Below the pieces are notes generated by a model that saw only the letters and a program-made list of their open reading frames with translations, did no database searches and was not told where the DNA came from. This document shows positions 1 through 64,000 of a stretch of DNA of 64,000 nt, one piece after another. The number at the start of each line of letters is the position of its first letter. Positions within the stretch are counted from its first letter, which is position 1. Origin of the DNA: a candidate division WOR-3 bacterium (GTDB lineage: Bacteria > Hydrothermota > Hydrothermia > LBFQ01); the NCBI GenBank assembly GCA_039802605.1, contig JBDRWW010000001.1, forward strand, positions 32,001-96,000, given 5' to 3'. The position numbers were made by a program, and so were the translations under genes.

Positions 1-2
1 TA

Positions 3-944
3 AGGACACTTCCAAACGCCCAAGGGTTTATAGATATGGGCTTTACACCGGAACCCGACGGTTCAACAACCAAAGAGATCTTGGAAGAAGCGGCAAACGG
101 CGATATAGATGCGCTTATAATATGGGAGGTTGAACCATTATGGGAATATCCGGACGCGGATTTGGTAAAAAAGGCCTTGGAAAACACCCCTTTTGTTGTG
201 GTTATGTCGTCTTTTTGGGATCCTTCAACGGACTACGCATCCGTTATACTTCCCATAACTACACCTTATGAGGAAGAGGGAACGAGAACCAATTTGGAAG
301 GCAGGGTTCAGTATTGTAAGGATGCCCTTTGGCCATATGAGGGTAGCAGACCCGCGTGGTGGATTTTCAAAAACATAATAAGGGGATTGGGGGGAAAGGC
401 GGATTGGGATGGTGCAAAGGATGTGTTTGAAGAGATAAAGGAAAGGGTTTTGGTCTATCACAATATAAACCCTTATAAAGTTGAATACGAAGAACTCCCA
501 TACCCGGATTATATACCAACGGTTAGAAAGTTGAAAAAGGTCTTTAAATCTCCGAAAGTTGATTATAACTTCATCCCAGCCGATGTTAGATACTTTGATG
601 GTGGTGAAGAAATCAAGGAAAGGATTCTCTTATGGGCACCGCATATATACAAGGGGAGTTATTGGGCTTTCAGAAATCCAATACAAAAACCCTATATAGA
701 CGAGGAAACGGTATTCGCGTCCCCAGAGGAGTTGGCCGAATTGGGTATAAATGACGGCGCCAGGGTTTTATTGCGCATAGGCGGAAAAGAATACGGGTTT
801 AATGTAAAGGGAGATGAAAGGATTCCCAAGGGTTTGTGGCTTTTTAAAGGTTTATTCTACGATGTAGGAATAAATGGGGTTTTAAAGGGGATATATATAG
901 GGGTGGAAGATGTTGTGGTTTCTACTGAATACGCCGTCCAATAG
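3..944 (+). CDS. Molybdopterin-oxidoreductase-fold protein (NuoG/formate dehydrogenase alpha-like), C-terminal part, truncated by window edge
   Basis: Frame is open from base 3 (PNAQGFIDMG). Motifs ASVILP..EEEGTRTNLEGRVQ and RPAWWI, plus a C-terminal dinucleotide-binding-like region. Confidence 0.75.
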   Translation, partial: RTLPNAQGFIDMGFTPEPDGSTTKEILEEAANGDIDALIIWEVEPLWEYPDADLVKKALENTPFVVVMSSFWDPSTDYASVILPITTPYEEEGTRTNLEGRVQYCKDALWPYEGSRPAWWIFKNIIRGLGGKADWDGAKDVFEEIKERVLVYHNINPYKVEYEELPYPDYIPTVRKLKKVFKSPKVDYNFIPADVRYFDGGEEIKERILLWAPHIYKGSYWAFRNPIQKPYIDEETVFASPEELAELGINDGARVLLRIGGKEYGFNVKGDERIPKGLWLFKGLFYDVGINGVLKGIYIGVEDVVVSTEYAVQ

Positions 945-1938
945 GGAAATAGACAGTTTGATAATGCTTTCGTTGGAATTCACATATAGGGAAAATTATG
1001 GTGCCGCATTATCGTTTGCCGATGAGATAATAAAAAAATATCCAAACGAACCCGATGGATATTTCTTCAAAGCCGCAATATACGATTACTATATGGAAGA
1101 CTATCATAACGATAGGTATTCCAAAGAGTTTTTTGAAAACATGAAGATTGCGGAGGAAAAGGCAAAAGCAAAACTTTTGGGGTTAAACGATAAGACGGAA
1201 AGGGCTTGGATGTACTTTTATATTGCAGGAGCAGCCGGATACAGGGCTATAAGGGCTGGTAGGGCGGGTAACTATGTCGTGGCATTAAAGTACGCCCTTG
1301 AAGGGTTAAAACCCCTTAAAAAGGCATTAGAGGAAGATTCCACGGTATATGATATATATTTCCCACTAGGTATTTACCATTACGCCCTTTCAAAATCCCC
1401 CAACAGAATAGGAGTTATACCCACTTTTTTCCTTTCAAGGGACAGAGAAGAAGACAAGGAGAAGGGTATAAGATATTTACGCATGGCATGGGAAAAGGGT
1501 CGCTATACATCCACAGTTTCCGCATTAACCTTGGCTTGGGTTTTATCACAGGAGGGGAGGAGCAAAGAGGCTATACCCATTTTAAAGGGATATGTTGAGA
1601 AATATCCAGAGAGTAGATACTTTAAATGGGTTTATGGGTATCTGCTCGTTAAGGAAGGAAGGTTTCAAGAGGCCGAGGTTATATACGACAAGCTCCTTTA
1701 CCTGGTACTCAGGGATCAACCGGATTCACCATATAACGCCGTTTATGTCAGTTATTCTTTGGGTTATGTAAAGTTTTTCTTGGGTAAGTTTGAAGAAGCG
1801 CTACACTATTTCAATGTTGCCGAACAATACTATGAGAAAGCGCCACCAAATTTAAAAGGGGAATTAAGCGATGTTATAAATATGGTAAGGAAAATGAAGG
1901 AGAGGGCAAAGAGTAGGCTGGATGAAAAATGGAAGTAG
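910..1938 (+). CDS. TPR-repeat protein, probably exported
   Basis: Helical TPR-like repeats (YPNEPDGYFFKA, LGYVKFFLGKFEEALHYF) and a short hydrophobic N-terminus MLWFLL. Confidence 0.7.
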   Translation: MLWFLLNTPSNREIDSLIMLSLEFTYRENYGAALSFADEIIKKYPNEPDGYFFKAAIYDYYMEDYHNDRYSKEFFENMKIAEEKAKAKLLGLNDKTERAWMYFYIAGAAGYRAIRAGRAGNYVVALKYALEGLKPLKKALEEDSTVYDIYFPLGIYHYALSKSPNRIGVIPTFFLSRDREEDKEKGIRYLRMAWEKGRYTSTVSALTLAWVLSQEGRSKEAIPILKGYVEKYPESRYFKWVYGYLLVKEGRFQEAEVIYDKLLYLVLRDQPDSPYNAVYVSYSLGYVKFFLGKFEEALHYFNVAEQYYEKAPPNLKGELSDVINMVRKMKERAKSRLDEKWK

Positions 1939-4013
1939 GGTTTCAGGAGTTTTACAAAAGGTTAAGGGCGATTTTCAGGAGGGAGTGGAAAACAATAATA
2001 ATTATAGGTGTTTTTGGTTCAATATTTGCCGCCGTATTAAACATGATATTGAGGGGTATTCCAATATTTCAGGCAACACAATTATTGGTAATAAAGGGGG
2101 AACAAAGGGAAATCAGTATAATGCCCACGACCCAAGCACAACCTTATGGTACTCAAACCTCGGAAATAGATGTAATACTTTCAAAGATAAAATTCCCCGA
2201 ATTTTACGAAGGACTTTGGGATTCTTCGTTGGCTTATGAGGTTTTAAGGGGTGATATAAAAGGTATTAAGAAATTTGCCCCGGGAAAATACGATCAAAAT
2301 ACGGGCAAAGGTATAGTGATATGTCCCTGCTCAAAAAAATTTGAGGTTGTTATTTATGACGGTTTATCGCTCAGGGAAAGGTTATCCCAAGTAATTGGTA
2401 AAAAATTGGAAGATGGGAATACAAACCCATTTAGCACGGGTATAAAATTTTTTACAATATCTTATGTTTCTCCGGACAAAAGGTGGGCAAATAAGGCATC
2501 GGAATTGGTTGCAAATTGGATAATAAACAAACACCTTGAAGAGAAGAGGCAAAACCTTATAAGGCAAAAGCGTGCATTGGAAAATCTTATGGATTTTTAT
2601 AAAAAACAGATAGACCTATTTGCGGATGAATTAAAAGATATAAAGAAAACTTTGAAATATCCCGAATACGATGAGGAAGGAATTTATAAAATTTTGGTTG
2701 AATTAACAAACCAAAAAAACGCCATAATCAACCTTAAGCAAAAACTTTCGGATGGCAAGATAGACACATTTTTAATCCTGACCGGCGATAACACCTTAGA
2801 TGAACTGCAAAAGGAGAGAATAAAAAATATCGTAGATTACATAACTTTGAGAGCGGTTTTAGGGGATTCCCATCCGGAAGTGAAAGGTGTTCTCAAAAGG
2901 ATAACAAAGATTGATGGGCTAATGATAAAAAGCATAGATGAAAGGCTTTCCTACCTGAATTCAAGGGTACAATTTTTCAGGAGCATATTACCCGTTGTTA
3001 TAGAGGAGAGGGCAAAACTTTTAACCACGCAGAGAAATTTGGAAAACGCCGAAGATTTTTATATTGTACTCGGTCAAAACTTAAACGATGTTGAGGTAAA
3101 GCTTTCCAGTATAACACCGAATATAGAAATTATAGGAAAACCAAGAATATCCCTTTATAACCAATACACTAAAACGAGAAATGTTTTGCCCCTTGGGTTT
3201 TTCGCCGGTATATTGTTGGGTATTTTGTTTGCCATTTTAAGGGACCTTACAACCGAGTATGTTTTGGATGAAACATATCTTCCATTTGATAAGGATACGG
3301 TGATATCCCTTCCCAAGTTTTCCGAGGAGGATGCATTGCCCATAAATATGGTTTTGGAAAGGTTTTTGGATGTCAATTCTCCTGCTTTAAACGAATTTAG
3401 AAAAATAGCCTTTAAGTTAAATGTTTTTGATGATTTAAAGGAACTTATAATTGTAACCAGCACCCAGAGTGGTGAAGGTAAAACCTTTGTAAGCGCCAAC
3501 CTAGCCGCCACCTTATCGATATCGGGTATTCCCACTTTACTCGTGGATGGAGATGTAAGGGCGAGGAGTTTAAGCGATTTTCTGGGATATCTGGGTAAAG
3601 GTGGATATGCCGATGATAATTTCAACCCTTACAGCATATCCGATAACTTACTCTTTTTACCGGTGGGGAAATCGGAGGTTGATATATTGGCGGCTTTTAG
3701 AAAACTTATAAAACACCTGGAAGATTTTACGGGGGAATATCTTATCGTTATAGATATGCCTCCCGTTGGGGTATCACCGGAGATGAAATTGTTGGAGAAA
3801 TTTGCAAGCAAACATATCTTGGTTACGCGATACAATTATACGCTTAGGGATTCCTTTAAAGGTTTGGAGATTGAACCATCGGTGGTTATTTTCAACTTTG
3901 CCGGAGAAAGGTCAAGGTATTATTCAAAGTATTATTCAAAATACCAAGGGAGAAAACCGAAGAAAAAACTTATTAATAGGTTTTTGGGATTTTTTAAACG
4001 GGATAGAAAATGA
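1929..4013 (+). CDS. Wzc-like polysaccharide co-polymerase / bacterial tyrosine kinase
   Basis: Two TM segments flank a coiled coil. Walker A STQSGEGKT, A' LLVDGDVR, B IVIDMPP, and C-terminal Tyr cluster RYYSKYYSKY. Confidence 0.85.
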   Translation: MEVGFQEFYKRLRAIFRREWKTIIIIGVFGSIFAAVLNMILRGIPIFQATQLLVIKGEQREISIMPTTQAQPYGTQTSEIDVILSKIKFPEFYEGLWDSSLAYEVLRGDIKGIKKFAPGKYDQNTGKGIVICPCSKKFEVVIYDGLSLRERLSQVIGKKLEDGNTNPFSTGIKFFTISYVSPDKRWANKASELVANWIINKHLEEKRQNLIRQKRALENLMDFYKKQIDLFADELKDIKKTLKYPEYDEEGIYKILVELTNQKNAIINLKQKLSDGKIDTFLILTGDNTLDELQKERIKNIVDYITLRAVLGDSHPEVKGVLKRITKIDGLMIKSIDERLSYLNSRVQFFRSILPVVIEERAKLLTTQRNLENAEDFYIVLGQNLNDVEVKLSSITPNIEIIGKPRISLYNQYTKTRNVLPLGFFAGILLGILFAILRDLTTEYVLDETYLPFDKDTVISLPKFSEEDALPINMVLERFLDVNSPALNEFRKIAFKLNVFDDLKELIIVTSTQSGEGKTFVSANLAATLSISGIPTLLVDGDVRARSLSDFLGYLGKGGYADDNFNPYSISDNLLFLPVGKSEVDILAAFRKLIKHLEDFTGEYLIVIDMPPVGVSPEMKLLEKFASKHILVTRYNYTLRDSFKGLEIEPSVVIFNFAGERSRYYSKYYSKYQGRKPKKKLINRFLGFFKRDRK
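3917..3940 (+). repeat. 12-bp tandem duplication GTATTATTCAAA x2 encoding the Tyr cluster
   Basis: Read directly from the sequence. Confidence 0.9.
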
Positions 4014-4720
4014 AATGGGAGCTATTAAGCACATACGACGAGTTTTTTAAAAGGGTATTCTTTCCGGTTGGTACCGTTGAACCCCACGGTCCTTTACCCG
4101 TTGGTACGGACAACATAGCCGCAGAGTATATAGCCCATAGCCTTGCAAAGGAGTTTAACGCCGCCGTTATACCTCTAATGCCCTTTGGTGTAAATAGGTC
4201 TTTATACGGGTATAAAGGCGGTATATCAATATCCCCCAAAACCTTTAAGGGTGTAATATACGATGTGTGTAAGTCGTTAAAATTCAGCGGTGTAGAGGAG
4301 TTGGTAATATTCAACGGCCACGGGGGAAATACGCAGCATTTAAAAGATGTAATGTATAGGGTTTATACCGAACTGGGTATAAAGTGCGCGTCTATTGATT
4401 GGTGGGTTATAGATGAAAGGGCTTCTTACGAGGTTTTTGGTAGGGTTGGAGGACACGGGGGTATAGAGGAGTTTGCCTTGGTTTATATGGCCTACCCGGA
4501 AATTAAACAAAAGGTTTTGGGAGAATTCAAGGCATATTATCCAAGGACAGGGGTTTCAACATATCCATCCCCGAGGTCCATTCTACTGTACAACGAGGGT
4601 AAAAGTGAGGGCTATGATGTTGACGAAGAAAAGATAAAAACCTTTGTTAATAGAATTCTTAACGGGATAAGGGGTGTTTTAAAGGAAATATTTGAAGGTT
4701 GGGAAGACCTATCTAGGTAG
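4010..4720 (+). CDS. Creatininase-family amidohydrolase
   Basis: PVGTVEPHGPLPVGTD, NGHGGN, HGGIEE metal-binding motifs. ATGA coupling to the upstream gene. Confidence 0.85.
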   Translation: MKWELLSTYDEFFKRVFFPVGTVEPHGPLPVGTDNIAAEYIAHSLAKEFNAAVIPLMPFGVNRSLYGYKGGISISPKTFKGVIYDVCKSLKFSGVEELVIFNGHGGNTQHLKDVMYRVYTELGIKCASIDWWVIDERASYEVFGRVGGHGGIEEFALVYMAYPEIKQKVLGEFKAYYPRTGVSTYPSPRSILLYNEGKSEGYDVDEEKIKTFVNRILNGIRGVLKEIFEGWEDLSR

Positions 4721-6784
4721 GAATATATCAAGGACACCCCTCTTTATGGCTATTTCGGGTATAGCCTTCACATAAATCCTTACATCGTAAACGGATATGC
4801 CGCTAAACCACGACCACCTAGCCTCCAATACCCAACAGTGTAAATCCCTCTTAACATTTAAGGTTTGATCCAAAAACCTCTTGTTTATAAAATCGTAGGT
4901 GAAATAGTAAGAAAGTGTCCAATGTTTTGTTGGACTTCCGGAAACGGTAAATTTTACCAAACTTTGGGATGGGGATATGGTATCACCAAAGGCGTAGGTA
5001 TATGTAAATCCAAAGTTCCAAGGTAAGAATTGTGGCCTGTTTATTTCCAAAACCTCCTCCTCTGTAAATGTTGTGTCCTTCTTTAATGTATCGGTTGTAT
5101 CTCTTTTGATCCCAAAACCCACAATTTCGTTTAAGGAAAATGAGCCAAAGTTTAGAATTATTTGAGTTCCAAAGGCTTTTTTATCGTAATAGTCATAATT
5201 TGTATATACGGTTGCGGTTATTTTGTTTATAGGGGTAAGGTTTGCGTTTAACCTTATGGGGGATATTTTTCCGCTATCCAAAATGTAATCCGTGAATGCC
5301 CCCCACTGTAAAAATGTCCCCTTTTTTACAACCGTATCCCTTTGAAACTTATACTCGTATGTGTTATCCAACGAAAGGGTTAAACCTTTACTCTCCATTC
5401 CCATTACCGTTTTACTCCCCCCAATATTTACACTATCACCCCTACCCTGATAAAAAAATGAAACGCCCGGTTTAACTATGTGTCTAAACTTCCTTATTGG
5501 CCCTAAACCAAAGAGGGAAACACCGTATAGGGTTGTTGATACTGGAATACTAAACCCCCAAACTTTCGCCAGGTATGTTGAATCCGTTGTTGTTGTATTC
5601 AAATATGCGGAGGGGGATAAGGAGAAGTAAAATATATTATATGTGGTTGATAAGTTATGGGATGAGTTTAACATCCTATAACCACTCCTATTACCGAGGG
5701 AATCAATGTTCTCCTGCTGAACCAAATAAAGGGAGTTGGAAAAGGAAGCGCCAAAGATGTTTAAAGGGAGCAAACCGAGATTGATTTCCGGAATTTTTCT
5801 ACTCGTAGTGTTTCTTAAAGGGTCATATCTGTTATATGCGTTTATACCCAAAAGGCCAAACTTACCCAGGCTTCTCCTTGCGGTTATGTACGAAACCAAC
5901 TCGCTTTGCACCCAATTATCCTTTACCTCCGCGTAATCTTGAATATAATACGCATCGGATACAAAATCGCCACGGGAGTTTATGTCAAAACCGAGAAGGG
6001 TTTGATTGTGTCCCCCCTTTAAACTCCACCTCCTCCTATAACCCTCATTTCCCACCAAGTCATAAGCATAAGAGAAGTTGATATTACCGTTTAGGAGTTT
6101 ATACACATTATAAACATAATCCGCGGAAAACCTAACACCCCTCTTTTCAATTATATCGGCGGATAGGGTTATATCTTGGAAGTTGTTTATAACGAGATAA
6201 AAGGAGAGGTTTCTTATATATCTTCCGTCTTGGGAACTATAACCCACGGAAGGGGGTAAAAAACCGCTTGATCTATCTTTACCCACCGGTAAGAACCAAA
6301 AAGGGGCTGCCAAAACCGGTATATCCATAATGTAGAATATCAAGGGTCTAACCACCGCCAAATCTTTCTTTATAACCCTCATCCTTGACGATACAAACCT
6401 ATAATGTGGCTCTTCCAATTCGCAGGTTGTGAAGGAACCGCTTTTTACATAAACGGAGTTTTCGGAAGTTTTATAAACCGTATCACCCTCAACCCAACCT
6501 TTTTCTATAAATGTTCTACTCTTGGCCGCTATACCGGTACCCCTGTCTATGTTATACTTTAAATAACCACCCCTGGTTTGCGATTTTCCGTCCCTAAGTA
6601 AAAAGTTTCCTTTGGCCTCAACCACATTAAGGTCTTTCCAGTACCTTATCGTATCGGCAAACAATTCAACACCCTCTGAAGTTCTAACATAGGCGCTGTC
6701 GTAAAGTATTACCAGGGCACTATCCGGGAAATACTCCAAATATCCCCCCCTAAATACAACCTCCGATATCAAAAGGTTTATCAT
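4709..6784 (-). CDS. lptD: LPS-assembly outer-membrane protein LptD
   Basis: OstA-like N-domain, [18 protein letters not shown], and C-terminal RDLHCW. Start placed at ATG 6784 (ATGA overlap with the queF stop), not 6835. Confidence 0.8.
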
Positions 6785-7152
6785 TTCTCCCTTTCTACCT
6801 TTACAACGGTTTTTACATTCCCCCTTGGATTCCAATCCCCTATTACGATCAGTTTTCTCGGTTTAAGAAGATTCCATAGGGCGTCAAAAACCTCATTGGT
6901 CGCCGCCTCATGGGAAATATACCTGTTCCTAAACTTGTTTAGCCAGAGTTTTAAAGAACGCAGTTCAACAATGTATTTATCTGGGATGTATTTTATATGA
7001 AATGTTGCAAAATCGGGGTAGCCGGATCTTGGGCATAAACATGTAAATTCCGGAAATGTTATTTCTATCCAATAATCCCTATCCGGATAAGGGTTATCCC
7101 AAGCCTCTAATTCCGCCTCTTCAATAGCCTTCTCGCCGTATTTCTTTTCCAT
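6781..7152 (-). CDS. queF: NADPH-dependent 7-cyano-7-deazaguanine reductase (preQ1 synthase, type I)
   Basis: [30 protein letters not shown] motifs. Confidence 0.95.
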
Positions 7153-7160
7153 AAACGGGA

Positions 7161-7322
7161 ATTATATCTACGAACAAGTTAGTTTATTCAACGCTATGTT
7201 TTGCGGTTATTTATAGTGCGGATGTCCAGAATGTGGGCATAAATTTGAAATAAATATAACAGCAGGAACTCATTTCATCCGCAGTTATTTAAATATTAAG
7301 CCAAAATTTTCAAGTATATAAT
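7161..7322. promoter_or_regulatory. Divergent -10 boxes: TATAAT (-) 7161-7166, 8 nt before queF; TATAAT (+) 7317-7322, 10 nt before ATG 7333
   Basis: Same spacing pattern as at all other unit heads. Confidence 0.65.
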
Positions 7323-7332
7323 ATTCACTTTT

Positions 7333-7503
7333 ATGAAAGGATATCCATTACATAAAGAGGGTTTTCACCCAGAGGGAAATATATACGAACAACTCGCATA
7401 TCTTTATAACCAGGTAGGATATCCGAATAGTTCGGATATGAACGATTTGTCCGAAATTGTGTGCGATGGGATTAAATATTTGAATGAGTATAAGGTGCAA
7501 TGA
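7333..7503 (+). CDS. Small hypothetical protein, 56 aa (MKGYPLHKEGFHPEG...IKYLNEYKVQ), below the ORF-track cutoff
   Basis: Open frame read by hand. -10 box upstream, and its TGA overlaps the methyltransferase ATG (ATGA). Confidence 0.5.
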   Translation: MKGYPLHKEGFHPEGNIYEQLAYLYNQVGYPNSSDMNDLSEIVCDGIKYLNEYKVQ

Positions 7504-8285
7504 TGAGCGAAAATAAGAAAATAGGGAAATTTCAGATTGACGAGATATATTGTGGAGATGCTCTGCAATTGATGAAAGATCTCCCCCCTGAAGTTATAGA
7601 TTTAATTGTAACTGATCCACCTTTCGCCATTGACTTCAAAGCAAAACGTAATAATTACAATCGTACACAGGACAGAGTATTGGAAGGATATAATGAAATA
7701 CCAAAGGAAAAATATTACGACTTTACTGTTAATTGGATGAGAGAAGCATATCGTATCTTAAAGAAAACCGGTAGTATGTATGTGTTCTCTGGCTGGACCA
7801 ACTTAAAAGATATACTTAATGCCTTGGATGAAGTAGGTTTCATAACAATAAACCACTTAATTTGGAAATATCAATTTGGAGTTTTTACCAAAAGAAAATA
7901 TGTTACAAGTCATTATCATATTTTGTTTGTGGTCAAGGATGAGAAAAAATACAAATTTAATAAAATTGAGCGCTATCCCGAAGATGTATGGATAATTAAT
8001 AGGGAATATTGGACGGGCAAAATTAAAACGCCCACGAAATTACCTGTAGAACTTGTTAAAAAAATTCTTTTGTTTAGTAGTGATGAAGGAGATATAGTTT
8101 TTGATCCTTTTTTGGGATCAGGTACAGTTGCTGTGGTTGCAAAGATGCTCGGAAGACACTATTTGGGATTTGAGATCGTTCCAGAATACTATGAATTTGC
8201 AAAAGAAAGAATATCTAAGGTTCAAATGAGTCTATTTAAGCGGATTGATGGTGAAAAATTTGGAGGCGCAAAGAATGATGTTTGA
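7500..8285 (+). CDS. Site-specific DNA methyltransferase, beta class (N4-C/N6-A)
   Basis: Motif IV TDPPF precedes motif I FDPFLGSGT. Also PTKLP. Confidence 0.92.
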   Translation: MMSENKKIGKFQIDEIYCGDALQLMKDLPPEVIDLIVTDPPFAIDFKAKRNNYNRTQDRVLEGYNEIPKEKYYDFTVNWMREAYRILKKTGSMYVFSGWTNLKDILNALDEVGFITINHLIWKYQFGVFTKRKYVTSHYHILFVVKDEKKYKFNKIERYPEDVWIINREYWTGKIKTPTKLPVELVKKILLFSSDEGDIVFDPFLGSGTVAVVAKMLGRHYLGFEIVPEYYEFAKERISKVQMSLFKRIDGEKFGGAKNDV

Positions 8286-8845
8286 AAATGCCAGAAAAAT
8301 ATTTAAAGATATAAGAAGTAATCTTGCAAGTGATAAATATCGGGAAAATGTTCGTGAATTTCAGACTTGCATATGATTATGACACCGCAAACTGGGAAAA
8401 CAGATTTGTGGTAGGGGGAGCGTTAGAAATTCTCTTTTGTGCATTATTGAATTCCATTGGCTACAAATGTAGGTGGATTAAAGAAGCTAGGTACGATATA
8501 GAAATAAATGGCATCAAATTTTCAATGAAAAGCAATTTTACGGGAACAGGAGACATAATTGTAGATTGGGAAGAACCAACATTATTTTTTATAAGTGATG
8601 TGGGTATATGCTATGCCGATCCGGAAATGGGATTGGAAACAAGACATACCCATGATGCCCTTGTTATAAATACAAGGCAAATAAAAGAATTAATTAAGCG
8701 TAATGATATCTGGCTAATTCCTATAGAAATCCCAAAGAAACCGAAGAGTTCGGTAAAAATTAAAACCGCAAGTTATGATGTTGCAAAAGCCATTCTGGAA
8801 GAAATCAATAGCAAACATTTAAGGCAAAATCTACCGGAGGTATGA
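8275..8845 (+). pseudogene. Probable frameshifted type II restriction endonuclease
   Basis: GGAGG at 8262-8266, then ATG 8275 opens a 33-codon ORF ending at 8376. The remainder continues in the +1 frame to 8845 with a PD-(D/E)xK-like YD...SMK segment. Adjacent to the MTase. Confidence 0.55.
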
Positions 8846-8876
8846 TATTTAGCTTACCCAAAAAATCATTCCAGTA

Positions 8877-8882
8877 TATAAT
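8877..8882 (+). promoter_or_regulatory. -10 box TATAAT, 8 nt before efp ATG
   Basis: Recurring motif and spacing. Confidence 0.7.
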
Positions 8883-8890
8883 AAACGGAA

Positions 8891-9439
8891 ATGGCGGCTA
8901 TAAGGGTTGGTTCGGTTATAAGGTATCAGGGAGATGAATATGTTGTTCTGGACTATAAGCATTCCCACCGGGGAAGGGGTGGGGCAACCATAAGCTTAAA
9001 GTTAAAGAACTTACGCACAGGACAAGTCCAAACCTTCACCCTAAGGGATACGGACGAGGTTGAGGATGTAATGGTTGAAAAGAAACCCGCAATATTCTCC
9101 TACATTGACGGTGAGTACTACCACTTTTTGGATAACGAGACTTATGAGGATATAACATTTCATAGGGATGACCTCGGGGAAATGGTTTATTATCTCAAAG
9201 AGGGGTTAGAAGTTTTAATAATATATGCCGATAATCGCCCCGTTAGTATAGAACTTCCCACATATGTGGAGTTAAAAGTTGTTGAGGCGCCTCCGGGTGT
9301 AAGGGGTAATACCGTACAAGGGGGTACAAAACCCATAAAACTTGAGACCGGATTGGTGGTAAATGCCCCCCTGTTTATTGAAGAAGGGGATGTAATTAAA
9401 GTTGATACCCGTACGGGTGAATACATAGGGAGGGCATAA
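8891..9439 (+). CDS. efp: Translation elongation factor P
   Basis: [40 protein letters not shown]. Confidence 0.97.
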
Positions 9440-9921
9440 TGGAAAAAGATATAGATATAAACCTTTTGGAACAAATAATCAAACTCTTTAAAGATAGCGA
9501 TGTGGCACAAATGGAGTTATCCACAAGGTATTTTAAAATCAAGCTCTCAAAATATCCGGAAAACCAACATTTTCCCAATATTCCCATAAGCAATATACAA
9601 TTCATACCTCCACAAACCCAACAGGTACCTCAACCGGCGCAAACCGAAACAAAAGGCGAAGAACCCAAAGAGGAAAAAAATATCCATATAGTGAAATCAC
9701 CAATGGTTGGGACCTTTTACAGGGCTCCCGCTCCGGGGGCAAAACCCTTTGTTGATGTTGGTAGTAAGGTAAAGAAAGGGGATGTACTTTGCATCATAGA
9801 GGCGATGAAGATAATGAATGAGATAAAATCGGATGTAGATGGTGTTGTTGAGGAAATTTTGGTGGAAAACGGCCAGCCCGTAGAGTACGGGCAACCTTTA
9901 TTTAAGATAAGAATAGAATGA
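9439..9921 (+). CDS. accB: Acetyl-CoA carboxylase biotin carboxyl carrier protein
   Basis: [11 protein letters not shown] and the EAMK biotinylation motif. Confidence 0.95.
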
Positions 9922-10520
9922 GTGAAGGTGGGGAACGGATAAGAAAGCGATTTATTTTAGGTCTTGTAATAATCACCCCAATATTCATAACTATATGGGT
10001 TGTTATCGCCATAACAAACCTTTTTGTGGGATGGATCGCAAACGCGCTATCCAGCATACCTGCACTAAAACCCCTACCTTATCCCCTTATGCTTTTTATA
10101 TCGGTTATATTTGTACTTATGGTTATATATCTTGTGGGTTTAGCTGCATCCACATATGTTGGTAAGGTGGCAATTGACATAATGGATACATTTGTCTTAA
10201 ATATACCCTTACTGAACTATGTATATCGTATATCCAAGGAAACGGTAAAGGCCTTTTATAACCTACCAACAAAAAATGTTTTTAAAGGTGTTGTTTGGGT
10301 GAAAATAGGGGAAAATGCCAAATTATTGGGTTTTATTACGGATATATACGGGGATAGTATTTGCGTTTTTATACCTTCCACACCGAACCCGACAACGGGT
10401 TTTACCCTCTTGGTAAGTAAAGATAGTATAGAAAACGCGGATATTGGTGTTGAAGATGGTTTAAAGTTTGTTATATCCGGAGGAATTGTAAATGTTTTTC
10501 AAAAAGGACGAATTGGGTAA
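9918..10520 (+). CDS. DUF502-family membrane protein
   Basis: N-terminal TM helices, [22 protein letters not shown]. Confidence 0.85.
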
Positions 10521-11268
10521 AATTATAGATAAATTCAGGCAAGAAGCCTCCAAGGATGGGGAATTTTTCCAGGTTTTAAAGGGTTTGCAAAACCTATACG
10601 AACATACGGTTGAAGAGGTGATGAAACCGAGGGTTGATGTTGTAATGCTATCCGAAACGGATACTTTAAGGGAAATGGTGGAAAAGTTTGTGGAACATAG
10701 GTACTCAAAATATCCGGTCATTTCCGAAGATGGGGATAAAATCATAGGGGTAGCGCACATAAAGGATTTGTTGTTGCACCTGGAAGACGATATAGACAAA
10801 TTAACCGTTAGGGATATTATGCGGGAACCCTTTTATATACCACACTCCATGAGCTGTTTAAGGGCTTTAAAGTTTTTACAACAGAAGAGGTTATCCATAG
10901 GTTTAGTCGTCGACGAATACGGTAATGTTATAGGAATTGTCACGATAGAAGATTTATTAGAAGAAATAGTGGGGGAGATATACGAAGAGCACGACAAAGA
11001 CGAATTCAGGTACGAATATCTCGAAAACGGGTGGATAAGGATGAGCGCAAAATTATCCCTTTCGGAAGTTGAAGAAATTTTGGGTATTGAATTTGGGGAA
11101 ACTGAGAGTTCAAGCATAGGGGGTTATGTGATAGAAAAACTCGGTAGGATGCCCGAAAAGGGTGAGGAGTTTGAAATACCTCCCTTGAAATTCATAATTG
11201 AAGATGTAGAACCTCAAAGGATTATAACCCTTTTGGTTAGAAAGGCAGATGGAAACGAGATTTATTGA
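10492..11268 (+). CDS. CBS-pair + CorC/HlyC domain protein (CorC-like)
   Basis: VMKPR, YSKYPV, VVDEYG...GIVTIEDLLEEIVGEI. Confidence 0.88.
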   Translation: MFFKKDELGKIIDKFRQEASKDGEFFQVLKGLQNLYEHTVEEVMKPRVDVVMLSETDTLREMVEKFVEHRYSKYPVISEDGDKIIGVAHIKDLLLHLEDDIDKLTVRDIMREPFYIPHSMSCLRALKFLQQKRLSIGLVVDEYGNVIGIVTIEDLLEEIVGEIYEEHDKDEFRYEYLENGWIRMSAKLSLSEVEEILGIEFGETESSSIGGYVIEKLGRMPEKGEEFEIPPLKFIIEDVEPQRIITLLVRKADGNEIY

Positions 11269-12184
11269 GGTTTCAAAGCTTTATGAGGGTTTCTTAAAAA
11301 AGTTTTGTAAGGTTTTGGCGGGGGAAAGGGGGTTTTGGAGGAGGATAAAAACACCGGATATTAGCCGCCCTGGTTTATTATTGGCGGGTTTTGAGGAGGA
11401 ATTCCCCGCAGAGAGGGTACAGATTATAGGATTAACGGAAAGGGCATACCTATTAAGCCTTGGTGAAAGGGGTGAAGATGCGATAAAAAGGTTGTACTCA
11501 AAGGAACCGCCAACGGTTATACTAACCTCCTTTGCTGAAAAGATAAACGAAAGACTAAAAAACCTTTTTTCTTACTATGCCGAAAAATTCTCAATACCTA
11601 CATTCTTTACGGAAGTCGGGACAACAAGGGTTATATCTTTAATTATGGATAAACTCCAATACGAACTCGCACCAACGATATACGAACATGGGGTAATGGT
11701 AGATGTTTTTGGTGTGGGTATATTGTTAAAGGGAAAATCCGCAATTGGTAAAAGCGAATGCGCCATTGAACTGATAAGGAGAGGACACAGGTTTATAGCG
11801 GATGACCTCGTGGCCATAAAGTTATACCCTGCCGATAATTTACTCGCAGAATCTCCAAGGGAAGAGATAAAATACTATATGGAAATTAAAGGGGTTGGCA
11901 TAATTCATATCCCTTCAATATACGGATTGCAAGCGGTTAAAGAAAAAACTTCCCTTGATTGCGTAATAGAGTTTATTCCCCAAGAAGAGTTTAAGTATAG
12001 CCCGGATACCGAGGTGGAAAGCGTTAATTATTTCGGTATAAGCGTTCCAAAATTCAAATTACCCATAACACCCGGGAAGAATATGGCAAGCATAGTTGAA
12101 ACGGTTGCATTGGTGTATAAAAAGGGCGATTTAGCCTATCAAGAGTTTAAGGAAAAGTTGAGGAAGTTGGTTGATAAAGGTTAG
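11249..12184 (+). CDS. hprK: HPr kinase/phosphorylase
   Basis: RPGLLLAG, HGVMVDVFGVGILL.GKSAIGKSE, ADD, MEIKGVGII, PGKN. Confidence 0.93.
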   Translation: METRFIEVSKLYEGFLKKFCKVLAGERGFWRRIKTPDISRPGLLLAGFEEEFPAERVQIIGLTERAYLLSLGERGEDAIKRLYSKEPPTVILTSFAEKINERLKNLFSYYAEKFSIPTFFTEVGTTRVISLIMDKLQYELAPTIYEHGVMVDVFGVGILLKGKSAIGKSECAIELIRRGHRFIADDLVAIKLYPADNLLAESPREEIKYYMEIKGVGIIHIPSIYGLQAVKEKTSLDCVIEFIPQEEFKYSPDTEVESVNYFGISVPKFKLPITPGKNMASIVETVALVYKKGDLAYQEFKEKLRKLVDKG

Positions 12185-13551
12185 GCGGAATATTTTTTAA
12201 TAATGTCATCCAATACTTTTAGGGCTTCCTCGCGGGTTTTTACAACCCCCTCAGCCCTCAACTCTTCTATTTCTTGAAGGATTTTCTTGTAAATCGGCCC
12301 AGGTTTTAGACCCCTTTCCATAAGGTCATACCCCGTGATCAAACGGGGTGGTTTGTTTGCCTCGGCTTCCTGCTGTTTAAGGAAATCCTCCAATTTTTTA
12401 GCCAATCGCAACTGACCGGCTACACCCTCGGCTCTAAGGGAGGTGGCCAACGCATCTACATAGGCCACAAGGATTATCGGGAACGCCCATTCGCCCGTTC
12501 TTTTATAATAACGGTATAATGCCCTTCTCGTCACATCTGGTGTTGCCAATAGGTGAGGGTGCATGTGCTCCGCAACTATTAAGGATATGGCTTTATAAAT
12601 CTCCTTAGGCATTCTCAACCTTTTACCAATTGAATTAACGATTTTTGAACCTATGTAATCGTGTCCGTGAAAGCTTATTTCACCATTTTCGTATTTGTAT
12701 GTCGCGGGTTTTCCCACATCGTGGAACATCGTCCCCATAACGATAATAAATCTACCCTTATCGTTTCTTATGGCCTCCATCCTGTGCAGGTAATAAACGA
12801 AGGGCCCATCTTCGAGGGTTTTCAGTGAAATTTCTAACCTTCTTAATGCCAAGAGTGTATGAGACCAAACATCCACATCCAAACCTTTTAAGGGCTTTTT
12901 TAACCCTTCAAGTTCGGGGAAAATTTTGAATAGAATTCCGCTTTCGGCCATAGAGGATACCTGCTTATAAAAGTTTTCTGAGGACAGTATTTTTGTTAGT
13001 TCGTAGGTTATCCTCTCGGGCGAAACCTTCGTTATGAGGTGGGAGCGGGAGGAAATCTCAAAAAATGTTCTACCCTCAATTTCAAAACCCAATTCTGCCG
13101 AGAACCTAAAAGCCCTAAGCATACGCAAAGGATCTTCTTCCAAGTTTTCCGGAAGTGTTATCCTTATTATTCCACTCTGTAAATCCTTTAAACCACCAAA
13201 GACATCTATAATTTCCCAACTATCCAAAGAAATTGCTATGGAGTTTATGGTAAAGTCCCTCTTATACAAATCGTCGTATATAGTTCCGGTTATAGGGGTA
13301 AGATCTATCTGTTCATCCTCCAAAACAACCCTAAAAATACCAAGCCCCTCGTCCAAAGGTATTAACACACCCTTTAAATCCATTGCTATGCTTTTCCCCG
13401 TTTCTTCCGGATTCCATACGGCTATATCCCAATCGGTTGGAACTTTACCCAACATTATATCCCTTATAGCCCCACCTACAAGGTAAGAACCTTTCGGCAA
13501 AAGTTTATACCAAGGTTTATACCTAATCAGGCTCTTAATTATTTCAACCAT
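12181..13551 (-). CDS. Class II tRNA nucleotidyltransferase with HD domain, probably CC-adding type
   Basis: YLVGGAIRD...DWD, KRDFTINS, EDPLRMLRAFRF, ERI, HDVGK. The segment before motif B is short. Confidence 0.88.
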   Translation of the reverse strand: MVEIIKSLIRYKPWYKLLPKGSYLVGGAIRDIMLGKVPTDWDIAVWNPEETGKSIAMDLKGVLIPLDEGLGIFRVVLEDEQIDLTPITGTIYDDLYKRDFTINSIAISLDSWEIIDVFGGLKDLQSGIIRITLPENLEEDPLRMLRAFRFSAELGFEIEGRTFFEISSRSHLITKVSPERITYELTKILSSENFYKQVSSMAESGILFKIFPELEGLKKPLKGLDVDVWSHTLLALRRLEISLKTLEDGPFVYYLHRMEAIRNDKGRFIIVMGTMFHDVGKPATYKYENGEISFHGHDYIGSKIVNSIGKRLRMPKEIYKAISLIVAEHMHPHLLATPDVTRRALYRYYKRTGEWAFPIILVAYVDALATSLRAEGVAGQLRLAKKLEDFLKQQEAEANKPPRLITGYDLMERGLKPGPIYKKILQEIEELRAEGVVKTREEALKVLDDIIKKYSA

Positions 13552-14714
13552 ACCACCCTTTTCACGAATGTCCTTCCGTTTATCAAAACCTTAACAAAAT
13601 ACACACCACTTTTAACCTCCATCCCTTGATCCGTATAGCCATCCCAATACACCTTAAAGGACTTGTTTTTAAACCCCTTATAAAGTGTTTTTAAAACCTT
13701 ACCCGTAAGGCTTATTATATAAACCTCTACGCGCGAGGGCTCGGATATGTTTAGCATAATCTCAACATTTCCCCTTCCATAAGAAACGGTTAAAACCTCA
13801 TCACCAGAAAATATATCGCGTATCCTATAATTACCATAATCGCTTACGATTACCTCAACCTCTTGGTCGTTGAACTCCACACGATATGAACCCGTATTCA
13901 CGGGAAGTATGCCAAAGGATACGGAGTTGTATAGGTTTAAATCCGCAGCGAATAGGCTTGTATTGTTAAAATGCAGGATGAAGGGGTGAGAATACGAGAA
14001 AAAGGGTTTGTTAAGGACTTGGCTGTTTATTTTATTCCTTCCAAATATAACATATACCCTATCCATATAAACGGCCAGAGAAATAAAGTTATTGCTTTGG
14101 GTGGAAAGGGAAAAGGCTTTACCAATACTTTCGCCCCCTTCAAAGAATTCATATCCTTTGCCGTTAAATGTTATATAACCCTTGGATGTTATAACGGTTG
14201 TATCCCCACAAAATATATAATCCCCGCCCCCTTTCAACACGCCCCCTTTATCCCCTATTACCGTAATCCTATTGTCCAAAAGTACAAACATACTTCTCCT
14301 TCCGCCCAACCCGCATATCGTTATATCCTTCACGCCTTCCATGAAAAGTGTTATGCTATCGTTGTGATATTTGAACAGACCGGCATCCGAGAGGAGATAA
14401 TATGACCCATTAAAGTAAAAAGTCTTTTTATATCTTCCGGTTATCGGCAGTGAAGAATCCTTTAAGGAAGGCAATTTCAAAAGTATTATGGGATTTGATG
14501 GGTCATCAGTTGTAATTACAAGGCTAAAACCTTCGGGATTATAGGATATATGTTCAACTTTTGATTTTATAGGGGTACCTATGGGATTCCCGACTAAGAG
14601 GTTATCGTATATTAACAGACCGCTATCTGTTCCCACAAAGATTTCGGAATCGCCATCACCATCCATATCTATACTGGCAACGGAATTTATACTAAGGGAT
14701 AACAACAGCAACAT
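13539..14714 (-). CDS. Exported protein with C-terminal FlgD-Ig / T9SS-CTD-like domain
   Basis: DMDGDGDSEI repeat at the N-end. C-end IISLTGKVLKTL...WDG...SGVYFVKV...KRVVWLK. Confidence 0.7.
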   Translation of the reverse strand: MLLLLSLSINSVASIDMDGDGDSEIFVGTDSGLLIYDNLLVGNPIGTPIKSKVEHISYNPEGFSLVITTDDPSNPIILLKLPSLKDSSLPITGRYKKTFYFNGSYYLLSDAGLFKYHNDSITLFMEGVKDITICGLGGRRSMFVLLDNRITVIGDKGGVLKGGGDYIFCGDTTVITSKGYITFNGKGYEFFEGGESIGKAFSLSTQSNNFISLAVYMDRVYVIFGRNKINSQVLNKPFFSYSHPFILHFNNTSLFAADLNLYNSVSFGILPVNTGSYRVEFNDQEVEVIVSDYGNYRIRDIFSGDEVLTVSYGRGNVEIMLNISEPSRVEVYIISLTGKVLKTLYKGFKNKSFKVYWDGYTDQGMEVKSGVYFVKVLINGRTFVKRVVWLK

Positions 14715-14716
14715 TT

Positions 14717-16480
14717 TTATCCACCTAGTTGCTTGATTATATCTTCCAACTGCTGCGCCTCTTTTGTTTTACCTTGTTTTCTGTAAGATTGCGCCGCCAT
14801 CTTAAAGTTGTATATTACCTGAGACTTGGCCGAACCATCCCCCTGCTCGTATTTCTTATAATATATAAGCCCCATGAACTTGTATGCATCCCCAACCTTT
14901 TCGGATGAGGGGAAACTCTGAACAAACTTTTGCAATATCCCCAAAGCGTTTTCGTAATCGTTTTTGGCGTATAGGGCCAATCCGTAAAGGTATAGAACAT
15001 TTTCTATGTCTTCCCCGTTTGGATACTTTTGAACATATTGGGAGAAGTAGTTTATCGCTTTATCGTAATCCTTTGATATGTAAGCTATGTATCCTATGCT
15101 GAACACGGCCTTTGAAGCCCTTGGGTCTTCGGGGAAGTATCTTAGAAAATCTTCAAACATTTTTGCGGCCTTTGGATATGTGCCCTGATTGTATAACGCA
15201 AGGGCATTGTTAAAGACCGCCTCCGCGCCAATTCCGGACCTTAAATATTGTGCAACTTCTGGATGTTCCGAGACCAAGGCTTGGAGAAGTTTCTTAACAT
15301 TTTCCGCGGATTGGTGCCCCGGGTATTCCAAAAGGAATCTATCCCAAGCCTCCGCCGCCCCTTTATAATCTCCCAACCTGTATTTGGCCTTGCCGAGTAA
15401 TTCAAGAACAGCGGGCATATCCTCGCCATTGGGGTATTTTTGTATGTAATATTCAAGTTTTTCAACCGCCTTTTGGAAACTACCACTTTGGAAGAGCAGT
15501 TGCCCCATATAAGCGGTAATTTTTGCAGACCTCGGATCATCGGGGAAAAACTCTATAAACCTTTCAAATCTGGCTTGGGCTTTTGTCATTTGCCCGGAAT
15601 TAAAAGCCTTCATTCCGGGATTATAAAACAAAACCTCCCCAACCAAGGGGTTGGTAATCTTTATATTCTTATTGGCCGCTATGGCTTCGCCGTATTTACC
15701 CTCAATATAGGATAGGGAGGATAAAATCGTATCCTTTAAGAGTGGATATTTTGCAAGGGCGTTTTCGTATTGAACGATTGCGGAATCGTAGTTTCCGTTT
15801 TCCGCATACCATTCGGCCAATATGATTTCCAACTTGGGTTTATTGGGGTGGCCTTTGTTTATAACATCCTTTAATGTTTGTATGGCCTTAAATAGCTCCC
15901 CATTTTTGTAATATGAAAAGACTTTTAGAATTTGGGCCTCTAATGTTTTCTCATCGCCCGGGAACCTCTTCTCCATCGTATCAACTAAGGATATGACCTC
16001 GCTATAAGAAGTGTTCATATATGCCGCCAATGCCCCAAAGTAAAGGGCATCCTTATAAACTTCCCTCCATTCGGGGTATTGGAATGCCACCTTGGAGAAA
16101 TACATATAAGCGTCTAAATACCTACGCTTGTTATAATATGCTATGCCTAAGCCCATATATACAGGTATTATGAACTTCGGATTCCTTGCACCCCTTACTT
16201 CGGCTTTTTTAAGTGTATCTATGGCTTCGGAATACCTTTCAAGGTGTATTAAGCACCACCCGTTTCCTATGAACCCTATGGTTATGTAATCGGGTATATT
16301 GGTGTTTCTTATAAGGTCTTCGTATATGCTCTTGGCCCTTTCGTAATTGCCCGAGTAGTAATACCTTTCCGCTCTGGCAACCACCTCGCCGTAATCGTTG
16401 GAATATGCGTCCGGCAAAGGCCTTTTATAATCCCGTATTACCGCGGGTATAAAGTTTTGACCTATAAATACCCATAACAT
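14717..16480 (-). CDS. Multi-TPR protein (BamD/CpoB-like repeats)
   Basis: Many TPR_6-like units (F+..+P.D/S..A..A). Confidence 0.8.
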   Translation of the reverse strand: MLWVFIGQNFIPAVIRDYKRPLPDAYSNDYGEVVARAERYYYSGNYERAKSIYEDLIRNTNIPDYITIGFIGNGWCLIHLERYSEAIDTLKKAEVRGARNPKFIIPVYMGLGIAYYNKRRYLDAYMYFSKVAFQYPEWREVYKDALYFGALAAYMNTSYSEVISLVDTMEKRFPGDEKTLEAQILKVFSYYKNGELFKAIQTLKDVINKGHPNKPKLEIILAEWYAENGNYDSAIVQYENALAKYPLLKDTILSSLSYIEGKYGEAIAANKNIKITNPLVGEVLFYNPGMKAFNSGQMTKAQARFERFIEFFPDDPRSAKITAYMGQLLFQSGSFQKAVEKLEYYIQKYPNGEDMPAVLELLGKAKYRLGDYKGAAEAWDRFLLEYPGHQSAENVKKLLQALVSEHPEVAQYLRSGIGAEAVFNNALALYNQGTYPKAAKMFEDFLRYFPEDPRASKAVFSIGYIAYISKDYDKAINYFSQYVQKYPNGEDIENVLYLYGLALYAKNDYENALGILQKFVQSFPSSEKVGDAYKFMGLIYYKKYEQGDGSAKSQVIYNFKMAAQSYRKQGKTKEAQQLEDIIKQLGG

Positions 16481-16489
16481 ACACCTTTA

Positions 16490-16537
16490 ATTCTAAGGCT
16501 GTTATTCTTCATATGGGGATACCAACAACCTTATAAT
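16490..16537. promoter_or_regulatory. Divergent -10 boxes: TAGAAT (-) 16490-16495 and TATAAT (+) 16532-16537, each 9 nt before ATG
   Basis: Recurring motif and spacing. Confidence 0.7.
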
Positions 16538-16546
16538 ATCAAGTGA

Positions 16547-17815
16547 ATGGCTTTACAAAAGGGATTTGTCCTTTCCCGCAAATATGAAGTTCAGGAATTC
16601 ATAGGTAGGGGGTTGATATTTGAGGTTTATAAGGCGAGGCATACAAGACTATCAAAGGATGTGGCCTTAAAGGTTTTGATACCTGAAATAGCATCGGATT
16701 TGGAATTTACAAGGTTTGTGGTTCAGATAATAAGAAACATAGCATCCTTGGAGGAACACCCTCACATATCTTGGGTTCACGACATTGACAAAGATGGAGT
16801 GTATATATTTTTTGTAATGGATTTTCTTCCAAGGGGTTTGAACGACATAATCAAGGATATTTCCCTTGAAGATGCCATAAGTATAACCGTAGATATATTG
16901 GATGCTTTAAAGTATGCCCATTCAAAGGGTTTGATACACAAAGACATAAGACCTTCAAATGTAAGGTTTAACGAAACGGATAGTGTGGTTCTTGTGGATT
17001 TCGGTATGGCGGAGATAGCGGCCAAAGCCGCCATGAAGTTTAAAAGAACCGCCTTTATACCCCCGCCTCATTATACGGCCCCCGAACAGATAAAATCGTT
17101 TGAATTGGCGGATGAAAGGTCTGATATTTATTCCGTGGGTGCGCTGTTATACCATATGCTAACGAAAGAACCACCTTTTGAGGGCGATATTAAGCAAATA
17201 TATTACCAAAAATTATCCGGCACGGGACCAAAACCTCCAAGGACTATAAACCCGGATATACCCCCAGAAATTGAAAGGTTGATCCTTAAAGCGCTATCTC
17301 CGGACCCTTATGAAAGGTTTCAATCCGCCGAAGAGATGTTAGAAGAATTGAGGGGGTTTTCAAAGAAGGTTTTGGGAAGGTTTGTTATGGCGGAGTTTGA
17401 GGAGAGGAGACCCGAGGGGGTTTTTAAAAGAAAATTAGAAATTAGGGAAGGGGTACCCTTTAAATTAGAGGTTTTAGAGTGTAAGAGCGTTATTAAGAAA
17501 TACGAACCCTTTGAGTTAAAATTGATCTTTTCGGGTGAAGGGGAGGGTAGGGTTGAGATAACCTTACCAAATTTTATATCTTCATCATCACCCCCGTATC
17601 AAAACTTCTCCTCACCATGTGAAATCTCTTGGAATCTCATCACAACCCAAGAAATATATGGGGCATATGATATAGAAATAGCGGTTTATTACGAGGGTTT
17701 GAAAATATTCAAAGAACCAATAAAGGTTCCAATACTCGTGATACCCGTTGAAGGCGAAATAAAAGAAGAAAAAACAAAGAAAACTTCATTTCGTATCTTT
17801 GGTTTAGGTAGATGA
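16547..17815 (+). CDS. Hanks-type Ser/Thr protein kinase
   Basis: VALK, HKDIRPSN, DFG, APE, SDIYSVG, R in subdomain XI. Confidence 0.9.
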   Translation: MALQKGFVLSRKYEVQEFIGRGLIFEVYKARHTRLSKDVALKVLIPEIASDLEFTRFVVQIIRNIASLEEHPHISWVHDIDKDGVYIFFVMDFLPRGLNDIIKDISLEDAISITVDILDALKYAHSKGLIHKDIRPSNVRFNETDSVVLVDFGMAEIAAKAAMKFKRTAFIPPPHYTAPEQIKSFELADERSDIYSVGALLYHMLTKEPPFEGDIKQIYYQKLSGTGPKPPRTINPDIPPEIERLILKALSPDPYERFQSAEEMLEELRGFSKKVLGRFVMAEFEERRPEGVFKRKLEIREGVPFKLEVLECKSVIKKYEPFELKLIFSGEGEGRVEITLPNFISSSSPPYQNFSSPCEISWNLITTQEIYGAYDIEIAVYYEGLKIFKEPIKVPILVIPVEGEIKEEKTKKTSFRIFGLGR

Positions 17816-18912
17816 GGGAAAGGGCTATAATTATTGGCATTCTTAGACCCGGCGAGGGTGAAAAGGTCTTTCGGAGGCTTGAGGAACTCAAAGAACTCGT
17901 AAAAACCGCCGGTGGTGAAGTCGTTGATGTGATAATACAAAGGAGGTTAAAGCCGGATCCGGCTTATTATATAGGCAAGGGGAAAGCCAAAGAAATATCG
18001 GAGCTTGTTCAAAAACTAAGGATAGATATGGTTGTTTTTGATGCAAAACTTTCACCGACACAGTTGAGAAACCTGACAGATATTATACCCTCTAAGGTCT
18101 TGGATAAGATTGATATAGTTCTTGATATATTCGCCCAGCATGCCAGCAGTGCCGAGGCTAAAATTCAAGTTGAACTCGCCCAATTACAAAACAGATTGGC
18201 GAAGCTAAGGGTGGCACCCGGATATTTTTCAAGGTTGGGTGGAGGAATTGGGACAAGGGGTCCGGGTGAAACAAAACTGGAAATAGATAGGAGGAGGATA
18301 TTACACAGGATAAGTATATTAAAGCGAAAGTTAAAGGATATAGAGAGGGCGAGAAAAGAAAGGACAAAAAGGCATAGGGAATTTTTCAGGGTTGCCCTTG
18401 TTGGATATACAAGCGCTGGAAAAACCACACTCCTTAACGCTTTAACTAAGTCAAAATTAAAAGAAAGCCCGAGTTTATTTACAACGCTTGATACATTTAC
18501 GAGGGGTATGTATTTAAACGGTAGAACCGTTTTGGTTTATGATACCGTGGGTTTTATATCCGATCTACCCCCACAGTTAATAGCGGCTTTTAGATCCACC
18601 CTATCCGTGGCGAATGAGGCGGATTTATTATTGGTTGTTGTAGATGTATCAAAACCGCAATTTGAGGAAGATTTGAAAGTTGTGGAGGAAACCTTAAAGG
18701 CAATAGGTGCCGGGGAAAAACCAAAAATATATGTTTTTAACAAAATAGACCTATTACCCTCCAAAGAATCCTTGGAAAGGCTAAAAGAAAAATTTGATGA
18801 AGACAACGCCGTATTTATAAGCGCAAAAACCGGGGAAAATCTTGAAAATTTAAAAGAAAAAATCTGGCAAAGGATGAACTTATCCTCTGAGAAGGGCTAT
18901 TACGGCCATTAG
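17812..18912 (+). CDS. hflX: Ribosome-splitting GTPase HflX
   Basis: GGGIGTRGPGETKLE, GYTSAGKT, DTVGF, NKID, SAK. Confidence 0.96.
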   Translation: MRERAIIIGILRPGEGEKVFRRLEELKELVKTAGGEVVDVIIQRRLKPDPAYYIGKGKAKEISELVQKLRIDMVVFDAKLSPTQLRNLTDIIPSKVLDKIDIVLDIFAQHASSAEAKIQVELAQLQNRLAKLRVAPGYFSRLGGGIGTRGPGETKLEIDRRRILHRISILKRKLKDIERARKERTKRHREFFRVALVGYTSAGKTTLLNALTKSKLKESPSLFTTLDTFTRGMYLNGRTVLVYDTVGFISDLPPQLIAAFRSTLSVANEADLLLVVVDVSKPQFEEDLKVVEETLKAIGAGEKPKIYVFNKIDLLPSKESLERLKEKFDEDNAVFISAKTGENLENLKEKIWQRMNLSSEKGYYGH

Positions 18913-19569
18913 GGTATCCGCTGTTGCCCATAAAACATATGGATATATTGCGTTAATTTGTGCTATGAATGTTGCATCTCCAAACAGGAAGAGGCTAACA
19001 ACAAAGGCCCCAATTGCCCATTTTTTTCCTATTTCCGTTCCCCAAAGGAGTAAGAGGTTGTAAATAACTATAAACACCATTACCCAATCAAGGATTATAA
19101 AAAGAACATAAGGGGACATATTTTTGAATATATCTACGAGGTTGGGTATATAAAATGTGGCCGCAAAGAGAATGGAGAAAACAACTAAAACTATTATAAG
19201 CCTTGTAAATGTAAGGTAATACCCCGAGCTTTGGAAAAACCATATATACCTAAAATTACCCGCAAAAAAGAAGAATCTGGCAATTGTAATGAGTATTATC
19301 CCCATTAACCCGAAAGTGAAAATATCCGTAAGTTTTGCGAAGAAGAAGGATAAACCATGAAGTAAAAAGGCTATGCTCATAATCACATAAAACTGGCCGC
19401 GCACATTGTCAAGTCCGAGTTCAACATATCCCTTTAAAAACCAGACAACGGAAACATAAATCGTCAGGAAACCTATGCTATAAAGCGCAATAGGGTTTCC
19501 GGAAAACTTGAAAAACAACGAAAGCAAATATAAACCTATAAGCAATACCCAACCTAATGCCCGTACCAT
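18880..19569 (-). CDS. Hypothetical polytopic membrane protein
   Basis: About seven hydrophobic segments, with its own -10 box. Confidence 0.7.
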   Translation of the reverse strand: MVRALGWVLLIGLYLLSLFFKFSGNPIALYSIGFLTIYVSVVWFLKGYVELGLDNVRGQFYVIMSIAFLLHGLSFFFAKLTDIFTFGLMGIILITIARFFFFAGNFRYIWFFQSSGYYLTFTRLIIVLVVFSILFAATFYIPNLVDIFKNMSPYVLFIILDWVMVFIVIYNLLLLWGTEIGKKWAIGAFVVSLFLFGDATFIAQINAIYPYVLWATADTLMAVIALLRG

Positions 19570-19580
19570 AAGATATGCAA

Positions 19581-19613
19581 ATTATAAAGAGGAAAAACTT
19601 TCAACCTTAAAAT
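19581..19613. promoter_or_regulatory. Divergent -10 boxes: TATAAT (-) 19581-19586 (11 nt) and TAAAAT (+) 19608-19613 (8 nt before dnaK ATG 19622)
   Basis: Recurring motif and spacing. Confidence 0.65.
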
Positions 19614-19621
19614 TTCCGGTT

Positions 19622-21502
19622 ATGGAGAAGGTTATAGGGATAGATTTGGGTACTACAAACTCCGTGGTTGCGGTGGTTGAAGGTGGGGAACCGATTGTTA
19701 TACCTAATAGGCAGGGCGAGAGAATAACCCCATCCGTTGTTGCTTTTAAAGAAAACGGGGAAATATTGGTGGGTTCCCCGGCAAAAAGGCAGGCGATAAC
19801 AAACCCCTTAAATACGGTTTTCTCAATCAAGAGGTTTATGGGTAGGACATATGCAGAGGCGAAACGATCTGGGGATGTTGATAGGGTTCCGTACAAAGTC
19901 GTGTCCGGACCCAACGATAGGGTAGAGGTTGAAATTCCGGCCTTAAAGAAAAGGTTCACCCCGGAGCAGATATCGGCTTTTATACTTTCGGAGTTAAAAA
20001 AGGCGGCCGAGAACTTTTTGGGTACCGAGGTTCAAAAGGCCGTTATAACCGTTCCGGCTTACTTTAACGACCCCCAAAGGCAGGCCACCAAAGATGCGGG
20101 TTTAATAGCGGGGTTTAAAGAGGTTATAAGGATTTTACCGGAACCCACGGCGGCCGCTTTGGCTTATGGCCTCAACAAAACGGATAAATCCCTTAAAGTT
20201 GCCGTTTATGACTTGGGAGGTGGCACATTTGATATATCAATTTTAACGCTTGTTGAGGGTGCCTTTATAGTTAAGGCTACGCATGGGGATACCCATTTGG
20301 GTGGGGACGATATAGACCAAAAGATAATAGATTGGCTTATGGAGGAGTTTTACAGGGAAACCAAAATAGACCTTTCTAAGGATCCCGCAGCCTTGCAGAG
20401 GTTAAAGGAGGCGGCCGAAAAGGCCAAAAAGGAACTCTCATTCCAAAGTGAAACGCTGATAAGCCTGCCCTATATAGCCTTTGACCCCGAAGCCAAGGTC
20501 GGTTTAAACCTTGAAAGGGTTTTAACGAGGGCAAGGCTGGAGGCCATGGCCGAACCCTTAATAAACAGAACTGTTGAGCTTATGAGGCAAGCCCTTGATG
20601 AAGCCGGGTTTTCCAGAAACGAGATAGATGAGGTTATACTGGTGGGTGGTCAAACCCGTATGCCTTTGGTACAAAAAGTTGTTGAAGAGTTCTTCGGTAA
20701 AAAACCACATGCGGGAATAAACCCCGATGAAGTTGTGGCCATAGGGGCTGCAATTCAGGCCTCAATAGCAATAGGTGAGATGAGGGACAAAAAGGACATA
20801 GTCCTGGTTGATGTCGTTCCCCTATCCCTAGGAGTTGCAACCCTTGGCGATATATTTGATGTTGTAATACCCAAGAACACCCCTATACCCGTAAAGAAAT
20901 CAAAAATTTATACCACGGCATACGACAACCAAACGGTTGTAACGGTTGAGGTTTATCAGGGTGAAAGGAAAATAGCATCACAAAACAGGCTCTTGGGTAG
21001 GTTTGACCTTACGGGTATCCCACCCGCCCCAAGGGGGGTACCGCAAATAGAGGTAACCTTTGAACTGGATACAAACGGAATATTACATGTATCCGCCGTT
21101 GAAAAATCCACCGGCAAGAAGGCTGATATAAGGATACACGCGAGGACCGGTTTGACGGAGGAGGAAATTCAAAGGATGATTGAGGAAGCGGAGAGGTATA
21201 GGGAAGAGGATGAGAAGAGGGCGAGGTTGGCCGAGTTGAGGAATCAAATAGACGCGTACATATACGAGGTTGAAAAGGCCAGAAAAGAATTTGAGAATAA
21301 ATTAACGGAAGATGAAAAGAAGAGGATAGATGAGGGTATAAACAGGTTGAGGGATGTAATGAGTAGCAACGATGAAGAAAGGATGAGGAAAGAGTTTGAG
21401 GAGTTTCAAAAGGTTTGGAATACGATAATTTCAAGGATTTACCAACAAACCACTGGCAAACAAAACCCACCGGATGAGGAGGGCCCAACCATAGAGGCCT
21501 AA
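19622..21502 (+). CDS. dnaK: Hsp70 chaperone DnaK
   Basis: GIDLGTTNS, TVPAYF, DLGGGTFD, GIPPAPRGVPQIEVTF. Start moved to ATG 19622 (MEKVIGIDLG). Confidence 0.93.
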   Translation: MEKVIGIDLGTTNSVVAVVEGGEPIVIPNRQGERITPSVVAFKENGEILVGSPAKRQAITNPLNTVFSIKRFMGRTYAEAKRSGDVDRVPYKVVSGPNDRVEVEIPALKKRFTPEQISAFILSELKKAAENFLGTEVQKAVITVPAYFNDPQRQATKDAGLIAGFKEVIRILPEPTAAALAYGLNKTDKSLKVAVYDLGGGTFDISILTLVEGAFIVKATHGDTHLGGDDIDQKIIDWLMEEFYRETKIDLSKDPAALQRLKEAAEKAKKELSFQSETLISLPYIAFDPEAKVGLNLERVLTRARLEAMAEPLINRTVELMRQALDEAGFSRNEIDEVILVGGQTRMPLVQKVVEEFFGKKPHAGINPDEVVAIGAAIQASIAIGEMRDKKDIVLVDVVPLSLGVATLGDIFDVVIPKNTPIPVKKSKIYTTAYDNQTVVTVEVYQGERKIASQNRLLGRFDLTGIPPAPRGVPQIEVTFELDTNGILHVSAVEKSTGKKADIRIHARTGLTEEEIQRMIEEAERYREEDEKRARLAELRNQIDAYIYEVEKARKEFENKLTEDEKKRIDEGINRLRDVMSSNDEERMRKEFEEFQKVWNTIISRIYQQTTGKQNPPDEEGPTIEA

Positions 21503-23655
21503 AATTCGCCTGAAACGCTTAAACCGAAGTTCCAAGAGAATTTTTGCATTTTATCGTAATACGCGTATAAATGGCCCGATATATTAATTTCGTAAAGGTT
21601 TTTCTGCGGATAAAAACCCAGTAAGACTACCGGCCCTTCGGGTTTTATATATACCTCATCACCTTTCTCCCCGTAATAATTCCTGTAATAAAGGCTTAGC
21701 GAAAAGGGTTTTCTTATCCTGATAAAAGGGGAAAGTGCCCAAGAAGTTGATTTCAGAACTTCAAGACCAAAAAATTTATACCCAAACGATAGGGAATTGT
21801 ATTCTATATACTTACCAAAAACCCTTTTTAAGTTCTCGTATTCCATAAACCAATTGTAGTTGGCGAACCCGTTAAAAACCCTGTTATATCTGAACTCACC
21901 CGTTTCCACATCCCTATAAAGGTCAAATTTCACACCCACACTATCCCTACCAAACCAAGCATTCAAGTTTATGGTTTTTAAATCCTTAAAATCCGTCCTC
22001 AAAGATGCGTTTAGGTATTCCAAAACCGATATTCCTATATCGTATATTGCTGTATCCGTGGGGAAGTAAACCATTTCCCTTTTATAACTCCCAAAGGGTT
22101 TTGGGTAAAACATCCCCAAAGAATCCCTTTCGTAATCCCCCCATCCCTTACCCACATATATAAACCTCTCCTCCTTTTTAAAACTTATGGATGAAGATAT
22201 GTCCAAACGGATAAACTTCCAAATTAGACCGAGTATAAAGGACCTCCCCATTTTGCTAACCCCGTAGTTTAAAACCAAACCTTCGCCAATAAAACCTATG
22301 TCATAAGCCAAAAAACCGTCGTCGTACCTCTTAATCGTTCCAACAAGTTTTTCCGATTTACCATTAATCCCATAAGATCTACCAAATGTATCCTCCGCCA
22401 TAAATCCCCCCGCAAATAGGCCTTTTATAAAACCGCCAAATTCGTACCTGTTCCAAATACTTGTCCTTAAAAGGTTTGCATAAAACCCTCTATCCATTCC
22501 AAGTTTTATATCCCCGGAATACACGAAATCGTTTTCAAAAAAGCCCCTCAAAAATTTACCATTCAATCCCTCAAAATTCAAACCAATACCGAGATTTATG
22601 TTGTAATTCCCCGTATTTACTCCGGTTGCGGTATAGGGAATATAGGGGTTATAACCAAAATTCCCAAAGGAAAATGCGTATATTTTTTCCCCAATGGTGT
22701 AGTTCCACCTACCGCCCATGTTCCCCCGATCGTTAAAGTTTATGGATAGGTAATCCCCACCCCTCTCAAACCCCACTTCACCCATATACTCCCCATTATT
22801 CCCTTCTATTGGTTTTATGGTATAGTCCCCTCCACTTCCCACAAACACAAACCTATCACCGAGGAATTTATAATCCCCGTTTTTAACATTGACAAAATCG
22901 CACATCAAATCCCCGTTCAAAACATCTATGTAAAATGTATCCTTTGAAAACCTGTAATCCCCTTTTGATGTCCTTATACACCCTTTAAAACTTTCAAACC
23001 TTTGAGGGGTTATACCGCTTCCCCTTATGAAAAATCCCCCAACCCTTATTACCCCATAAGAGAATAGGTTTTGGCTACCCGTAGATTCCTGGTATTCAAC
23101 CGTAAGGATGTCGCCATCTTCAAATTCCCGTGTTATATATATGGCCCCATTTTTAAGGACATAACCGCTTTTTAGCACTCTGCCGTTTATATATACCCTG
23201 ACGGAATTCTCAACGACACCCTTGGAAGGTATAACATAAGGTCCGTTAAAACCCTTAAACAACCTAAAATTAACCCTTTTAACATCCGAAAACGACCTTA
23301 AAAACTTCAAAGTATCCCCTTTATAAAAAATCCCCAAACCTTCCCCCCTTACCCTTCCCCTTACAAAATCCTCGCTTAATATCCCACCAAATAAACCCAT
23401 ATAATCCTTGAAAATTTGTACCCTAAAATCCTGCAGGTTTTCTATCCTCTTAACCTCGCCGCTAACACCCGCAACATCTCTTATGGCTAAACCCAATGCC
23501 CACCCGTATATATCACCCTTAATTTCAGCATATAACCCATCGGTGCCAAAGTTGTAAAAACCACTCCAACCTTTTAGGGTTAAAGAGGTATCCCATTCAA
23601 AATAGGAAAATGAATCCGGGGTTAAAGGTTTTAGAAGGTATAACTCGTAAAACAA
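21499..23655 (-). CDS. Probable outer-membrane beta-barrel protein of unknown function
   Basis: Gly/aromatic-rich alternating strands, terminal ...GLSVSGEF, and an SprA-like Ig segment (GPY..ENSVRVYING...TVEYQ). Confidence 0.6.
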   Translation of the reverse strand: MFYELYLLKPLTPDSFSYFEWDTSLTLKGWSGFYNFGTDGLYAEIKGDIYGWALGLAIRDVAGVSGEVKRIENLQDFRVQIFKDYMGLFGGILSEDFVRGRVRGEGLGIFYKGDTLKFLRSFSDVKRVNFRLFKGFNGPYVIPSKGVVENSVRVYINGRVLKSGYVLKNGAIYITREFEDGDILTVEYQESTGSQNLFSYGVIRVGGFFIRGSGITPQRFESFKGCIRTSKGDYRFSKDTFYIDVLNGDLMCDFVNVKNGDYKFLGDRFVFVGSGGDYTIKPIEGNNGEYMGEVGFERGGDYLSINFNDRGNMGGRWNYTIGEKIYAFSFGNFGYNPYIPYTATGVNTGNYNINLGIGLNFEGLNGKFLRGFFENDFVYSGDIKLGMDRGFYANLLRTSIWNRYEFGGFIKGLFAGGFMAEDTFGRSYGINGKSEKLVGTIKRYDDGFLAYDIGFIGEGLVLNYGVSKMGRSFILGLIWKFIRLDISSSISFKKEERFIYVGKGWGDYERDSLGMFYPKPFGSYKREMVYFPTDTAIYDIGISVLEYLNASLRTDFKDLKTINLNAWFGRDSVGVKFDLYRDVETGEFRYNRVFNGFANYNWFMEYENLKRVFGKYIEYNSLSFGYKFFGLEVLKSTSWALSPFIRIRKPFSLSLYYRNYYGEKGDEVYIKPEGPVVLLGFYPQKNLYEINISGHLYAYYDKMQKFSWNFGLSVSGEF

Positions 23656-24336
23656 TCAGAACTCTCGTACCACCCCAAGATTTATGGTTGGGGAATTTGG
23701 TATTAAAGGCGCGGGATTTAGGAGGTTGATGTTTATAATGTTTTCCGTGCTTATTTCAATAGATGGGATACTATCGGGTTTATAAGGGTAGTTATACGGA
23801 TAGTTTTCCCCGTACGCATATGAAAATCCGATAAGGAATGTGTAGGGTTTTGAGATCTTTTTGAGGGTTATCGAAAAGGGGGTGTAGTTTGTGTTCAATT
23901 TGTATATAAGGGTATCCAAGGAAGGATTGCCGGTATTCGGATAACTGACCTTTGCATTCGGTGAAGGCGTTATACGATAATCTAAAACTATATTTTCGGG
24001 TAATATTTCTGCAAGGATTCCCCCAAGCGCGCCAAAGACGATATCCCCCAAACTAACAGGCGATGTTCTCAAAACCCTTTCCTCATAAACCTCCCAAGCA
24101 ATGGACGATACAAGGGGTATTATTACCGCACCTTTACCCCTTATATCCGTTATCCTGATAAACCAATAGTACATAAACATATGGGCGGGATAGGATTGGG
24201 TTACAAAATCCCCAAAGTCCTTTGAGGGTGGGAGTACGGCTACACCAAAATCACCCATTCCAACCCTATAAGCCTCCATCCTTTTACCGAAAGCATCCAC
24301 ATAAGTTGCCTTTTGTACGAATGCCATCCACCACAT
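23656..24336 (-). CDS. Hypothetical envelope protein (YfiM/DUF2279-like helical motif)
   Basis: H...AWEVYE...S.GDIVFGALG and terminal INLGVVREF. Confidence 0.5.
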   Translation of the reverse strand: MWWMAFVQKATYVDAFGKRMEAYRVGMGDFGVAVLPPSKDFGDFVTQSYPAHMFMYYWFIRITDIRGKGAVIIPLVSSIAWEVYEERVLRTSPVSLGDIVFGALGGILAEILPENIVLDYRITPSPNAKVSYPNTGNPSLDTLIYKLNTNYTPFSITLKKISKPYTFLIGFSYAYGENYPYNYPYKPDSIPSIEISTENIININLLNPAPLIPNSPTINLGVVREF

Positions 24337-24339
24337 CCC

Positions 24340-25179
24340 CTATATTTTATGGCTGTAAGATATGTTTTTCCAGTAATTTTTCATAAGTAGTGCATCCCCT
24401 TCAATGTTCGGGCTTTCTGAGACTATGAACCCGTCGGCCTCAAATTCATAAAGGGTTTCCAAAATATCCTTCCAATTCAAATCCGATTCTTCGAGGTTTA
24501 GGTGGTGTTTCTCCCCTTTTGAAGAGTATGCTATTCCCGACATATGTATGTGCATGTTTTTTAAACCGTTTTCACCTAGGTATTCCTTTATTTTTTCCAG
24601 AACCCAAACAAATTCCCCCTTTGTATTAAACTTACCACCACTCCTCGCGTGTAAATGGGCAAAATCAAGGCAGGGTAAAACCCCTCCTATCTCCGCCGAA
24701 AGTTCAAGCAACTCTTCAAGGGAACCGTATTGCGTAGGCTTTCCCGTGGTTTCCGGTCTTAGAATAACGGATATACCTTCGGATTTCAGCCTTTCGGATA
24801 GATCTTTGAGAATCCCTAAAACCTTATTATGAACATCCTTTGGGTCATCTCCCAGATAATAGGCGGGATGAAAGCATATGTTCTCCGCGCCCGCCATATA
24901 TCCGATTTTTGCGGATTGGTATATCCTCTCAATAGAAGCCTTTAACTTATCCCTTTCTTTGGCGTTTAAATTTATCCAATACGGGGCGTGGACGGAAAGG
25001 GACAAACCGTTCTTTTCCGCTATCTCCTTCACCCTCTTAGCCTTATCCTCCTTCATATTAACACCCCTAACAAATTCCAGCTCCATCCCGTCTAAGCCCA
25101 ACTCCTTAACCCTTATCAACCCATCTTCCGTAGAACCGCTCCTACTTGAAATTGGAACACCCGCCGTAAAGAATTTCAT
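24340..25179 (-). CDS. nfo: Endonuclease IV (AP endonuclease family 2)
   Basis: HAPYWINL, HP, ETTGK, DFAH, HIHMSG, HH, ESP. Confidence 0.9.
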   Translation of the reverse strand: MKFFTAGVPISSRSGSTEDGLIRVKELGLDGMELEFVRGVNMKEDKAKRVKEIAEKNGLSLSVHAPYWINLNAKERDKLKASIERIYQSAKIGYMAGAENICFHPAYYLGDDPKDVHNKVLGILKDLSERLKSEGISVILRPETTGKPTQYGSLEELLELSAEIGGVLPCLDFAHLHARSGGKFNTKGEFVWVLEKIKEYLGENGLKNMHIHMSGIAYSSKGEKHHLNLEESDLNWKDILETLYEFEADGFIVSESPNIEGDALLMKNYWKNISYSHKI

Positions 25180-25181
25180 AA

Positions 25182-26687
25182 TTATCGGACTATTACCTTC
25201 TCCCTCTTACCCCCATACTCTACAATATAAACACCCCTCTTTAAACCAACAAAACCTTTCCCTTTTATCTCCGCAACCTTTATCCCCGATGCATTGTATA
25301 CCTTTACAAAACCTTCACCCAAAACCCTTATTCCACCCTTTACGGCCTCAACCCTTATAATTCCCTCGGTTTCCTCCTTAACCGCTATCGGATCATCATA
25401 ACCGAGTATATCACAAGTCCCAACATTGTTTGACCTGAAAACATATAGGTTTGGGGCATCCATTTCACCCCTGATTATCAATTCAACACAGGTATCACCA
25501 TCCACATCCGCTATTACGGAATAGCCCGATGCGCAACACCCACTAACGGGACCACCATAAGAATAACTCCACAACCATGCACCGTTGGATGCACTATAAA
25601 CATCCAAATAACCATCGTGATTTGCAAACAATACCTCGTATCCCGGGTTCGTCATATCAAAATCGCCTACGGTTATTGGGGCATGCGAATGAACTTCATA
25701 AGCCGTGGTTATTGCCCATATAACCGCCCCGGTACCGCCATCTATGGCGGCAAAGTTCCACCAATAATCCGCAGTGAATATATCCCTTGTCCCGTTTCCG
25801 TTTATGTCGGGACCTATAACAACAGATTCACGACCGTCAAATGAAAGCTCCGAATATCCCGAAACACACCAGGCCAAGGAACCAGTCCCGTTTATACGAC
25901 ATGTGTAATTGTTGTAAAAATTAACAAAGATTTCCATTATTCCATCGCCATCAACATCTTCAACGGCGGGTGCGGAACCGTATGAATATCCGGTTGAAAC
26001 ACTCCACTTTATGCCACCATCCGTTCCCCTTAAAGCGTAAACGGTCCCGGAGTTATCGGCCACTATAACCTCTATTTGCCCATCGTTATCAACATCACCA
26101 ACGGCAACCGCCGCATCGGATACGACTGTCGTATTAACCCACCTTGTCATTCCATCAGACCCGCGAAAGGCGTAGGTGCCATTCCCCGTAGCAACTACCA
26201 CCTCCTTTTGGCCATCAAGGTTTATGTCATACACCCTAGGAGAACCGTTATATGCATACCCAACATACTGACTCCATATAATTGTTCCATTTGTCCCTTC
26301 AAGGACATAAAGATAACCGTCATAGGATGTGAAGGCAACTTCCATATTTGGATCGCCATCTATTTCGTCCAATGCAGGGGTTGAATATATAGAACCACTT
26401 GTTGTATATGTCCAGCGAATTGTCCCATCGGGACCGTTGAAACACCAAAGCGTCCCCCCATCATCGCCAACGACAACATCTGGAACACCGTCGTTTGTTA
26501 TATCAAGAACGGAAGGCCCGGAATATATGCCGGTTGTAGCGGAAAGGGATCTGAACCAAGCCACCACTACGGATGAAGGCCCGGAAAAACGGGCGGTTGC
26601 CATCGCCCTACCCCTACCCAATATATCCCTCTTTAAACCCCCCCAATATTGAGCAGGAGGCATTTGCGCAAATATTACCCAAATCAT
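25182..26687 (-). CDS. FG-GAP/PQQ-like beta-propeller exported protein with T9SS-CTD-like tail
   Basis: Repeated DxxxDGxxE and G..+W units. Tail VYNASG...GVYIV...KVIVR. Confidence 0.8.
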   Translation of the reverse strand: MIWVIFAQMPPAQYWGGLKRDILGRGRAMATARFSGPSSVVVAWFRSLSATTGIYSGPSVLDITNDGVPDVVVGDDGGTLWCFNGPDGTIRWTYTTSGSIYSTPALDEIDGDPNMEVAFTSYDGYLYVLEGTNGTIIWSQYVGYAYNGSPRVYDINLDGQKEVVVATGNGTYAFRGSDGMTRWVNTTVVSDAAVAVGDVDNDGQIEVIVADNSGTVYALRGTDGGIKWSVSTGYSYGSAPAVEDVDGDGIMEIFVNFYNNYTCRINGTGSLAWCVSGYSELSFDGRESVVIGPDINGNGTRDIFTADYWWNFAAIDGGTGAVIWAITTAYEVHSHAPITVGDFDMTNPGYEVLFANHDGYLDVYSASNGAWLWSYSYGGPVSGCCASGYSVIADVDGDTCVELIIRGEMDAPNLYVFRSNNVGTCDILGYDDPIAVKEETEGIIRVEAVKGGIRVLGEGFVKVYNASGIKVAEIKGKGFVGLKRGVYIVEYGGKREKVIVR

Positions 26688-26693
26688 GTTAAT

Positions 26694-26721
26694 ATTATAC
26701 TCCTGATTGATTTTTTGTCAA
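26694..26721 (-). promoter_or_regulatory. Sigma70-type promoter TTGACA-16 nt-TATAAT, 6 nt before ATG 26687
   Basis: Perfect consensus on the minus strand (TGTCAA 26716-26721 and ATTATA 26694-26699 on +). Confidence 0.85.
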
Positions 26722-26729
26722 GGCAAAAA

Positions 26730-27911
26730 TCACAAACCCCCTTTCCTCTCAATGGCCTTGAATATCACATACTCCTGAATCTCGTTGGTTCCCTCAAAGA
26801 TCCTGTTTATCCTCGCATCCCTATACATTTTCTCAACGGGGTAATCCTCTATGTATCCGGCCCCACCGTGTATTTGAACGGCCAAATCAACCACCCTATC
26901 CAAGACCTCGGATGCAAAAACCTTTACTATCGAAGCCTCCCTAATAATATCATATCCCATATCCGCCATCCAAGCCACCCTATAAAGCAAACTTTCAAGG
27001 GTAAATATGTCTATTGCCATTCTCGCGAGGTAGTGTTGTATAAGTTGGAAGTTTTTTATGGGCTGCCCAAACTGTACCCTTTCGTTTGCAAATTTCCAAG
27101 CAACCTCAAACGCCTCCTTTGCACCCCCAAGGCAACCGGCTCCTAAGGTGATCCTACCTATGTCAAGGGTTTCCATCGCAATCTTAAAACCCTGCCCAAC
27201 CCCACCTAAAACATTTTCTTCCGGAACTTCAAGGTCTTCAAGTACAACATAGGCGGTTCCCGATGCCTTTATCCCCATCTTCTTTTCCGTTTTCATAACC
27301 TTCCAACCCTTCCATTTGGTTTCCACTATAAAGGCTGTTATGCCGCCATAAGCACCGAGAGATTTATCGTTTGCGGCAAATACAACGGCTATATCGGCGA
27401 TGTTCCCGTTTGAAACATAGAGTTTTGAACCGTTTAAAATCCACCTATCGCCCTTTTTAACCGCGGTCGTTTGTATATGTTGGGCATCGGAACCCGCATT
27501 CGGTTCCGTAAGGGCGAAGCACCCAATATATTCACCCGTGGCTATCTTTGTTAAATACTTTTCTTTCTGCTCTTTATTCCCGCCTATGTTTATAGCACCA
27601 CCGCACAAACCCGTTGATGCCCCAAGTAGCACCGCCACGGATGCATCACCCCTAGTTATCTCCTCTTGTAATACCGCATTTCCCAATTCGCCGAGGCCAG
27701 CGCCTCCATATTCTTCGGGTAAAAGGATACCAAAAAATCCCTGCTCCGCCATCTTTTTTATTAGCTCTTGGGGTATTTCTTCCCTTTTTTCCATCTCCCG
27801 CGATATGGGTTTTATTTCCCTATTCACAAACTCCCTAACCATTGCCCTAAGGTCTTCAAGGGTCTCAACCTTATCCTTGGGTAAGTTCAAAAATTCAAGG
27901 GCGCTTTTCAT
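26730..27911 (-). CDS. Acyl-CoA dehydrogenase
   Basis: FALTEPNAGSD, LNGSK, KMG, RVQFG, QIHGGAGY, IFEGTNEIQ. Start set to ATG 27911 from the -10 box position. Confidence 0.95.
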   Translation of the reverse strand: MKSALEFLNLPKDKVETLEDLRAMVREFVNREIKPISREMEKREEIPQELIKKMAEQGFFGILLPEEYGGAGLGELGNAVLQEEITRGDASVAVLLGASTGLCGGAINIGGNKEQKEKYLTKIATGEYIGCFALTEPNAGSDAQHIQTTAVKKGDRWILNGSKLYVSNGNIADIAVVFAANDKSLGAYGGITAFIVETKWKGWKVMKTEKKMGIKASGTAYVVLEDLEVPEENVLGGVGQGFKIAMETLDIGRITLGAGCLGGAKEAFEVAWKFANERVQFGQPIKNFQLIQHYLARMAIDIFTLESLLYRVAWMADMGYDIIREASIVKVFASEVLDRVVDLAVQIHGGAGYIEDYPVEKMYRDARINRIFEGTNEIQEYVIFKAIERKGGL

Positions 27912-27919
27912 AACCCTGT

Positions 27920-27972
27920 ATTCTACTCCCGTTTTGCTTATCAAAGTGTGGGAATTTTTTCACCTTTATAAT
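27920..27972. promoter_or_regulatory. Divergent -10 boxes: TAGAAT (-) 27920-27925 (8 nt) and TATAAT (+) 27967-27972 (9 nt before tRNA-Lys)
   Basis: Recurring motif and spacing. Confidence 0.7.
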
Positions 27973-27981
27973 ATCCACTTC

Positions 27982-28054
27982 GGGCCGTTAGCTCAGTTGG
28001 TAGAGCACCGGATTTTTAATCCGGGGGTCGCAGGTTCGATTCCTGCACGGCCCA
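27982..28054 (+). tRNA. tRNA-Lys (TTT), CCA not encoded
   Basis: Acceptor GGGCCGT/ACGGCCC, anticodon arm CCGGA-TTTTTAA-TCCGG, T-loop TTCGATT. Confidence 0.97.
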
Positions 28055-28057
28055 TTT

Positions 28058-29311
28058 TTGGCCAAAATTGTTGTTAAAGGCGGTAACGGGTTAAAGGGTT
28101 CCGTTAAAATAAGCGGTGCAAAAAATTCCGCCTTGGCATTAATACCCGTATCAATCCTGATCGATGGAAATGCGGAATTCGTAAATGTACCAAATGTCGA
28201 GGATGTCAGAACTATGCTTGAACTCTTAAGCGTTATGGGCTCTGAGGTTAGTTTTGATAAGGGTAATGTGTTTATCAATACATCCAACATCAAAGAGCCC
28301 TTTGCCCCTTATGAGTTTGTGAGCAAGATGAGGGCCTCTATATATGTTTTGGGCCCCCTTTTGGCAAGGTTTAAAAGGGCCAAGGTGGCTTTACCCGGGG
28401 GATGTGCCTTTGGCCCAAGACCTATAAACTTCCACTTGGAGGGTTTGAGGAAAATGGGGGCGGAAATAGAGATTGAACACGGGTATATAATAGCAAAGGC
28501 CAAAGAACTGAGAGGTGCGTATTTAACATTTGAAAAGAAATCAGTAGGGGCAACCATACACCTTATGACCACTGCGGTCTTTGCAAAAGGGGAAACGGTT
28601 ATAGATAACGCCGCAATAGAACCGGAAGTGGTGGATGTGGCCAAATTTTTAAAGAAATGTGGGGCAAATATTGAGGGGGAGGGGACCGATACCATTAGGG
28701 TTTATGGAGGGGGTTTCCTTAAAGGTGGTATAAAATACGGGGTAATACCCGATAGGATAGAGGCGGCAACCTTTATTATAGCATCCTTAATAACAAACGG
28801 GGAGGTTAGGGTTGAAGGCATAAGGCCAAAGGATATGGGAGCGGTAATATCAAAGCTTATGGAATGCGGGGGGCGTTTTGAAATCGGAGAGGATTATGTA
28901 TTGGTTAAACCTTCGGGAAGGTTGGAGGCCAAAGATGTTGAAACCGCCCCATTTCCCGGATTCCCAACGGATGTACAACCGCAATATATGGCCCTTATGA
29001 GTGTTTCTAATGGGAAATCCTTGATAAAGGAGGGTATATATCCCGATAGGTTTAAGCATGCCTTTGAACTTATAAGGTTGGGGGCTAATATAAAGGTTGG
29101 GGAAGGGTTTGCCATAGTTGAGGGGGTTGAATCCCTGAGTGGGGCACCGGTTGTGGGAAGCGATCTCAGGGCAACGGCATCTTTGGTTTTGGCCGGTCTT
29201 GTCGCAAAGGGTATAACGGAGGTGGATGGATACGAGCATATGCTAAGGGGTTATGAAAACTTTGAGGAGAAAATTAGAAATTTGGGGGCAGAATTGGAAG
29301 TCATTTTTTGA
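28058..29311 (+). CDS. murA: UDP-N-acetylglucosamine 1-carboxyvinyltransferase
   Basis: SGAKN, MRAS, LPGGCAFGPRP, PGFPTD, DLRA, RGYE. TTG start. Confidence 0.97.
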   Translation: MAKIVVKGGNGLKGSVKISGAKNSALALIPVSILIDGNAEFVNVPNVEDVRTMLELLSVMGSEVSFDKGNVFINTSNIKEPFAPYEFVSKMRASIYVLGPLLARFKRAKVALPGGCAFGPRPINFHLEGLRKMGAEIEIEHGYIIAKAKELRGAYLTFEKKSVGATIHLMTTAVFAKGETVIDNAAIEPEVVDVAKFLKKCGANIEGEGTDTIRVYGGGFLKGGIKYGVIPDRIEAATFIIASLITNGEVRVEGIRPKDMGAVISKLMECGGRFEIGEDYVLVKPSGRLEAKDVETAPFPGFPTDVQPQYMALMSVSNGKSLIKEGIYPDRFKHAFELIRLGANIKVGEGFAIVEGVESLSGAPVVGSDLRATASLVLAGLVAKGITEVDGYEHMLRGYENFEEKIRNLGAELEVIF

Positions 29312-29333
29312 ACAACCGTTCAAATAACAGCCT

Positions 29334-29339
29334 TAAAAT
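29334..29339 (+). promoter_or_regulatory. -10 box TAAAAT, 7 nt before ATG 29347
   Basis: Recurring motif and spacing. Confidence 0.7.
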
Positions 29340-29346
29340 TTCCGGT

Positions 29347-31590
29347 ATGATATACCTTTTGGCGTATTACATAAGTGGTTATATTTATGGGGAGGATGGG
29401 AAACCCCTAGAGGCGGCAACGGTTATTCTTAAAAGATTACCGGATAGTTCAAATGCGGGCGGAACATATTCCGAAAAAGATGGTTTTTTCAAGATAATAA
29501 ATGTTCAACCGGGAAGGTATGTCTTAATAATAAAATTCGTGGGGTACGAGGATTTTTCAAGGGTGGTTGAGGTTTCGGATAGGGACGTTGATTTGGGGAG
29601 GATAGTTTTAAAGGAAAAAGCCATAAGGGTTGAGGAAGTAGAGGTAAAGGCGGAAGCACCCAAGATAACATACGAAGAGGGGAAAAGGGTTATAAGGTTT
29701 ACCGATGAAATAGTATCAAAGGGCGGTAATGCCTTAGAGGCTTTAAAGAATGTACCGGGTATAACCGTGGATAACAATGACAACATAAAAATTAGAAATT
29801 CCGAAAACATCACGCTTTATATAAACGGTAGGCCTACAATCCTGAGCCCTTCCGAGGCTTTAAGACAAATACCCGCCTCATCCATAGAAAAAATTGAAAT
29901 TATAACAAACCCATCGGCCAAATACGAGGCCGAAGGAAATGTTATAATGAATATCGTCCTTAAACAGAGCCAAGATAGGGGATTCTCCGCATCCTTAATG
30001 GGTAGGTTGGGAACTTATGATAACCTCGGCTTGAACGCATCTACGGGTATAAATACGGGTAAAACAAAAATTGTCCTAAGCGCAAACTATTTCAGTTTCA
30101 AAAGGATTATGGAAAGTGAAATAAAAGCCGAGCATCCTATAGCTTATGAGAGCGATGGAGAAAGGTACTTTAATATGAAACCTACGGGTATAAGGGGAAG
30201 TGTTGAACACCGCCTAACCAATAACGATATAGCAAATATTGAGGTGGATTTTGGTAGATGGAACTTCCTAATGGGTTGGTTGATGAATTATCCTTCCTAT
30301 AAATCGGATATGGATGTTAATATGGGAGGATTTAGGGGTTCCCTTTCGGTGGGGTATGTTAAGAAATTCCTAAAAAACCACAAGGTTGAGGGTATGGTTT
30401 TTTACGCCAAAAGGATGGGAAAGGAAAATACCGAAAGCTATTTCGGCGATTCTTTGGGTTTCAAGAGGACATCCGATATCTCAGGCAATAGGTGGAGGTT
30501 TAAACTGGACTATTCTTGGGATATAGGAGATAAGAGGAGGTTTGAGATGGGTTATCAATGGGATATTAATGAAAACTCGGATTCCCTCGTTTTTTACGAT
30601 TATAAAAACGGAAGCTTTATATTGGATACAACGGGAAATTATAGTATGAATGATGTTATAAACGCGGGCTATTTTATGTATTCAAACGCTTTGGGTATAT
30701 TCTCATACCAGTTGGGTTTGAGGGTGGAGTACGACGACAGGGTGATAAACGACGGAAATAGGGAATATCCCTTTAAATCGACGGATTTGTTCCCCTCTTT
30801 AAGTCTATCCTTCAATCCGGATATAATGAACTCTTACAGCATTACATATTCCCGTAGGATTTCAAGGCCGATGGGTTGGATGTTGGTGCCATTCCCAAGG
30901 CAAATAGATAACCTAAACTATCAAAGGGGAAACCCGAACTTAAAACCGGAATATACCCATTCCTTTGAAGCGGGTTATCAGAGGATGTTTAGACTTGGAA
31001 ACATTCAAATTGAAGGCTTTTATAAGAGGAGCGAAAACAAAATGGATTTCTATCCGTATTACGACACCTCCTTGCGTTCCATAGTATATACTTGGGAAAA
31101 TACGGGCATAGCCACACTTTCCGGTGCGGAAATATTTGTATCCTTGCAGCCATTTAAGCTTTTAAAGTTGGATTTTACGGTTGATGTCTATGATTATAGG
31201 GTGTATTACAAAGGGTTTTCAAGGAGCTTGGCCTACGACTTAAAGGGTAACCTTAGCGTAGGTTATGGCCCTATGGGTTTGCAGATAAGCGGTAGGTACA
31301 ATTCCCCGAGGGTTAGCGCAAGGGGCAAGGTCTTGGGTAGTTATGCCTTTGATATGGGTTTAAGGTTGCCTATTACAAGGAATATTTTCTTTATCGCCCA
31401 GTTTGACGATTTTATGAAATTGGACAAAGAGGTTTCTGAAATCAAAGATGAAAATTTAAAGATGACAACCACAACTTTGCGGAAATGGCCTTCAATTTCG
31501 GTTATGTTATTCTTTGATTATAACAATTTCAGAAAAATGCAACAAAGGGAGAAGAGGGAGCCCTTAGAGGAAGAGGTACCCATGTTTTGA
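29347..31590 (+). CDS. TonB-dependent receptor-like outer-membrane protein with N-terminal carboxypeptidase-regulatory-like domain
   Basis: ISG...GKPLEAATV, LKNVPGI, IEKIEIITNPSAKYEAEG plug, GNPNLKPE. Start set to ATG 29347. Confidence 0.88.
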   Translation: MIYLLAYYISGYIYGEDGKPLEAATVILKRLPDSSNAGGTYSEKDGFFKIINVQPGRYVLIIKFVGYEDFSRVVEVSDRDVDLGRIVLKEKAIRVEEVEVKAEAPKITYEEGKRVIRFTDEIVSKGGNALEALKNVPGITVDNNDNIKIRNSENITLYINGRPTILSPSEALRQIPASSIEKIEIITNPSAKYEAEGNVIMNIVLKQSQDRGFSASLMGRLGTYDNLGLNASTGINTGKTKIVLSANYFSFKRIMESEIKAEHPIAYESDGERYFNMKPTGIRGSVEHRLTNNDIANIEVDFGRWNFLMGWLMNYPSYKSDMDVNMGGFRGSLSVGYVKKFLKNHKVEGMVFYAKRMGKENTESYFGDSLGFKRTSDISGNRWRFKLDYSWDIGDKRRFEMGYQWDINENSDSLVFYDYKNGSFILDTTGNYSMNDVINAGYFMYSNALGIFSYQLGLRVEYDDRVINDGNREYPFKSTDLFPSLSLSFNPDIMNSYSITYSRRISRPMGWMLVPFPRQIDNLNYQRGNPNLKPEYTHSFEAGYQRMFRLGNIQIEGFYKRSENKMDFYPYYDTSLRSIVYTWENTGIATLSGAEIFVSLQPFKLLKLDFTVDVYDYRVYYKGFSRSLAYDLKGNLSVGYGPMGLQISGRYNSPRVSARGKVLGSYAFDMGLRLPITRNIFFIAQFDDFMKLDKEVSEIKDENLKMTTTTLRKWPSISVMLFFDYNNFRKMQQREKREPLEEEVPMF

Positions 31591-31594
31591 AAAA

Positions 31595-32188
31595 TTAAAA
31601 ACCAATATCCTTTACCCCAACCATGTAGGTGTTCCCCTTACCATCGGCAAATATCCCGTCCCTTATCAAATAAGGACCGTATTTTTTGAGGAATTCATAA
31701 CCTTTAAGGGCATCCTTACCCTTCAATATATCCTTTCCAACCAATTCCCCAAAATCGCCTATTGGTGTTGCTATTCTCCTAACATAAACCCTTTCCCAGA
31801 ATAAAACGATAACCTTAGGTTTTACTTCCCTGCCACATTTCGCATCCTTTATTGCCAGGAAAACCTCCTTTATTTTTTCGGGAAAGTTGGGAGGACCATA
31901 AACCTTTACGGTTTTTTGGAAGTTCCCCTTTTTGTATATAAAGGTAAAGAAGGGTAAGTCCGTTCCTTGCACCGAGAAATATGTATCCTGCAAATCCTTC
32001 CAATATTCCGGTTCCAAAAACTTCCCAAGGATTTTTACCTCACAAAAGGAAAAATCTTCCGTATTGAGTTTCACGCCTTTCCCATTTATGAGTTTTAAAA
32101 GGATTATCCTTGAACCCCTAAACTCCTCATAAACATCAAGAGAAAAATCAACTTGGGGAAACATTAGGGCAAAAAACATACAATACAT
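31595..32188 (-). CDS. Hypothetical protein
   Basis: ORF coupled to the upstream glycosyltransferase, host-like codon use. Confidence 0.6.
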   Translation of the reverse strand: MYCMFFALMFPQVDFSLDVYEEFRGSRIILLKLINGKGVKLNTEDFSFCEVKILGKFLEPEYWKDLQDTYFSVQGTDLPFFTFIYKKGNFQKTVKVYGPPNFPEKIKEVFLAIKDAKCGREVKPKVIVLFWERVYVRRIATPIGDFGELVGKDILKGKDALKGYEFLKKYGPYLIRDGIFADGKGNTYMVGVKDIGF

Positions 32189-32189
32189 T

Positions 32190-33320
32190 CTAAGGGTGTT
32201 TTAAGACATCGTAATAAACCCTTTCAACCATGGCGGCAATGTTTTCCCAAGAGTAGTACTTTGCGGTTTCTAAACCGTTTTTTATTAACTTTTCCCTTAA
32301 ACCTTCATCCTTCAAAACCCCAAGCAATGCCTTCGCATAATCATCCCTATTCTTAACATCAACCAATACGCCGTTCTCCCCATCCCTTATAACATTAACA
32401 TAACCCTCGTTTTTGGCCGCAACTACCGGAACACCCGAAGCCATAGCCTCAATTAAAACCAAACCGAAGGTTTCACCACCTACCGCCGGAGAAGTATAAA
32501 CCGTTGCCCCCCTATAAACCTTTGGGAGGTCTTCAAAGGGTATTCTTCCCAAAAAATGAACCCTGTTTTTTAACCCTTCGGGAACCCTTTTCATTAAAAA
32601 ACCCCTTAGAGGCCCATCACCCGCAAATATCAAATGTACATTCCCTTTCTCAAAATCTCTTGCGTATAGGATAAAGGTTTCAAGCAATATATCCGGACCT
32701 TTCCTCGGCTCCAACCTACCCACAAACAAAACCGCTTTCCCATTAATCTTTGAATAGATTTCATGCTTTTCACCCTCCGGCCTAAACCTTTCGGTATCAA
32801 CCCCATTCGGTATTATCTCGTACCTGCCTTTGAAGAAGGGTTCCATTAAACCCTTTGCGGTTTCGGAAACTGCTATCGCAACCCTAATTTTTTTCCATAC
32901 GGGCATGAAGAAAAATCTTGCAACCTTATACCAGTTAAACCCAACAAAAGATGTATGGAATGTGCTAACTACGGGGTATGGTGAAAAAAGGGTTGCGGCG
33001 CAGGGGAGGTTGGGGGCCAAGGGTCCATGCGTATGAACAATATCAAAACGTGTTTCCTTTAAAAACCTCCGAACTTTGTAATGTAATAACGGGTCAAAAG
33101 TTAAGGTTATCTGGGATTTGTTCAGAGGTAAAAGGATTACCCTACCAATCCTATGAACATTCTCATTAAACTCCTCATCGCCCTTTCCGTATGAAGTGGT
33201 TAGTATATAAATCTCGTGCCCTCTTTTCCTGAGGTATTTTGAAAGGGAATATATGTGTTCGGAAACACCCCCCGGAAAGGGATAATATGCATCCGATACT
33301 TGAAGGATTTTTAATTTCAA
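32190..33320 (-). CDS. GT4 glycosyltransferase (PimA-like)
   Basis: PGGVSEH, IPNGVD, GRLEPRKG, ETFGLVLIEAMASG. Confidence 0.92.
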   Translation of the reverse strand: MKLKILQVSDAYYPFPGGVSEHIYSLSKYLRKRGHEIYILTTSYGKGDEEFNENVHRIGRVILLPLNKSQITLTFDPLLHYKVRRFLKETRFDIVHTHGPLAPNLPCAATLFSPYPVVSTFHTSFVGFNWYKVARFFFMPVWKKIRVAIAVSETAKGLMEPFFKGRYEIIPNGVDTERFRPEGEKHEIYSKINGKAVLFVGRLEPRKGPDILLETFILYARDFEKGNVHLIFAGDGPLRGFLMKRVPEGLKNRVHFLGRIPFEDLPKVYRGATVYTSPAVGGETFGLVLIEAMASGVPVVAAKNEGYVNVIRDGENGVLVDVKNRDDYAKALLGVLKDEGLREKLIKNGLETAKYYSWENIAAMVERVYYDVLKHP

Positions 33321-34165
33321 TAAAGGTTTTCGGCCAACCTTTTAAGTCTTTCTATACGCTTTTCTACGGGTGGATGCGTTGAAAAGAGTTCCATTAAGAA
33401 ACCACCGGAGAGAGGATTTACAATAAACATGTGGGACATAAACTCTGGAACCTCTGCTTCAACCGCCTGGGTACCATAAGCCAATTTTTCAAGGGCGGAT
33501 GCTAAGGCCAGAGGATCGTTTATAAACCTAGCACCCGTTTCATCCGCTATGTATTCCCTACTCCTTGATATCGCGAGCTTAATTAGCATAGCCGCTATGG
33601 GTAAGAGTATTATGGCGACCAAAAGGGCCAAAGGATTCCTGTCCCTATCCCTCCCACCAAAGAATATTAACCCCCACCTAAGCATATCGGCTATATAAAC
33701 TATTGCGGCAGCCAGCGTTGCCGCTACGGACATAATGAGTATATCCCGGTTTTTTATATGGGCAATTTCATGTGCTATAACACCTTTTAACTCCCTTCTA
33801 TTCAAAAGCCTCAATATCCCCTCCGTAAATACCACGGCGGCGTTCTTCGGATTCCTACCCGTTGCAAAGGCGTTTGGTTGTGGAATTGGAGCTATGTAAA
33901 TCTTGGGTTTGGGTATCCCGGCGGATACGGCAACCTCTTCAACCAGTGCGTGTAATTCCGGAGCCTCTTCCTCGCTAACCTCCCTAGCACCAACGGAAGC
34001 CGTGGCAATCTTGTCGGAGAAAAACCAAGCTATGAAATTCATCAAAGCGGCCATGAACAGGGCTATTATCATACCATAACTCCCGCCTATTAACTTGCCC
34101 GCATAAACCAACAATACACTTAAAATCGCCAAAAACAAGAATGTTTTTATCGTATTCCCCATCAT
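33317..34165 (-). CDS. htpX: Membrane zinc metalloprotease HtpX
   Basis: PNAFATGR, HEIAH, SRSREYIAD, FSTHPP. Confidence 0.95.
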   Translation of the reverse strand: MMGNTIKTFLFLAILSVLLVYAGKLIGGSYGMIIALFMAALMNFIAWFFSDKIATASVGAREVSEEEAPELHALVEEVAVSAGIPKPKIYIAPIPQPNAFATGRNPKNAAVVFTEGILRLLNRRELKGVIAHEIAHIKNRDILIMSVAATLAAAIVYIADMLRWGLIFFGGRDRDRNPLALLVAIILLPIAAMLIKLAISRSREYIADETGARFINDPLALASALEKLAYGTQAVEAEVPEFMSHMFIVNPLSGGFLMELFSTHPPVEKRIERLKRLAENLY

Positions 34166-34173
34166 AACCGTTA

Positions 34174-34193
34174 ATTTTAAACGGGATTAAAAT
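34174..34193. promoter_or_regulatory. Back-to-back -10 boxes TAAAAT (-) 34174-34179 (8 nt) and TAAAAT (+) 34188-34193 (7 nt)
   Basis: Both boxes fit inside a 35-bp divergent gap. Confidence 0.65.
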
Positions 34194-34200
34194 CTCCGGT

Positions 34201-35253
34201 ATGGGATTTTTGAGGGAGGATATAAGCTTCTCAACCCCTTTTACGGTTAGCCAAAAACCATATGTTGCAAAGTTGGACCAAAACGAATCCCCTTACGATA
34301 TACCCGAAGAAATAAAGGAGGTTTTACTTGAAGAGATAAAAAGGATGTCTTGGAATAGATACCCACAACCCGCAATTTACGAGGAGGTTAAAGAAAGTTT
34401 TGCCAAGGCCTTGGGAGTTAAACCGGAAAATATAGCCCTAACCTTTGGAGGAGATCAAACGATTCTAAGCGCTTTTTGGATAGCGGGGGGAAAGGGTAAA
34501 AGGTGCATAATATACGAACCCACATATCCTATGATAAGGCATTATGCGGCAGCGACATCAACCGACGCGGATATAAAGGTACTGGGAGAAGAGTTTTTTC
34601 CAAACCCTTCCGATTTTAAAGGCAAGGATTATAACATAATCTTCTTCGTTTCCCCAAACAACCCAACGGGGCATCTAATAAGTAAAGAAGTAATAAAGGA
34701 GGCTTTGGAAACGGGGGCATTGGTGTTTGTGGATGAGGCTTACTATCCGTTTTCCGGAATAACGGTTTGGGATGACTTAAAGGATTATCCGAATTTAATG
34801 GTGGGTAGATCCCTTTCAAAGTCCTTATTGGCCGGTATGAGGATGGGTTATGTTCTGGCTTCAAAAGAAATAATACGGGCGGTTGATTATATGAACTTTG
34901 CACCATACAACCTTACGATCTTTCAATTGGCGATTTTTAAAAGGTTCGGTGATATAATGGGATTTTTAAAGAAGGCCACGAATGAGGTTGTTGAGGAAAG
35001 GGAAAGGGTTTATAAAGCTTTGGAAGGACTCGGATTTAAACCCATAAAGTCTTACGGAAACTTCATAATGTTTAAGGTTAGAGACCACGAAAGGGCATAT
35101 AAGGTATTTGTAGAAGAAGGCATAAGGATAAGGGATGTTTCCGGCCTACCCGGGTTGTCAAACCACCTGAGGGTTACAATTGGCTTAAATGACGAGAACG
35201 ATAAGTTTATAGAAGTTTTAAAGAAATTAGTCCCGCACCTGCTCCCAGAATAA
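34201..35253 (+). CDS. Histidinol-phosphate aminotransferase-like PLP enzyme (HisC/CobD family)
   Basis: LDQNESPY, NRYP, SPNNPTG, DEAY, RSLSK...GMRMGY, LRVTIG. Confidence 0.85.
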   Translation: MGFLREDISFSTPFTVSQKPYVAKLDQNESPYDIPEEIKEVLLEEIKRMSWNRYPQPAIYEEVKESFAKALGVKPENIALTFGGDQTILSAFWIAGGKGKRCIIYEPTYPMIRHYAAATSTDADIKVLGEEFFPNPSDFKGKDYNIIFFVSPNNPTGHLISKEVIKEALETGALVFVDEAYYPFSGITVWDDLKDYPNLMVGRSLSKSLLAGMRMGYVLASKEIIRAVDYMNFAPYNLTIFQLAIFKRFGDIMGFLKKATNEVVEERERVYKALEGLGFKPIKSYGNFIMFKVRDHERAYKVFVEEGIRIRDVSGLPGLSNHLRVTIGLNDENDKFIEVLKKLVPHLLPE

Positions 35254-35884
35254 AGCATAAAAACAAATCCCCAAAACCCCACCTGAGTTTGAGCAAAAAC
35301 GAGAATATTTTCTCCCTTAAAGGGTAAAATACCCAGAAAATTACCAAGGCCATCAACAATTCGGGAAACGTTTTAACAAAAACCAATATCCATAAATGGC
35401 CGGTTATTATGTGCCAAATGGTTTTCTTCTCTTCATATTCATACGAAAAGAGAAAATAAAAGGCCATAAGCATAAGGTGGAAAATTACGGGTAAGGGGTT
35501 AAAGGCGTAATAAAATAGAAGGATGCTAACGGTGATTGGTACTATAAATTCAAACCAAGGATTGCCTTGGAAATGCCTTAAAGAGAGATGCTCTAACGCC
35601 CTTTCGGGCTCCTTTACGGGTATTATAGGAAGGAGTATTAAAGATAGCGAAAAAAATCCGGGTATGTCAAAGTTCCCATTGTAAAATGCCGTTTTGATAT
35701 TCTCAATTAAGACAAAAAGAAGGAGAACGAAGAGATAGGCGAACAATTTCCCCCGCGATAACATCAACAAAACCATCCATAAACCCAATAAAAACACAAA
35801 AAAGCCGTAAAAGGGATATAAACCCTCCCCTAAAAATATTTTCTCCAAGCAAAGGACGATAGCACCAAATAATACCCAAATCAA
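35207..35884 (-). CDS. Hypothetical polytopic membrane protein
   Basis: Many hydrophobic segments. TTG start 1 nt after the SDR stop. Confidence 0.6.
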   Translation of the reverse strand: MIWVLFGAIVLCLEKIFLGEGLYPFYGFFVFLLGLWMVLLMLSRGKLFAYLFVLLLFVLIENIKTAFYNGNFDIPGFFSLSLILLPIIPVKEPERALEHLSLRHFQGNPWFEFIVPITVSILLFYYAFNPLPVIFHLMLMAFYFLFSYEYEEKKTIWHIITGHLWILVFVKTFPELLMALVIFWVFYPLREKIFSFLLKLRWGFGDLFLCFILGAGAGLISLKLL

Positions 35885-35885
35885 A

Positions 35886-36629
35886 TCATTCCTTGGGTTT
35901 TACCCCCACCGACCAACCACCATCTATTGGTATGGCGGCACCGTTCATCCAAGCGGATTCATCGCTTGCGAGATAAACGGCCAAAAATGCCACATCTTCG
36001 GGCCATCCTCCCCTATATGGGAGTTTATCCGTCCTCAAAGTTTCAAAATCCGAAAACAGTTCATGCGAAACACCATCAGGGCATATTACATTTGCCCTTA
36101 TGTTGTATTTTGCGTAATCCCTTGCAACGGTTTTAACAAAAGCGACTATTGCCGCCTTTGTGGCGTTGTATATTGACGAACCCGATGCAACCCCAAAATT
36201 ACCATATACCGCGGCCGTGTGAATATACACACCCCCACCCCACTCCTTAAACAGGGGCAATGTTTCCCTAACGACAAATACATGGGATAGGAAATTACCA
36301 TCCCAAAGCATTTTTATGGTTTCCTCATCAACCTCCTCCACATTTGTAGGTGTCCAATAACCCGCATTTACAAAGACTACATCTATTTTTCCAAGTTTTT
36401 TAACGGCATCCGAAACAAAACCCTTTACCTCGTTCAATTTTGAGGCATCCGCCCTATAAGAATAAACCTCATAACCCTTACCCTTCAAAAACTCCGCAAT
36501 TTCATGGCACTTTTCAGACCTTGAAACTAGGAATAACTTCGCCCCTTCCTTTGCCATTGCGTAAGCCGACGCCCTACCTATACCGCTACCAACACCGACT
36601 ATAATTATCTTCTTATCTTTTAACCTCAT
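35886..36629 (-). CDS. Short-chain dehydrogenase/reductase
   Basis: GVGSGIG, NAG, YNATK. Confidence 0.92.
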   Translation of the reverse strand: MRLKDKKIIIVGVGSGIGRASAYAMAKEGAKLFLVSRSEKCHEIAEFLKGKGYEVYSYRADASKLNEVKGFVSDAVKKLGKIDVVFVNAGYWTPTNVEEVDEETIKMLWDGNFLSHVFVVRETLPLFKEWGGGVYIHTAAVYGNFGVASGSSIYNATKAAIVAFVKTVARDYAKYNIRANVICPDGVSHELFSDFETLRTDKLPYRGGWPEDVAFLAVYLASDESAWMNGAAIPIDGGWSVGVKPKE

Positions 36630-36635
36630 TCCGAA

Positions 36636-36672
36636 ATTCTACGGTTGTTAGTATTATTATCAACCATACAAT
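36636..36672. promoter_or_regulatory. Divergent -10 boxes: TAGAAT (-) 36636-36641 (6 nt) and TACAAT (+) 36667-36672 (8 nt before mdh ATG 36681)
   Basis: Recurring motif and spacing. Confidence 0.7.
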
Positions 36673-36680
36673 TCCGTGTT

Positions 36681-37613
36681 ATGAAGAAAGTTGCGATAAT
36701 AGGAGCCGGAAATGTTGGAAGCGAAGCCGCAAGATATTTGGCATACAAAGGCATAGCCCATATAGTCCTTTTGGATATAGTTGAGGGTATAGCAAAGGGA
36801 AAGTCGCTTGATCTATTGCACGCGGGGCCAATAGAGTGCGCAACGGTATCCATTGAGGGAACCTCCGATTATGGTCCCATTGAAAACAGCGATGTGGTTA
36901 TTATAACGGCAGGAAAGCCCAGAAAACCGGGTATGTCGAGGGAGGAACTTTTAAAGGTAAATTTTGATATTGTCAGCGGTATAGCGGAAAAGGTTAAGGA
37001 GTATGCCCCCAATTCCGTAGTTATCGTGGTATCAAACCCGCTTGATGCAATGGTATATACCACATATAAGATTACGGGTTTTCCGAGGGAAAGGGTTATG
37101 GGCATGGCAGGCTTGCTGGATTCAGCCAGGTTTGCGGCATTTATAGCCCAAGAAGTTGGAGTTTCACCGGCGGATGTTAGGGCTATGGTTATGGGAACCC
37201 ATGGGGATTTAATGGTTCCTCTTACTAGATTCACCACAATAAACGGTATTCCCGCCACTGAGTTTTTATCGGAGGATAAATTGAAGGAAATCGTTGAAAA
37301 GACGAGGTTTGCCGGTGGAGAAATAGTTAAACTTATGGGTACTAGCGCGTGGTTTGCCCCAGGAGATGCCGCCGCCTTTATGGCGGAAGCCGTATTACTC
37401 GATACCAACAGGGTTTTATCCGCATCCGTGTACTTGACCGGTGAATACGGTATAAACGGGGTATTTGTGGGTGTCCCTGTGGTTTTGGGGTGGGGAGGAG
37501 TTAAGAGGATATTGGAGGTTAAACTTACGGAAGAAGAGATGGAGGCTTTGAAGAAGAGCGCGGACCACATAAAGGAACTACAAGAACAGGTTGATGAGCT
37601 CTTGAAGGGATGA
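36681..37613 (+). CDS. mdh: Malate dehydrogenase (LDH-like)
   Basis: GAGNVG, TAGKPRKPGMSR, SNPLD, LDSARF, HGD. Start set to ATG 36681. Confidence 0.95.
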   Translation: MKKVAIIGAGNVGSEAARYLAYKGIAHIVLLDIVEGIAKGKSLDLLHAGPIECATVSIEGTSDYGPIENSDVVIITAGKPRKPGMSREELLKVNFDIVSGIAEKVKEYAPNSVVIVVSNPLDAMVYTTYKITGFPRERVMGMAGLLDSARFAAFIAQEVGVSPADVRAMVMGTHGDLMVPLTRFTTINGIPATEFLSEDKLKEIVEKTRFAGGEIVKLMGTSAWFAPGDAAAFMAEAVLLDTNRVLSASVYLTGEYGINGVFVGVPVVLGWGGVKRILEVKLTEEEMEALKKSADHIKELQEQVDELLKG

Positions 37614-38191
37614 GAAAAGCCTTAATATTTTTTGCCTTTTTAATTTCATGCGGTAAGGGTATAAACTATTCCCAAAGTTTTCCTTATGACAAGGGTTATG
37701 TTTTGTTTGACCAAAACGGGAAAGAGAGGAAGTTGGACGAATTCAAAGGGAAGGTATTGGTGGTTGGATACATATACACGCATTGTCCGGATATATGCCC
37801 ACTTATCACGGATAACATGAGGAAGATATACAAAGAGGTTTCCAAAAACGGTTGGTCTAATAAGGTTGTTTTCCTGAGTATATCCTTTGATCCGAGGAGG
37901 GATAAACCCGAAGTTTTAAATAATTATGCAAAGATATACGGCTTGGATACCGTTAAGAACTGGTTTTTCCTTACGGGGAATCCAAAAACCATAGATTCCT
38001 TAATGAAAGACCTTTCAATAGTGGTGGAGATTGGCCCTATGGAAGTTTCTGAAAGTGGGGATACAATATATTTCATTGTGCATACGGATAGGATACACAT
38101 AGTGGATAAGAGGGGAAAAATTGTTAGTTATTTTAAGGGGAGCGAAGCAAATGTTGATGATGTTATAAAGGCAATAAGGAGGGCAATATGA
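37610..38191 (+). CDS. SCO1/SenC copper chaperone lipoprotein
   Basis: Lipobox LISC, CPDIC, DPRRD, conserved His (VHT). Confidence 0.92.
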   Translation: MRKALIFFAFLISCGKGINYSQSFPYDKGYVLFDQNGKERKLDEFKGKVLVVGYIYTHCPDICPLITDNMRKIYKEVSKNGWSNKVVFLSISFDPRRDKPEVLNNYAKIYGLDTVKNWFFLTGNPKTIDSLMKDLSIVVEIGPMEVSESGDTIYFIVHTDRIHIVDKRGKIVSYFKGSEANVDDVIKAIRRAI

Positions 38192-38559
38192 TTTGGATGC
38201 TTGCGTTTATTGACATAGCGGATATTTGGGCGAGGCCGGGTATTAAGGGGGGAAACTCGGCCGTTTATATGGTCATAAGGAACAACGATACGCTTCCGGA
38301 TACGCTGTATAAAGCTTCATCGGACATAGCGGCAATGGTGGAAATACACAAGACATATAAGGACAAGAAGGGGAAAATGGGTATGGAAAGGGTTGATTAT
38401 GTGGTTATACCTCCAAAGGGAGAATTTAAACTTGAACCCGGGGGGTACCATATTATGCTTATGAAGTTGAAGAAAAACCTGCGAGGGGGTAAAAAGTTTA
38501 ACCTTTCGCTTTATTTCAAGAGGGCCGGGAAAATAGATATAACGGCTGAGGTGAAATAG
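38188..38559 (+). CDS. Copper chaperone PCu(A)C
   Basis: WAR...SAVYM, EIH...MGM, LEPGGYHIMLM. Coupled to the SCO gene. Confidence 0.92.
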   Translation: MIWMLAFIDIADIWARPGIKGGNSAVYMVIRNNDTLPDTLYKASSDIAAMVEIHKTYKDKKGKMGMERVDYVVIPPKGEFKLEPGGYHIMLMKLKKNLRGGKKFNLSLYFKRAGKIDITAEVK

Positions 38560-38583
38560 GGGGAGATAAAAATCCGTCAAGCG

Positions 38584-38589
38584 TATAAT
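38584..38589 (+). promoter_or_regulatory. -10 box TATAAT, 10 nt before tRNA-Ser
   Basis: Recurring motif. Confidence 0.7.
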
Positions 38590-38599
38590 ATATTCTTGT

Positions 38600-38685
38600 G
38601 GAGGGTTGCGCCGAATTGGTAAGGCAGCGGATTTGAAATCCGCCGGGGCTTAGGCCCCTTGGGGGTTCGAGTCCCCCACCCTCCG
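38600..38685 (+). tRNA. tRNA-Ser (TGA), long variable arm, CCA not encoded
   Basis: Acceptor GGAGGGT/ACCCTCC with G discriminator, GCGGA-TTTGAAA-TCCGC, variable arm GGGGC/GCCCC, TTCGAGT. Confidence 0.95.
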
Positions 38686-38691
38686 CTTTAT

Positions 38692-39060
38692 ATGATTTTT
38701 GATTACGGTTCGGAAGGCGGTGGGATTGTAGTTCTGGGTTCTTCGGAAATTGTAAATCAAATAGCCCTAAACATCTCCACGTTTTCCGCACTAATGGTTG
38801 AAAATGTAGATTTACCGGAAAACTACGGGGATTTTGTCAATATGTTAAAAGAAAAATCCCCAAAGTTTGTAATAGGGGATGAAAGCGCTTACGAATACCT
38901 TTTAAGGTATTCACAAGAGGGTGGAATTCCGGCCATCTTTAAACCTCTAAGTGTGGAATACGACCTTGCAAGCGGTGGTTTATTGGTAAAATGCAGGGTT
39001 GGTGAAAGGTTTGCGGCAACTCTATCCGTAAATGGGGATAGAATCGTCATTGCCGTATAA
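38692..39060 (+). CDS. Hypothetical protein
   Basis: First ATG outside the tRNA (the ORF-track start lies inside the tRNA). Host-like codon use. Confidence 0.6.
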   Translation: MIFDYGSEGGGIVVLGSSEIVNQIALNISTFSALMVENVDLPENYGDFVNMLKEKSPKFVIGDESAYEYLLRYSQEGGIPAIFKPLSVEYDLASGGLLVKCRVGERFAATLSVNGDRIVIAV

Positions 39061-39841
39061 GGAGTTCGTATATCTTTCCGCACATCAGAGGTTTTCCGAG
39101 GCAAAGGGGTTAATACCTGGGCTTGATAAGAAAAAACTCATAGAATGGATAAGGTATCACCTTTTGGGTTCAATGCTTTACGAGGTTTTTCCAGACTTAG
39201 AGGAACTTTCGCTTGACAGGGCTCAAACGGTTATATTTTGGAGAATAATAGGGGAAATCGTTGATATTTTTGCAAACTCGCCGGTTGATGTTGTTGTTTT
39301 CAAAGGGGGACATATAAAGGATTTTTATCCAAACCCTTATTGGAGGATGATCTCGGATTTAGATGTTTATGTTAGGGCGGGGGATATTGATAACTTGGAA
39401 GATTATTTATTGGGTTCGGGTTTTAAAAAGACCTCTACGGGATATTACCAACGCTCGTACAACTACAAAGGTATAATGGTTGAGGTTCATAGCAGGTTTG
39501 CGAGGAGGTTGTATCCAGATGTTATAAATGGGGATTTGGTTTTTAAACATTCCGATAGAGTTAAAGGCTCGGTTTTGTATCCCACTAAGGATTTGGAAAT
39601 AACGATTTTTTATTTCCACGCCTACAAAAGCGCGTATACGACATCTTTTAGGGCTATATGGTGGCTTGACGAGTATTTTTTAAAATCCGCAGGCGCAAAA
39701 CCATTAAACATTCCAAAAATAAAAACCTGCATAAAATGGTTTGAAGGCTTTAATTGGAAAAACCTGGTATGCAAGGACCCCCCAAAGATTTACAGGAGCA
39801 TCTTGGGAATCCCGCACGCCTTGATCCTCAGGCTATTTTAA
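39032..39841 (+). CDS. Nucleotidyltransferase-family protein (NTP_transf_5-like)
   Basis: FKG..YP....R..SDLD and VEVH motifs. Confidence 0.75.
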   Translation: MGIESSLPYKEFVYLSAHQRFSEAKGLIPGLDKKKLIEWIRYHLLGSMLYEVFPDLEELSLDRAQTVIFWRIIGEIVDIFANSPVDVVVFKGGHIKDFYPNPYWRMISDLDVYVRAGDIDNLEDYLLGSGFKKTSTGYYQRSYNYKGIMVEVHSRFARRLYPDVINGDLVFKHSDRVKGSVLYPTKDLEITIFYFHAYKSAYTTSFRAIWWLDEYFLKSAGAKPLNIPKIKTCIKWFEGFNWKNLVCKDPPKIYRSILGIPHALILRLF

Positions 39842-40808
39842 TTAAGCCCATATCCACCGCCTCGTTTAAAACCTTTTCCCATCCCAACTCCTCCAAAACC
39901 GTCCATCTGTGCGGCCTTGTAAAGGATGCCTTTGAAAATACCATTTTTACAAAATCTTCTTTCATCTCAATACTTTCGGGAAATCCGATACCTATAAGAT
40001 ATTTCCTGACCCTTTCCCAATCCTTATAACCGTTTAACTTTAAAAACAGGGGGGTGAAAAAGCCCACCTGTATTCCATGCTTTCCACCAAACCCCAGAAT
40101 ATCAAGGGAATGGCTCATTTTATGCTCCGGGCCACTTGCGGGCCTTGAAGAGCCCGATATTTCCATAGCCCAACCGCTTAAAATCAAACCCCAAGCGAGA
40201 ATCTCCAAGTTCTCAAAGGGATTTAAATCTAAAATTGATAACGCGGAAGATTTTGATATTAGAGATGCCAAAAAACTATAAGGTTCCGATGACTTATCCT
40301 TAAATTTATCCCAATCAATGGAAGCGGAAAGGTTGGAGATTAAATCCCCAGTTCCCGCCAATATACTCCATTCGGGCGCTTCGGAAATTATGGAAATATC
40401 AACTATTACACCGTAAGGCAAGCCTATGAACTCACTTTTGTGATTTTTAACACCAACGGGTGATGCTATGCCATCGCTTGATAGCAATGTGGGTATTGAA
40501 ATAAAGGGCAATCCCAATTCCTTTGATAAAAATTTTCCCCTATCGATTACGGAACCCCCACCTACGGATATTATGCACCTAAGAACATCACCGGCATTAC
40601 CCAGTATCCCTTTAAGAATCTCCCCATATTGCCTTGAAAAACTTTTCCCGTGGAGGATCAAACAGGAGTTTTTACCAAAAATATCCCTTAACCTATAAGC
40701 CCACTCCTCCAAAATCCCAAAGCCCACATCAACTATTTTATAAAATTTTACACCATCCGTAACAATCTCTTTACTCCCAACCTCAAAACCATCCAAAAAG
40801 CCTCCCAT
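39828..40808 (-). CDS. sn-glycerol-1-phosphate dehydrogenase-like (EgsA/AraM family)
   Basis: GGGSVID.GK, PT.LSSDGIASP, SRPASGPEH..SH, HG.QVG. Exact start uncertain. Confidence 0.85.
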   Translation of the reverse strand: MGGFLDGFEVGSKEIVTDGVKFYKIVDVGFGILEEWAYRLRDIFGKNSCLILHGKSFSRQYGEILKGILGNAGDVLRCIISVGGGSVIDRGKFLSKELGLPFISIPTLLSSDGIASPVGVKNHKSEFIGLPYGVIVDISIISEAPEWSILAGTGDLISNLSASIDWDKFKDKSSEPYSFLASLISKSSALSILDLNPFENLEILAWGLILSGWAMEISGSSRPASGPEHKMSHSLDILGFGGKHGIQVGFFTPLFLKLNGYKDWERVRKYLIGIGFPESIEMKEDFVKMVFSKASFTRPHRWTVLEELGWEKVLNEAVDMGLIKIA

Positions 40809-41461
40809 ATTATTCCCCTGTTTAACTTTGATTTTCCCGCCCTCCTTTCAACGAATATTATCGGCATTTCACACACCTTAAAACCCTTAACCCAAAGGTA
40901 AAAGTGTATTTCTATTTGAAAGGCATAACCGTCGGACCTTATCTTGTTCAAATCAATGGATTTTAGACACTCAACCTTTATAGCCTTAAAACCCGAAGTC
41001 AAGTCCTTAATATTTACACCCGTAAAAATCCTCGCATAAAGGTTTGCAAAGTATGATAGTAAAAGCCTGGTTATCGGCCAATTGACTACGCTAACACCCT
41101 TAACATACCTTGAACCTATTACCACATCGCAGTTTTCAAGGTTTTCAACCATTCGCTCAATATCCTTAGGGTCATGGGAAAAATCCGCATCCATTTCAAC
41201 CACAACATCATAACCCCTTTCAATGGCCCATTTGAATCCGGTAATATATGCCGAACCCAAACCCATCTTTTTCGGTCTTTCCAACAAGTGTATCTTTTTA
41301 TCCTTTTCTTGCATGGTTTTTACGATGCCGGCCGTCCCATCGGGTGAGCTATCGTCTATTACCAAAACATCGGGATCCACACTTAAACTACGAACTTCCT
41401 TTAATATAGCGGCTATATTGTCCGCCTCGTTATATGTGGGAATTATTACGAGAACTTTCAC
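40748..41461 (-). CDS. Polyprenol-monophosphomannose synthase-like GT2
   Basis: [45 protein letters not shown]. Confidence 0.9.
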
Positions 41462-42318
41462 CCGTACTTATAAAACCCTTCGCCGGTTTTCCTTCCCAAT
41501 TTACCCGCTTCCACCATCTTTACGAGCAAAGGACAAGGTCTATATTTTGGATCCCTTAGATCGTTGTAAAGGACTAGTAAAATGTTTAAACACACATCCA
41601 AACCTATAAAGTCCGCCAGTTGCAAAGGTCCCATAGGATGGTTCATACCGAGTTTCATAACCGTATCTATGGCTTCCTTGTCCGCCACACCCTCATATAA
41701 AGCCCATATAGCCTCGTTTATCATGGGCATTAAAACCCTGTTTGACACAAAGCCGGGATAATCCTTAACCTCAACGGGAACCTTCTCCAACCTTTTAGCG
41801 AGTTCTATTATTACATTTACCGTTTCATCCGATGTTGAATAACCCCTAACGACCTCCACGAGTTTCATCACGGGTACCGGATTGAAAAAGTGCATTCCGG
41901 CAAAAAGTTCGGGCTTTCCCGTGTAATTCGCCAACCTGGTAATGGAAATTGAGGATGTGTTTGATGTTATTATAACCTCCGGCCTTACGATTTTGGAAAC
42001 ATGCGAAAGTACATCCCTCTTTACGGTTTCCTCCTCGAAAACCGCCTCAACCACAAAATCAACATCCGATAAAAATCCTATATCCGTGGATGTTTGTATG
42101 CGGGAAAGTATTTCACCTATACTATCCTCGGATATTATACCCTTTTTGGCCTGTCTGTGTAGGTTTTTCTCTATGGTTTCCAGGGCATTTTTTAACTGCC
42201 CCTCACCCTTATCAACTAGTTTAACGGAATATCCGTATTGGGCAAATACATGGGCTATACCGTTTCCCATTGTTCCAGCGCCTATTACACCCACGACTTT
42301 TATATTTTCCACATTCAT
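41458..42318 (-). CDS. hbd: 3-hydroxybutyryl-CoA dehydrogenase
   Basis: [35 protein letters not shown]. Confidence 0.93.
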
Positions 42319-42327
42319 AAGGCCGAT

Positions 42328-42361
42328 ATTTTACCCTTGAAAGGGTTTTCAGCGGTAAAAT
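42328..42361. promoter_or_regulatory. Divergent -10 boxes TAAAAT (-) 42328-42333 and TAAAAT (+) 42356-42361, each 9 nt before ATG
   Basis: Recurring motif and spacing. Confidence 0.7.
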
Positions 42362-42370
42362 ACCCAACTT

Positions 42371-43147
42371 ATGTTCTTGCTATACCCATACATTTCCGCC
42401 TACAAGGTTGTTTATACAAAGGGTTGGGATTTAAGGGTAGGGGTTGATATAGTGGGTAATTTTTGGTATTATTCCATTCCAACATACGACCAGTACGGAT
42501 TTGCGGGTTATACCCAAACGGATTTTGGCCAAAGCATAAATTATTACTTCGGTTCAACGGATTTTTCGTATTCAAACGGCAAGTTGGCTTTCAGCGTATT
42601 TTATAATTCTATAAAACAAAACCGGCTAAACGCCTACGATGTTGATATAAATGAGAACTTTTACGGCTATGGGTTGAGTTTGGGTTATACCCCATTTAAG
42701 AACATATCAGTTGGTTTAACCGGGGAGATTTATAACGATAACAGGTTTGTAGGTTTGGAAGCTTTATTCGGATACGGTTATAACTTTTACATTGGGGGGA
42801 ATGTTCTAAGGGGATTAAGCGGTGGTATAGACTACCTTATGTTTTCGTCCGTGGCGTTAAAAGATGAGAGGTTTTCAGAGTTGAAGTTTTACTTAACAAA
42901 CAGGTATAAATCCATGGGAATATTGAGGTATGAGACATTCTTAACGAAAAATTTGCGGGTTAAATTGGGGGCGGGAGCCATATACGAAGACAGCACATAT
43001 AAACCGCTTTTTCTGGTGGGGCAGGAGATGAACCAACTCGACCGGGTCTTGGGAATTGATATAGGGGTTTATCCGAGAAGTGCGGAAATCAGGGGTGGCA
43101 GGGTTGATTGGAATGAAATAATGCTTTACATATGGCTGAAAATCTAG
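42371..43147 (+). CDS. Hypothetical protein, probable small outer-membrane beta-barrel
   Basis: Tyr/Gly-rich amphipathic strands (YGLSLGYT, LRVKLGAG) and terminal MLYIWLKI. Confidence 0.55.
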   Translation: MFLLYPYISAYKVVYTKGWDLRVGVDIVGNFWYYSIPTYDQYGFAGYTQTDFGQSINYYFGSTDFSYSNGKLAFSVFYNSIKQNRLNAYDVDINENFYGYGLSLGYTPFKNISVGLTGEIYNDNRFVGLEALFGYGYNFYIGGNVLRGLSGGIDYLMFSSVALKDERFSELKFYLTNRYKSMGILRYETFLTKNLRVKLGAGAIYEDSTYKPLFLVGQEMNQLDRVLGIDIGVYPRSAEIRGGRVDWNEIMLYIWLKI

Positions 43148-44061
43148 CCCATACACCCGTTTTATTTAAGGAAGCGATAGAACTTTTGGATTTAAAGGAG
43201 GGTTTAATAGTTTTGGATGCAACATTCGGTTTGGGAGGGCATGGATTTGAAATGGCGCAAAGGATAAAACCGGGTATTCTCATAGCCTTAGAAAAAGATC
43301 CGTTCACATACTCCTTGGTATCCCAAAAAATCCCAGCACTATCCAATATAAAACTCTTTAACACGGGCTACGAAAACCTTGACAAAGTGATGTTAAAATT
43401 GGGTTTGAGCTACATTGATAGGGCTTTTTTTGATTTGGGAATTTCATCCGTTTCCCTGGAAAACCGTAGGGGTTTCTCTTTTAAAAAGGACGAGGTTTTA
43501 GACCTGAGGTTTAACCCAAATGAGGGGAAACCCGCTTATGAAGTCTTAAAAGAATTGAATGAAATGGAAGTTGAAAGGATTTTACGGGTTTATGGGGAGG
43601 AGAGAAAGTCAAGGATAATTGCCAAAAAGATCTATAAAATCGCAAGAGAGGTAGATATCATAAGGACTTCACACATTTCAAAGGTTGTGGATTCCGTTTA
43701 TCCCCCACCTTTAAGGTCAAAGGCAAAGGCAAGGGTTTGGCAGGCTTTGAGGATATATGTTAATAACGAACTGGAAAACCTCAGGAAGGGTTTAGCCTTG
43801 GCTTTAAAGTATTTAAAGGTTGGTGGGAGGTTGGTGGTTATAACTTTTCATTCCTTGGAAGACAGGATGTTAAAAAGTCTCAGATATTTCCCTTTTGTGG
43901 AGGATATAACGGGAAAACCGATAACCCCTACGCGAGAAGAGGTTGAGGAGAACCCAAGAAGCAGATCCGCAAAAATGAGGGTTTTCATAAAGGTTGGTGA
44001 GGTGGATCATTACAAACTTTTGAGGGATAGAAGGTTTGCAAACCCCTTTAAGATAAAATGA
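43132..44061 (+). CDS. rsmH: 16S rRNA m4C1402 methyltransferase
   Basis: HTPVL, DATFGLGGH, DLGISS, QALRIYVN.EL, FHSLEDR, NPRSRSAKMR. Confidence 0.96.
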   Translation: MAENLAHTPVLFKEAIELLDLKEGLIVLDATFGLGGHGFEMAQRIKPGILIALEKDPFTYSLVSQKIPALSNIKLFNTGYENLDKVMLKLGLSYIDRAFFDLGISSVSLENRRGFSFKKDEVLDLRFNPNEGKPAYEVLKELNEMEVERILRVYGEERKSRIIAKKIYKIAREVDIIRTSHISKVVDSVYPPPLRSKAKARVWQALRIYVNNELENLRKGLALALKYLKVGGRLVVITFHSLEDRMLKSLRYFPFVEDITGKPITPTREEVEENPRSRSAKMRVFIKVGEVDHYKLLRDRRFANPFKIK

Positions 44062-44240
44062 GGGGCATTATTATCCACATCATCATAATTTCCCTTATCC
44101 TCCTCTTAAGCGCCGTTATGAACTCTTACACTATTACCATTTTGAGTAAAAAAATGGCGGTAAAAAGGGATGAGCTCAGGAAAACCTCTTGGGTTGAGGA
44201 TAGCATTAGATTTTTGAGGTTTTCAAAACCTTATGAGTAG
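44058..44240 (+). CDS. Small single-TM protein, possibly FtsL-like
   Basis: ATGA-coupled immediately after rsmH, where ftsL usually lies. One TM helix plus a short helical tail. Confidence 0.45.
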   Translation: MRGIIIHIIIISLILLLSAVMNSYTITILSKKMAVKRDELRKTSWVEDSIRFLRFSKPYE

Positions 44241-45043
44241 ATATAACCGAAAAACCTAAACAAAAGGAAAAAACCTACCAGAGACATTATTAAGCTATCA
44301 ACCCTATCAAACAAACCCCCATGACCGGGCATAATCTTGCCGGAATCTTTAACCCCCTTTTCCCTTTTTAATGCGGATTCGACCAGATCCCCCAATTGTG
44401 CAAATACACCTATATATATTCCGCTTAAGGTGTAAAAGGGAAGCCTGTCAAATCCCCAGAAAGCATACCCCAATATTCCACCAACGATGGCGCTTGTTAA
44501 CAACCCACCCAACAAACCCTCCAAGGTTTTACCGGAACTAATCCTAGTAAATATTTTCCTCCTTCCGGAGAATTTACCGAATAGATATGCACCCGTATCA
44601 AATGACCAATTAACCGCTAATACAAAAAGGCACAATTCAAACGAAAATTCCCTCAAAGTTATAATTATATTTGCGGGCACCAAGATATATACCGCCACGG
44701 CCAAAAGTATCAAGGCCTCTTTAACGCTAAAACCCAAAAGGTAATTTACAATGCCGAATATAAACAGAAGGATAAAGGATAGTATAAATCCACCTTCCCA
44801 AAACGCCAAACCTATGGCAAACAAACCCACAAAAAAACTTAACAGGCTAAACCTATTAACAACCAAACGATATATTTCATAATACAGGATTATTATGGCT
44901 ATGAATATCGCGAGTTTGAAATATATTCCCCCAAGCCAAAAGGCCAAGGCAAAGGGGGGTAGGATTAAGACAACGCCTAAAATTCTCTTAAACAGATCAT
45001 ACAACTTTTCCAAATTTTCTGACCCTCTTTGAAAAATCCTCAA
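44231..45043 (-). CDS. cdsA: Phosphatidate cytidylyltransferase
   Basis: DTGAY..G, KTLEG, GDLVES.LKR..GVKDSG..MPGHGG.FDRVDS. The real start may be TTG 45013. Confidence 0.93.
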   Translation of the reverse strand: MRIFQRGSENLEKLYDLFKRILGVVLILPPFALAFWLGGIYFKLAIFIAIIILYYEIYRLVVNRFSLLSFFVGLFAIGLAFWEGGFILSFILLFIFGIVNYLLGFSVKEALILLAVAVYILVPANIIITLREFSFELCLFVLAVNWSFDTGAYLFGKFSGRRKIFTRISSGKTLEGLLGGLLTSAIVGGILGYAFWGFDRLPFYTLSGIYIGVFAQLGDLVESALKREKGVKDSGKIMPGHGGLFDRVDSLIMSLVGFFLLFRFFGYIYS

Positions 45044-45686
45044 TGGCCTTTAAAAACTCCTCCTCACGGAAATCCGGCCACAAGACATCCGTTATATACA
45101 GTTCCGCGTATGCGGTATGCCATAGCAGGAAATTGGAAATCCTACGCTCACCGGCCGTCCTTATTAGTAAATCTACATCGGGCAATTCAGGGTCGTATAG
45201 GAAATTCCTAAAAGTTTCCTCATCTACCTCTTTAACGCCGGACCTCAAAACCTTATTTACGGCATCCACTATCTCCTGCCTACCCCCGTATGATAAGGCC
45301 AAGTATAGGTTTAAATCCCTATTGTTCTTCGTCTTTTCCATCGCAAAGTTCAAGGCATCCAAGACCTCATTCCCTAGGCTTTCAAGCCTCCCTATGGCCC
45401 TAACCCTAACCCCCTGCCTGTTTAAATCCTCAACCTCTTTTATCAACAATGTTCTAAGGAGATACATAAGGTATGAAACCTCTTCCTTTGGCCTTTGCCA
45501 ATTTTCCGAGGAAAATGTGTAAAGGGTTAGGTATTTTATTCCAACCCTTTTTGCAACCCTAACAACCGAACGGACGGATTCCACCCCAACCCTATGACCC
45601 ATAACCCTCGGCAAACCCCTGATCTTAGCCCACCTACCATTCCCATCCATTATTATCCCAACATGGTAAGGGATGCTATTCTTCAA
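44997..45686 (-). CDS. uppS: Undecaprenyl diphosphate synthase
   Basis: HVGIIMDGNGRWA, FSSENWQRP, RTAGERRISNFLLW. Confidence 0.96.
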   Translation of the reverse strand: MKNSIPYHVGIIMDGNGRWAKIRGLPRVMGHRVGVESVRSVVRVAKRVGIKYLTLYTFSSENWQRPKEEVSYLMYLLRTLLIKEVEDLNRQGVRVRAIGRLESLGNEVLDALNFAMEKTKNNRDLNLYLALSYGGRQEIVDAVNKVLRSGVKEVDEETFRNFLYDPELPDVDLLIRTAGERRISNFLLWHTAYAELYITDVLWPDFREEEFLKAIEDFSKRVRKFGKVV

Positions 45687-46230
45687 GGATTTCCTTCTCC
45701 TTTTCTTTAAAGGCCTTATCCACCTCCTCTATAAACTTATCCGTAATTTTTTGGATATTTTCCTCACCCCTATATCTATCATCCTCAGTGATTTCCTTAT
45801 TCTTCTCCATCTCCCTAATTTTTTCTATGGCATCCCTGCGGATATTCCTTATGTGAATCTTTGCCTCTTCTGCCATTTGCTTTGCCAGCTTTACCAACTC
45901 TTTCCTCCTCTCCTCGGAAAGGGGAGGGATTTCAATTTTTAGAACTTTACCTTCCTTTTTTGGGGTAAGGTTTAAATTTGCGGCTATTATTGCCCTCTCT
46001 ATTTCGGGCAGGGAGTTGGCATCCCAAGGGTTTATTATAAGAAGCCTACCCTCGGCCGCCGTAATACTCGCTATTTGATTTATGGGTATCAATTGACCGT
46101 AATAATTCACCTTTACCCCCTCCAATATTGCGGGGTTTGCCCTACCAGCCCTCAACTTCTTATACTCCCTTTTTAAATGCTCAACGGCTTCCCTCATCCT
46201 CCTTTCGGCATCCTTAAATACCTCGTTCAT
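45676..46230 (-). CDS. frr: Ribosome recycling factor
   Basis: RAGRANP, PPLSEERRKELVK, IRNIRRD. Start set to ATG 46230. Confidence 0.96.
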   Translation of the reverse strand: MNEVFKDAERRMREAVEHLKREYKKLRAGRANPAILEGVKVNYYGQLIPINQIASITAAEGRLLIINPWDANSLPEIERAIIAANLNLTPKKEGKVLKIEIPPLSEERRKELVKLAKQMAEEAKIHIRNIRRDAIEKIREMEKNKEITEDDRYRGEENIQKITDKFIEEVDKAFKEKEKEILEE

Positions 46231-46238
46231 AAGCGTGT

Positions 46239-46244
46239 ATTTTA
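46239..46244 (-). promoter_or_regulatory. -10 box TAAAAT, 8 nt before frr ATG
   Basis: Recurring motif and spacing. Confidence 0.7.
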
Positions 46245-46258
46245 CCCCCGTAAAATTT

Positions 46259-46939
46259 TCAAATACCCCTTTTGCTAACCCAAAAGGAACTAACAACCAA
46301 AACGCATAAAGATGCCAAGAAATTTTTTACCGTATAACCTATATCAACATAAGGTTTAACATTCTCCCCTAGGTACATTTCCGTAATTTTAAATGTTATC
46401 TTTGGTGCGGGTATAAACTTCAAAGCGATTAAGGAGAGTATAACCAAAAGGACGGTTAAAAACCACCTTGCGGGAAGTTCCTTTGTAAAAGATGACATTG
46501 AAAGGGATAGGGATGATATGGTCAAGGTTGTTAAAAGGGATAATATATAGGATACGATTATCCCATTCACCGAATAATCACCTGTACTAATAAAAGGCCG
46601 GGCTGAAAGGTAAAGGAACAGAAAGAAAAGGAGCCAATATAATGAGTTTTCAACAGCCAACAATATCCATTTTGAAAGTAGTATTTTCCACCTATGAACG
46701 GGTAGAGTGTTTAAAAATTCCCTAAGGTTTCCGTTATCCTCATTGAAATAGTGAGCCATTCCGGATATAAAACTCCAAAAGAATATGCCCACACCCGATA
46801 ATAAAACTGGAATAAAACCGGGAAAATTTCTATAATAAGACAGGTATAAGCCTATACCACCTAAGGAAGAAATTATCAAAATGTTGGAAAAAATCCACCA
46901 CTTCGTAATTTTAAAATCCTTCCACAGTAATGCCCTCAT
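46259..46939 (-). CDS. ABC-2-type permease
   Basis: LLWKDF, FLNTLPVHRWKILLSK, about six TM helices. Coupled to the ATPase. Confidence 0.8.
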   Translation of the reverse strand: MRALLWKDFKITKWWIFSNILIISSLGGIGLYLSYYRNFPGFIPVLLSGVGIFFWSFISGMAHYFNEDNGNLREFLNTLPVHRWKILLSKWILLAVENSLYWLLFFLFLYLSARPFISTGDYSVNGIIVSYILSLLTTLTISSLSLSMSSFTKELPARWFLTVLLVILSLIALKFIPAPKITFKITEMYLGENVKPYVDIGYTVKNFLASLCVLVVSSFWVSKRGI

Positions 46940-47595
46940 GCAAACAACCCCTTGTATATATCCTTAACCTTATCCCTTTCAAATGTTTCTTCAACGAATT
47001 TTCCGTTCTTTAAAAACACGAACCTTGTGGCAAAGTCCGAAAGTTCGTCTATCTGATGGGATGTAAATATAAATGTTCCCTCCCCTTTCCCTTTCATCAT
47101 CCTAACCACCTTTTCCCTTAGCACGAAATCAAGGGAGGATAAGGGTTCATCTATTAAATACAATTTTGCCTTTACGGAAAGCCCTATGGCTATCCTTATA
47201 AGTGTCCTTTCCCCTTTTGAAAATTCGCTATATTTACGCCAAGGGTTTAAATTCAAAAGTCCAAGAAAGTTTTCAAACAGATCCTCGTCTATTTCCCAAA
47301 AACTCCCGACAAATTTCAAAATCTCGTAAATTTTAAAACCTGGATAGAGGTTATCCCTCTCGCTAACATAGGATATAAGCCTCCTACTCTTTGTGGATGG
47401 AATCTTTGTATTATATATAGTAATTTCCCCCTTTTGAAAGGGTTCAATGTTTGCAAGGATTTTTAAAAATGTGGTTTTCCCATAACCGTTTGGGGCCAAA
47501 ATGAAAACCCTTTCACCTTCTTCAACCAAAAAGTCTAAATCCTTTAAAACGGCCTTCCTTCCATAAATCTTTAATAATCCTTCCACCTTTAACAT
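46936..47595 (-). CDS. ABC transporter ATP-binding protein
   Basis: PNGYGKTT, FSKGE, LIDEP, SH. Confidence 0.9.
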   Translation of the reverse strand: MLKVEGLLKIYGRKAVLKDLDFLVEEGERVFILAPNGYGKTTFLKILANIEPFQKGEITIYNTKIPSTKSRRLISYVSERDNLYPGFKIYEILKFVGSFWEIDEDLFENFLGLLNLNPWRKYSEFSKGERTLIRIAIGLSVKAKLYLIDEPLSSLDFVLREKVVRMMKGKGEGTFIFTSHQIDELSDFATRFVFLKNGKFVEETFERDKVKDIYKGLFA

Positions 47596-47604
47596 TAATC
47601 GGGA

Positions 47605-47644
47605 ATTATACCGTTGAAAACGATAAACCCTTCACCCTTATAAT
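47605..47644. promoter_or_regulatory. Divergent -10 boxes TATAAT (-) 47605-47610 (9 nt) and TATAAT (+) 47639-47644 (10 nt before tRNA-Tyr)
   Basis: Recurring motif and spacing. Confidence 0.7.
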
Positions 47645-47654
47645 ATCCGCCTTC

Positions 47655-47738
47655 GGTGGGGTTCCCGAGCGGCCAAAGGGGCCAGGCTGTAAACCTGGTG
47701 GCGTAACGCCTTCGGGGGTTCAAATCCCTCCCCCACCA
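47655..47738 (+). tRNA. tRNA-Tyr (GTA), CCA not encoded
   Basis: Acceptor GGTGGGG/CCCCACC with A discriminator, CCAGG-CTGTAAA-CCTGG, variable arm, TTCAAAT. Confidence 0.97.
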
Positions 47739-47742
47739 CTTT

Positions 47743-48729
47743 TTGGACGAGGTTTTAATTACGGGTGTTGGTGGGTTTATAGGTTCCTTTTTGGCAAAAG
47801 CGCTCCTCAAAAGGGGATACAAGGTAGTGGGCATTGATAACTTTGACCCATATTATCCCAAGGATTACAAACTTTTAAGGCTTGAAATGTTGAAGGGTTT
47901 TACAAACTTTGAGTTTTACGATGTGGATTTCACCGAATACGAAAGCCTTAGAAAGGTGTTTGAAAATAGGAACTTTTCGGGAGTTTTACATATAGGCGCA
48001 AAGGCCGGGGTTAGGGCGAGCATACAAAACCCCGAGGGGTATATAAAGGTGAATACCTTGGGAACATTGAACATATTAAAGGTTATGTTAGAATTCGGAA
48101 TAAGAAAAATCCTTATGGCATCAACATCTTCCATATACGCCGGGCATAACCCCCCATTTGTTGAAAGCATGAAAACGGATACACCCATATCACCCTATGC
48201 GGTAAGCAAGAAGGCCGCAGAAAATTTATTATATACATACCATCACCTTTACGGTATAGATGCTCTTGTTTTGAGGTATTTTACCGTTTATGGACCGGCT
48301 GGGAGGCCTGATATGAGTATTTTTAAGATATTTTACTCGGCTTTTTCGGGTAGCGAATTCCCCCTTTATGGGGATGGTAGTCAAAGGAGGTCCTTTACGT
48401 TCGTAGAGGATGTTGTTGATGGAACCATAAAGGCGTATGAGACGATAAAGGGTTTTGAAGTTATAAACATAGGAAACCCCACGGACGAGGCCTTATTTAA
48501 TGTTATAAACCATGTGGAAAATCTTGTGGGGAATAAGGTGAAAATTCGGTTTTTGGAGTTTAATAGGGCGGATGTTATGGAAACAAAGGCGGATATTACA
48601 AAGGCGAGAAAGCTGTTGAATTGGGAACCAAAAACGGATATTTATACGGGTTTGGAAATAACTTACCATTGGTTTAGGGAAAATTGGGATAGGATTAAAG
48701 AAATTTTTCCGGAAATGCCGAGAATATGA
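47743..48729 (+). CDS. NAD-dependent nucleotide-sugar epimerase (UDP-glucuronate 4-epimerase-like)
   Basis: TGVGGFIG, AGVR.S, YAVSK, RYFTVYGP.GRPDM. TTG start. Confidence 0.92.
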   Translation: MDEVLITGVGGFIGSFLAKALLKRGYKVVGIDNFDPYYPKDYKLLRLEMLKGFTNFEFYDVDFTEYESLRKVFENRNFSGVLHIGAKAGVRASIQNPEGYIKVNTLGTLNILKVMLEFGIRKILMASTSSIYAGHNPPFVESMKTDTPISPYAVSKKAAENLLYTYHHLYGIDALVLRYFTVYGPAGRPDMSIFKIFYSAFSGSEFPLYGDGSQRRSFTFVEDVVDGTIKAYETIKGFEVINIGNPTDEALFNVINHVENLVGNKVKIRFLEFNRADVMETKADITKARKLLNWEPKTDIYTGLEITYHWFRENWDRIKEIFPEMPRI

Positions 48730-49481
48730 TAAGGGTTATAGGCATCCCATTTGAAACTTCGGAAAACTTTTTAAGGGGTGCGGCTTTGGGACCCTCACAT
48801 ATCAGGTGGCACCTTTGGGGAATAGATAGGTATAGCCCACATTTCAATGCTTTTATGCCCGAATACGAGGATTTGGGGGATATTTGGACGAACTTTGATT
48901 TAAAGGTTGAGGAAAGGTTAAAGGATATAAGGGAAAGGTTAAAGGGTTTGGTTGAAGGAAAGGTTTTATTCCTAGGTGGAGACCATACCATAAGTTTTAT
49001 TACCGTTCCGATTTTGGCAGAAAAATTTGGTGATTTTGCGATTTTACACCTCGACGCGCATTTGGATAGGTGGGACAATTTCGGTGGGAAGTATTCACAT
49101 GCAACGGTTATGAGGAGGCTTGAAGAAATGGGTTTTAAGGTGGGAACATTCGGATATAGGACCGTTGGGGAGGAAGAATACGAACCGGAATTTGGTTATA
49201 AGTTTGGCATTGAAGGCTTGGAAGAATTCGTAAATGGAAATAAGGCAATTTATTTATCCTTTGATTTTGACTTTTTTGATCCATCGTTTTTTCCCGCAGT
49301 TAGCAACCCAGAGCCAATGGGTTTTACATTTAAAGATTTCATTGGGATTTTAAGGAGTTTAAAGGGAAAGGTTATAGGGGCTGAACTCGTGGAGTACTTA
49401 CCAACCTTGGATTACTCCCGCCAATGCGGTACAATAGCCGCCATAGTTTTCAGGGAAGTTTTAACGGTTATGGGTTTATAG
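48726..49481 (+). CDS. speB: Agmatinase / ureohydrolase family
   Basis: GGDH, DAHLD, SHAT, DFDFFDP, PEPMG. Confidence 0.8.
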   Translation: MIRVIGIPFETSENFLRGAALGPSHIRWHLWGIDRYSPHFNAFMPEYEDLGDIWTNFDLKVEERLKDIRERLKGLVEGKVLFLGGDHTISFITVPILAEKFGDFAILHLDAHLDRWDNFGGKYSHATVMRRLEEMGFKVGTFGYRTVGEEEYEPEFGYKFGIEGLEEFVNGNKAIYLSFDFDFFDPSFFPAVSNPEPMGFTFKDFIGILRSLKGKVIGAELVEYLPTLDYSRQCGTIAAIVFREVLTVMGL

Positions 49482-50204
49482 ATAGGCCAAAAGGGTTTTT
49501 GGAAGACCCTCTTTAAGGATTTTCTCCTTTGTTGCATTTGAATCGTAGGGTATCCTAAACCACTCAAAGGTCATATCCTTTTTGTCAAATATCCCGAATG
49601 TTGCCAGTTTTATCCCGTCCCTTGATTGGCCAACGGAACCTGGATTTATTATATACCTGGCATTATCCAAAAGTTTTAATTTCATATATTCCGCGGATAC
49701 ATATCCCCCATAAATCTTTGCGTTATACCTGCAAAAGTATGAGGGTATATGCGTGTGGCCTAAGAAAATTATTTTTTCACGGGAGGATTTAAAAACCTCT
49801 TCGGCATCCCCGTAATCATATACATAGTGCCATATGGGATTAACCGGGGAAGCGTGTATAAAAAGCATTTCGTCATCCTTGTGGTATGGGGATAAATTTT
49901 TCAAAAATTCTAAATTGTCGGGTTTTATAACCCTTTCGGTCCAAAGGCTGCACTTTAAAGCCACATCTCCAAAATATTCCCTTTCACCTTTATCTATTAA
50001 AGCCTTGTCGTGATTTCCCAAAAGGCACAAGCCGTTTAAATTCTTAACGATTTCTATAACCTCGTTTGGGTTTGGACCGTAATCCACATAATCCCCCAAG
50101 CACACAACTTTATCCCAAACTATGTTATTATCCCTTAAAAAATCAAGAACCGCCTTTAAAGCCTCAAAATTACCGTGAATATCCGACAGTAAAAGGGTTC
50201 TCAT
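49476..50204 (-). CDS. Calcineurin-like metallophosphoesterase
   Basis: SDIHGN, LGDYVDYGP, GNHD, HASP, GHTH, NPGSVGQ.RDG. Confidence 0.92.
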   Translation of the reverse strand: MRTLLLSDIHGNFEALKAVLDFLRDNNIVWDKVVCLGDYVDYGPNPNEVIEIVKNLNGLCLLGNHDKALIDKGEREYFGDVALKCSLWTERVIKPDNLEFLKNLSPYHKDDEMLFIHASPVNPIWHYVYDYGDAEEVFKSSREKIIFLGHTHIPSYFCRYNAKIYGGYVSAEYMKLKLLDNARYIINPGSVGQSRDGIKLATFGIFDKKDMTFEWFRIPYDSNATKEKILKEGLPKTLLAYL

Positions 50205-51982
50205 CAGTACGGTATATCCTGCAATAGTTTATCGACATTATCAACTTCATCAAGTTTTCCCAAACCGAAGTATAAAACCCTCGCCTCTTCCAATGCATCA
50301 CGGGCTTCATATGATTTACCTATTTCTTTGTATGCTATACCCAAGTACTTTAACAAATCCGCCCTCTCGGCGTCCGTAAGGTCTCCCCTGCCGAGTTCCT
50401 TTTTTAATATACTTATAGCCTGTACGGGTTTTCCATCGTAAATTAGGGAAATTGCCAAGAATAGTTTAGCCTTATTTACTTCCTCATAATTTGGATACAA
50501 ATCCACTATCTTACCAAATGTCTGTACCGCATCATCCCACATTTTGTTTTTAAAGTATATCTGGCCTGCGGTAAAGAGGGCTTCGGGTGCCTGTCTGTGC
50601 TTTGGAAATTCGCTCCCCATTTTGTAATAAAACCTCGCCGCCAAAAGTTCCCTTTTCTCGTCCAAAAGTTTCCCTCCCCAGTATATCAAAGCATCCGCCG
50701 CATCATCGCTGTTGGGGAATTCCCGTAAGAAATTCCATAGCTCAACCGTATCCTCCCTCGCTATGACATTATAAACCTGTTGTGCCCTCTGCCTCGCTAT
50801 GGAATAGAGTTCGGAATTCGGGTAATTTATGTATATCTTCCTGAGATAACTTAGGGCTGTTTTATAATCCTTTTGAGAAAAGTATATTTCCGAAAGGGTA
50901 TATAGCGCCCTTGGGGCTTCGGGATGTTGCGGAAACCTTTCAACAAACCATTCAAGCGTTTTTTTAGCCTCGTTTATCTTGTTTTGTCCCAAGTATATCG
51001 TATATGTCCTATACGCGGCCTCTCCGGCCGTTGGTAGGTTTGCATAATCCTGCATTACCTTCTGATAGTTTTGTAATGCCAAATCGTACATCCTCAAAGC
51101 CTCATAATTGAAACCCCTATAATAGTATATCAGTACATCCGTCGGCGGGTGGCCCGTTATCTGGATGTTATCAAATATATTTTTTGCCCCTTCAATATCC
51201 CCAAGGTTAAAGGTTGCTATACCCTCCGCTATTTGGGCGTGGGCCAAAGGAACACCGTTTAAGAATTCTTGGGACTGTTTTGCGTGGGATAAGGCATCGG
51301 AAAACTTTTGAGCGTATAGGTTTGCCCAAGCCGCCCCAACCCTTGAAAGGGATTTTACGAGACCATCTTGACCTTCGTTTATGTTCTTTGCGTATATTGA
51401 TTCCGCCTGTAAAAAGTGCTTACCGTAAAGGTTTGCCTCACCCGCCGCCCATATTACCCAACCCATACCTATGTTCCAAGGCCTGTTGTAATAATCCGAA
51501 AGAAATATACTCCCATAAGACCTTGCACCCTCATCATCGCCGGAATACAACAAGCCGAGAATATAATAAGTTCTAACCACATAGGAAACCTCCGGCGGAA
51601 ACCCAGAGTATTCCACAACCTCCGAGAGGGCATTTACACCCTCTTTAAACAAACCCACCCTAATTAAACCTACCCCGTATTGTGCCATCTTATTGTAGTA
51701 CTCGTCAAGTTCGGATTTACCCGGCCTTCCGGAAGACCAACCTTTTTTCTTGGGTTTTTGGGGGACATTAAAGGAATTTACGAATTTTAGGGAATCCTCA
51801 AACTTCAAGTTGAAAATCTCATTCCAACCGGGAAAGGAAGAGACCAAAGGGCCCATAGGTGGCATGTAGAAGTATAGCGGTCTTTCGTATCCGGTTATCT
51901 GGAATTCGGCCTTTCCGGTTACAACCTCTTCTTCCTCAACCGCTTGATTTCCCTCCTGAAAAATAAAAACCCACAAAAGCAT
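50204..51982 (-). CDS. Multi-TPR protein (BamD/CpoB-like repeats)
   Basis: Repeated TPR_6-like units (FP.H..AP.AL). Confidence 0.8.
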   Translation of the reverse strand: MLLWVFIFQEGNQAVEEEEVVTGKAEFQITGYERPLYFYMPPMGPLVSSFPGWNEIFNLKFEDSLKFVNSFNVPQKPKKKGWSSGRPGKSELDEYYNKMAQYGVGLIRVGLFKEGVNALSEVVEYSGFPPEVSYVVRTYYILGLLYSGDDEGARSYGSIFLSDYYNRPWNIGMGWVIWAAGEANLYGKHFLQAESIYAKNINEGQDGLVKSLSRVGAAWANLYAQKFSDALSHAKQSQEFLNGVPLAHAQIAEGIATFNLGDIEGAKNIFDNIQITGHPPTDVLIYYYRGFNYEALRMYDLALQNYQKVMQDYANLPTAGEAAYRTYTIYLGQNKINEAKKTLEWFVERFPQHPEAPRALYTLSEIYFSQKDYKTALSYLRKIYINYPNSELYSIARQRAQQVYNVIAREDTVELWNFLREFPNSDDAADALIYWGGKLLDEKRELLAARFYYKMGSEFPKHRQAPEALFTAGQIYFKNKMWDDAVQTFGKIVDLYPNYEEVNKAKLFLAISLIYDGKPVQAISILKKELGRGDLTDAERADLLKYLGIAYKEIGKSYEARDALEEARVLYFGLGKLDEVDNVDKLLQDIPY

Positions 51983-51990
51983 AATTGGGA

Positions 51991-52065
51991 ATTATACTCC
52001 CGGTATATTCCCCATAAATGCCCGTCCCGGACCTTTCAAACCATTTATTTCTCCAACCTTAGAAT
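51991..52065. promoter_or_regulatory. Divergent -10 boxes TATAAT (-) 51991-51996 and TAGAAT (+) 52060-52065, each 8 nt before ATG
   Basis: Recurring motif and spacing. Confidence 0.7.
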
Positions 52066-52073
52066 TTTCACCG

Positions 52074-52784
52074 ATGAACCCGCGTTTTAAAAGGATTCTA
52101 TTGAAGTTAAGCGGTGGAATATTGGCGGGAGAAATGGGTTTTGGCATTGACCCAAAGACTTTAAACAGGTTGGCGGATGAGATAGTTGAGGTTTATAACC
52201 GTGGTGTGGAAGTGGCCATTGTGGTCGGCGGTGGAAATATCCTAAGGGGTACCCAGAGTTCCCATTTGGGAATAGATAGGGTAACGGCCGATTATATGGG
52301 TATGCTTGCGACTATACTAAATGCACTGGCTCTTCAAAGCGTTATTGAGCAAAGGGGTGTTCAAACTAGGGTAATGAGCGCCTTAACGGTTTCACAGGTT
52401 GCGGAACCATATATAAGGAGAAGGGCAATAAGACACCTTGAAAAGGGGAGAATTGTAATATTTGCGGGTGGTACGGGTAATCCCTTCTTTTCGACGGATT
52501 CGGCCGCGGCTTTAAGGGCATCGGAAATAAATGCGGATGTTATATTAAAGGGTACAAGGGTTGATGGGGTATATACCTCCGATCCCGAAAAGGACCCAGA
52601 CGCAAAGAGGTTAGACAAATTAACATATCAGGATTTTATCGTTAACGATTTAAAGGTTTTGGATACATCGGCGATAGACATAGCAAGGCAAAGGGGAATC
52701 CCCATAATAGTGTTTAACATAACAAAGGCCGGGCAATTGATAAGGGTTCTAACGGAAGAAGGCGTTGGCACATATATCGGATGA
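52074..52784 (+). CDS. pyrH: UMP kinase
   Basis: LLKLSG, VGGGN, DYMGMLAT, GTGNPFFSTD, VDGVY..DP. Confidence 0.97.
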   Translation: MNPRFKRILLKLSGGILAGEMGFGIDPKTLNRLADEIVEVYNRGVEVAIVVGGGNILRGTQSSHLGIDRVTADYMGMLATILNALALQSVIEQRGVQTRVMSALTVSQVAEPYIRRRAIRHLEKGRIVIFAGGTGNPFFSTDSAAALRASEINADVILKGTRVDGVYTSDPEKDPDAKRLDKLTYQDFIVNDLKVLDTSAIDIARQRGIPIIVFNITKAGQLIRVLTEEGVGTYIG

Positions 52785-53932
52785 TAATACCAATAAGCAC
52801 CTGTGGTTGGTATAGTGCAACCTATGGGGAGGGGTGGGGGTGTTGCATGGATTTCCAGCCGCATTTAATGGATACATGTGGTGGAAAACTGTATATTTTT
52901 TATCATTCCGCATGCGATGGAAAGGGTGTTTATATGAAGTTTTACGATGGTTTTTCTTGGAGCGATTATTTAAAGGTTTCAAACACACACGGGAGCGAAA
53001 GCAACTTTTATTGCTGGGGTGATACGCTGGTTTTAATGTATTACGGGTGGGGTGATTCGGTTATATACAGGGCTATATCCTACGATGGGGGGTTAACTTG
53101 GGCAAAGGAAGTATTTGCCGAAAACCCTTTATACAAAGAGGATGAGCCGTATGTTTATAAAATAGGCGATACGGTTTATTACACATACATTTACGAAATT
53201 GAGGGTAGTAGAATAAGGGTTAAAAGGGAATACCCAAGCGGTTCGGATAGCCTGATATTAAACTTTCCCTTACCCTTCGCGCTACACAACGGGAAGTTAA
53301 TCCACCTTGATACTTTAAGGTTTATAGCCGCAACCGGTTGTAATGGCAACGGTATATTTTTAATAAAAATCCATCCCCGTGGATACGAAATCCTGGAATT
53401 GATGGATACATCTTATTATTCCGCCGACATTGAGGTTTTCGGTGATAGCGTTTTCGTTTTGGGCTCGGGGCCAGGTTTTGTGCGCTTATGCTATTCTTAC
53501 AACAGGGGTGAAACCTTTTTATGTACGGATGTTGCGTTGGTTTCGGGTATAGTATCAAATGTCGAACTCGTATTAACCCCTTATGGAAAGTTTGCCATAT
53601 GGTCGGATAGTTTAACAAAATTCTCAACAAAAATTTACAGGTCTTTGGATAACGAAAATTGGCAACCTTATGATAGCATATATTCAAGCGGAAACGAGAA
53701 ATTCCCCGTTGCCATATGGAACAACGGTTTAAACATTCTTTGGACTAGCGATAGGAACGGGAAATATGAGGTTTATTTTGCGGTATTGGGGGTAAGCGGT
53801 ATGGATGAAAAAATCGGATGTGTTGATGAGGGAAGGTTCTACAATGTTTTGGGTAGGAGGGTTGATAAAAATTACAGGGGTATTGTCTTTGAGGTTAAGT
53901 GTAAATCCGTAAAAAAACATATTCGGCGGTAG
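52781..53932 (+). CDS. BNR/Asp-box beta-propeller protein with T9SS-CTD-like tail
   Basis: SYDGGLTW, SYNRGETF, SLDNENW. Tail FYNVLGRRV...GIVF. Confidence 0.65.
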   Translation: MIIPISTCGWYSATYGEGWGCCMDFQPHLMDTCGGKLYIFYHSACDGKGVYMKFYDGFSWSDYLKVSNTHGSESNFYCWGDTLVLMYYGWGDSVIYRAISYDGGLTWAKEVFAENPLYKEDEPYVYKIGDTVYYTYIYEIEGSRIRVKREYPSGSDSLILNFPLPFALHNGKLIHLDTLRFIAATGCNGNGIFLIKIHPRGYEILELMDTSYYSADIEVFGDSVFVLGSGPGFVRLCYSYNRGETFLCTDVALVSGIVSNVELVLTPYGKFAIWSDSLTKFSTKIYRSLDNENWQPYDSIYSSGNEKFPVAIWNNGLNILWTSDRNGKYEVYFAVLGVSGMDEKIGCVDEGRFYNVLGRRVDKNYRGIVFEVKCKSVKKHIRR

Positions 53933-53935
53933 AAT
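53930..53935 (+). promoter_or_regulatory. -10 box TAGAAT (includes the upstream TAG stop), 8 nt before ATG 53944
   Basis: Recurring motif and spacing. Confidence 0.65.
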
Positions 53936-53943
53936 TTTGGGTT

Positions 53944-55029
53944 ATGAGGTTTAAAGGGTTAAGGGATCAATGGGTTAAAAAATATGACGCTTACATATCT
54001 TGGAAGCCCGAGTTTATACATATATCGGATGTTAGATATATCTCGGGTTTTACGGGTTCAACGGCCATCTTTATGCAAACAAAGAAGAAAAACTATCTAA
54101 TCGTGGATTTCAGGTATAAGGAGCAGTCGAGGAAGGAGGTTTTTGATGGTATTGAAGTTATTGATATACCATACGAGAAAACTTCCTTCGAGGTTCTTGC
54201 CGAAATCCTAAAAAAGCACGGGATAAAAAAGGTGGCGGTTGAGGGATATACCCCCATAGGGTATATAAAGGCGATTAAAAAGTATGTAAAGGGAATTAGG
54301 TTTTACCCCATAGGGGGTTTTATATCGAAGCTCAGGGCGATAAAGACTAAGGAAGAGATCGAGACTATAAAAAGAGCCCAAGAAATAACCGATAAGCTTT
54401 TTGAATGGGTTTTAAACAATGTTAAACCGGGAAAACAAACGGAAAAGGAATTGGCCTTTGAAATGGAGAGATGGGCTAAGACAAACGGGGCGGATGGTAT
54501 GTCCTTTGAACCGATAGTCGCGGGTGGGGAAAGGTCTTCAATGCCACACGCGAGGTCTACGGATAATTTAATACCGGAAAAGGGGGTATTACTGTTGGAT
54601 TTTGGCGTTAGGTATAAGGGTTATTGTTCGGATATGACAAGAACCTTATGGATAGGTAGTAATGTTGATGGAGAATTCTTAAAGGCTTATAGGATAGTTT
54701 TGGAGGCGCAGGAAAGGGCGATAAACTCTCTGAGGTTTAAAGGGACTAGGAAGGCAAAGGATATAGATAAGGTTGCAAGGGATTACATAGATAACACGGA
54801 GTTTAAGGGAACATTTGGGCACGGCCTTGGGCATGGGGTTGGTTTGGATATACACGAATATCCGGCCTTATCGCCCAAATCAAAGGATATTTTGAGAGGT
54901 GGAGAGGTTGTCACGGTTGAACCCGGCATATATGTTGAGGGGAAATTTGGTATAAGGATAGAGGATATGGTTGTTGCGGGTAAGGGCGAAAACTTAACCG
55001 GTTCAACCAAGGAGTTGATAAAACTATGA
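53944..55029 (+). CDS. Xaa-Pro aminopeptidase/dipeptidase (M24B)
   Basis: PH, DFG...YCSDMTRT, HGLGHGVGLDIHE.P, EPGIY, GIRIED. Confidence 0.93.
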   Translation: MRFKGLRDQWVKKYDAYISWKPEFIHISDVRYISGFTGSTAIFMQTKKKNYLIVDFRYKEQSRKEVFDGIEVIDIPYEKTSFEVLAEILKKHGIKKVAVEGYTPIGYIKAIKKYVKGIRFYPIGGFISKLRAIKTKEEIETIKRAQEITDKLFEWVLNNVKPGKQTEKELAFEMERWAKTNGADGMSFEPIVAGGERSSMPHARSTDNLIPEKGVLLLDFGVRYKGYCSDMTRTLWIGSNVDGEFLKAYRIVLEAQERAINSLRFKGTRKAKDIDKVARDYIDNTEFKGTFGHGLGHGVGLDIHEYPALSPKSKDILRGGEVVTVEPGIYVEGKFGIRIEDMVVAGKGENLTGSTKELIKL

Positions 55030-55871
55030 GGGGGTTTGTGGTTTATAAAAAGGGCCCCCATTTGGGTGTTGAGGTTAACGGCGATGTGTATTTATCAATT
55101 CCAAAGAGTAAGTTAAGGGGGAATGTGTTCGTTGGTGACTTCGTTGAAGGTGAGGTTATAGACGACCAACACTTCCGTATAGATGATGTTGTTGATAGGA
55201 AAAACCTTTTACCGAGGCCCAGGGTTGCAAATGTTGATAAGGTTTTGGTTGTATTTTCATTTAAAAAGCCCGATTTGGACCCCTTACACCTTGACGGTAT
55301 ATTGGCCGTTTTGGAGAAAGAGGATATAGAGCCCTTAATAGTTTTGAACAAAAAGGATTTGGTGGGTGAGGATGAGGCTAAGCATTGGGTGGATATATAT
55401 ACCGGTGCTGGATACGATGTAATAACATCATCGACAATAACCGGGGAAGGTCTTGAAGGGATAAGGGCCAAGATAAAGGGGCAATTGACGGTTTTGGCGG
55501 GTCCCTCCGGGAGTGGAAAGACGAGTATAATAAACTCCTTTATGCCCGATTTAAAGTTAAAGGTTCAAGAGGTTGGAAGGTATGGGAAGGGCAGGCATAC
55601 CACAACGGATATTACATTGGTTAAAAACCCGGATGGAGGTTATATTTGTGATACTCCGGGTTTTGCAAAGTTTTACATTGAGGAATTTGTTGATTACCAT
55701 GAATTGCCAAGGTTATACAGGGAATTTAAACGATTTACCTGTAAGTTTTCGGATTGCACGCATACGGGTGAGCCCGGATGCGGTGTTGTAGGGAATATTC
55801 ATCCGGAAAGGTACAAAACCTATATGATTTTGCTTAACAGATTAAAAAATGTACCTCGTAAGCGAAAATAG
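55026..55871 (+). CDS. rsgA: Small ribosomal subunit biogenesis GTPase RsgA
   Basis: NKKD before GPSGSGKT (circular permutation), GRHTT, DTPG, CKFSDC.H..EPGC. Confidence 0.95.
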   Translation: MRGFVVYKKGPHLGVEVNGDVYLSIPKSKLRGNVFVGDFVEGEVIDDQHFRIDDVVDRKNLLPRPRVANVDKVLVVFSFKKPDLDPLHLDGILAVLEKEDIEPLIVLNKKDLVGEDEAKHWVDIYTGAGYDVITSSTITGEGLEGIRAKIKGQLTVLAGPSGSGKTSIINSFMPDLKLKVQEVGRYGKGRHTTTDITLVKNPDGGYICDTPGFAKFYIEEFVDYHELPRLYREFKRFTCKFSDCTHTGEPGCGVVGNIHPERYKTYMILLNRLKNVPRKRK

Positions 55872-56457
55872 GCTTAAAAGAATGAGGGAGGTTTTATCAA
55901 AGAGGCAGAAAGATTTAAGGGTTTTTGTTGAGGAGGTTAAAAACGAACACAACTTTTCGGCAATTATAAGGACTTGCGATGCAGTGGGGGTTTTGTATAT
56001 ACATTACTTTTACAGGGGGGAGGAATTACCCATAAATAGGGGTATATCCCTGGGTTCAGAGAAATGGGTTTTTTTATGCAGGGAGGATGATCCCATTGGG
56101 GGTTTAAAGAGGCTTAAAAGGGAGGGTTATAAAATTTTTGCGACATACATATCTCCAAAGAGTAAGAGCTTCTTAGATGTTGATTATACCAAACCTTCGG
56201 TTATAGTTTTGGGGAACGAATACTTTGGGGTCTCCAAAGGGGTTTTGGAAGTTGCGGATGAACACATAATGATTCCAATGGTTGGTATGGCCCAAAGTTT
56301 AAATGTATCCGTTGCAAACGCCGTTATACTATATGAGGCCTTTAAACAGAGGTTAAAGGCGGGAATGTACGATAAACCCACATTAAACGAAGAGGAATTT
56401 AACGAGATATTAAAACTCTGGGCCCACGATAGGATTATTAATACCACCGTAGAATAA
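55849..56457 (+). CDS. trmH: tRNA (guanosine-18-2'-O)-methyltransferase
   Basis: HNFSAIIRTCDAVG, LGNE..GVS, IPMVGMAQSLNVSVA. Confidence 0.92.
   Translation: MYLVSENRLKRMREVLSKRQKDLRVFVEEVKNEHNFSAIIRTCDAVGVLYIHYFYRGEELPINRGISLGSEKWVFLCREDDPIGGLKRLKREGYKIFATYISPKSKSFLDVDYTKPSVIVLGNEYFGVSKGVLEVADEHIMIPMVGMAQSLNVSVANAVILYEAFKQRLKAGMYDKPTLNEEEFNEILKLWAHDRIINTTVE
56450..56455 (+). promoter_or_regulatory. -10 box TAGAAT, 8 nt before tyrS ATG
   Basis: Recurring motif and spacing, inside the trmH 3' end. Confidence 0.6.
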
Positions 56458-56463
56458 GGAGTT

Positions 56464-57732
56464 ATGGAAGAGTTTTTAAAGGAACTGAAATGGAGGGGTG
56501 TTTTATACGATTTTACGGAAGGCCTTGAAGAATTGAGGGGTAGTGTGGTTGGGTATATAGGATTTGACCCAACCGCCCCAAGCCTTCATGTGGGTTCATT
56601 ACTCCCGTTAATAACCCTTTCAAGGTTTCAGAGGTTTGGAAATAAACCGATAGCGGTTTTGGGTGGGGGGACGGGTTTAATAGGGGATCCAAGCGGTAAA
56701 ACAAAGGAAAGACCCCTTTTAAGTAAAGAGGAAATAGAAAGGAACATAGAGGGTATAAGAAAGCAGATTGAAAAGTTTTTGGATTTTGAGAGTAAAACCA
56801 ACCCCGCAAAACTCGTTAATAACTACGAGTGGCTTGGAGAATTAAAACTCATAGACTTTTTAAGGGATATAGGTAAGCATTTCACCGTGAATTATATGCT
56901 TCAAAAGGAATCGGTGAAAACGAGGCTTGAAAGGGATGAAGGCCTATCGTTTACGGAATTCTCCTACATGCTATTACAGGCTTATGACTTTTATGTTCTT
57001 TACGAGAGGGAGAACTGCCTTTTACAAATGGGTGGAAGCGATCAATGGGGAAATATAACGGCGGGTATCGAGATGATTAGGAAGTTAAAGGGTAAAAAGG
57101 CTTATGGCTTGGTTTTCCCTCTGATAACGACTTCTTCCGGTGTTAAATTCGGTAAAACCGAGGAGGGAACGGTTTGGCTTGACCCGAACCTAACATCACC
57201 CTTTAAGTTTTACCAGTTTTGGATAAACACCGATGATAGGGATGTTATAAGGTATTTGAAATACTTTACATTTTTGGGTATGGATGATATAAAGGCCTTG
57301 GAGGAATCTTTAAAGGAAAGTCCGGAAAAAAGGGAACCGCACAGGGTTTTGGCGAGGGAGATGACAAGGTTGGTTCACGGTGAAGACGGATTGCTCAGGG
57401 CGGAAAGGGCTACAATGGTCTTATTTGGTGAGGAGATAAGGGATATAACGGCAAGCGAACTGTTGGACATATTCTCCGATGTTCCATCAAAGGAAATACC
57501 AAAGGAAAGGTTTGAAGGTGATGGTTATTCATTTGTTGAACTGTTGGTGGATACGGGAGTTGCGAATTCCAAAGGTGAGGCTAGAAAACTCGTATCCGGC
57601 GGGGGAGCCTATATAAACAACCGTAGGATAAGCGACATTTCCTATAAGGTGGGCTTAAGGGATGCCGTTGAGGGCAAGGTTATAGTTTTGAGAAAGGGGA
57701 AGAAAAACTACTTTTTGGTGAAAATAGTATGA
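56464..57732 (+). CDS. tyrS: Tyrosine--tRNA ligase
   Basis: GFDPTAPSLHVGS, QMGGSDQWGNI, KFGKT, C-terminal S4 domain. Confidence 0.97.
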   Translation: MEEFLKELKWRGVLYDFTEGLEELRGSVVGYIGFDPTAPSLHVGSLLPLITLSRFQRFGNKPIAVLGGGTGLIGDPSGKTKERPLLSKEEIERNIEGIRKQIEKFLDFESKTNPAKLVNNYEWLGELKLIDFLRDIGKHFTVNYMLQKESVKTRLERDEGLSFTEFSYMLLQAYDFYVLYERENCLLQMGGSDQWGNITAGIEMIRKLKGKKAYGLVFPLITTSSGVKFGKTEEGTVWLDPNLTSPFKFYQFWINTDDRDVIRYLKYFTFLGMDDIKALEESLKESPEKREPHRVLAREMTRLVHGEDGLLRAERATMVLFGEEIRDITASELLDIFSDVPSKEIPKERFEGDGYSFVELLVDTGVANSKGEARKLVSGGGAYINNRRISDISYKVGLRDAVEGKVIVLRKGKKNYFLVKIV

Positions 57733-58820
57733 ATGTAGGGGCGAAAATGAAAGAAAGGTTTAACACCGTGGAAGAAGCCATTGAGGATTTGAGAAAAGGT
57801 AAGGTTATTATCGTTGTGGATGACCCGGAAAGGGAAAACGAGGGGGATTTTGTAGTTGCGGCGGAAAAGGTAACGCCGGAAATAATAAACTTTATGGCAA
57901 AGAAAGGTGGGGGTTTGATATGTGTGGCGATGACGGAGGAGAGGTTTAAAGAGTTAGGTTTGGATATGCCTTTGGAAAACACATCAAACTTTGGAACACC
58001 CTTTGGAATACCCATAGACGCAAGGGATACGGGGAGTGGGGCCTCCGCCTACGATAGGGCTTTAACCGCAAATTGGGTAGCTAACCCCACAAAAACCTCC
58101 AAAGATTTCTTAAAACCGGGGCATTTATACACATTAAAGGCGGTAAAAGGAGGGGTTTTAAAAAGGGCGGGGCATACGGAGGCCAGCGTTGATCTGTGTA
58201 AAATAGCGGGCCTTTACCCCGCCGCCGTAATATGCGAAATTTTAGACGACGATGGGAAAATGGCCAGATTACCCAAACTCTTTAAAATGGCGGATGAATA
58301 CGGTTTAAAAATAATATCCATAGCCCAGATAATTGAATACAGGCTCAAAAACGAAATCCTAGTTGAAAGGGTTTGGAGTGGGAAAACGGAAACCCCTTTT
58401 GGCGAATTTGATACCATCCTTTACAGGGATAAAATGAGTGATGAAATTCATATGGCTTTAATAAAGGGAGAGGTAGGAGAAAACACATATGTCAGGGTTC
58501 AAACCCATTGTGTCGCGGGGAATGTTTTCAGGGCAAGGGTTTGCAATTGCGGGGAAAACCTTGAAAAATCCCTAAGAATAATAAGCGAAAGGGGAGGGGT
58601 CTTCGTGTATATAAGGAAAAGCCAACCCCCACATTATCCATTCCTACACCTTATGGGATTACAAGAGGATAGAGAAACGGTTAAGGAGTACGGAATAGGT
58701 ATGCAGATATTAAAGGATTTGGGCGTTAAATCCCTCTATCTCCTCGTAAGTACGAAGAAAATACTGCCGGCGGTTGAAGGTTTTGGCATAAAGATTTTGG
58801 ATCAAATAGTCCTTGAATAA
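57729..58820 (+). CDS. ribB: DHBP synthase fused to a degenerate GTP cyclohydrolase II domain (RibBX-like)
   Basis: RENEGD, PGH, RAGHTEA, CEI. The C-domain keeps C..C.C but lacks other GCH II motifs. Confidence 0.85.
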   Translation: MNVGAKMKERFNTVEEAIEDLRKGKVIIVVDDPERENEGDFVVAAEKVTPEIINFMAKKGGGLICVAMTEERFKELGLDMPLENTSNFGTPFGIPIDARDTGSGASAYDRALTANWVANPTKTSKDFLKPGHLYTLKAVKGGVLKRAGHTEASVDLCKIAGLYPAAVICEILDDDGKMARLPKLFKMADEYGLKIISIAQIIEYRLKNEILVERVWSGKTETPFGEFDTILYRDKMSDEIHMALIKGEVGENTYVRVQTHCVAGNVFRARVCNCGENLEKSLRIISERGGVFVYIRKSQPPHYPFLHLMGLQEDRETVKEYGIGMQILKDLGVKSLYLLVSTKKILPAVEGFGIKILDQIVLE

Positions 58821-58821
58821 T

Positions 58822-60162
58822 ATGGGAGAGGACATAAGGGAAATCTTTTACTCGGAAGCCCATAACATAATTTCAACATTGCGCGAAATAGTTGGCAGGG
58901 GGCTTAAAGGGGTTTCGGAAAAGGATATTGATGAGGCTTACAGGTTAATACATACGCTAAAAGGTGCGGCGGGATTTGTGGGTTTAAGCGAACTGATATA
59001 CACTTGCCACAAATGGGAGGAAAGTTTAAACCTCATAAAGAAAACCAAAAGATACGAAGAATTTCTGCCTACGATATCCTCCGCGGTTGAGGAGATAAAC
59101 GATATTTTATATTCGGCATCTTATGAGGATGTGTATTTTATCAGCGCGAGGGATTTACACGAGATTGAGGGGGAATTGTTGGGAATTTTGGAGGATATTT
59201 CAAAGGGAAAGACATCGGATATCTTGAAGAGGTTAAGGGGGATGTATAATCGTATATTTTCCTTACGAACCCGTCCCATAAGCGATATTTATAAGAGGTT
59301 AAGGGTGGGTTTCAACGAGCTGCTATCAAAAACGGGTAAAAAGGCGATTATCCAAACGCTCGGCGGAAACATAACCTTGGAGGTCGATAACTTAAAGAGG
59401 GTTGAGAGTATTTTGGTGCATTTGGTAAGGAATGCCGTGGATCACGGCATTGAGCCCCCCGAGGAGAGAATAAAAAAGGGGAAGGGCGAATTCGGTATAG
59501 TAAAAGTTGAGGCACAACAGGAAGGGTCGTATTTAAAAATATCGGTCTCGGATGACGGAAGGGGTATAGATTTAGAATTTCTGGAAAAAAAGGGGAAGGA
59601 AATGGGTTTGCAATTTTCAAACCCCTTAGATTTGATATTCGTTAAAGGGTTTTCAACAAAGGAGGAGGTCACGGAAATATCGGGAAGGGGTTATGGAATG
59701 GATATAGTACTTGAAGAGGCAAAATCCTTGGGTGGATGGGTAAATGTGAAAACGGAGAAGGATAGGGGCACAACCGTTGAGGTGTATATACTATCCGCCC
59801 TTTGGGGGTCAAGGTATCTGTTTGGAAACCTTAAAGGGTACAATGTGGCGTTAAACTTGGATTATGTTTATAGGGTTGCACTGGTGGAGGATGGGGTTAT
59901 ATCAAGGGGCGAAGAGTTTCTTATAAACATAGAGGGAAACCTAATTCCATTGGTGGGATACGATGGGAAGGCCGATTATGCGGTGATTTTGTTAAAGGAT
60001 AATAAAGCCTTTGCCCTATCGTTTGTGGATATATACGGCATAGGGGTGGGTTCTTTTAAACCCGTTAATTTCCAAAACGACGATTTTGTCGGGTTGGTTA
60101 TAAGCGATGAGGGGGGGGTTTTCGTAATGCCAAACATTATAAAATGGTTTGTCGGAAGATAA
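58822..60162 (+). CDS. cheA: Compact CheA-like histidine kinase
   Basis: HPt HTLKG, HLVRNAVDHGIE, DDGRG, GFST...SGRGYGMD, and a CheW-like tail. Confidence 0.85.
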   Translation: MGEDIREIFYSEAHNIISTLREIVGRGLKGVSEKDIDEAYRLIHTLKGAAGFVGLSELIYTCHKWEESLNLIKKTKRYEEFLPTISSAVEEINDILYSASYEDVYFISARDLHEIEGELLGILEDISKGKTSDILKRLRGMYNRIFSLRTRPISDIYKRLRVGFNELLSKTGKKAIIQTLGGNITLEVDNLKRVESILVHLVRNAVDHGIEPPEERIKKGKGEFGIVKVEAQQEGSYLKISVSDDGRGIDLEFLEKKGKEMGLQFSNPLDLIFVKGFSTKEEVTEISGRGYGMDIVLEEAKSLGGWVNVKTEKDRGTTVEVYILSALWGSRYLFGNLKGYNVALNLDYVYRVALVEDGVISRGEEFLINIEGNLIPLVGYDGKADYAVILLKDNKAFALSFVDIYGIGVGSFKPVNFQNDDFVGLVISDEGGVFVMPNIIKWFVGR

Positions 60163-60169
60163 ACGGAAT

Positions 60170-60175
60170 TAGAAT
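60170..60175 (+). promoter_or_regulatory. -10 box TAGAAT, 6 nt before ATG 60182
   Basis: Recurring motif and spacing. Confidence 0.65.
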
Positions 60176-60181
60176 ACGCAT

Positions 60182-61366
60182 ATGGTGTATAAGGAACTCT
60201 TGGACAAAGGGGATAAGATAATCTTAGTTGTCGTTGACGGTCTTGGGGGATTGCCCGTCGTTGGTAGTTTTACGGAATTGGAACTGGCAAACATACCCAA
60301 TTTGGATTCCTTGGCTAAGAAGTTCCCAGTTGGTGCCCTTGAACCCATAGGGGCCGGAATTACACCGGGGAGTGGGCCCGCACACCTTTCCCTTTTCGGC
60401 TATAACCCCTTGGAGCATAGGATAGGTAGGGGTATATTGGAGGCATTGGGTATAGATTTGGAGGTTAAAAGGGGGGATGTGGCGATAAGGTGCAACTTTG
60501 CCACCGTTAAAAACGGTGTTGTCGTGGATAGGAGGGCTGGCAGGATAACCACAGAGGAAAACAAAAGGATAGTGGAAAAACTAAAAGCGATAAATAGGGT
60601 TGAAGATGTTGAGGTTATTTGGGCCAGTGGAAAGGAACATAGGTTTGTTTTGCTTTTGAGGGGTGAGGGGCTTTCCGAAAGTATTAGGGAAACCGACCCG
60701 GGAAAGGAGGGATTGCCCCCATTTGAACCCGAACCATTAACCGAAGAGGCGGAGAAGACTTCAAGGGTGCTAAAAAATATAGTTGATAGTGCAAGGGATA
60801 TTTTGAAAGATGAGGATAGGGCAAACTTCTTTTTGATGAGGGGATACGCAAAGCTCCCGGAGTTGGAAAGTTTTGAGGAAAAATGGGGACTAAAGGCCTT
60901 TGGGGTTGCATCATATCCCATGTATAGGGGTTTGGCAAAGTTGGTGGGTATGTATGTTCCGGATAATACTCCCGATTTTGAATCGGAGTTAAAGGCCCTT
61001 GAAGAGAACATTAACGGCTATGACTTCTTTTACATACACTATAAAGATGCCGACAAGGCGGGTGAGGATGGGGATTGGAGAAAAAAGGTTGAGGCTTTGG
61101 AAAGGTTTGATATGTTTGTGCCAAGGTTGATTGAATTGGGTGGAATTGTTGCCATAACGGGCGATCACAGTACGCCTGCTTTGTTAAGATCCCATTCATG
61201 GCATTATGTACCCCTGTTGATAACATCCTTAAAGGCGGGGGTTCCAACCGCTTGGAGGTTTTGCGAAAAGGAGGCCTTAAAAGGTTCCTTGGGGATAAGA
61301 AAATCTTACGAACTTATGCCCTTGCTTTTGGCAACGGCTGGAAGGCTAAACAGATTCGGGGCCTAA
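60182..61366 (+). CDS. apgM: 2,3-bisphosphoglycerate-independent phosphoglycerate mutase (ApgM type)
   Basis: DGLGG, PGSGPAHLSLFGY, GRGILEALG, DRRAGRI, TGDHSTP, HSWH.VP. Confidence 0.92.
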   Translation: MVYKELLDKGDKIILVVVDGLGGLPVVGSFTELELANIPNLDSLAKKFPVGALEPIGAGITPGSGPAHLSLFGYNPLEHRIGRGILEALGIDLEVKRGDVAIRCNFATVKNGVVVDRRAGRITTEENKRIVEKLKAINRVEDVEVIWASGKEHRFVLLLRGEGLSESIRETDPGKEGLPPFEPEPLTEEAEKTSRVLKNIVDSARDILKDEDRANFFLMRGYAKLPELESFEEKWGLKAFGVASYPMYRGLAKLVGMYVPDNTPDFESELKALEENINGYDFFYIHYKDADKAGEDGDWRKKVEALERFDMFVPRLIELGGIVAITGDHSTPALLRSHSWHYVPLLITSLKAGVPTAWRFCEKEALKGSLGIRKSYELMPLLLATAGRLNRFGA

Positions 61367-62320
61367 TCACCATTTAAAAAGTATAGAACCCCAAGTAAAA
61401 CCCGCGCCAAAGGCCACGGCGAGAACTATATCCCCTTCCTTTAACAACCCCTTATCCTCCATTTCGTCCAAGGCAGTCGGTATTGATGCAGCAGAGGTGT
61501 TTCCATACTCATCAATATTTACATAAACCTTTTCCTTCGGTAGTTTTAACCTCTCCCTAGTGGCCTCAATAATCCTTAAATTCGCCTGGTGCGGTACAAG
61601 CCAGTCTATTTTGTCCGGGGTTATACCCGCCTTTTCCAAAGCCTTTACCGCCGCTTCACCCATCTGAACAACCGCATTTCTAAAAACCTCCCTACCCCTC
61701 ATTCTAACCCCCCAACTCCCAACGGGATAGGCCGTACCGACTTCTATTTTTAAAAGTTCCGCCAAAAACCCATCCCCGCTTATAAAGGTTGATAGTATTC
61801 CCCTATCGCTTTCGTCCTTTGTTAAAACCGCCGCACCCCCTGCATCTCCAAATAAAACCGCCGTAGCCCTATCATCCCAATCTATGAACTTACTTCCACT
61901 TTCAACCCCAACAACGAGAATATACCTATAATCCCCCGTTTCCAATAATCCCCTTGCTATTTCAACCCCGTATATAAATCCCGGACATGCGGCGCTTATA
62001 TCAAAACACGGTTTATTTTTTATACCCAACTTTGCGGAGAGTATGCATGCGGTTGATGGGGTTAGGGAATCGGGTGAAGATGTGGCAACTATTATTAAAT
62101 CCAGATCTTCGGGCTTAACCCCTGCCTTCTTCAAAGCCTTTAACGATGCCCTATAGGCGATTTCCGATGTGGTTATTTCGGGTGGTGATATGTGTCTTTT
62201 CTTTATTCCACTCCTTTCCGTAATCCATTCATCGCTTGTATCCATAAATTTCTCAAAGTCTTTGTTGGTTAAATACCCCTCAGGTGCATAAGAACCTATA
62301 CCCAAAAATCTAACCATCAC
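61367..62320 (-). CDS. fabH: 3-oxoacyl-ACP synthase III
   Basis: DTSDEWI, AAC, LFGDAGGA, HQAN, GNTSAAS, FGAGFTW. Confidence 0.95.
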   Translation of the reverse strand: MMVRFLGIGSYAPEGYLTNKDFEKFMDTSDEWITERSGIKKRHISPPEITTSEIAYRASLKALKKAGVKPEDLDLIIVATSSPDSLTPSTACILSAKLGIKNKPCFDISAACPGFIYGVEIARGLLETGDYRYILVVGVESGSKFIDWDDRATAVLFGDAGGAAVLTKDESDRGILSTFISGDGFLAELLKIEVGTAYPVGSWGVRMRGREVFRNAVVQMGEAAVKALEKAGITPDKIDWLVPHQANLRIIEATRERLKLPKEKVYVNIDEYGNTSAASIPTALDEMEDKGLLKEGDIVLAVAFGAGFTWGSILFKW

Positions 62321-62826
62321 TTTTCCAACTCGGTAATATACGGCAAATATCTAAACTTTTCCGCCGCGTCAAGGCCATAACCCACCAAAAAAACCGGGGG
62401 AACTACAAAACCCACATAATCCGCCTTGAAATCCACCAACCTCTTTTCGGGTTTGTCAAGTAAAACAACGGTTTTTAAACTCGCCGGATTCCTCCTTTTG
62501 AGTAAAGAATATATATAACTCAGGGTCAAACCCGTATCGAGTATATCTTCAACTATCAGTACATGCTCGTGTTCTATGGGGTTATCAAGGTCTTTTAGTA
62601 TTTTAACCTGTCCGGTTGTTTCCGTGAATTTCCCATAACTTGAAACCGCCAAAAAATCCACCCTTGAAGGTATTTTAAGTTTTCTCATAAGGTCGGCCAA
62701 GAACACAAAGGCACCCTTTAAAACCCCTATCAAAACCACCTCTTTACCCTCATAATCCTTTGAAATTTCATCGGCCAATTCCGCAACCCTTTTTTGTATT
62801 TGTTCCTCGGTTATCATAAACGCCAT
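62317..62826 (-). CDS. hpt: Hypoxanthine phosphoribosyltransferase
   Basis: VLKGAFVF, SSYG, VEDILDTGLT, VGYGLD. Confidence 0.95.
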   Translation of the reverse strand: MAFMITEEQIQKRVAELADEISKDYEGKEVVLIGVLKGAFVFLADLMRKLKIPSRVDFLAVSSYGKFTETTGQVKILKDLDNPIEHEHVLIVEDILDTGLTLSYIYSLLKRRNPASLKTVVLLDKPEKRLVDFKADYVGFVVPPVFLVGYGLDAAEKFRYLPYITELEK

Positions 62827-62834
62827 AGTTGGGA

Positions 62835-62840
62835 ATTTTA
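62835..62840 (-). promoter_or_regulatory. -10 box TAAAAT, 8 nt before hpt ATG
   Basis: Recurring motif and spacing. Confidence 0.7.
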
Positions 62841-62894
62841 CCCCCGTAATGTTTCTTAAAGGTAAATCCAGCCGACCAAATCAACGCTAGGTTT

Positions 62895-63815
62895 TCAAGT
62901 AAGGTTTATTTTCCTTATCCTTTCATCCAAAAACTCCCAAAATCCCCCATCAACCACGGGTTTAATCTTCAAAAAACCGACCCTTTTGTCCCCCCCTATC
63001 CTATAAAAATCCTTCTCCGTGCATACAGGTATAGCCCTTAAATCTTCGGCTTTTTTTATTATTTTTTCAACCCCTTTTATCCACCAATGATCCGGAAATA
63101 TCCTATACCCTACAACTTCGGCACCCGAGATTTTTAAAGCGTTTATGAAGCTAAAAGGATCTGCTATACCACAAAAGGGGAAAACCCTCAAACCCCTTAA
63201 ATCCAAAACCCCACCGTTATACTCCACACCTTCAACCTTATACCTCATAACGAAAGAGGGTTTTTCAAGGTTCGGGGGTTTAAAGGGTTTTTCTTCAAGT
63301 TTTAGGTTGAAAACCAAAACATCCGCATACTTTATGGCATCGTTGGGTTCCCTCAAAGGTCCAAAGGGCAATGTGCTCGCTTTTAAATCCGCAGGTCTCA
63401 AAAGTAAGATGTTTATGTGCGCCCTGAGTTTAAAATACTGAAAAGCATCGTCAAATATTACCAGATTTGCCCCTAAATCCCCAGCAATTTCAACACCTTT
63501 AAACCTGTCCTTTGATGCTATTACGGGCCTTCCGGTTTTTATAAAAATCATATAGCCCTCATCCCCTAAGTATTCCGGAGATGGGTATTCCAAGGAATTA
63601 TAAACACCCTTGTATTTCCTCCCATATCCGAGGGTTATAACCGCCGAATTTTCAAACCTCTTGGCGATTTCTATAACAAGGGGTGTTTTCCCTGTTCCCC
63701 CAGTCCTCAAATTCCCCACATTTATTGAAAGTATCTTTGGGGTTCTGGGCTTTGAAAACCCCCTTAAAAGTTTAACGATCCAAGCATAAGGGTTAATCGC
63801 ATCAAAAATCGTCAT
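62895..63815 (-). CDS. lpxK: Tetraacyldisaccharide 4'-kinase
   Basis: VGNL.TGGTGKTP, GDE, DDAFQ, LPFGPLRE, GIADP, FPDH, TEKD. Confidence 0.93.
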   Translation of the reverse strand: MTIFDAINPYAWIVKLLRGFSKPRTPKILSINVGNLRTGGTGKTPLVIEIAKRFENSAVITLGYGRKYKGVYNSLEYPSPEYLGDEGYMIFIKTGRPVIASKDRFKGVEIAGDLGANLVIFDDAFQYFKLRAHINILLLRPADLKASTLPFGPLREPNDAIKYADVLVFNLKLEEKPFKPPNLEKPSFVMRYKVEGVEYNGGVLDLRGLRVFPFCGIADPFSFINALKISGAEVVGYRIFPDHWWIKGVEKIIKKAEDLRAIPVCTEKDFYRIGGDKRVGFLKIKPVVDGGFWEFLDERIRKINLT

Positions 63816-64000
63816 TTAACAACCAAAGCCCTTGTACTTTTTCCCCTCTTTGCAATATAAACTCCCCTCTTCAAATCCTGCGAACACCCTTTACCCTTAA
63901 ATATCCTCTTCCCCGAAATGCTGAAAATCTCATATTCCCCACCAAAGCACACCCTTTTACCCTTTATTTCCGGTTTAAAGATTACGGGAGTATTCACCAT
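63812..64000 (-). CDS. C-terminal end of a T9SS-CTD-like exported protein, truncated by window edge
   Basis: IFSISGKRI...LKRGVYI...LVVK, the same tail as 25182-26687. Confidence 0.6.
   Translation of the reverse strand: MVNTPVIFKPEIKGKRVCFGGEYEIFSISGKRIFKGKGCSQDLKRGVYIAKRGKSTRALVVK

Follow-up and report, generated by a model that had tools for sequence, protein, structure and literature searches.

Candidate ultra-short, charge-free export signals on envelope proteins of a Caldipriscus relative with no detectable signal recognition particle

Classical Sec signals cleaved by signal peptidase I comprise n-, h- and c-regions and about 18–30 residues, of which the h-region usually takes 7–15. Class III leaders, known from type IV pilins, start with a polar or basic part that is followed by a retained hydrophobic helix of about 20 residues, and are cleaved by prepilin peptidase. 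For Bacteroidetes, passages of two reports describe a Q-rule with Gln right after the signal (PMC5837995; PMC10653852). Suppressor translocons of the prl type (prlA/SecY and sec61) are described, in the parts of the literature drawn on here, to export signal-defective precursors (PMC3164448, PMC2585858, PMC2171872), with shortened or defective signals accepted when changes in the pore ring, plug or lateral gate destabilise the closed channel. Systems without a signal recognition particle (SRP) are represented in excerpts of two sources by Escherichia coli SRP-deletion suppressors (10.1101/2021.01.06.425660) and by mitochondria, most of which lack SRP (PMC8321541). Literature text searches found no paper describing mini-signals of the kind reported below.

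The DNA analysed here, the window, is a stretch of 64,000 nucleotides from a Caldipriscus relative (WOR-3) and not from a member of Bacteroidota. The host is a hot-spring bacterium. The original prediction had picked out 12 short, uncharged N-termini in the window, all of which could be read in the DNA as given, and its counts of Trp at positions 2–4 (6/12) and of Gln at positions 8–9 (4/12) were reproduced. About three of the 12 are weak, and the strict rule given below accepts seven. The observation is much larger than first noted, growing from 12 cases in the window to 123 of 1319 genes. Judged from sequence, most periplasmic and outer-membrane proteins of this bacterium and its close relatives appear to start with about 7–9 uncharged hydrophobic residues and not with a signal of about 20 residues. 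These true N-termini are probably genuine, extremely shortened Sec-type export signals, and the idea that the lineage may export proteins with a minimal, undescribed signal gained support from the envelope families concerned, the domain starts, the orthologues and the order-wide spread.

The pattern was observed directly. A strict class of mini genes was defined by Met, a run of 5–10 hydrophobic, uncharged residues and a polar residue directly after it, with Lys and Arg barred from the run. Our own ORF caller and this heuristic, applied to the whole genome, assigned 123 of 1319 genes to this class, which were compared with 98 canonical and 1098 other genes; caller and class rules are crude, with false positives making up 7 of 45 annotated mini proteins. 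Charge-free starts are common by this count, the absence of Lys and Arg inside the run and, with respect to twin-arginine signals, of Arg before the first polar residue being given by the class definition. The general pattern is Met, about six hydrophobic residues and a polar, non-basic residue. Its polar residue is the first at positions 7–12 (mode 8–9), the hydrophobic stretch after Met covers about 5–7 residues, which is no more than the accepted minimum for an h-region or less, and the whole mini-signal 7–9, and the length of hydrophobic runs from residue 1 peaks sharply at 7–9. Of 1610 first ATGs, 71 (4.4%) are followed by five hydrophobic residues, as compared with 93 of 8146 internal Met (1.1%), a fourfold over-representation. 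Trp occurs at positions 2–4 in 38 of the 123 strict cases against a background of 1.3% per residue, and the first polar residue is Gln in 35 (28% vs 5% expected among polar residues, a 5.6-fold enrichment) and Lys or Arg in only 12 (34% expected). The proposed M-x-W…Q motif fits only part of the cases. Normal signals are also present in the genome, mainly on lipoproteins, which have retained them at full length: 34 of 98 canonical signals contain a lipobox, whereas Cys at residues 5–13 was seen in only nine of the 123 mini genes.

Like classical Sec signals, mini-signals are N-terminal and hydrophobic, are carried by periplasmic, outer-membrane and secreted proteins, and vary in sequence while hydrophobicity and a polar mature start are kept, in a host with SecY, SecA and LepB. 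Unlike these, they would consist of Met and about 5–7 strongly hydrophobic residues as a whole h-region, often with Trp at position 3 and without a basic n-region, ending frequently in a small residue before a polar, non-basic one. In only about half of the cases (56/123) is the residue ahead of the first polar one small, so that many sites misfit the signal peptidase I rule. To our knowledge, no h-region as short as 5–7 residues works elsewhere, and as a helix it is too short for half a bilayer. The Gln enrichment, together with a small residue directly before Gln in 23 of 35 mini genes, is a hint of cleavage. If cleaved, mini-signals would resemble class III leaders in being short N-terminal processing signals, but their carriers are ordinary soluble or barrel proteins without a retained helix. 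As under the Q-rule, Gln is over-represented after mini-signals and many canonical signals of this genome end in AQ; on the other hand, Gln is a minority here (28%), the mini-signals are less than half as long, and the plant-type glutaminyl cyclase family PF05096 gave no match in the genome, which is 90% complete.

Alternatively, the N-terminus might be an uncleaved export aid, with SecA reading signals in the mature domain and 6–7 residues staying as a membrane-interacting tag. Small residues at only 56 of 123 sites would agree with this, as would the unremarkable LepB and a run shorter than signal peptidase I normally requires for its geometry. However, Gln and its small neighbour match the AQ-ending cleavage pattern of the canonical signals, and in the SurA and FG-GAP orthologues the hydrophobic part varies freely, like a removable signal, with Gln conserved, which makes a permanent tag unlikely.

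For genuine but shortened signals, the SurA orthologues provide a graded series. SurA proteins elsewhere in the phylum have normal signals before the same, conserved mature start. The preceding residues number 22–25 in G061, G076 and G046, 16–18 in G020, G024, G023 and G031, 10–14 in G027, G019, G055 and G049, and 7–8 in six of the seven order genomes read, G000 included; the seventh, G012, has no readable SurA start. Mini-signals probably arose from ordinary signal peptides through loss of the n-region and the greater part of the h-region. Within the order, mini genes account for 8–12% (123/1319 here, 8/65 in G010, 10/84 in G017 and 14/168 in G012), and the trait appears to be common to the whole Caldipriscus order. 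Samples from the rest of the class gave 2/73, 2/76, 4/70, 0/76, 0/43 and 0/3, those from other classes 0/71, 3/90, 3/69 and 1/7, and E. coli 1/36; outside the order, the sampled genomes of the phylum thus hold 0–6% mini genes, barring the 1/7 of a seven-gene sample.

As to the export machinery, genes for SecY, SecA, YidC, LspA and a single LepB are present, whereas Ffh, FtsY and SRP RNA were found neither in this genome nor in 13 further genomes searched in the class, the search for Ffh and FtsY being negative in all 14. PF02978 gave no match at E<=10, the sole match to PF00448 reached 20.8 bits and was below cut-off, RF00169 and RF01854 gave no match to an SRP RNA, and tblastn with Ffh and FtsY queries from the same phylum returned a best E=0.095. 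The SRP pathway is missing in genomes of 1.5–2.3 Mb from free-living diderms of at least 19 families, and not, as in the SRP-less cases described before, in laboratory strains, organelles or decaying symbionts. This loss extends far beyond the mini-signals and is therefore not their sole cause.

SecY differs in two places. Position 187 is Ala or Ser in 7/7 order genomes, and in 12 genomes outside the order it is Ala or Ser in one, Thr in one and Val in one; degeneration of the C4 motif GR[RK]xYGGQ is confined to the order. Exceptions are G019, where Ala187 goes with fewer mini genes, and G027, where Ile187 goes with a 10-residue SurA signal. As the changes mark a single clade and thus one evolutionary event, the correlation is without statistical weight. 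We know of no prl phenotype for I187A or I187S. In the parts of the published work used here, I187 is a residue of the pore ring, where prlA mutations are located (PMC2171872), polar pore-ring changes admit shortened signals (PMC3164448), and R255/R256 are binding residues for the ribosome, FtsY and SecA (PMC3575545). The order's SecY resembles prl alleles by a smaller pore-ring residue, Ala or Ser, which may play a causal role; prl strains, however, are laboratory mutants that rescue single reporters, and in the order the entire natural secretome would hinge on the change. An adapted translocation or signal-peptidase machinery had been suggested, of which the first part is supported by the undetected SRP and FtsY and by the pore-ring and C4-loop changes, but LepB is a single ordinary enzyme without any lineage-specific column.

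Taken together, short signals and no detectable SRP probably point to a re-tuned version of the protein-export system. Without SRP or FtsY, targeting would proceed via SecA to SecYEG, with the free N-terminus and an interfacial Trp replacing the basic n-region. If SecY opened more readily than usual, as with a naturally occurring prl allele, a very short hydrophobic stretch might be enough to trigger translocation, with pore-ring Ile187 to Ala/Ser and the altered C4 loop as candidate changes. The single LepB would then probably cleave before the polar residue, and Gln, once exposed, might form pyroglutamate by cyclisation. The proposed scope is most signal-peptidase-I-type periplasmic, outer-membrane and type IX secretion system (T9SS) proteins of the Caldipriscus order, with lipoproteins exempt. 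A route outside SecYEG, through YidC alone or a lineage-specific translocase that reads the M-x-W-hydrophobic tag, could account for the missing SRP, the altered partner-binding loops of SecY and the Trp preference (38/123), which hints at a specific recognition feature. It is nevertheless very unlikely, because the genome has conserved SecY, SecA, YidC and LepB and because mini-signals pass without a break into ordinary Sec signals within the phylum.

We give an even chance to the broad statement that, in an entire order of hyperthermophilic diderms, most periplasmic, outer-membrane and T9SS proteins are exported by charge-free signals of 7–9 residues and without SRP, FtsY or SRP RNA. If true, essential proteins such as BamA, SurA, LolA and LptD would be among those exported by mini-signals, SecYEG/SecA would be naturally 'prl-like', with a gating threshold and targeting logic unlike every studied model, and the minimal information for a Sec signal would be redefined in a system commonly thought nearly invariant.

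The starts of the window genes were read directly. On the plus strand, MLWFLLNT (910..933) opens a protein with Pfam matches to TPR only (gene 910-1938), with a stop three codons upstream and a Shine-Dalgarno-like GGGGTGG before the ATG. LptD (minus strand, gene 4709-6784; LptD_2 E=1.2e-30) begins with MINLLISE (6761..6784); the preceding ORF ends in an overlap with its ATG, a Shine-Dalgarno-like AGGGAG lies upstream, and an alternative in-frame TTG lies 17 codons upstream (6835). Another minus-strand gene (13539-14714) encodes an FG-GAP/FlgD_ig protein with the start MLLLLSLS (14691..14714), a weak match to the T9SS C-terminal domain (18.6 bits), a Shine-Dalgarno-like GGTGGA and 18 open codons upstream. 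PCuAC, a periplasmic copper chaperone (plus strand, gene 38188-38559; E=4.4e-33), starts with MIWMLAFID (38188..38214) 5 nt after a Shine-Dalgarno-like AAGGAGG, and the match spans residues 10–117 (profile positions 1–108 of 109). By contrast, the adjoining SCO1/SenC gene has the normal lipoprotein signal MRKALIFFAFLISC (37610..37651, plus strand).

Six other starts are marked by a TAnAAT box 6–9 nt upstream. Two TPR/YfiO-like proteins on the minus strand belong here, one of them BamD-like with MLWVFIGQ (16457..16480, gene 14717-16480; YfiO E=3.9e-32), a stop two codons upstream and CCTTAGAAT 9 nt before the ATG, the other with MLLWVFIFQ (51956..51982, gene 50204-51982), a stop three codons upstream and TATAAT at 51991-51996, 8 nt before the ATG. 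MWWMAFVQ (24313..24336, minus strand, gene 23656-24336) heads a protein of no clear family, with a stop one codon upstream and CATAAAAT 7 nt before the ATG. The FG-GAP/PQQ beta-propeller protein with MIWVIFAQ (26664..26687, minus strand, gene 25182-26687) is preceded by a predicted sigma-70-type promoter (TTGACA-16 nt-TATAAT, 26694..26721, minus strand) that ends 6 nt before the ATG and implies a putative leaderless mRNA; in its homologues from other genomes, a hydrophobic start of 7–14 residues runs straight into Gln in 17 of 18 readable N-termini. The TonB-dependent-type receptor with MIYLLAYY (29347..29370, plus strand, gene 29347-31590) has CarbopepD_reg_2 from residue 9, which is profile position 1; an in-frame TTG at 29308 offers another start, but the ATG is the better candidate in view of the CCTTAAAAT box 7 nt in front of it. 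The uncharged MFLLYPYISA (42371..42400, plus strand, gene 42371-43147) is a weak member without a Pfam family and with Pro within the run, GGTAAAAT lying 9 nt before its ATG. Of the remaining two, the 12-residue uncharged start MYCMFFALMFPQ (32153..32188, minus strand, gene 31595-32188; Pfam weak DUF6438 only) has a stop four codons upstream, and MIIPIS (52781..52798, plus strand, gene 52781-53932), the weakest of the 12, has no Pfam family, Pro within the run and no clear start signal.

Start evidence had been claimed for all these genes; it held for most through stops, -10 boxes or Shine-Dalgarno sites, but not for 52781, and 6784 and 29347 have the upstream TTG. Two raw-read RNA runs yielded no reads on the window. 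Genome-wide, 64 of the 123 mini genes have a stop within five codons upstream, 26 a Shine-Dalgarno-like site and 52 a TAnAAT 5–9 nt upstream (29/98 canonical and 304/1098 other genes), and 99 have at least one of these cues. In SurA, the open frame counts 410 codons for a protein of 409 residues in four genomes, and three more named records, Caldipriscus in two cases, have the same stop one codon upstream of the ATG; two named Caldipriscus assemblies show GGAGGTGA, which contains the stop, directly 5' of the ATG. True starts further upstream (by non-canonical codons, readthrough, frameshifting or assembly error) would give normal signals, and the TTGs of the two window genes would add basic residues. 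Given the close stops, the equally short SurA frame in independent assemblies, the Shine-Dalgarno sites or -10 boxes marking the same ATG, and upstream triplets that look like promoter sequence and not like a basic n-region, this explanation is largely refuted already and highly improbable.

The cargo includes families obliged to leave the cytoplasm, in agreement with the envelope location predicted at first. Carriers include SurA, BamA, LolA, a TolC-like protein, LptD, PCuAC, cytochrome c, TonB-type receptors and T9SS cargo. Pfam matches were obtained for 45 of 70 further mini proteins, of which 24 are unambiguously extracytoplasmic (among them SurA, BamA, a second Omp85, OEP, LolA, LolA_like, a DsbA-like protein, cytochrome c, amidases, SLT, M23, S8, M14, C25, Plug and OmpA-PD40), 14 probable or ambiguous, five inner-membrane and two cytoplasmic. 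That hydrophobic starts are common everywhere or the proteins cytoplasmic, the pattern being a compositional or heuristic artefact, is refuted already, even though a looser, noisy metric flags 377/1319 genes and 7/45 annotated proteins are inner-membrane or cytoplasmic, by the enrichment over internal Met, the length peak, the low counts in genomes sampled outside the order and at least 24/45 textbook envelope proteins. The Pfam domains of carriers start at residues 9–13 (PCuAC 10, CarbopepD_reg 9–12, SurA_N 12, OEP 13, POTRA 10, cytochrome c 12). Plug matches above cut-off (n=7) fall on three strict, three short or ambiguous and one canonical start. T9SS C-terminal-domain matches above cut-off (n=11) comprise six strict mini and two canonical proteins, and the other three have short, uncharged starts that fail the strict rule, one of them ambiguous.

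The 12 window proteins that had been proposed to begin with ultra-short, uncharged N-termini (M-x-W-hydrophobic-Q) all start as read in the original prediction. By Pfam, LptD_2 is found at 4709-6784, YfiO/TPR at both 14717-16480 and 50204-51982, an FG-GAP/PQQ propeller at 25182-26687, an OMP barrel with Plug and CarbopepD_reg (from residue 9) at 29347-31590, and PCuAC at 38188-38559, where residues 10-117 match positions 1-108 of the 109 in the profile. The ORFs at 42371-43147 (+, 258 residues) and 52781-53932 (+, 383 residues) are weak members without a Pfam family at E<=0.01, and the same threshold gave no family for the ORF at 21499-23655 (-, 718 residues). An in-frame stop lies 1-4 codons 5' of the ATG at 910, 16480, 24336, 32188, and 51982, and the predicted -10 box was confirmed as TAnAAT 6-9 nt upstream of 16480, 24336, 26687, 29347, 42371, and 51982. 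Sites resembling a Shine-Dalgarno sequence lie ahead of 910, 6784, 14714, and 38188, and alternative TTG codons are present upstream of the starts at 6784 and 29347.

The same type of N-terminus was found throughout the studied genome (G000; 1.65 Mb in 23 contigs, 41% GC, 90% complete; the window corresponds to C1:32001-96000). A simple longest-ORF, non-overlap routine yielded 1319 genes of >=80 residues with a first ATG, and both these gene calls and the class rules applied to them are crude. Genes were classed as mini if Met was followed by 5-10 uncharged residues, at least four of the first five strongly hydrophobic, and the hydrophobic run then gave way to a polar residue and a polar stretch; the canonical class required an n-region with Lys/Arg and then 10-20 uncharged residues. 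Under these rules 123 of the 1319 genes are mini and 98 canonical. Hydrophobic runs counted from residue 1 peak at a length of 7-9 (18, 31, 32, 25, 12, 11, and 6 runs for lengths 6 to 12), and five hydrophobic residues follow 4.4% of first ATGs versus 1.1% of internal Met. Trp occupies position 3 in 28% of the mini class and one of positions 2-4 in 38/123, its background frequency being 1.3% per residue. As the first polar residue, Gln occurs in 35 mini genes, Asp in 24, Pro in 22, Asn and Glu in 15 each, Lys in eight, and Arg in four; in the background, Gln makes up 5% and Lys plus Arg 34% of these polar residues. Canonical signals of this genome frequently end in AQ, and in 11/98 of them Trp immediately follows basic residues (M-R-W, K-R-W; for example C1:206997 and C17:16349). 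This mirrors the preference for Trp3 in the mini-signals and points to a role of Trp at the start of the h-region throughout the lineage. A DNA-pattern proxy (ATG NTN TGG NTN NTN NTN and similar) gave 40 matches in this genome versus 6-18 for control patterns and was dropped, as transmembrane segments make it too poor a measure.

As such short N-termini could also arise from misplaced start codons, the upstream regions were analysed. A stop lies within five codons upstream in 64/123 mini genes, and a Shine-Dalgarno-like site is present in 26/123. TAnAAT is located 5-9 nt upstream of 52/123 mini, 29/98 canonical, and 304/1098 other genes (385/1319 in total), with a consensus of about CCTTAnAAT and examples in the window at 26694-26721 (-) and 51991-51996 (-). 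Since the same spacing is found before canonical and other genes, the box is a general promoter -10 element, and its position so close to the start codon suggests that very many mRNAs of this lineage are leaderless. Operon-internal mini genes carry GGAGGTG 5-7 nt upstream instead of the box. In two named Caldipriscus assemblies, GGAGGTGA directly precedes SurA, and its TGA is an in-frame stop one codon 5' of the ATG. An alternative genetic code or readthrough was rejected in view of the several different stops found upstream. As far as sequence can tell, the mini-gene starts are thus correct. Among eight RNA runs, the two raw-read metatranscriptomes gave 0 reads on window positions 14001-34000, and two older ones consist of short contigs only, incapable of showing transcription starts.

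The carriers with a Pfam family are for the most part proteins of the cell envelope. Outside the window there are 116 mini genes, and 70 of these, picked solely by clustering density, were scanned with Pfam; 45 gave matches at E<=1e-5, of which 24 are unambiguous envelope proteins, 14 probable or ambiguous, five integral inner-membrane, and two cytoplasmic or membrane-associated (YidD and DUF503). Envelope carriers include SurA, BamA, a second Omp85, a TolC-like OEP, LolA, LolA_like, a DsbA-like protein, and cytochrome c; two amidases, SLT, M23, a trypsin-like protease, two S8, M14, and two C25 proteins; and Plug, CarbopepD_reg, OmpA-PD40, SLBB, GSDH, and Big_5 with a CTD. A profile search for the T9SS C-terminal domain gave 19 matches in the genome, and the 11 above cut-off comprise six strict mini, three short uncharged (one with an ambiguous start), and two canonical N-termini. 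Seven Plug-domain proteins above cut-off divide into three strict mini, three short or ambiguous, and one canonical. Domain models begin at residue 9-13, which leaves a normal signal no space.

Other export routes were considered for these N-termini. If they were lipoprotein signals, an early Cys would be expected, and it occurs in at most 9/123 mini genes versus a lipobox in 34/98 canonical signals. Lipoprotein signals stay normal, of the type M-[KR]-...-L-x-x-C (for example window 37610-37651, +), so the shortening is confined to cargo of the signal-peptidase-I type. A pilin-type signal would continue into a hydrophobic helix of about 20 residues, which the carriers, being ordinary soluble or barrel proteins, do not have. 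A Tat signal is dismissed for the strict mini class, which by its definition has no Arg before the first polar residue.

Orthologues across the phylum allowed the shortening to be followed in single proteins. The mature start of SurA (type D-[RK]-[IV]-x-A-[IV]-V-G) is kept in 20/21 genomes, the start in G012 being unreadable. The peptide ahead of it has 22-25 residues, some of them basic, in G061, G076, and G046; 16-18 residues in G020, G024, G023, and G031 and, uncharged, in G043 and G084; 10-14 mostly uncharged residues in G027, G019, G055, G049, and G047; and only 7-8 residues in six genomes of families f1 and f2 (MILMLLSQ, MFLSFVMQ, MLLLLTVQ, MLLLLAVQ, MLFIFLFS, and MIFLLLQ). SurA of f1 is a 409-residue protein within a 410-codon open frame. 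Among 18 readable N-termini of homologues of the window propeller in other genomes, 17 consist of a 7-14-residue hydrophobic start leading straight into Gln; the hydrophobic part is free to change and the Gln constant, as expected for a removable signal.

Mini genes were also counted in samples from related genomes, which are small (3-168 genes per genome) and, among relatives, not independent: 8/65 in the same family (G010), 10/84 and 14/168 in the same order (G017 and G012), 2/73, 2/76, 4/70, 0/76, 0/43, and 0/3 in other orders of the class, 0/71, 3/90, 3/69, and 1/7 in other classes, and 1/36 in an E. coli sample. The extreme form thus characterises the order to which Caldipriscus belongs, and the original observation was not only upheld in the window but extended to the genome and the order. 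A less strict "signal-like" length metric proved too lenient, with 377/1319 genes flagged, and agrees in direction only (median 10-12 in the order versus 12-18.5 elsewhere). The 30 phylum loci of top-scoring CarbopepD_reg receptors were dropped as a measure of prevalence because this set is biased to one orthologue group with normal signals. The SurA-like protein of the studied genome shares 71% identity with its counterparts in two Candidatus Caldipriscus records, which places the genome within WOR-3/"Pyropristinus" and not Bacteroidota.

The general export machinery is present, with SecY, SecA (43% identity to E. coli), YidC, LspA, and one ordinarily built LepB. In this 90% complete genome, neither SecB (PF02556) nor glutaminyl cyclase (PF05096) gave a match. 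Signal peptides and SRP are textbook near-universals. PF02978 gave 0 matches at E<=10 in the studied genome, PF00448 just one 20.8-bit P-loop match, the SRP RNA models RF00169 and RF01854 0 matches, and tblastn with Ffh and FtsY of the same phylum a best E of 0.095. Ffh and FtsY were undetected in 14/14 genomes of the class, one of them 100% complete in three contigs; a single partial 28.5-bit match came from G019. Both are present in G061, G046, and G055. The Ffh M domain was found in 104/201 phylum genomes, with 0 in 19 named families (for example f1 0/10, f2 0/7, f4 0/8, and f24 0/8) and 17/19, 17/20, and 10/10 in others. In G047, which also gives a weak 27-bit match, and G084, the sole strong SRP54-type GTPase (L199 and L200, respectively) presumably resembles FlhF and not Ffh/FtsY, judging from its N-terminus, and their families may therefore lack SRP as well. 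SRP has been described as conserved in all organisms (PMC7844537). No account of its absence in WOR-3 was found in the literature searched, and natural SRP loss in free-living diderm bacteria seems so far undescribed.

An alignment of 19 phylum SecY sequences (loci L113-L131; C2:107416-108426 in the studied genome) with E. coli SecY revealed only four columns in which six genomes of the order consistently differ from the remaining 13 phylum sequences. They comprise one near the N-terminus, the two equivalents of E. coli R255 and R256 (loop C4), and position 361 in loop C5, where Lys is lost in 6/7 order genomes. The C4 motif GR[RK]xYGGQ is changed to GLSP-TAQ in f1, GKAVVGGQ in f2 genus 4, and GRGVVGGQ in G012, so that one or both of the Arg255/Arg256 equivalents are lost, with an additional one-residue deletion in f1. 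According to one report, ribosome, FtsY, and SecA are all bound by R255/R256 (PMC3575545). At pore-ring position 187 (E. coli numbering), 7/7 order genomes have Ala or Ser; outside the order, G019 has Ala, G084 Thr, and G031 Val, and the remaining nine have Ile. I187 has been placed within the isoleucine ring, at other residues of which prlA mutations are reported (PMC2171872), and signal-shortened precursors are described to pass with polar pore-ring substitutions (PMC3164448). Since the SecY differences all define one clade, they serve as leads and not as proof. In LepB, no column among 18 aligned sequences (the G023 entry being a wrong ORF) set the order apart from the others. The proposal of an adapted machinery is supported in part: the SecY columns and the failure to detect Ffh, FtsY, and SRP RNA speak for it, whereas the signal peptidase gave no support.

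In the best reading, the mini-signals would be Sec signals in a new and extreme form, linked to an unusual export apparatus that lacks SRP. Each would be what is left of a normal signal. Since SRP would not be available for sorting hydrophobic signals, precursors would be routed by SecA, the free N-terminus would substitute for the n-region with the assistance of an interfacial Trp, and a readily opening SecY would tolerate a short h-region. Met aminopeptidase leaves Met in place ahead of a bulky second residue, and Met is probably retained here since residue 2 is bulky. LepB would probably cleave ahead of the polar residue; an N-terminal Gln would then cyclise easily at about 80 °C. Lipoproteins plausibly keep long signals because they need membrane anchoring until lipidation, as the signal classes suggest. 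The habitat temperature of Caldipriscus is given as 82-84 °C (PMC11696919).

No description of such short signals was found in the literature searched, and "signal peptide" appears nowhere in the main texts of the Caldipriscus/WOR-3 literature examined. Prediction tools and translocon-gating models presuppose that the n-region is basic and that the h-region has no fewer than about 7-8 residues. If the reading is true, a total of about seven residues would be the new minimum length of a Sec signal, and a possible under-prediction of secretomes in such genomes would be explained. It would also offer a natural experiment in the re-tuning of SecY gating, SecA recognition, and signal peptidase geometry at about 80 °C, and very short export tags for biotechnology. 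The absence of Ffh, FtsY, and SRP RNA in no fewer than 19 families of the phylum is unexpected for free-living bacteria and makes the question of what SRP is indispensable for testable through comparison.

Uncharged signals of 10-14 residues are more widespread in the phylum than the extreme form. In the SRP-bearing families f18, f22, f27, and f14, uncharged 12-14-residue signals were observed on TonB-type receptors (L034, L036, L040, L046, and L051) and on SurA (L219 and L224). The loss of the n-region therefore seems, as judged from these N-termini, to be older and wider than the extreme shortening.

Follow-up and report, generated by a model that had tools for sequence, protein, structure and literature searches.

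tRNA genes directly preceding start codons in a WOR-3 bacterium suggest a mitochondria-like punctuation of bacterial transcripts

What kind of message can serve a gene whose start codon lies only three nucleotides past the end of a tRNA? The question is raised by murA in a 64,000-nt stretch of DNA (hereafter the window, numbered locally; forward-strand positions 32,001-96,000 of contig JBDRWW010000001.1, assembly GCA_039802605.1) from a candidate division WOR-3 bacterium (GTDB lineage Bacteria; Hydrothermota; Hydrothermia; LBFQ01). The genome, that of a Candidatus Caldipriscus-like organism (WOR-3) from a hot-spring source, is 1.65 Mb in size; at 90% completeness, a gene not found in it may still exist in the organism. 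The junction consists of the following features:

27967..27972, + strand: TATAAT, -10 box of the tRNA-Lys/murA unit, 9 nt upstream of tRNA position +1 (sequence)
27973..27981, + strand: ATCCACTTC, between the -10 box and tRNA-Lys (spacing statistics)
27982..28054, + strand: tRNA-Lys(UUU), without encoded CCA, discriminator A28054 (ARAGORN; Rfam RF00005, 79.2 bits)
28055..28057, + strand: TTT spacer from discriminator to start codon (sequence)
28058..29311, + strand: murA (UDP-N-acetylglucosamine 1-carboxyvinyltransferase), TTG start at 28058-28060, 417 aa (ORF, TIGR01072, PDB chains)

The original prediction, that A28054 is followed by TTT and then by a TTG encoding the N-terminus of MurA, was confirmed by ARAGORN, Rfam, TIGR01072 and alignment to 6wfm_A. 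The protein is full length: its residues 1-414 align to positions 1-415 of the 416 in TIGR01072 (520.2 bits against a cut-off of 392.7), NF006873 is matched at 527.4 bits (cut-off 297), and solved MurA chains in the PDB match at E 7.7e-119, their first residue pairing with residue 1 (MAKIVV on MAKIVV in 6wfm_A). A consensus scan of positions 27850-28250 returned zero terminator-like and zero two-hexamer promoter-like sites, and there is no space for a Shine-Dalgarno site between tRNA-Lys and the TTG. On the upstream side, ATCCACTTC should contain the point where transcription starts, followed by a 5' leader only a few bases long.

The layout had been claimed for every tRNA in the window, and it is found at all three (tRNA-Lys, tRNA-Ser and tRNA-Tyr). 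The other two units are composed as follows:

38584..38589, + strand: TATAAT, -10 box of the tRNA-Ser unit, 10 nt upstream of the tRNA
38600..38685, + strand: tRNA-Ser(UGA), discriminator G38685, then CTTTAT (ARAGORN, Rfam)
38692..39060, + strand: ORF of 122 aa, ATG start 6 nt past the tRNA-Ser discriminator (sequence)
47639..47644, + strand: TATAAT, -10 box of the tRNA-Tyr unit, 10 nt upstream of the tRNA
47655..47738, + strand: tRNA-Tyr(GUA), discriminator A47738, then CTTT (ARAGORN, Rfam)
47743..48729, + strand: ORF of the NAD-dependent epimerase/dehydratase family, 328 aa, TTG start 4 nt past the tRNA-Tyr discriminator (GalE model)

The 122-aa ORF matched no NCBIfam family at E <= 1e-5; residues 4-314 of the 328-aa protein align to positions 2-328 of the 332 in the GalE profile, with a score under that model's cut-off.

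Measurement of tRNA-to-start distances across the whole genome, which had been proposed as a check, placed ordinary spacers in the minority. With ORFs of 50 aa or longer considered, an ORF's first start codon lies 0-12 nt past the discriminator for 35 of the 46 tRNAs, and 0-5 nt past it for 29; by the same measure, 2607 of 20000 random positions (13.0%) have a start within 0-12 nt (binomial p 3e-22). The tRNA genes are single-copy, jointly cover all 20 amino acids, and are confined to the 5' end of their units, never flanking mRNAs on both sides. None of the 46 encodes CCA. The dinucleotide after the discriminator is TT in 28, CT in 16, CA in one and CC in one, which gives T at position 74 in 28 genes and C in the other 18, and (C)TT follows the discriminator in 44. 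The functions of the tRNA-adjacent genes are mixed, and essential genes are among them (murA, asd, prs, purB, ahcY, nuoA, nuoH, rpmB and rpmG). tRNAs without a downstream gene end in long T runs (TTTTTTATTTT-like), and tRNA-Gln(CUG)-tuf follows the classical pattern, showing an AGGAGG and a gap of 19 nt. The RNase P RNA gene is an exception, with a separate leaderless-type promoter ~30 nt downstream and a GTG start ~46 nt downstream.

The 35 tRNA-adjacent start codons comprise 23 TTG, 12 ATG and no GTG. In about 15 of the 35 downstream proteins, including L28, MurA, Asd, PurB, Prs, AhcY, L33, PdxT, FadD and Rrf2, the alignment to a full-length family model begins within residues 1-5 of the protein and positions 1-5 of the model. 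Judged by such alignments, the tRNA-adjacent start codons are genuine.

The motif TA[TA]AAT is found 8-16 nt upstream of 41 of the 46 tRNAs, and four of the five that lack it are internal to one cluster. Of its 498 matches in the genome, many precede protein-coding genes directly: starts of ORFs of at least 60 aa cluster 6-10 nt past the motif (16, 29, 49, 33 and 23 matches, respectively), and 273 ORF starts have it 5-11 nt upstream. From this spacing, the organism appears to make leaderless mRNAs routinely and on a large scale, so that an mRNA freed at the 3' end of a tRNA would resemble its ordinary mRNAs. The two classes differ in start codon, TTG making up 23 of 35 (66%) after tRNAs versus 46 of 273 (17%) among primary leaderless-type starts (Fisher p 4.5e-9). 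The excess can be attributed to a requirement for (C)UU after the tRNA combined with the need for a start codon at the new 5' end, UUG being favored because it is the sole start codon that begins with UU. The caveat raised earlier, that UUG is a weak leaderless start, agrees with the available portions of two reports, in which TTG and CTG are ineffective in leaderless position in mycobacteria (PMC4633059) and UUG accounts for 3% of leaderless starts in Propionibacterium acnes (PMC3848588).

The layout is genome-wide and conserved in related genomes. At the murA locus, tRNA-Lys and the TTG are invariant in four genomes, with MurA identity down to 77%, and in another genus; the TATAAT box is likewise invariant across the four genomes, and the spacer varies between 0 and 3 nt (TTT, TTC, absent or CT). 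Distances taken from the 30 best-scoring tRNA loci of five relatives placed a start at 0-5 nt for 9 of 28 sampled tRNAs in another genus of the family and for 13 of 33 in a different family within the order, while more distant families of the class have spacers of 6-20 nt. Adjacency is enriched well over chance in three genomes. Five tRNA-gene pairs (Lys-murA, Gly-rpmB, Trp-rpmG, Cys-Rrf2 and Asp-oxidoreductase) are apparently kept between genera, on the criteria of tRNA identity, ORF length and first codons.

Because no promoter or terminator lies between tRNA and ORF, we infer that the two are cotranscribed, and we consider it reasonably probable that an endonucleolytic cut, made by some nuclease not recognizable as RNase Z, would then release a near-leaderless mRNA. 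Most tRNA genes would thus be the first module of a protein-coding transcription unit, in the order -10 box, few-base leader, tRNA, (C)UU and start codon of an ordinary gene. A single transcript would begin at the tRNA promoter; RNase P, whose genes are present (RNA, 211.6 bits; rnpA, 55.5 bits), would trim the 5' side, an endonuclease that is not a recognizable RNase Z would cut at or next to the discriminator, and nucleotidyltransferases would add CCA to the tRNA. The downstream RNA, its 5' end 0-5 nt before the start codon, would be translated by the leaderless route, as would hundreds of promoter-proximal genes in this organism. Excision of the tRNA would, in effect, probably free a ready-to-translate message, as in mitochondria. 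A broader version of this proposal is put forward only tentatively: in an order of the WOR-3/Caldipriscota lineage, single-copy tRNA genes might be general mRNA 5' modules, with a non-RNase-Z cut at the discriminator or C74, 5'-monophosphate U0-3-UUG ends, and efficient UUG initiation for MurA, Asd, PRPP synthase and respiratory complex I subunits. If true, it would mean a new tRNA 3' endonuclease and UUG-tolerant leaderless initiation in a free-living bacterium.

RNase Z substrates are known from work in B. subtilis to have a preference for U after the discriminator, and the tRNA genes here fit the traits of such substrates (CCA-less, 46 of 46; (C)TT after the discriminator, 44 of 46). The original prediction had assigned the cut to RNase Z and suggested looking for its gene, and this part of it was not supported: TIGR02651 matched nothing at E <= 0.001 in the genome, which is 90% complete, and none of the 41 genomes of the class has an RNase Z above the family cut-off. 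RNase Z-like proteins of 70-130 bits do occur in two families of relatives (f3 and f8), and tblastn of these proteins on the genome gave weak MBL matches only, with no counterpart. RNase E/G and RNase J were also not found in the 90% complete genome, leaving the cutting enzyme without a supported candidate. A beta-CASP nuclease (434 aa, C8:20125-21429) was rejected for this role, its presence not tracking the layout: it is found in 26 of the 41 class genomes, in none of the seven from a sister family (f2) that has the layout, and in one genome (G020) without it. A UPF0173 MBL hydrolase (NF001911), found in 41 of 41 class genomes, is uninformative and is no more than a lead. RNase Y (635 bits), PNPase and two RNB-family exonucleases are present, and with PNPase and the RNB-family enzymes available, tRNA 3' ends could arise by trimming. 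As CCA is missing from every tRNA gene, it has to be added, and the genome has two genes for tRNA nucleotidyltransferases of the CCA-adding type, one of which is:

12181..13551, - strand: CCA-adding-type tRNA nucleotidyltransferase, 456 aa, with HD domain (PolyA_pol above cut-off; TIGR02692 162.8 bits, below cut-off)

Caldipriscus is abundant in existing metatranscriptomes of Yellowstone streamers (PMC11696919). Samples of 3-5% of the reads of three metatranscriptome runs were compared with positions 27850-47849. Two runs (X3 and X4) yielded 0 reads, and a third (X5, ~5/100 of the run sampled) yielded 7, none at a junction. RNA contigs from a further source (X6) yielded no more than three short pieces, all within tRNA-Lys or its first few upstream bases, with 2 mismatches each; these continue into unlike sequence and are probably RNA of other organisms.

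Cotranscription need not entail a precise cut. The mRNA could be translated while attached to the tRNA, or only a minority of it translated, with the tRNA matured later by RNase Y and 3'-to-5' exonucleases that degrade the message to the tRNA body before CCA is added. Such a route would accommodate both the nucleases that were not found (RNase Z, E/G and J) and those that were (RNase Y, PNPase and two RNB-family exonucleases), and P. acnes, according to the available part of PMC3848588, likewise lacks an obvious tRNase Z and has tRNA genes without CCA. We nonetheless regard it as unlikely: judging by what is generally known of the ribosome, a folded tRNA lying 0-3 nt upstream of a start codon that has no Shine-Dalgarno sequence should block the mRNA path; the spacing equals that seen in primary leaderless genes, for which a free 5' end is required; and the presence of L28 and L33 in the layout argues for efficient expression. 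Alternatively, the layout may be mainly a by-product of extreme genome compaction, in which tRNAs settled at the strong promoters of leaderless genes. Most transcripts would end at the short U run, a little read-through would supply the downstream gene, and there would be no selected coupling of tRNA processing to translation. The T runs at tRNAs without a downstream gene, the mixed functions of the adjacent genes, and the tiny intergenic regions (e.g., back-to-back promoters within ~70 nt upstream of tRNA-Lys) speak for compaction. Read-through transcripts would still need a cut for translation, however, and the apparent retention of several tRNA-gene pairs between genera, a TTG that stays constant though the spacer changes, and an enrichment far beyond chance in three genomes make this account quite improbable.

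Two further explanations were considered. As leaderless genes need only a -10 box ~8 nt upstream, a promoter hidden in the 3' half of the tRNA could yield tRNA and mRNA as separate transcripts. No support for this was found: the final 20 nt of the tRNA belong to the GC-rich T-arm and acceptor strand, and TANNNT is absent 4-12 nt before the start at all 35 junctions, which rules out an internal promoter of this form, makes the explanation very improbable overall, and, together with the empty scan at murA, upholds the earlier claim of a junction free of terminator, Shine-Dalgarno sequence and own -10 box. The start codons might instead be mis-set, the true starts lying downstream and the ORFs being open to the tRNA by chance, as TTG arises easily where a T run meets a G, and 8 of the 36 proteins tested had no family model for a check of the N-terminus. 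This we consider scarcely credible: family models align from the first residues in ~15 proteins, the next in-frame start of murA is codon 27, within the conserved N-terminal region, and the TTG is invariant in four genomes. For proteins with family models, the N-terminal alignments, including that to 6wfm_A, rule it out.

The proposed cotranscription and cut have partial parallels in known systems. tRNA punctuation is taught as a mitochondrial peculiarity, and was reportedly described for animal mitochondrial transcripts by Ojala, Montoya and Attardi in 1981. As in animal mitochondria, tRNA genes here directly adjoin protein-coding genes (35 of 46), and, under our proposal, tRNA excision would define the mRNA end and give mRNAs with no or nearly no 5' leader and no Shine-Dalgarno sequence. 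Unlike mitochondria, the host is a free-living bacterium with a 1.65-Mb genome; 41 of 46 tRNAs have their own -10 box; the tRNA stands only 5' of the message rather than flanking it in a long polycistron; a homolog of RNase Z/ELAC2 was not found in the 90% complete genome; and UUG is the commonest start. Among bacteria, the E. coli thrU-tyrU-glyT-thrT-tufB operon combines tRNAs and an mRNA under a promoter common to both. The tRNA-Gln(CUG)-tuf unit is of that kind, whereas the other 35 units are practically without a spacer and have no ribosome-binding site, so their mRNA must serve as a leaderless message. In plant mitochondria, tRNA-shaped structures (t-elements) mark the cut that makes an mRNA end, much as proposed here; unlike t-elements, the elements in this genome are the organism's own single-copy functional tRNAs. 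Mitochondrial tRNA punctuation is also covered in the available part of PMC3790967.

Leaderless messages in bacteria provide a further comparison, drawn from the available parts of the papers cited. MazF makes leaderless mRNAs in E. coli (Vesper et al. 2011, cited in PMC3848588), and there, as proposed here, a cut just 5' of the start codon turns a longer transcript leaderless; MazF cleaves at ACA sites during stress and generates a 5' hydroxyl, whereas the cut here would occur constitutively, at a place set by tRNA structure, as a step of tRNA maturation. Mycobacteria (PMC4633059), P. acnes (PMC3848588) and Streptomyces (PMC4681348) resemble this organism in lacking a Shine-Dalgarno sequence and in placing the -10 box a short, fixed distance upstream of the start, and P. 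acnes also shares its CCA-less tRNA genes with no obvious tRNase Z. In the tRNA-adjacent genes here, processing and not initiation would set the 5' end. Their leaderless messages have 5' AUG or GUG, with UUG at 3% or inactive, in contrast to the TTG of 17% of primary-type and 66% of tRNA-adjacent starts here, and those parts of the three reports do not describe tRNA genes adjoining start codons. More widely, in the available parts of the literature consulted (including PMC12285271, PMC11696919, PMC4633059, PMC3848588 and PMC4681348), tRNA-start adjacency is undescribed for WOR-3 or other free-living bacteria.

A free-living, deep-branching hyperthermophile thus appears to use the logic of mitochondrial punctuation for ~35 genes, essential ones included. 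If confirmed, the finding would show that tRNA maturation is coupled to mRNA 5'-end formation in bacteria, start the search for a nuclease acting in place of RNase Z, and provide a natural test of UUG as a leaderless start. It would also call for a change in annotation, as gene callers that expect ribosome-binding sites or bar tRNA-adjacent starts would mis-set the starts of these genes.

ARAGORN located three tRNA genes in the window and Rfam agreed (3' ends at 28054, 38685 and 47738); at all three, the sequence bore out the original prediction's description of a tRNA lying flush, or within a few nucleotides, against the start codon of a protein gene. The junctions, and the gene opened by the first, are:

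28054, + strand: discriminator A of tRNA-Lys, followed by TTT and then TTG (tRNA-Lys/murA junction)
28058..29311, + strand: murA ORF, opened by the TTG after tRNA-Lys
38685, + strand: 3' end of tRNA-Ser(UGA), followed by CTTTAT and then ATG
47738, + strand: 3' end of tRNA-Tyr, followed by CTTT and then TTG

The murA product is full-length MurA (520 bits with TIGR01072, whose cut-off is 392.7; residues 1-414 cover positions 1-415 of the 416-position profile). Residues 1-6, MAKIVV, match MAKIVV at positions 9-14 of chain 6wfm_A, near the start of that chain; residues 2-415 pair with 2-415 of other MurA chains (e.g., 1ejc_A and 1uae_A), and a second in-frame start codon occurs only at codon 27, within the conserved N-terminal region. 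A consensus scan of 27850-28250 found neither a terminator-like nor a two-hexamer promoter-like site. Among the metatranscriptome reads sampled over 27850-47849, none fell on a junction. The acyl-CoA dehydrogenase gene that runs divergently from this unit seems to be leaderless as well (27909-27925, minus strand), with TAGAAT at 27925-27920, an 8-nt gap and ATG at 27911-27909, so that about 70 nt are common to the back-to-back promoters of this gene and the tRNA-Lys unit. At its other end, the murA stop codon TGA (29309-29311) overlaps a TTG (29308-29310) opening a 760-aa ORF (29308..31590), and by the predicted start of that ORF murA seems to be the head of an operon.

The layout seen in the window holds for the genome at large. 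G000, the source genome (1.65 Mb in 23 contigs, rated 90% complete), in which the window is C1:32001-96000, carries 46 tRNA genes for all 20 amino acids and one tmRNA, as called by ARAGORN. With discriminators placed by means of U8 and the 7-bp acceptor stem, 35 of the 46 tRNAs, three quarters of the set, were followed by an ORF of 50 aa or more whose first start codon lay 0-12 nt past the tRNA; in 29 of these it lay at 0-5 nt. The corresponding rate for 0-12 nt was 13.0% at 20000 random positions (binomial p 3e-22), and 16.3% where TT or CTT comes next. Four of the 11 remaining tRNAs are internal members of an Ile-Pro-Pro-Pro-Val cluster, whose final tRNA also abuts a gene; another, tRNA-Gln(CUG), is separated from tuf by a 19-nt gap with AGGAGG. 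All 46 genes lack an encoded CCA, and TT or CTT directly follows the discriminator in 44. In the literature searched, no account of such an arrangement in a free-living bacterium came up.

A TA[TA]AAT box stands 8-16 nt upstream of 41 of the 46 tRNAs, mostly within CCTTATAATA; four of the five tRNAs without it are internal cluster members. The motif [CT]TTA[TA]AATA has 498 matches in G000, of which 36 precede tRNAs and 211 lie no more than 20 nt ahead of the start codon of an ORF of 60 aa or longer, the distance peaking sharply at 6-10 nt (16, 29, 49, 33 and 23 matches, respectively). For the other matches, a start follows at 21-60 nt in 62, at more than 60 nt in 87, and is absent in 102. Conversely, of 2890 ORFs of 80 aa or longer in six frames, a set that includes spurious ones, 273 have the motif 5-11 nt upstream of their start (196 ATG, 46 TTG and 31 GTG). 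The spacing peak and these 273 motif-led starts suggest that G000 makes leaderless or near-leaderless mRNAs routinely, and similar spacing would leave the tRNAs with 5' leaders of a few bases only. The RNase P RNA gene (L001; G000:C11:7865-8270) has the same box 9 nt upstream; about 30 nt downstream lies a second such box and then GTG, with no flush start codon.

The 36 downstream proteins scanned against NCBIfam (35 tRNA-adjacent proteins and EF-Tu) gave a match at E <= 1e-5 in 28 cases and none in 8. By our reading of the table, about 15 of the 35 have alignments to a full-length model that begin within residues 1-5 and within model positions 1-5 (L28, MurA, a GalE-like epimerase, QueD, PurB, Asd, PRPP synthase, a 2-hydroxyacid dehydrogenase, an Rrf2 regulator, FadD, L33, AhcY, a patatin-like protein, PdxT and a CopA metal-binding domain), and several more, including NuoA, NuoH, CcmE and a Gfo/Idh/MocA oxidoreductase, agree to within a few residues. 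That the start codons are mis-set is hardly credible, being contradicted by these N-terminal alignments and by the MurA chain alignment; judged by the family models, the starts after the tRNAs are real. A hidden promoter for each downstream gene is very improbable, as a TANNNT box occupies the primary leaderless position at 0 of the 35 tRNA-adjacent starts, and by all appearances these genes rely on the tRNA's promoter. A 160-aa ORF flush with tRNA-Leu(CAG) (L112; G000:C5:46697-47179) matches the LysA model at both ends only (residues 9-53 on profile positions 24-69, and 80-158 on 315-410 of 417) and looks like a diaminopimelate decarboxylase minus its middle. Ten nt after tRNA-Leu(UAG), a 1134-aa protein (L101; G000:C2:41485-44889) matches BREX PglX-type adenine methyltransferases at 136.8 bits, under the cut-off; here a tRNA promoter appears to drive a defence-type gene.

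The 35 adjacent starts comprise 23 TTG, 12 ATG and no GTG, compared with 46 TTG among the 273 primary leaderless-type starts (Fisher p 4.5e-9 for TTG). Spacer forms include TTG directly after the tRNA (1), c or t before TTG (12), two bases before TTG (4), and cttATG or tttATG (4); no ATG among the 35 junctions lies closer than 3 nt to the tRNA. UUG is the sole start codon able to share the post-tRNA U residues; the simplest reading of the TTG excess is that two demands overlap: (i) (C)UU after the tRNA, and (ii) a start codon pressed against it.

The original prediction suggested RNase Z for release of the downstream message, a step that gene content does not support. The RNase Z model TIGR02651 had no match in the 90% complete G000 at E <= 0.001, while matching all 14 control genomes, and 0 of 41 class genomes exceeded the family cut-off.

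RNA-processing genes found in G000
RNase P RNA: present, 211.6 bits
rnpA: present
PolyA_pol-type nucleotidyltransferases: two
RNase Y: present, 635 bits
PNPase: present
RNB-family exonucleases: two

RNase E/G was not found in G000, and the search for RNase J gave nothing beyond a partial 19-bit match on a beta-CASP protein. The MBL-fold proteins number four: a UPF0173 hydrolase, a 434-aa beta-CASP nuclease, and two lactonase- or lactamase-like proteins. Because the RNase Z model had no match, the distribution of the beta-CASP protein across families does not track the layout (on which ground it was rejected), and the UPF0173 protein occurs in all 41 class genomes, the putative cutting nuclease has no supported candidate. 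P. acnes (PMC3848588) offers a precedent for CCA-less tRNA genes without tRNase Z. RNase Z-like proteins scoring 70-130 bits occur in two families of the class, f3 and f8; used in tblastn, they gave just weak matches in G000, to other metallo-beta-lactamase genes. Spacers in f3 and f8 are 6-20 nt; f1 and f2, in which no such protein was found, have spacers of 0-5 nt. With four families only, the contrast counts as a lead rather than a correlation.

The best-supported reading of what is observed (the anatomy of the junctions, its statistics and conservation, the gene content, and the absence of any second promoter) is that tRNA and downstream gene are probably transcribed together from the tRNA promoter and the message then released through cleavage at the tRNA 3' end. 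Such a cut would free an RNA with a predicted 5' phosphate, its 5' end 0-5 nt before the start codon as in G000's primary transcripts, and translation would then begin at UUG. UUG as a leaderless start is the main difficulty for this reading: it is poor in this role where tested (PMC4633059) and accounts for 3% of leaderless starts in P. acnes (PMC3848588). It nonetheless heads murA, asd, prs, purB, ahcY, nuoA and nuoH in G000. Translation of uncut precursors, the tRNA being matured by exonucleases such as G000 encodes, is unlikely but deserves some weight; compaction without functional coupling of tRNA and gene is quite unlikely.

The preferred reading, cotranscription followed by release, concerns an arrangement that recurs among relatives. 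MurA relatives were found in an uncultured bacterium (94% identity; L017) and in a MAG labelled Candidatus Caldipriscus sp. (77%; L018), a genus placed in candidate phylum Caldipriscota, alias WOR-3 (PMC12285271). tRNA-Lys(UUU) lies immediately upstream of murA in both, and also in G005 (L160), which represents a different genus within G000's family. Aligning the four sequences shows an invariant -10 box, tRNA and TTG, with spacers that read TTT, TTC, nothing or CT; in L018, TTG comes straight after the discriminator.

tRNA-to-start distances in five relatives, from the best 30 of 43-47 tRNA loci in each; 28-35 tRNAs per genome remain after removal of duplicates and tRNAs near locus ends, and random rates are for the same distance bin in the same genome
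G005, same family, 28 tRNAs: 0-5 nt, 9 (random 7%)
G013, same order, other family, 33 tRNAs: 0-5 nt, 13 (random 3%)
G020, same class, 35 tRNAs: 0-5 nt, 1; 6-12 nt, 5
G019, same class, 31 tRNAs: 0-5 nt, 0; 6-20 nt, 17 (random ~3% per bin)
G024, same class, 32 tRNAs: 0-5 nt, 0; 6-12 nt, 13 (random 12%)

In G024, CCA seems to be encoded in about 10 of the 32 sampled tRNAs (L248-L277), with a T run next and ATG 7-13 nt further on; discriminator calls there may be one base off. In G020, ARAGORN also called a tRNA whose anticodon would be TTA ('Stop') (L138); the call may be false, or the tRNA may be of a suppressor type. Six G000 pairs appear to occur again in G005, matched solely on tRNA identity, ORF length and first codons: Gly-rpmB, Trp-rpmG, Cys-Rrf2, Lys(CUU)-OmpA-like, Asp-oxidoreductase and Thr-pdxT. 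From the distance bins of the relatives, genes led by a tRNA look common across the class, and the extreme flush form is, among the genomes sampled, a trait of the Caldipriscus-containing order.
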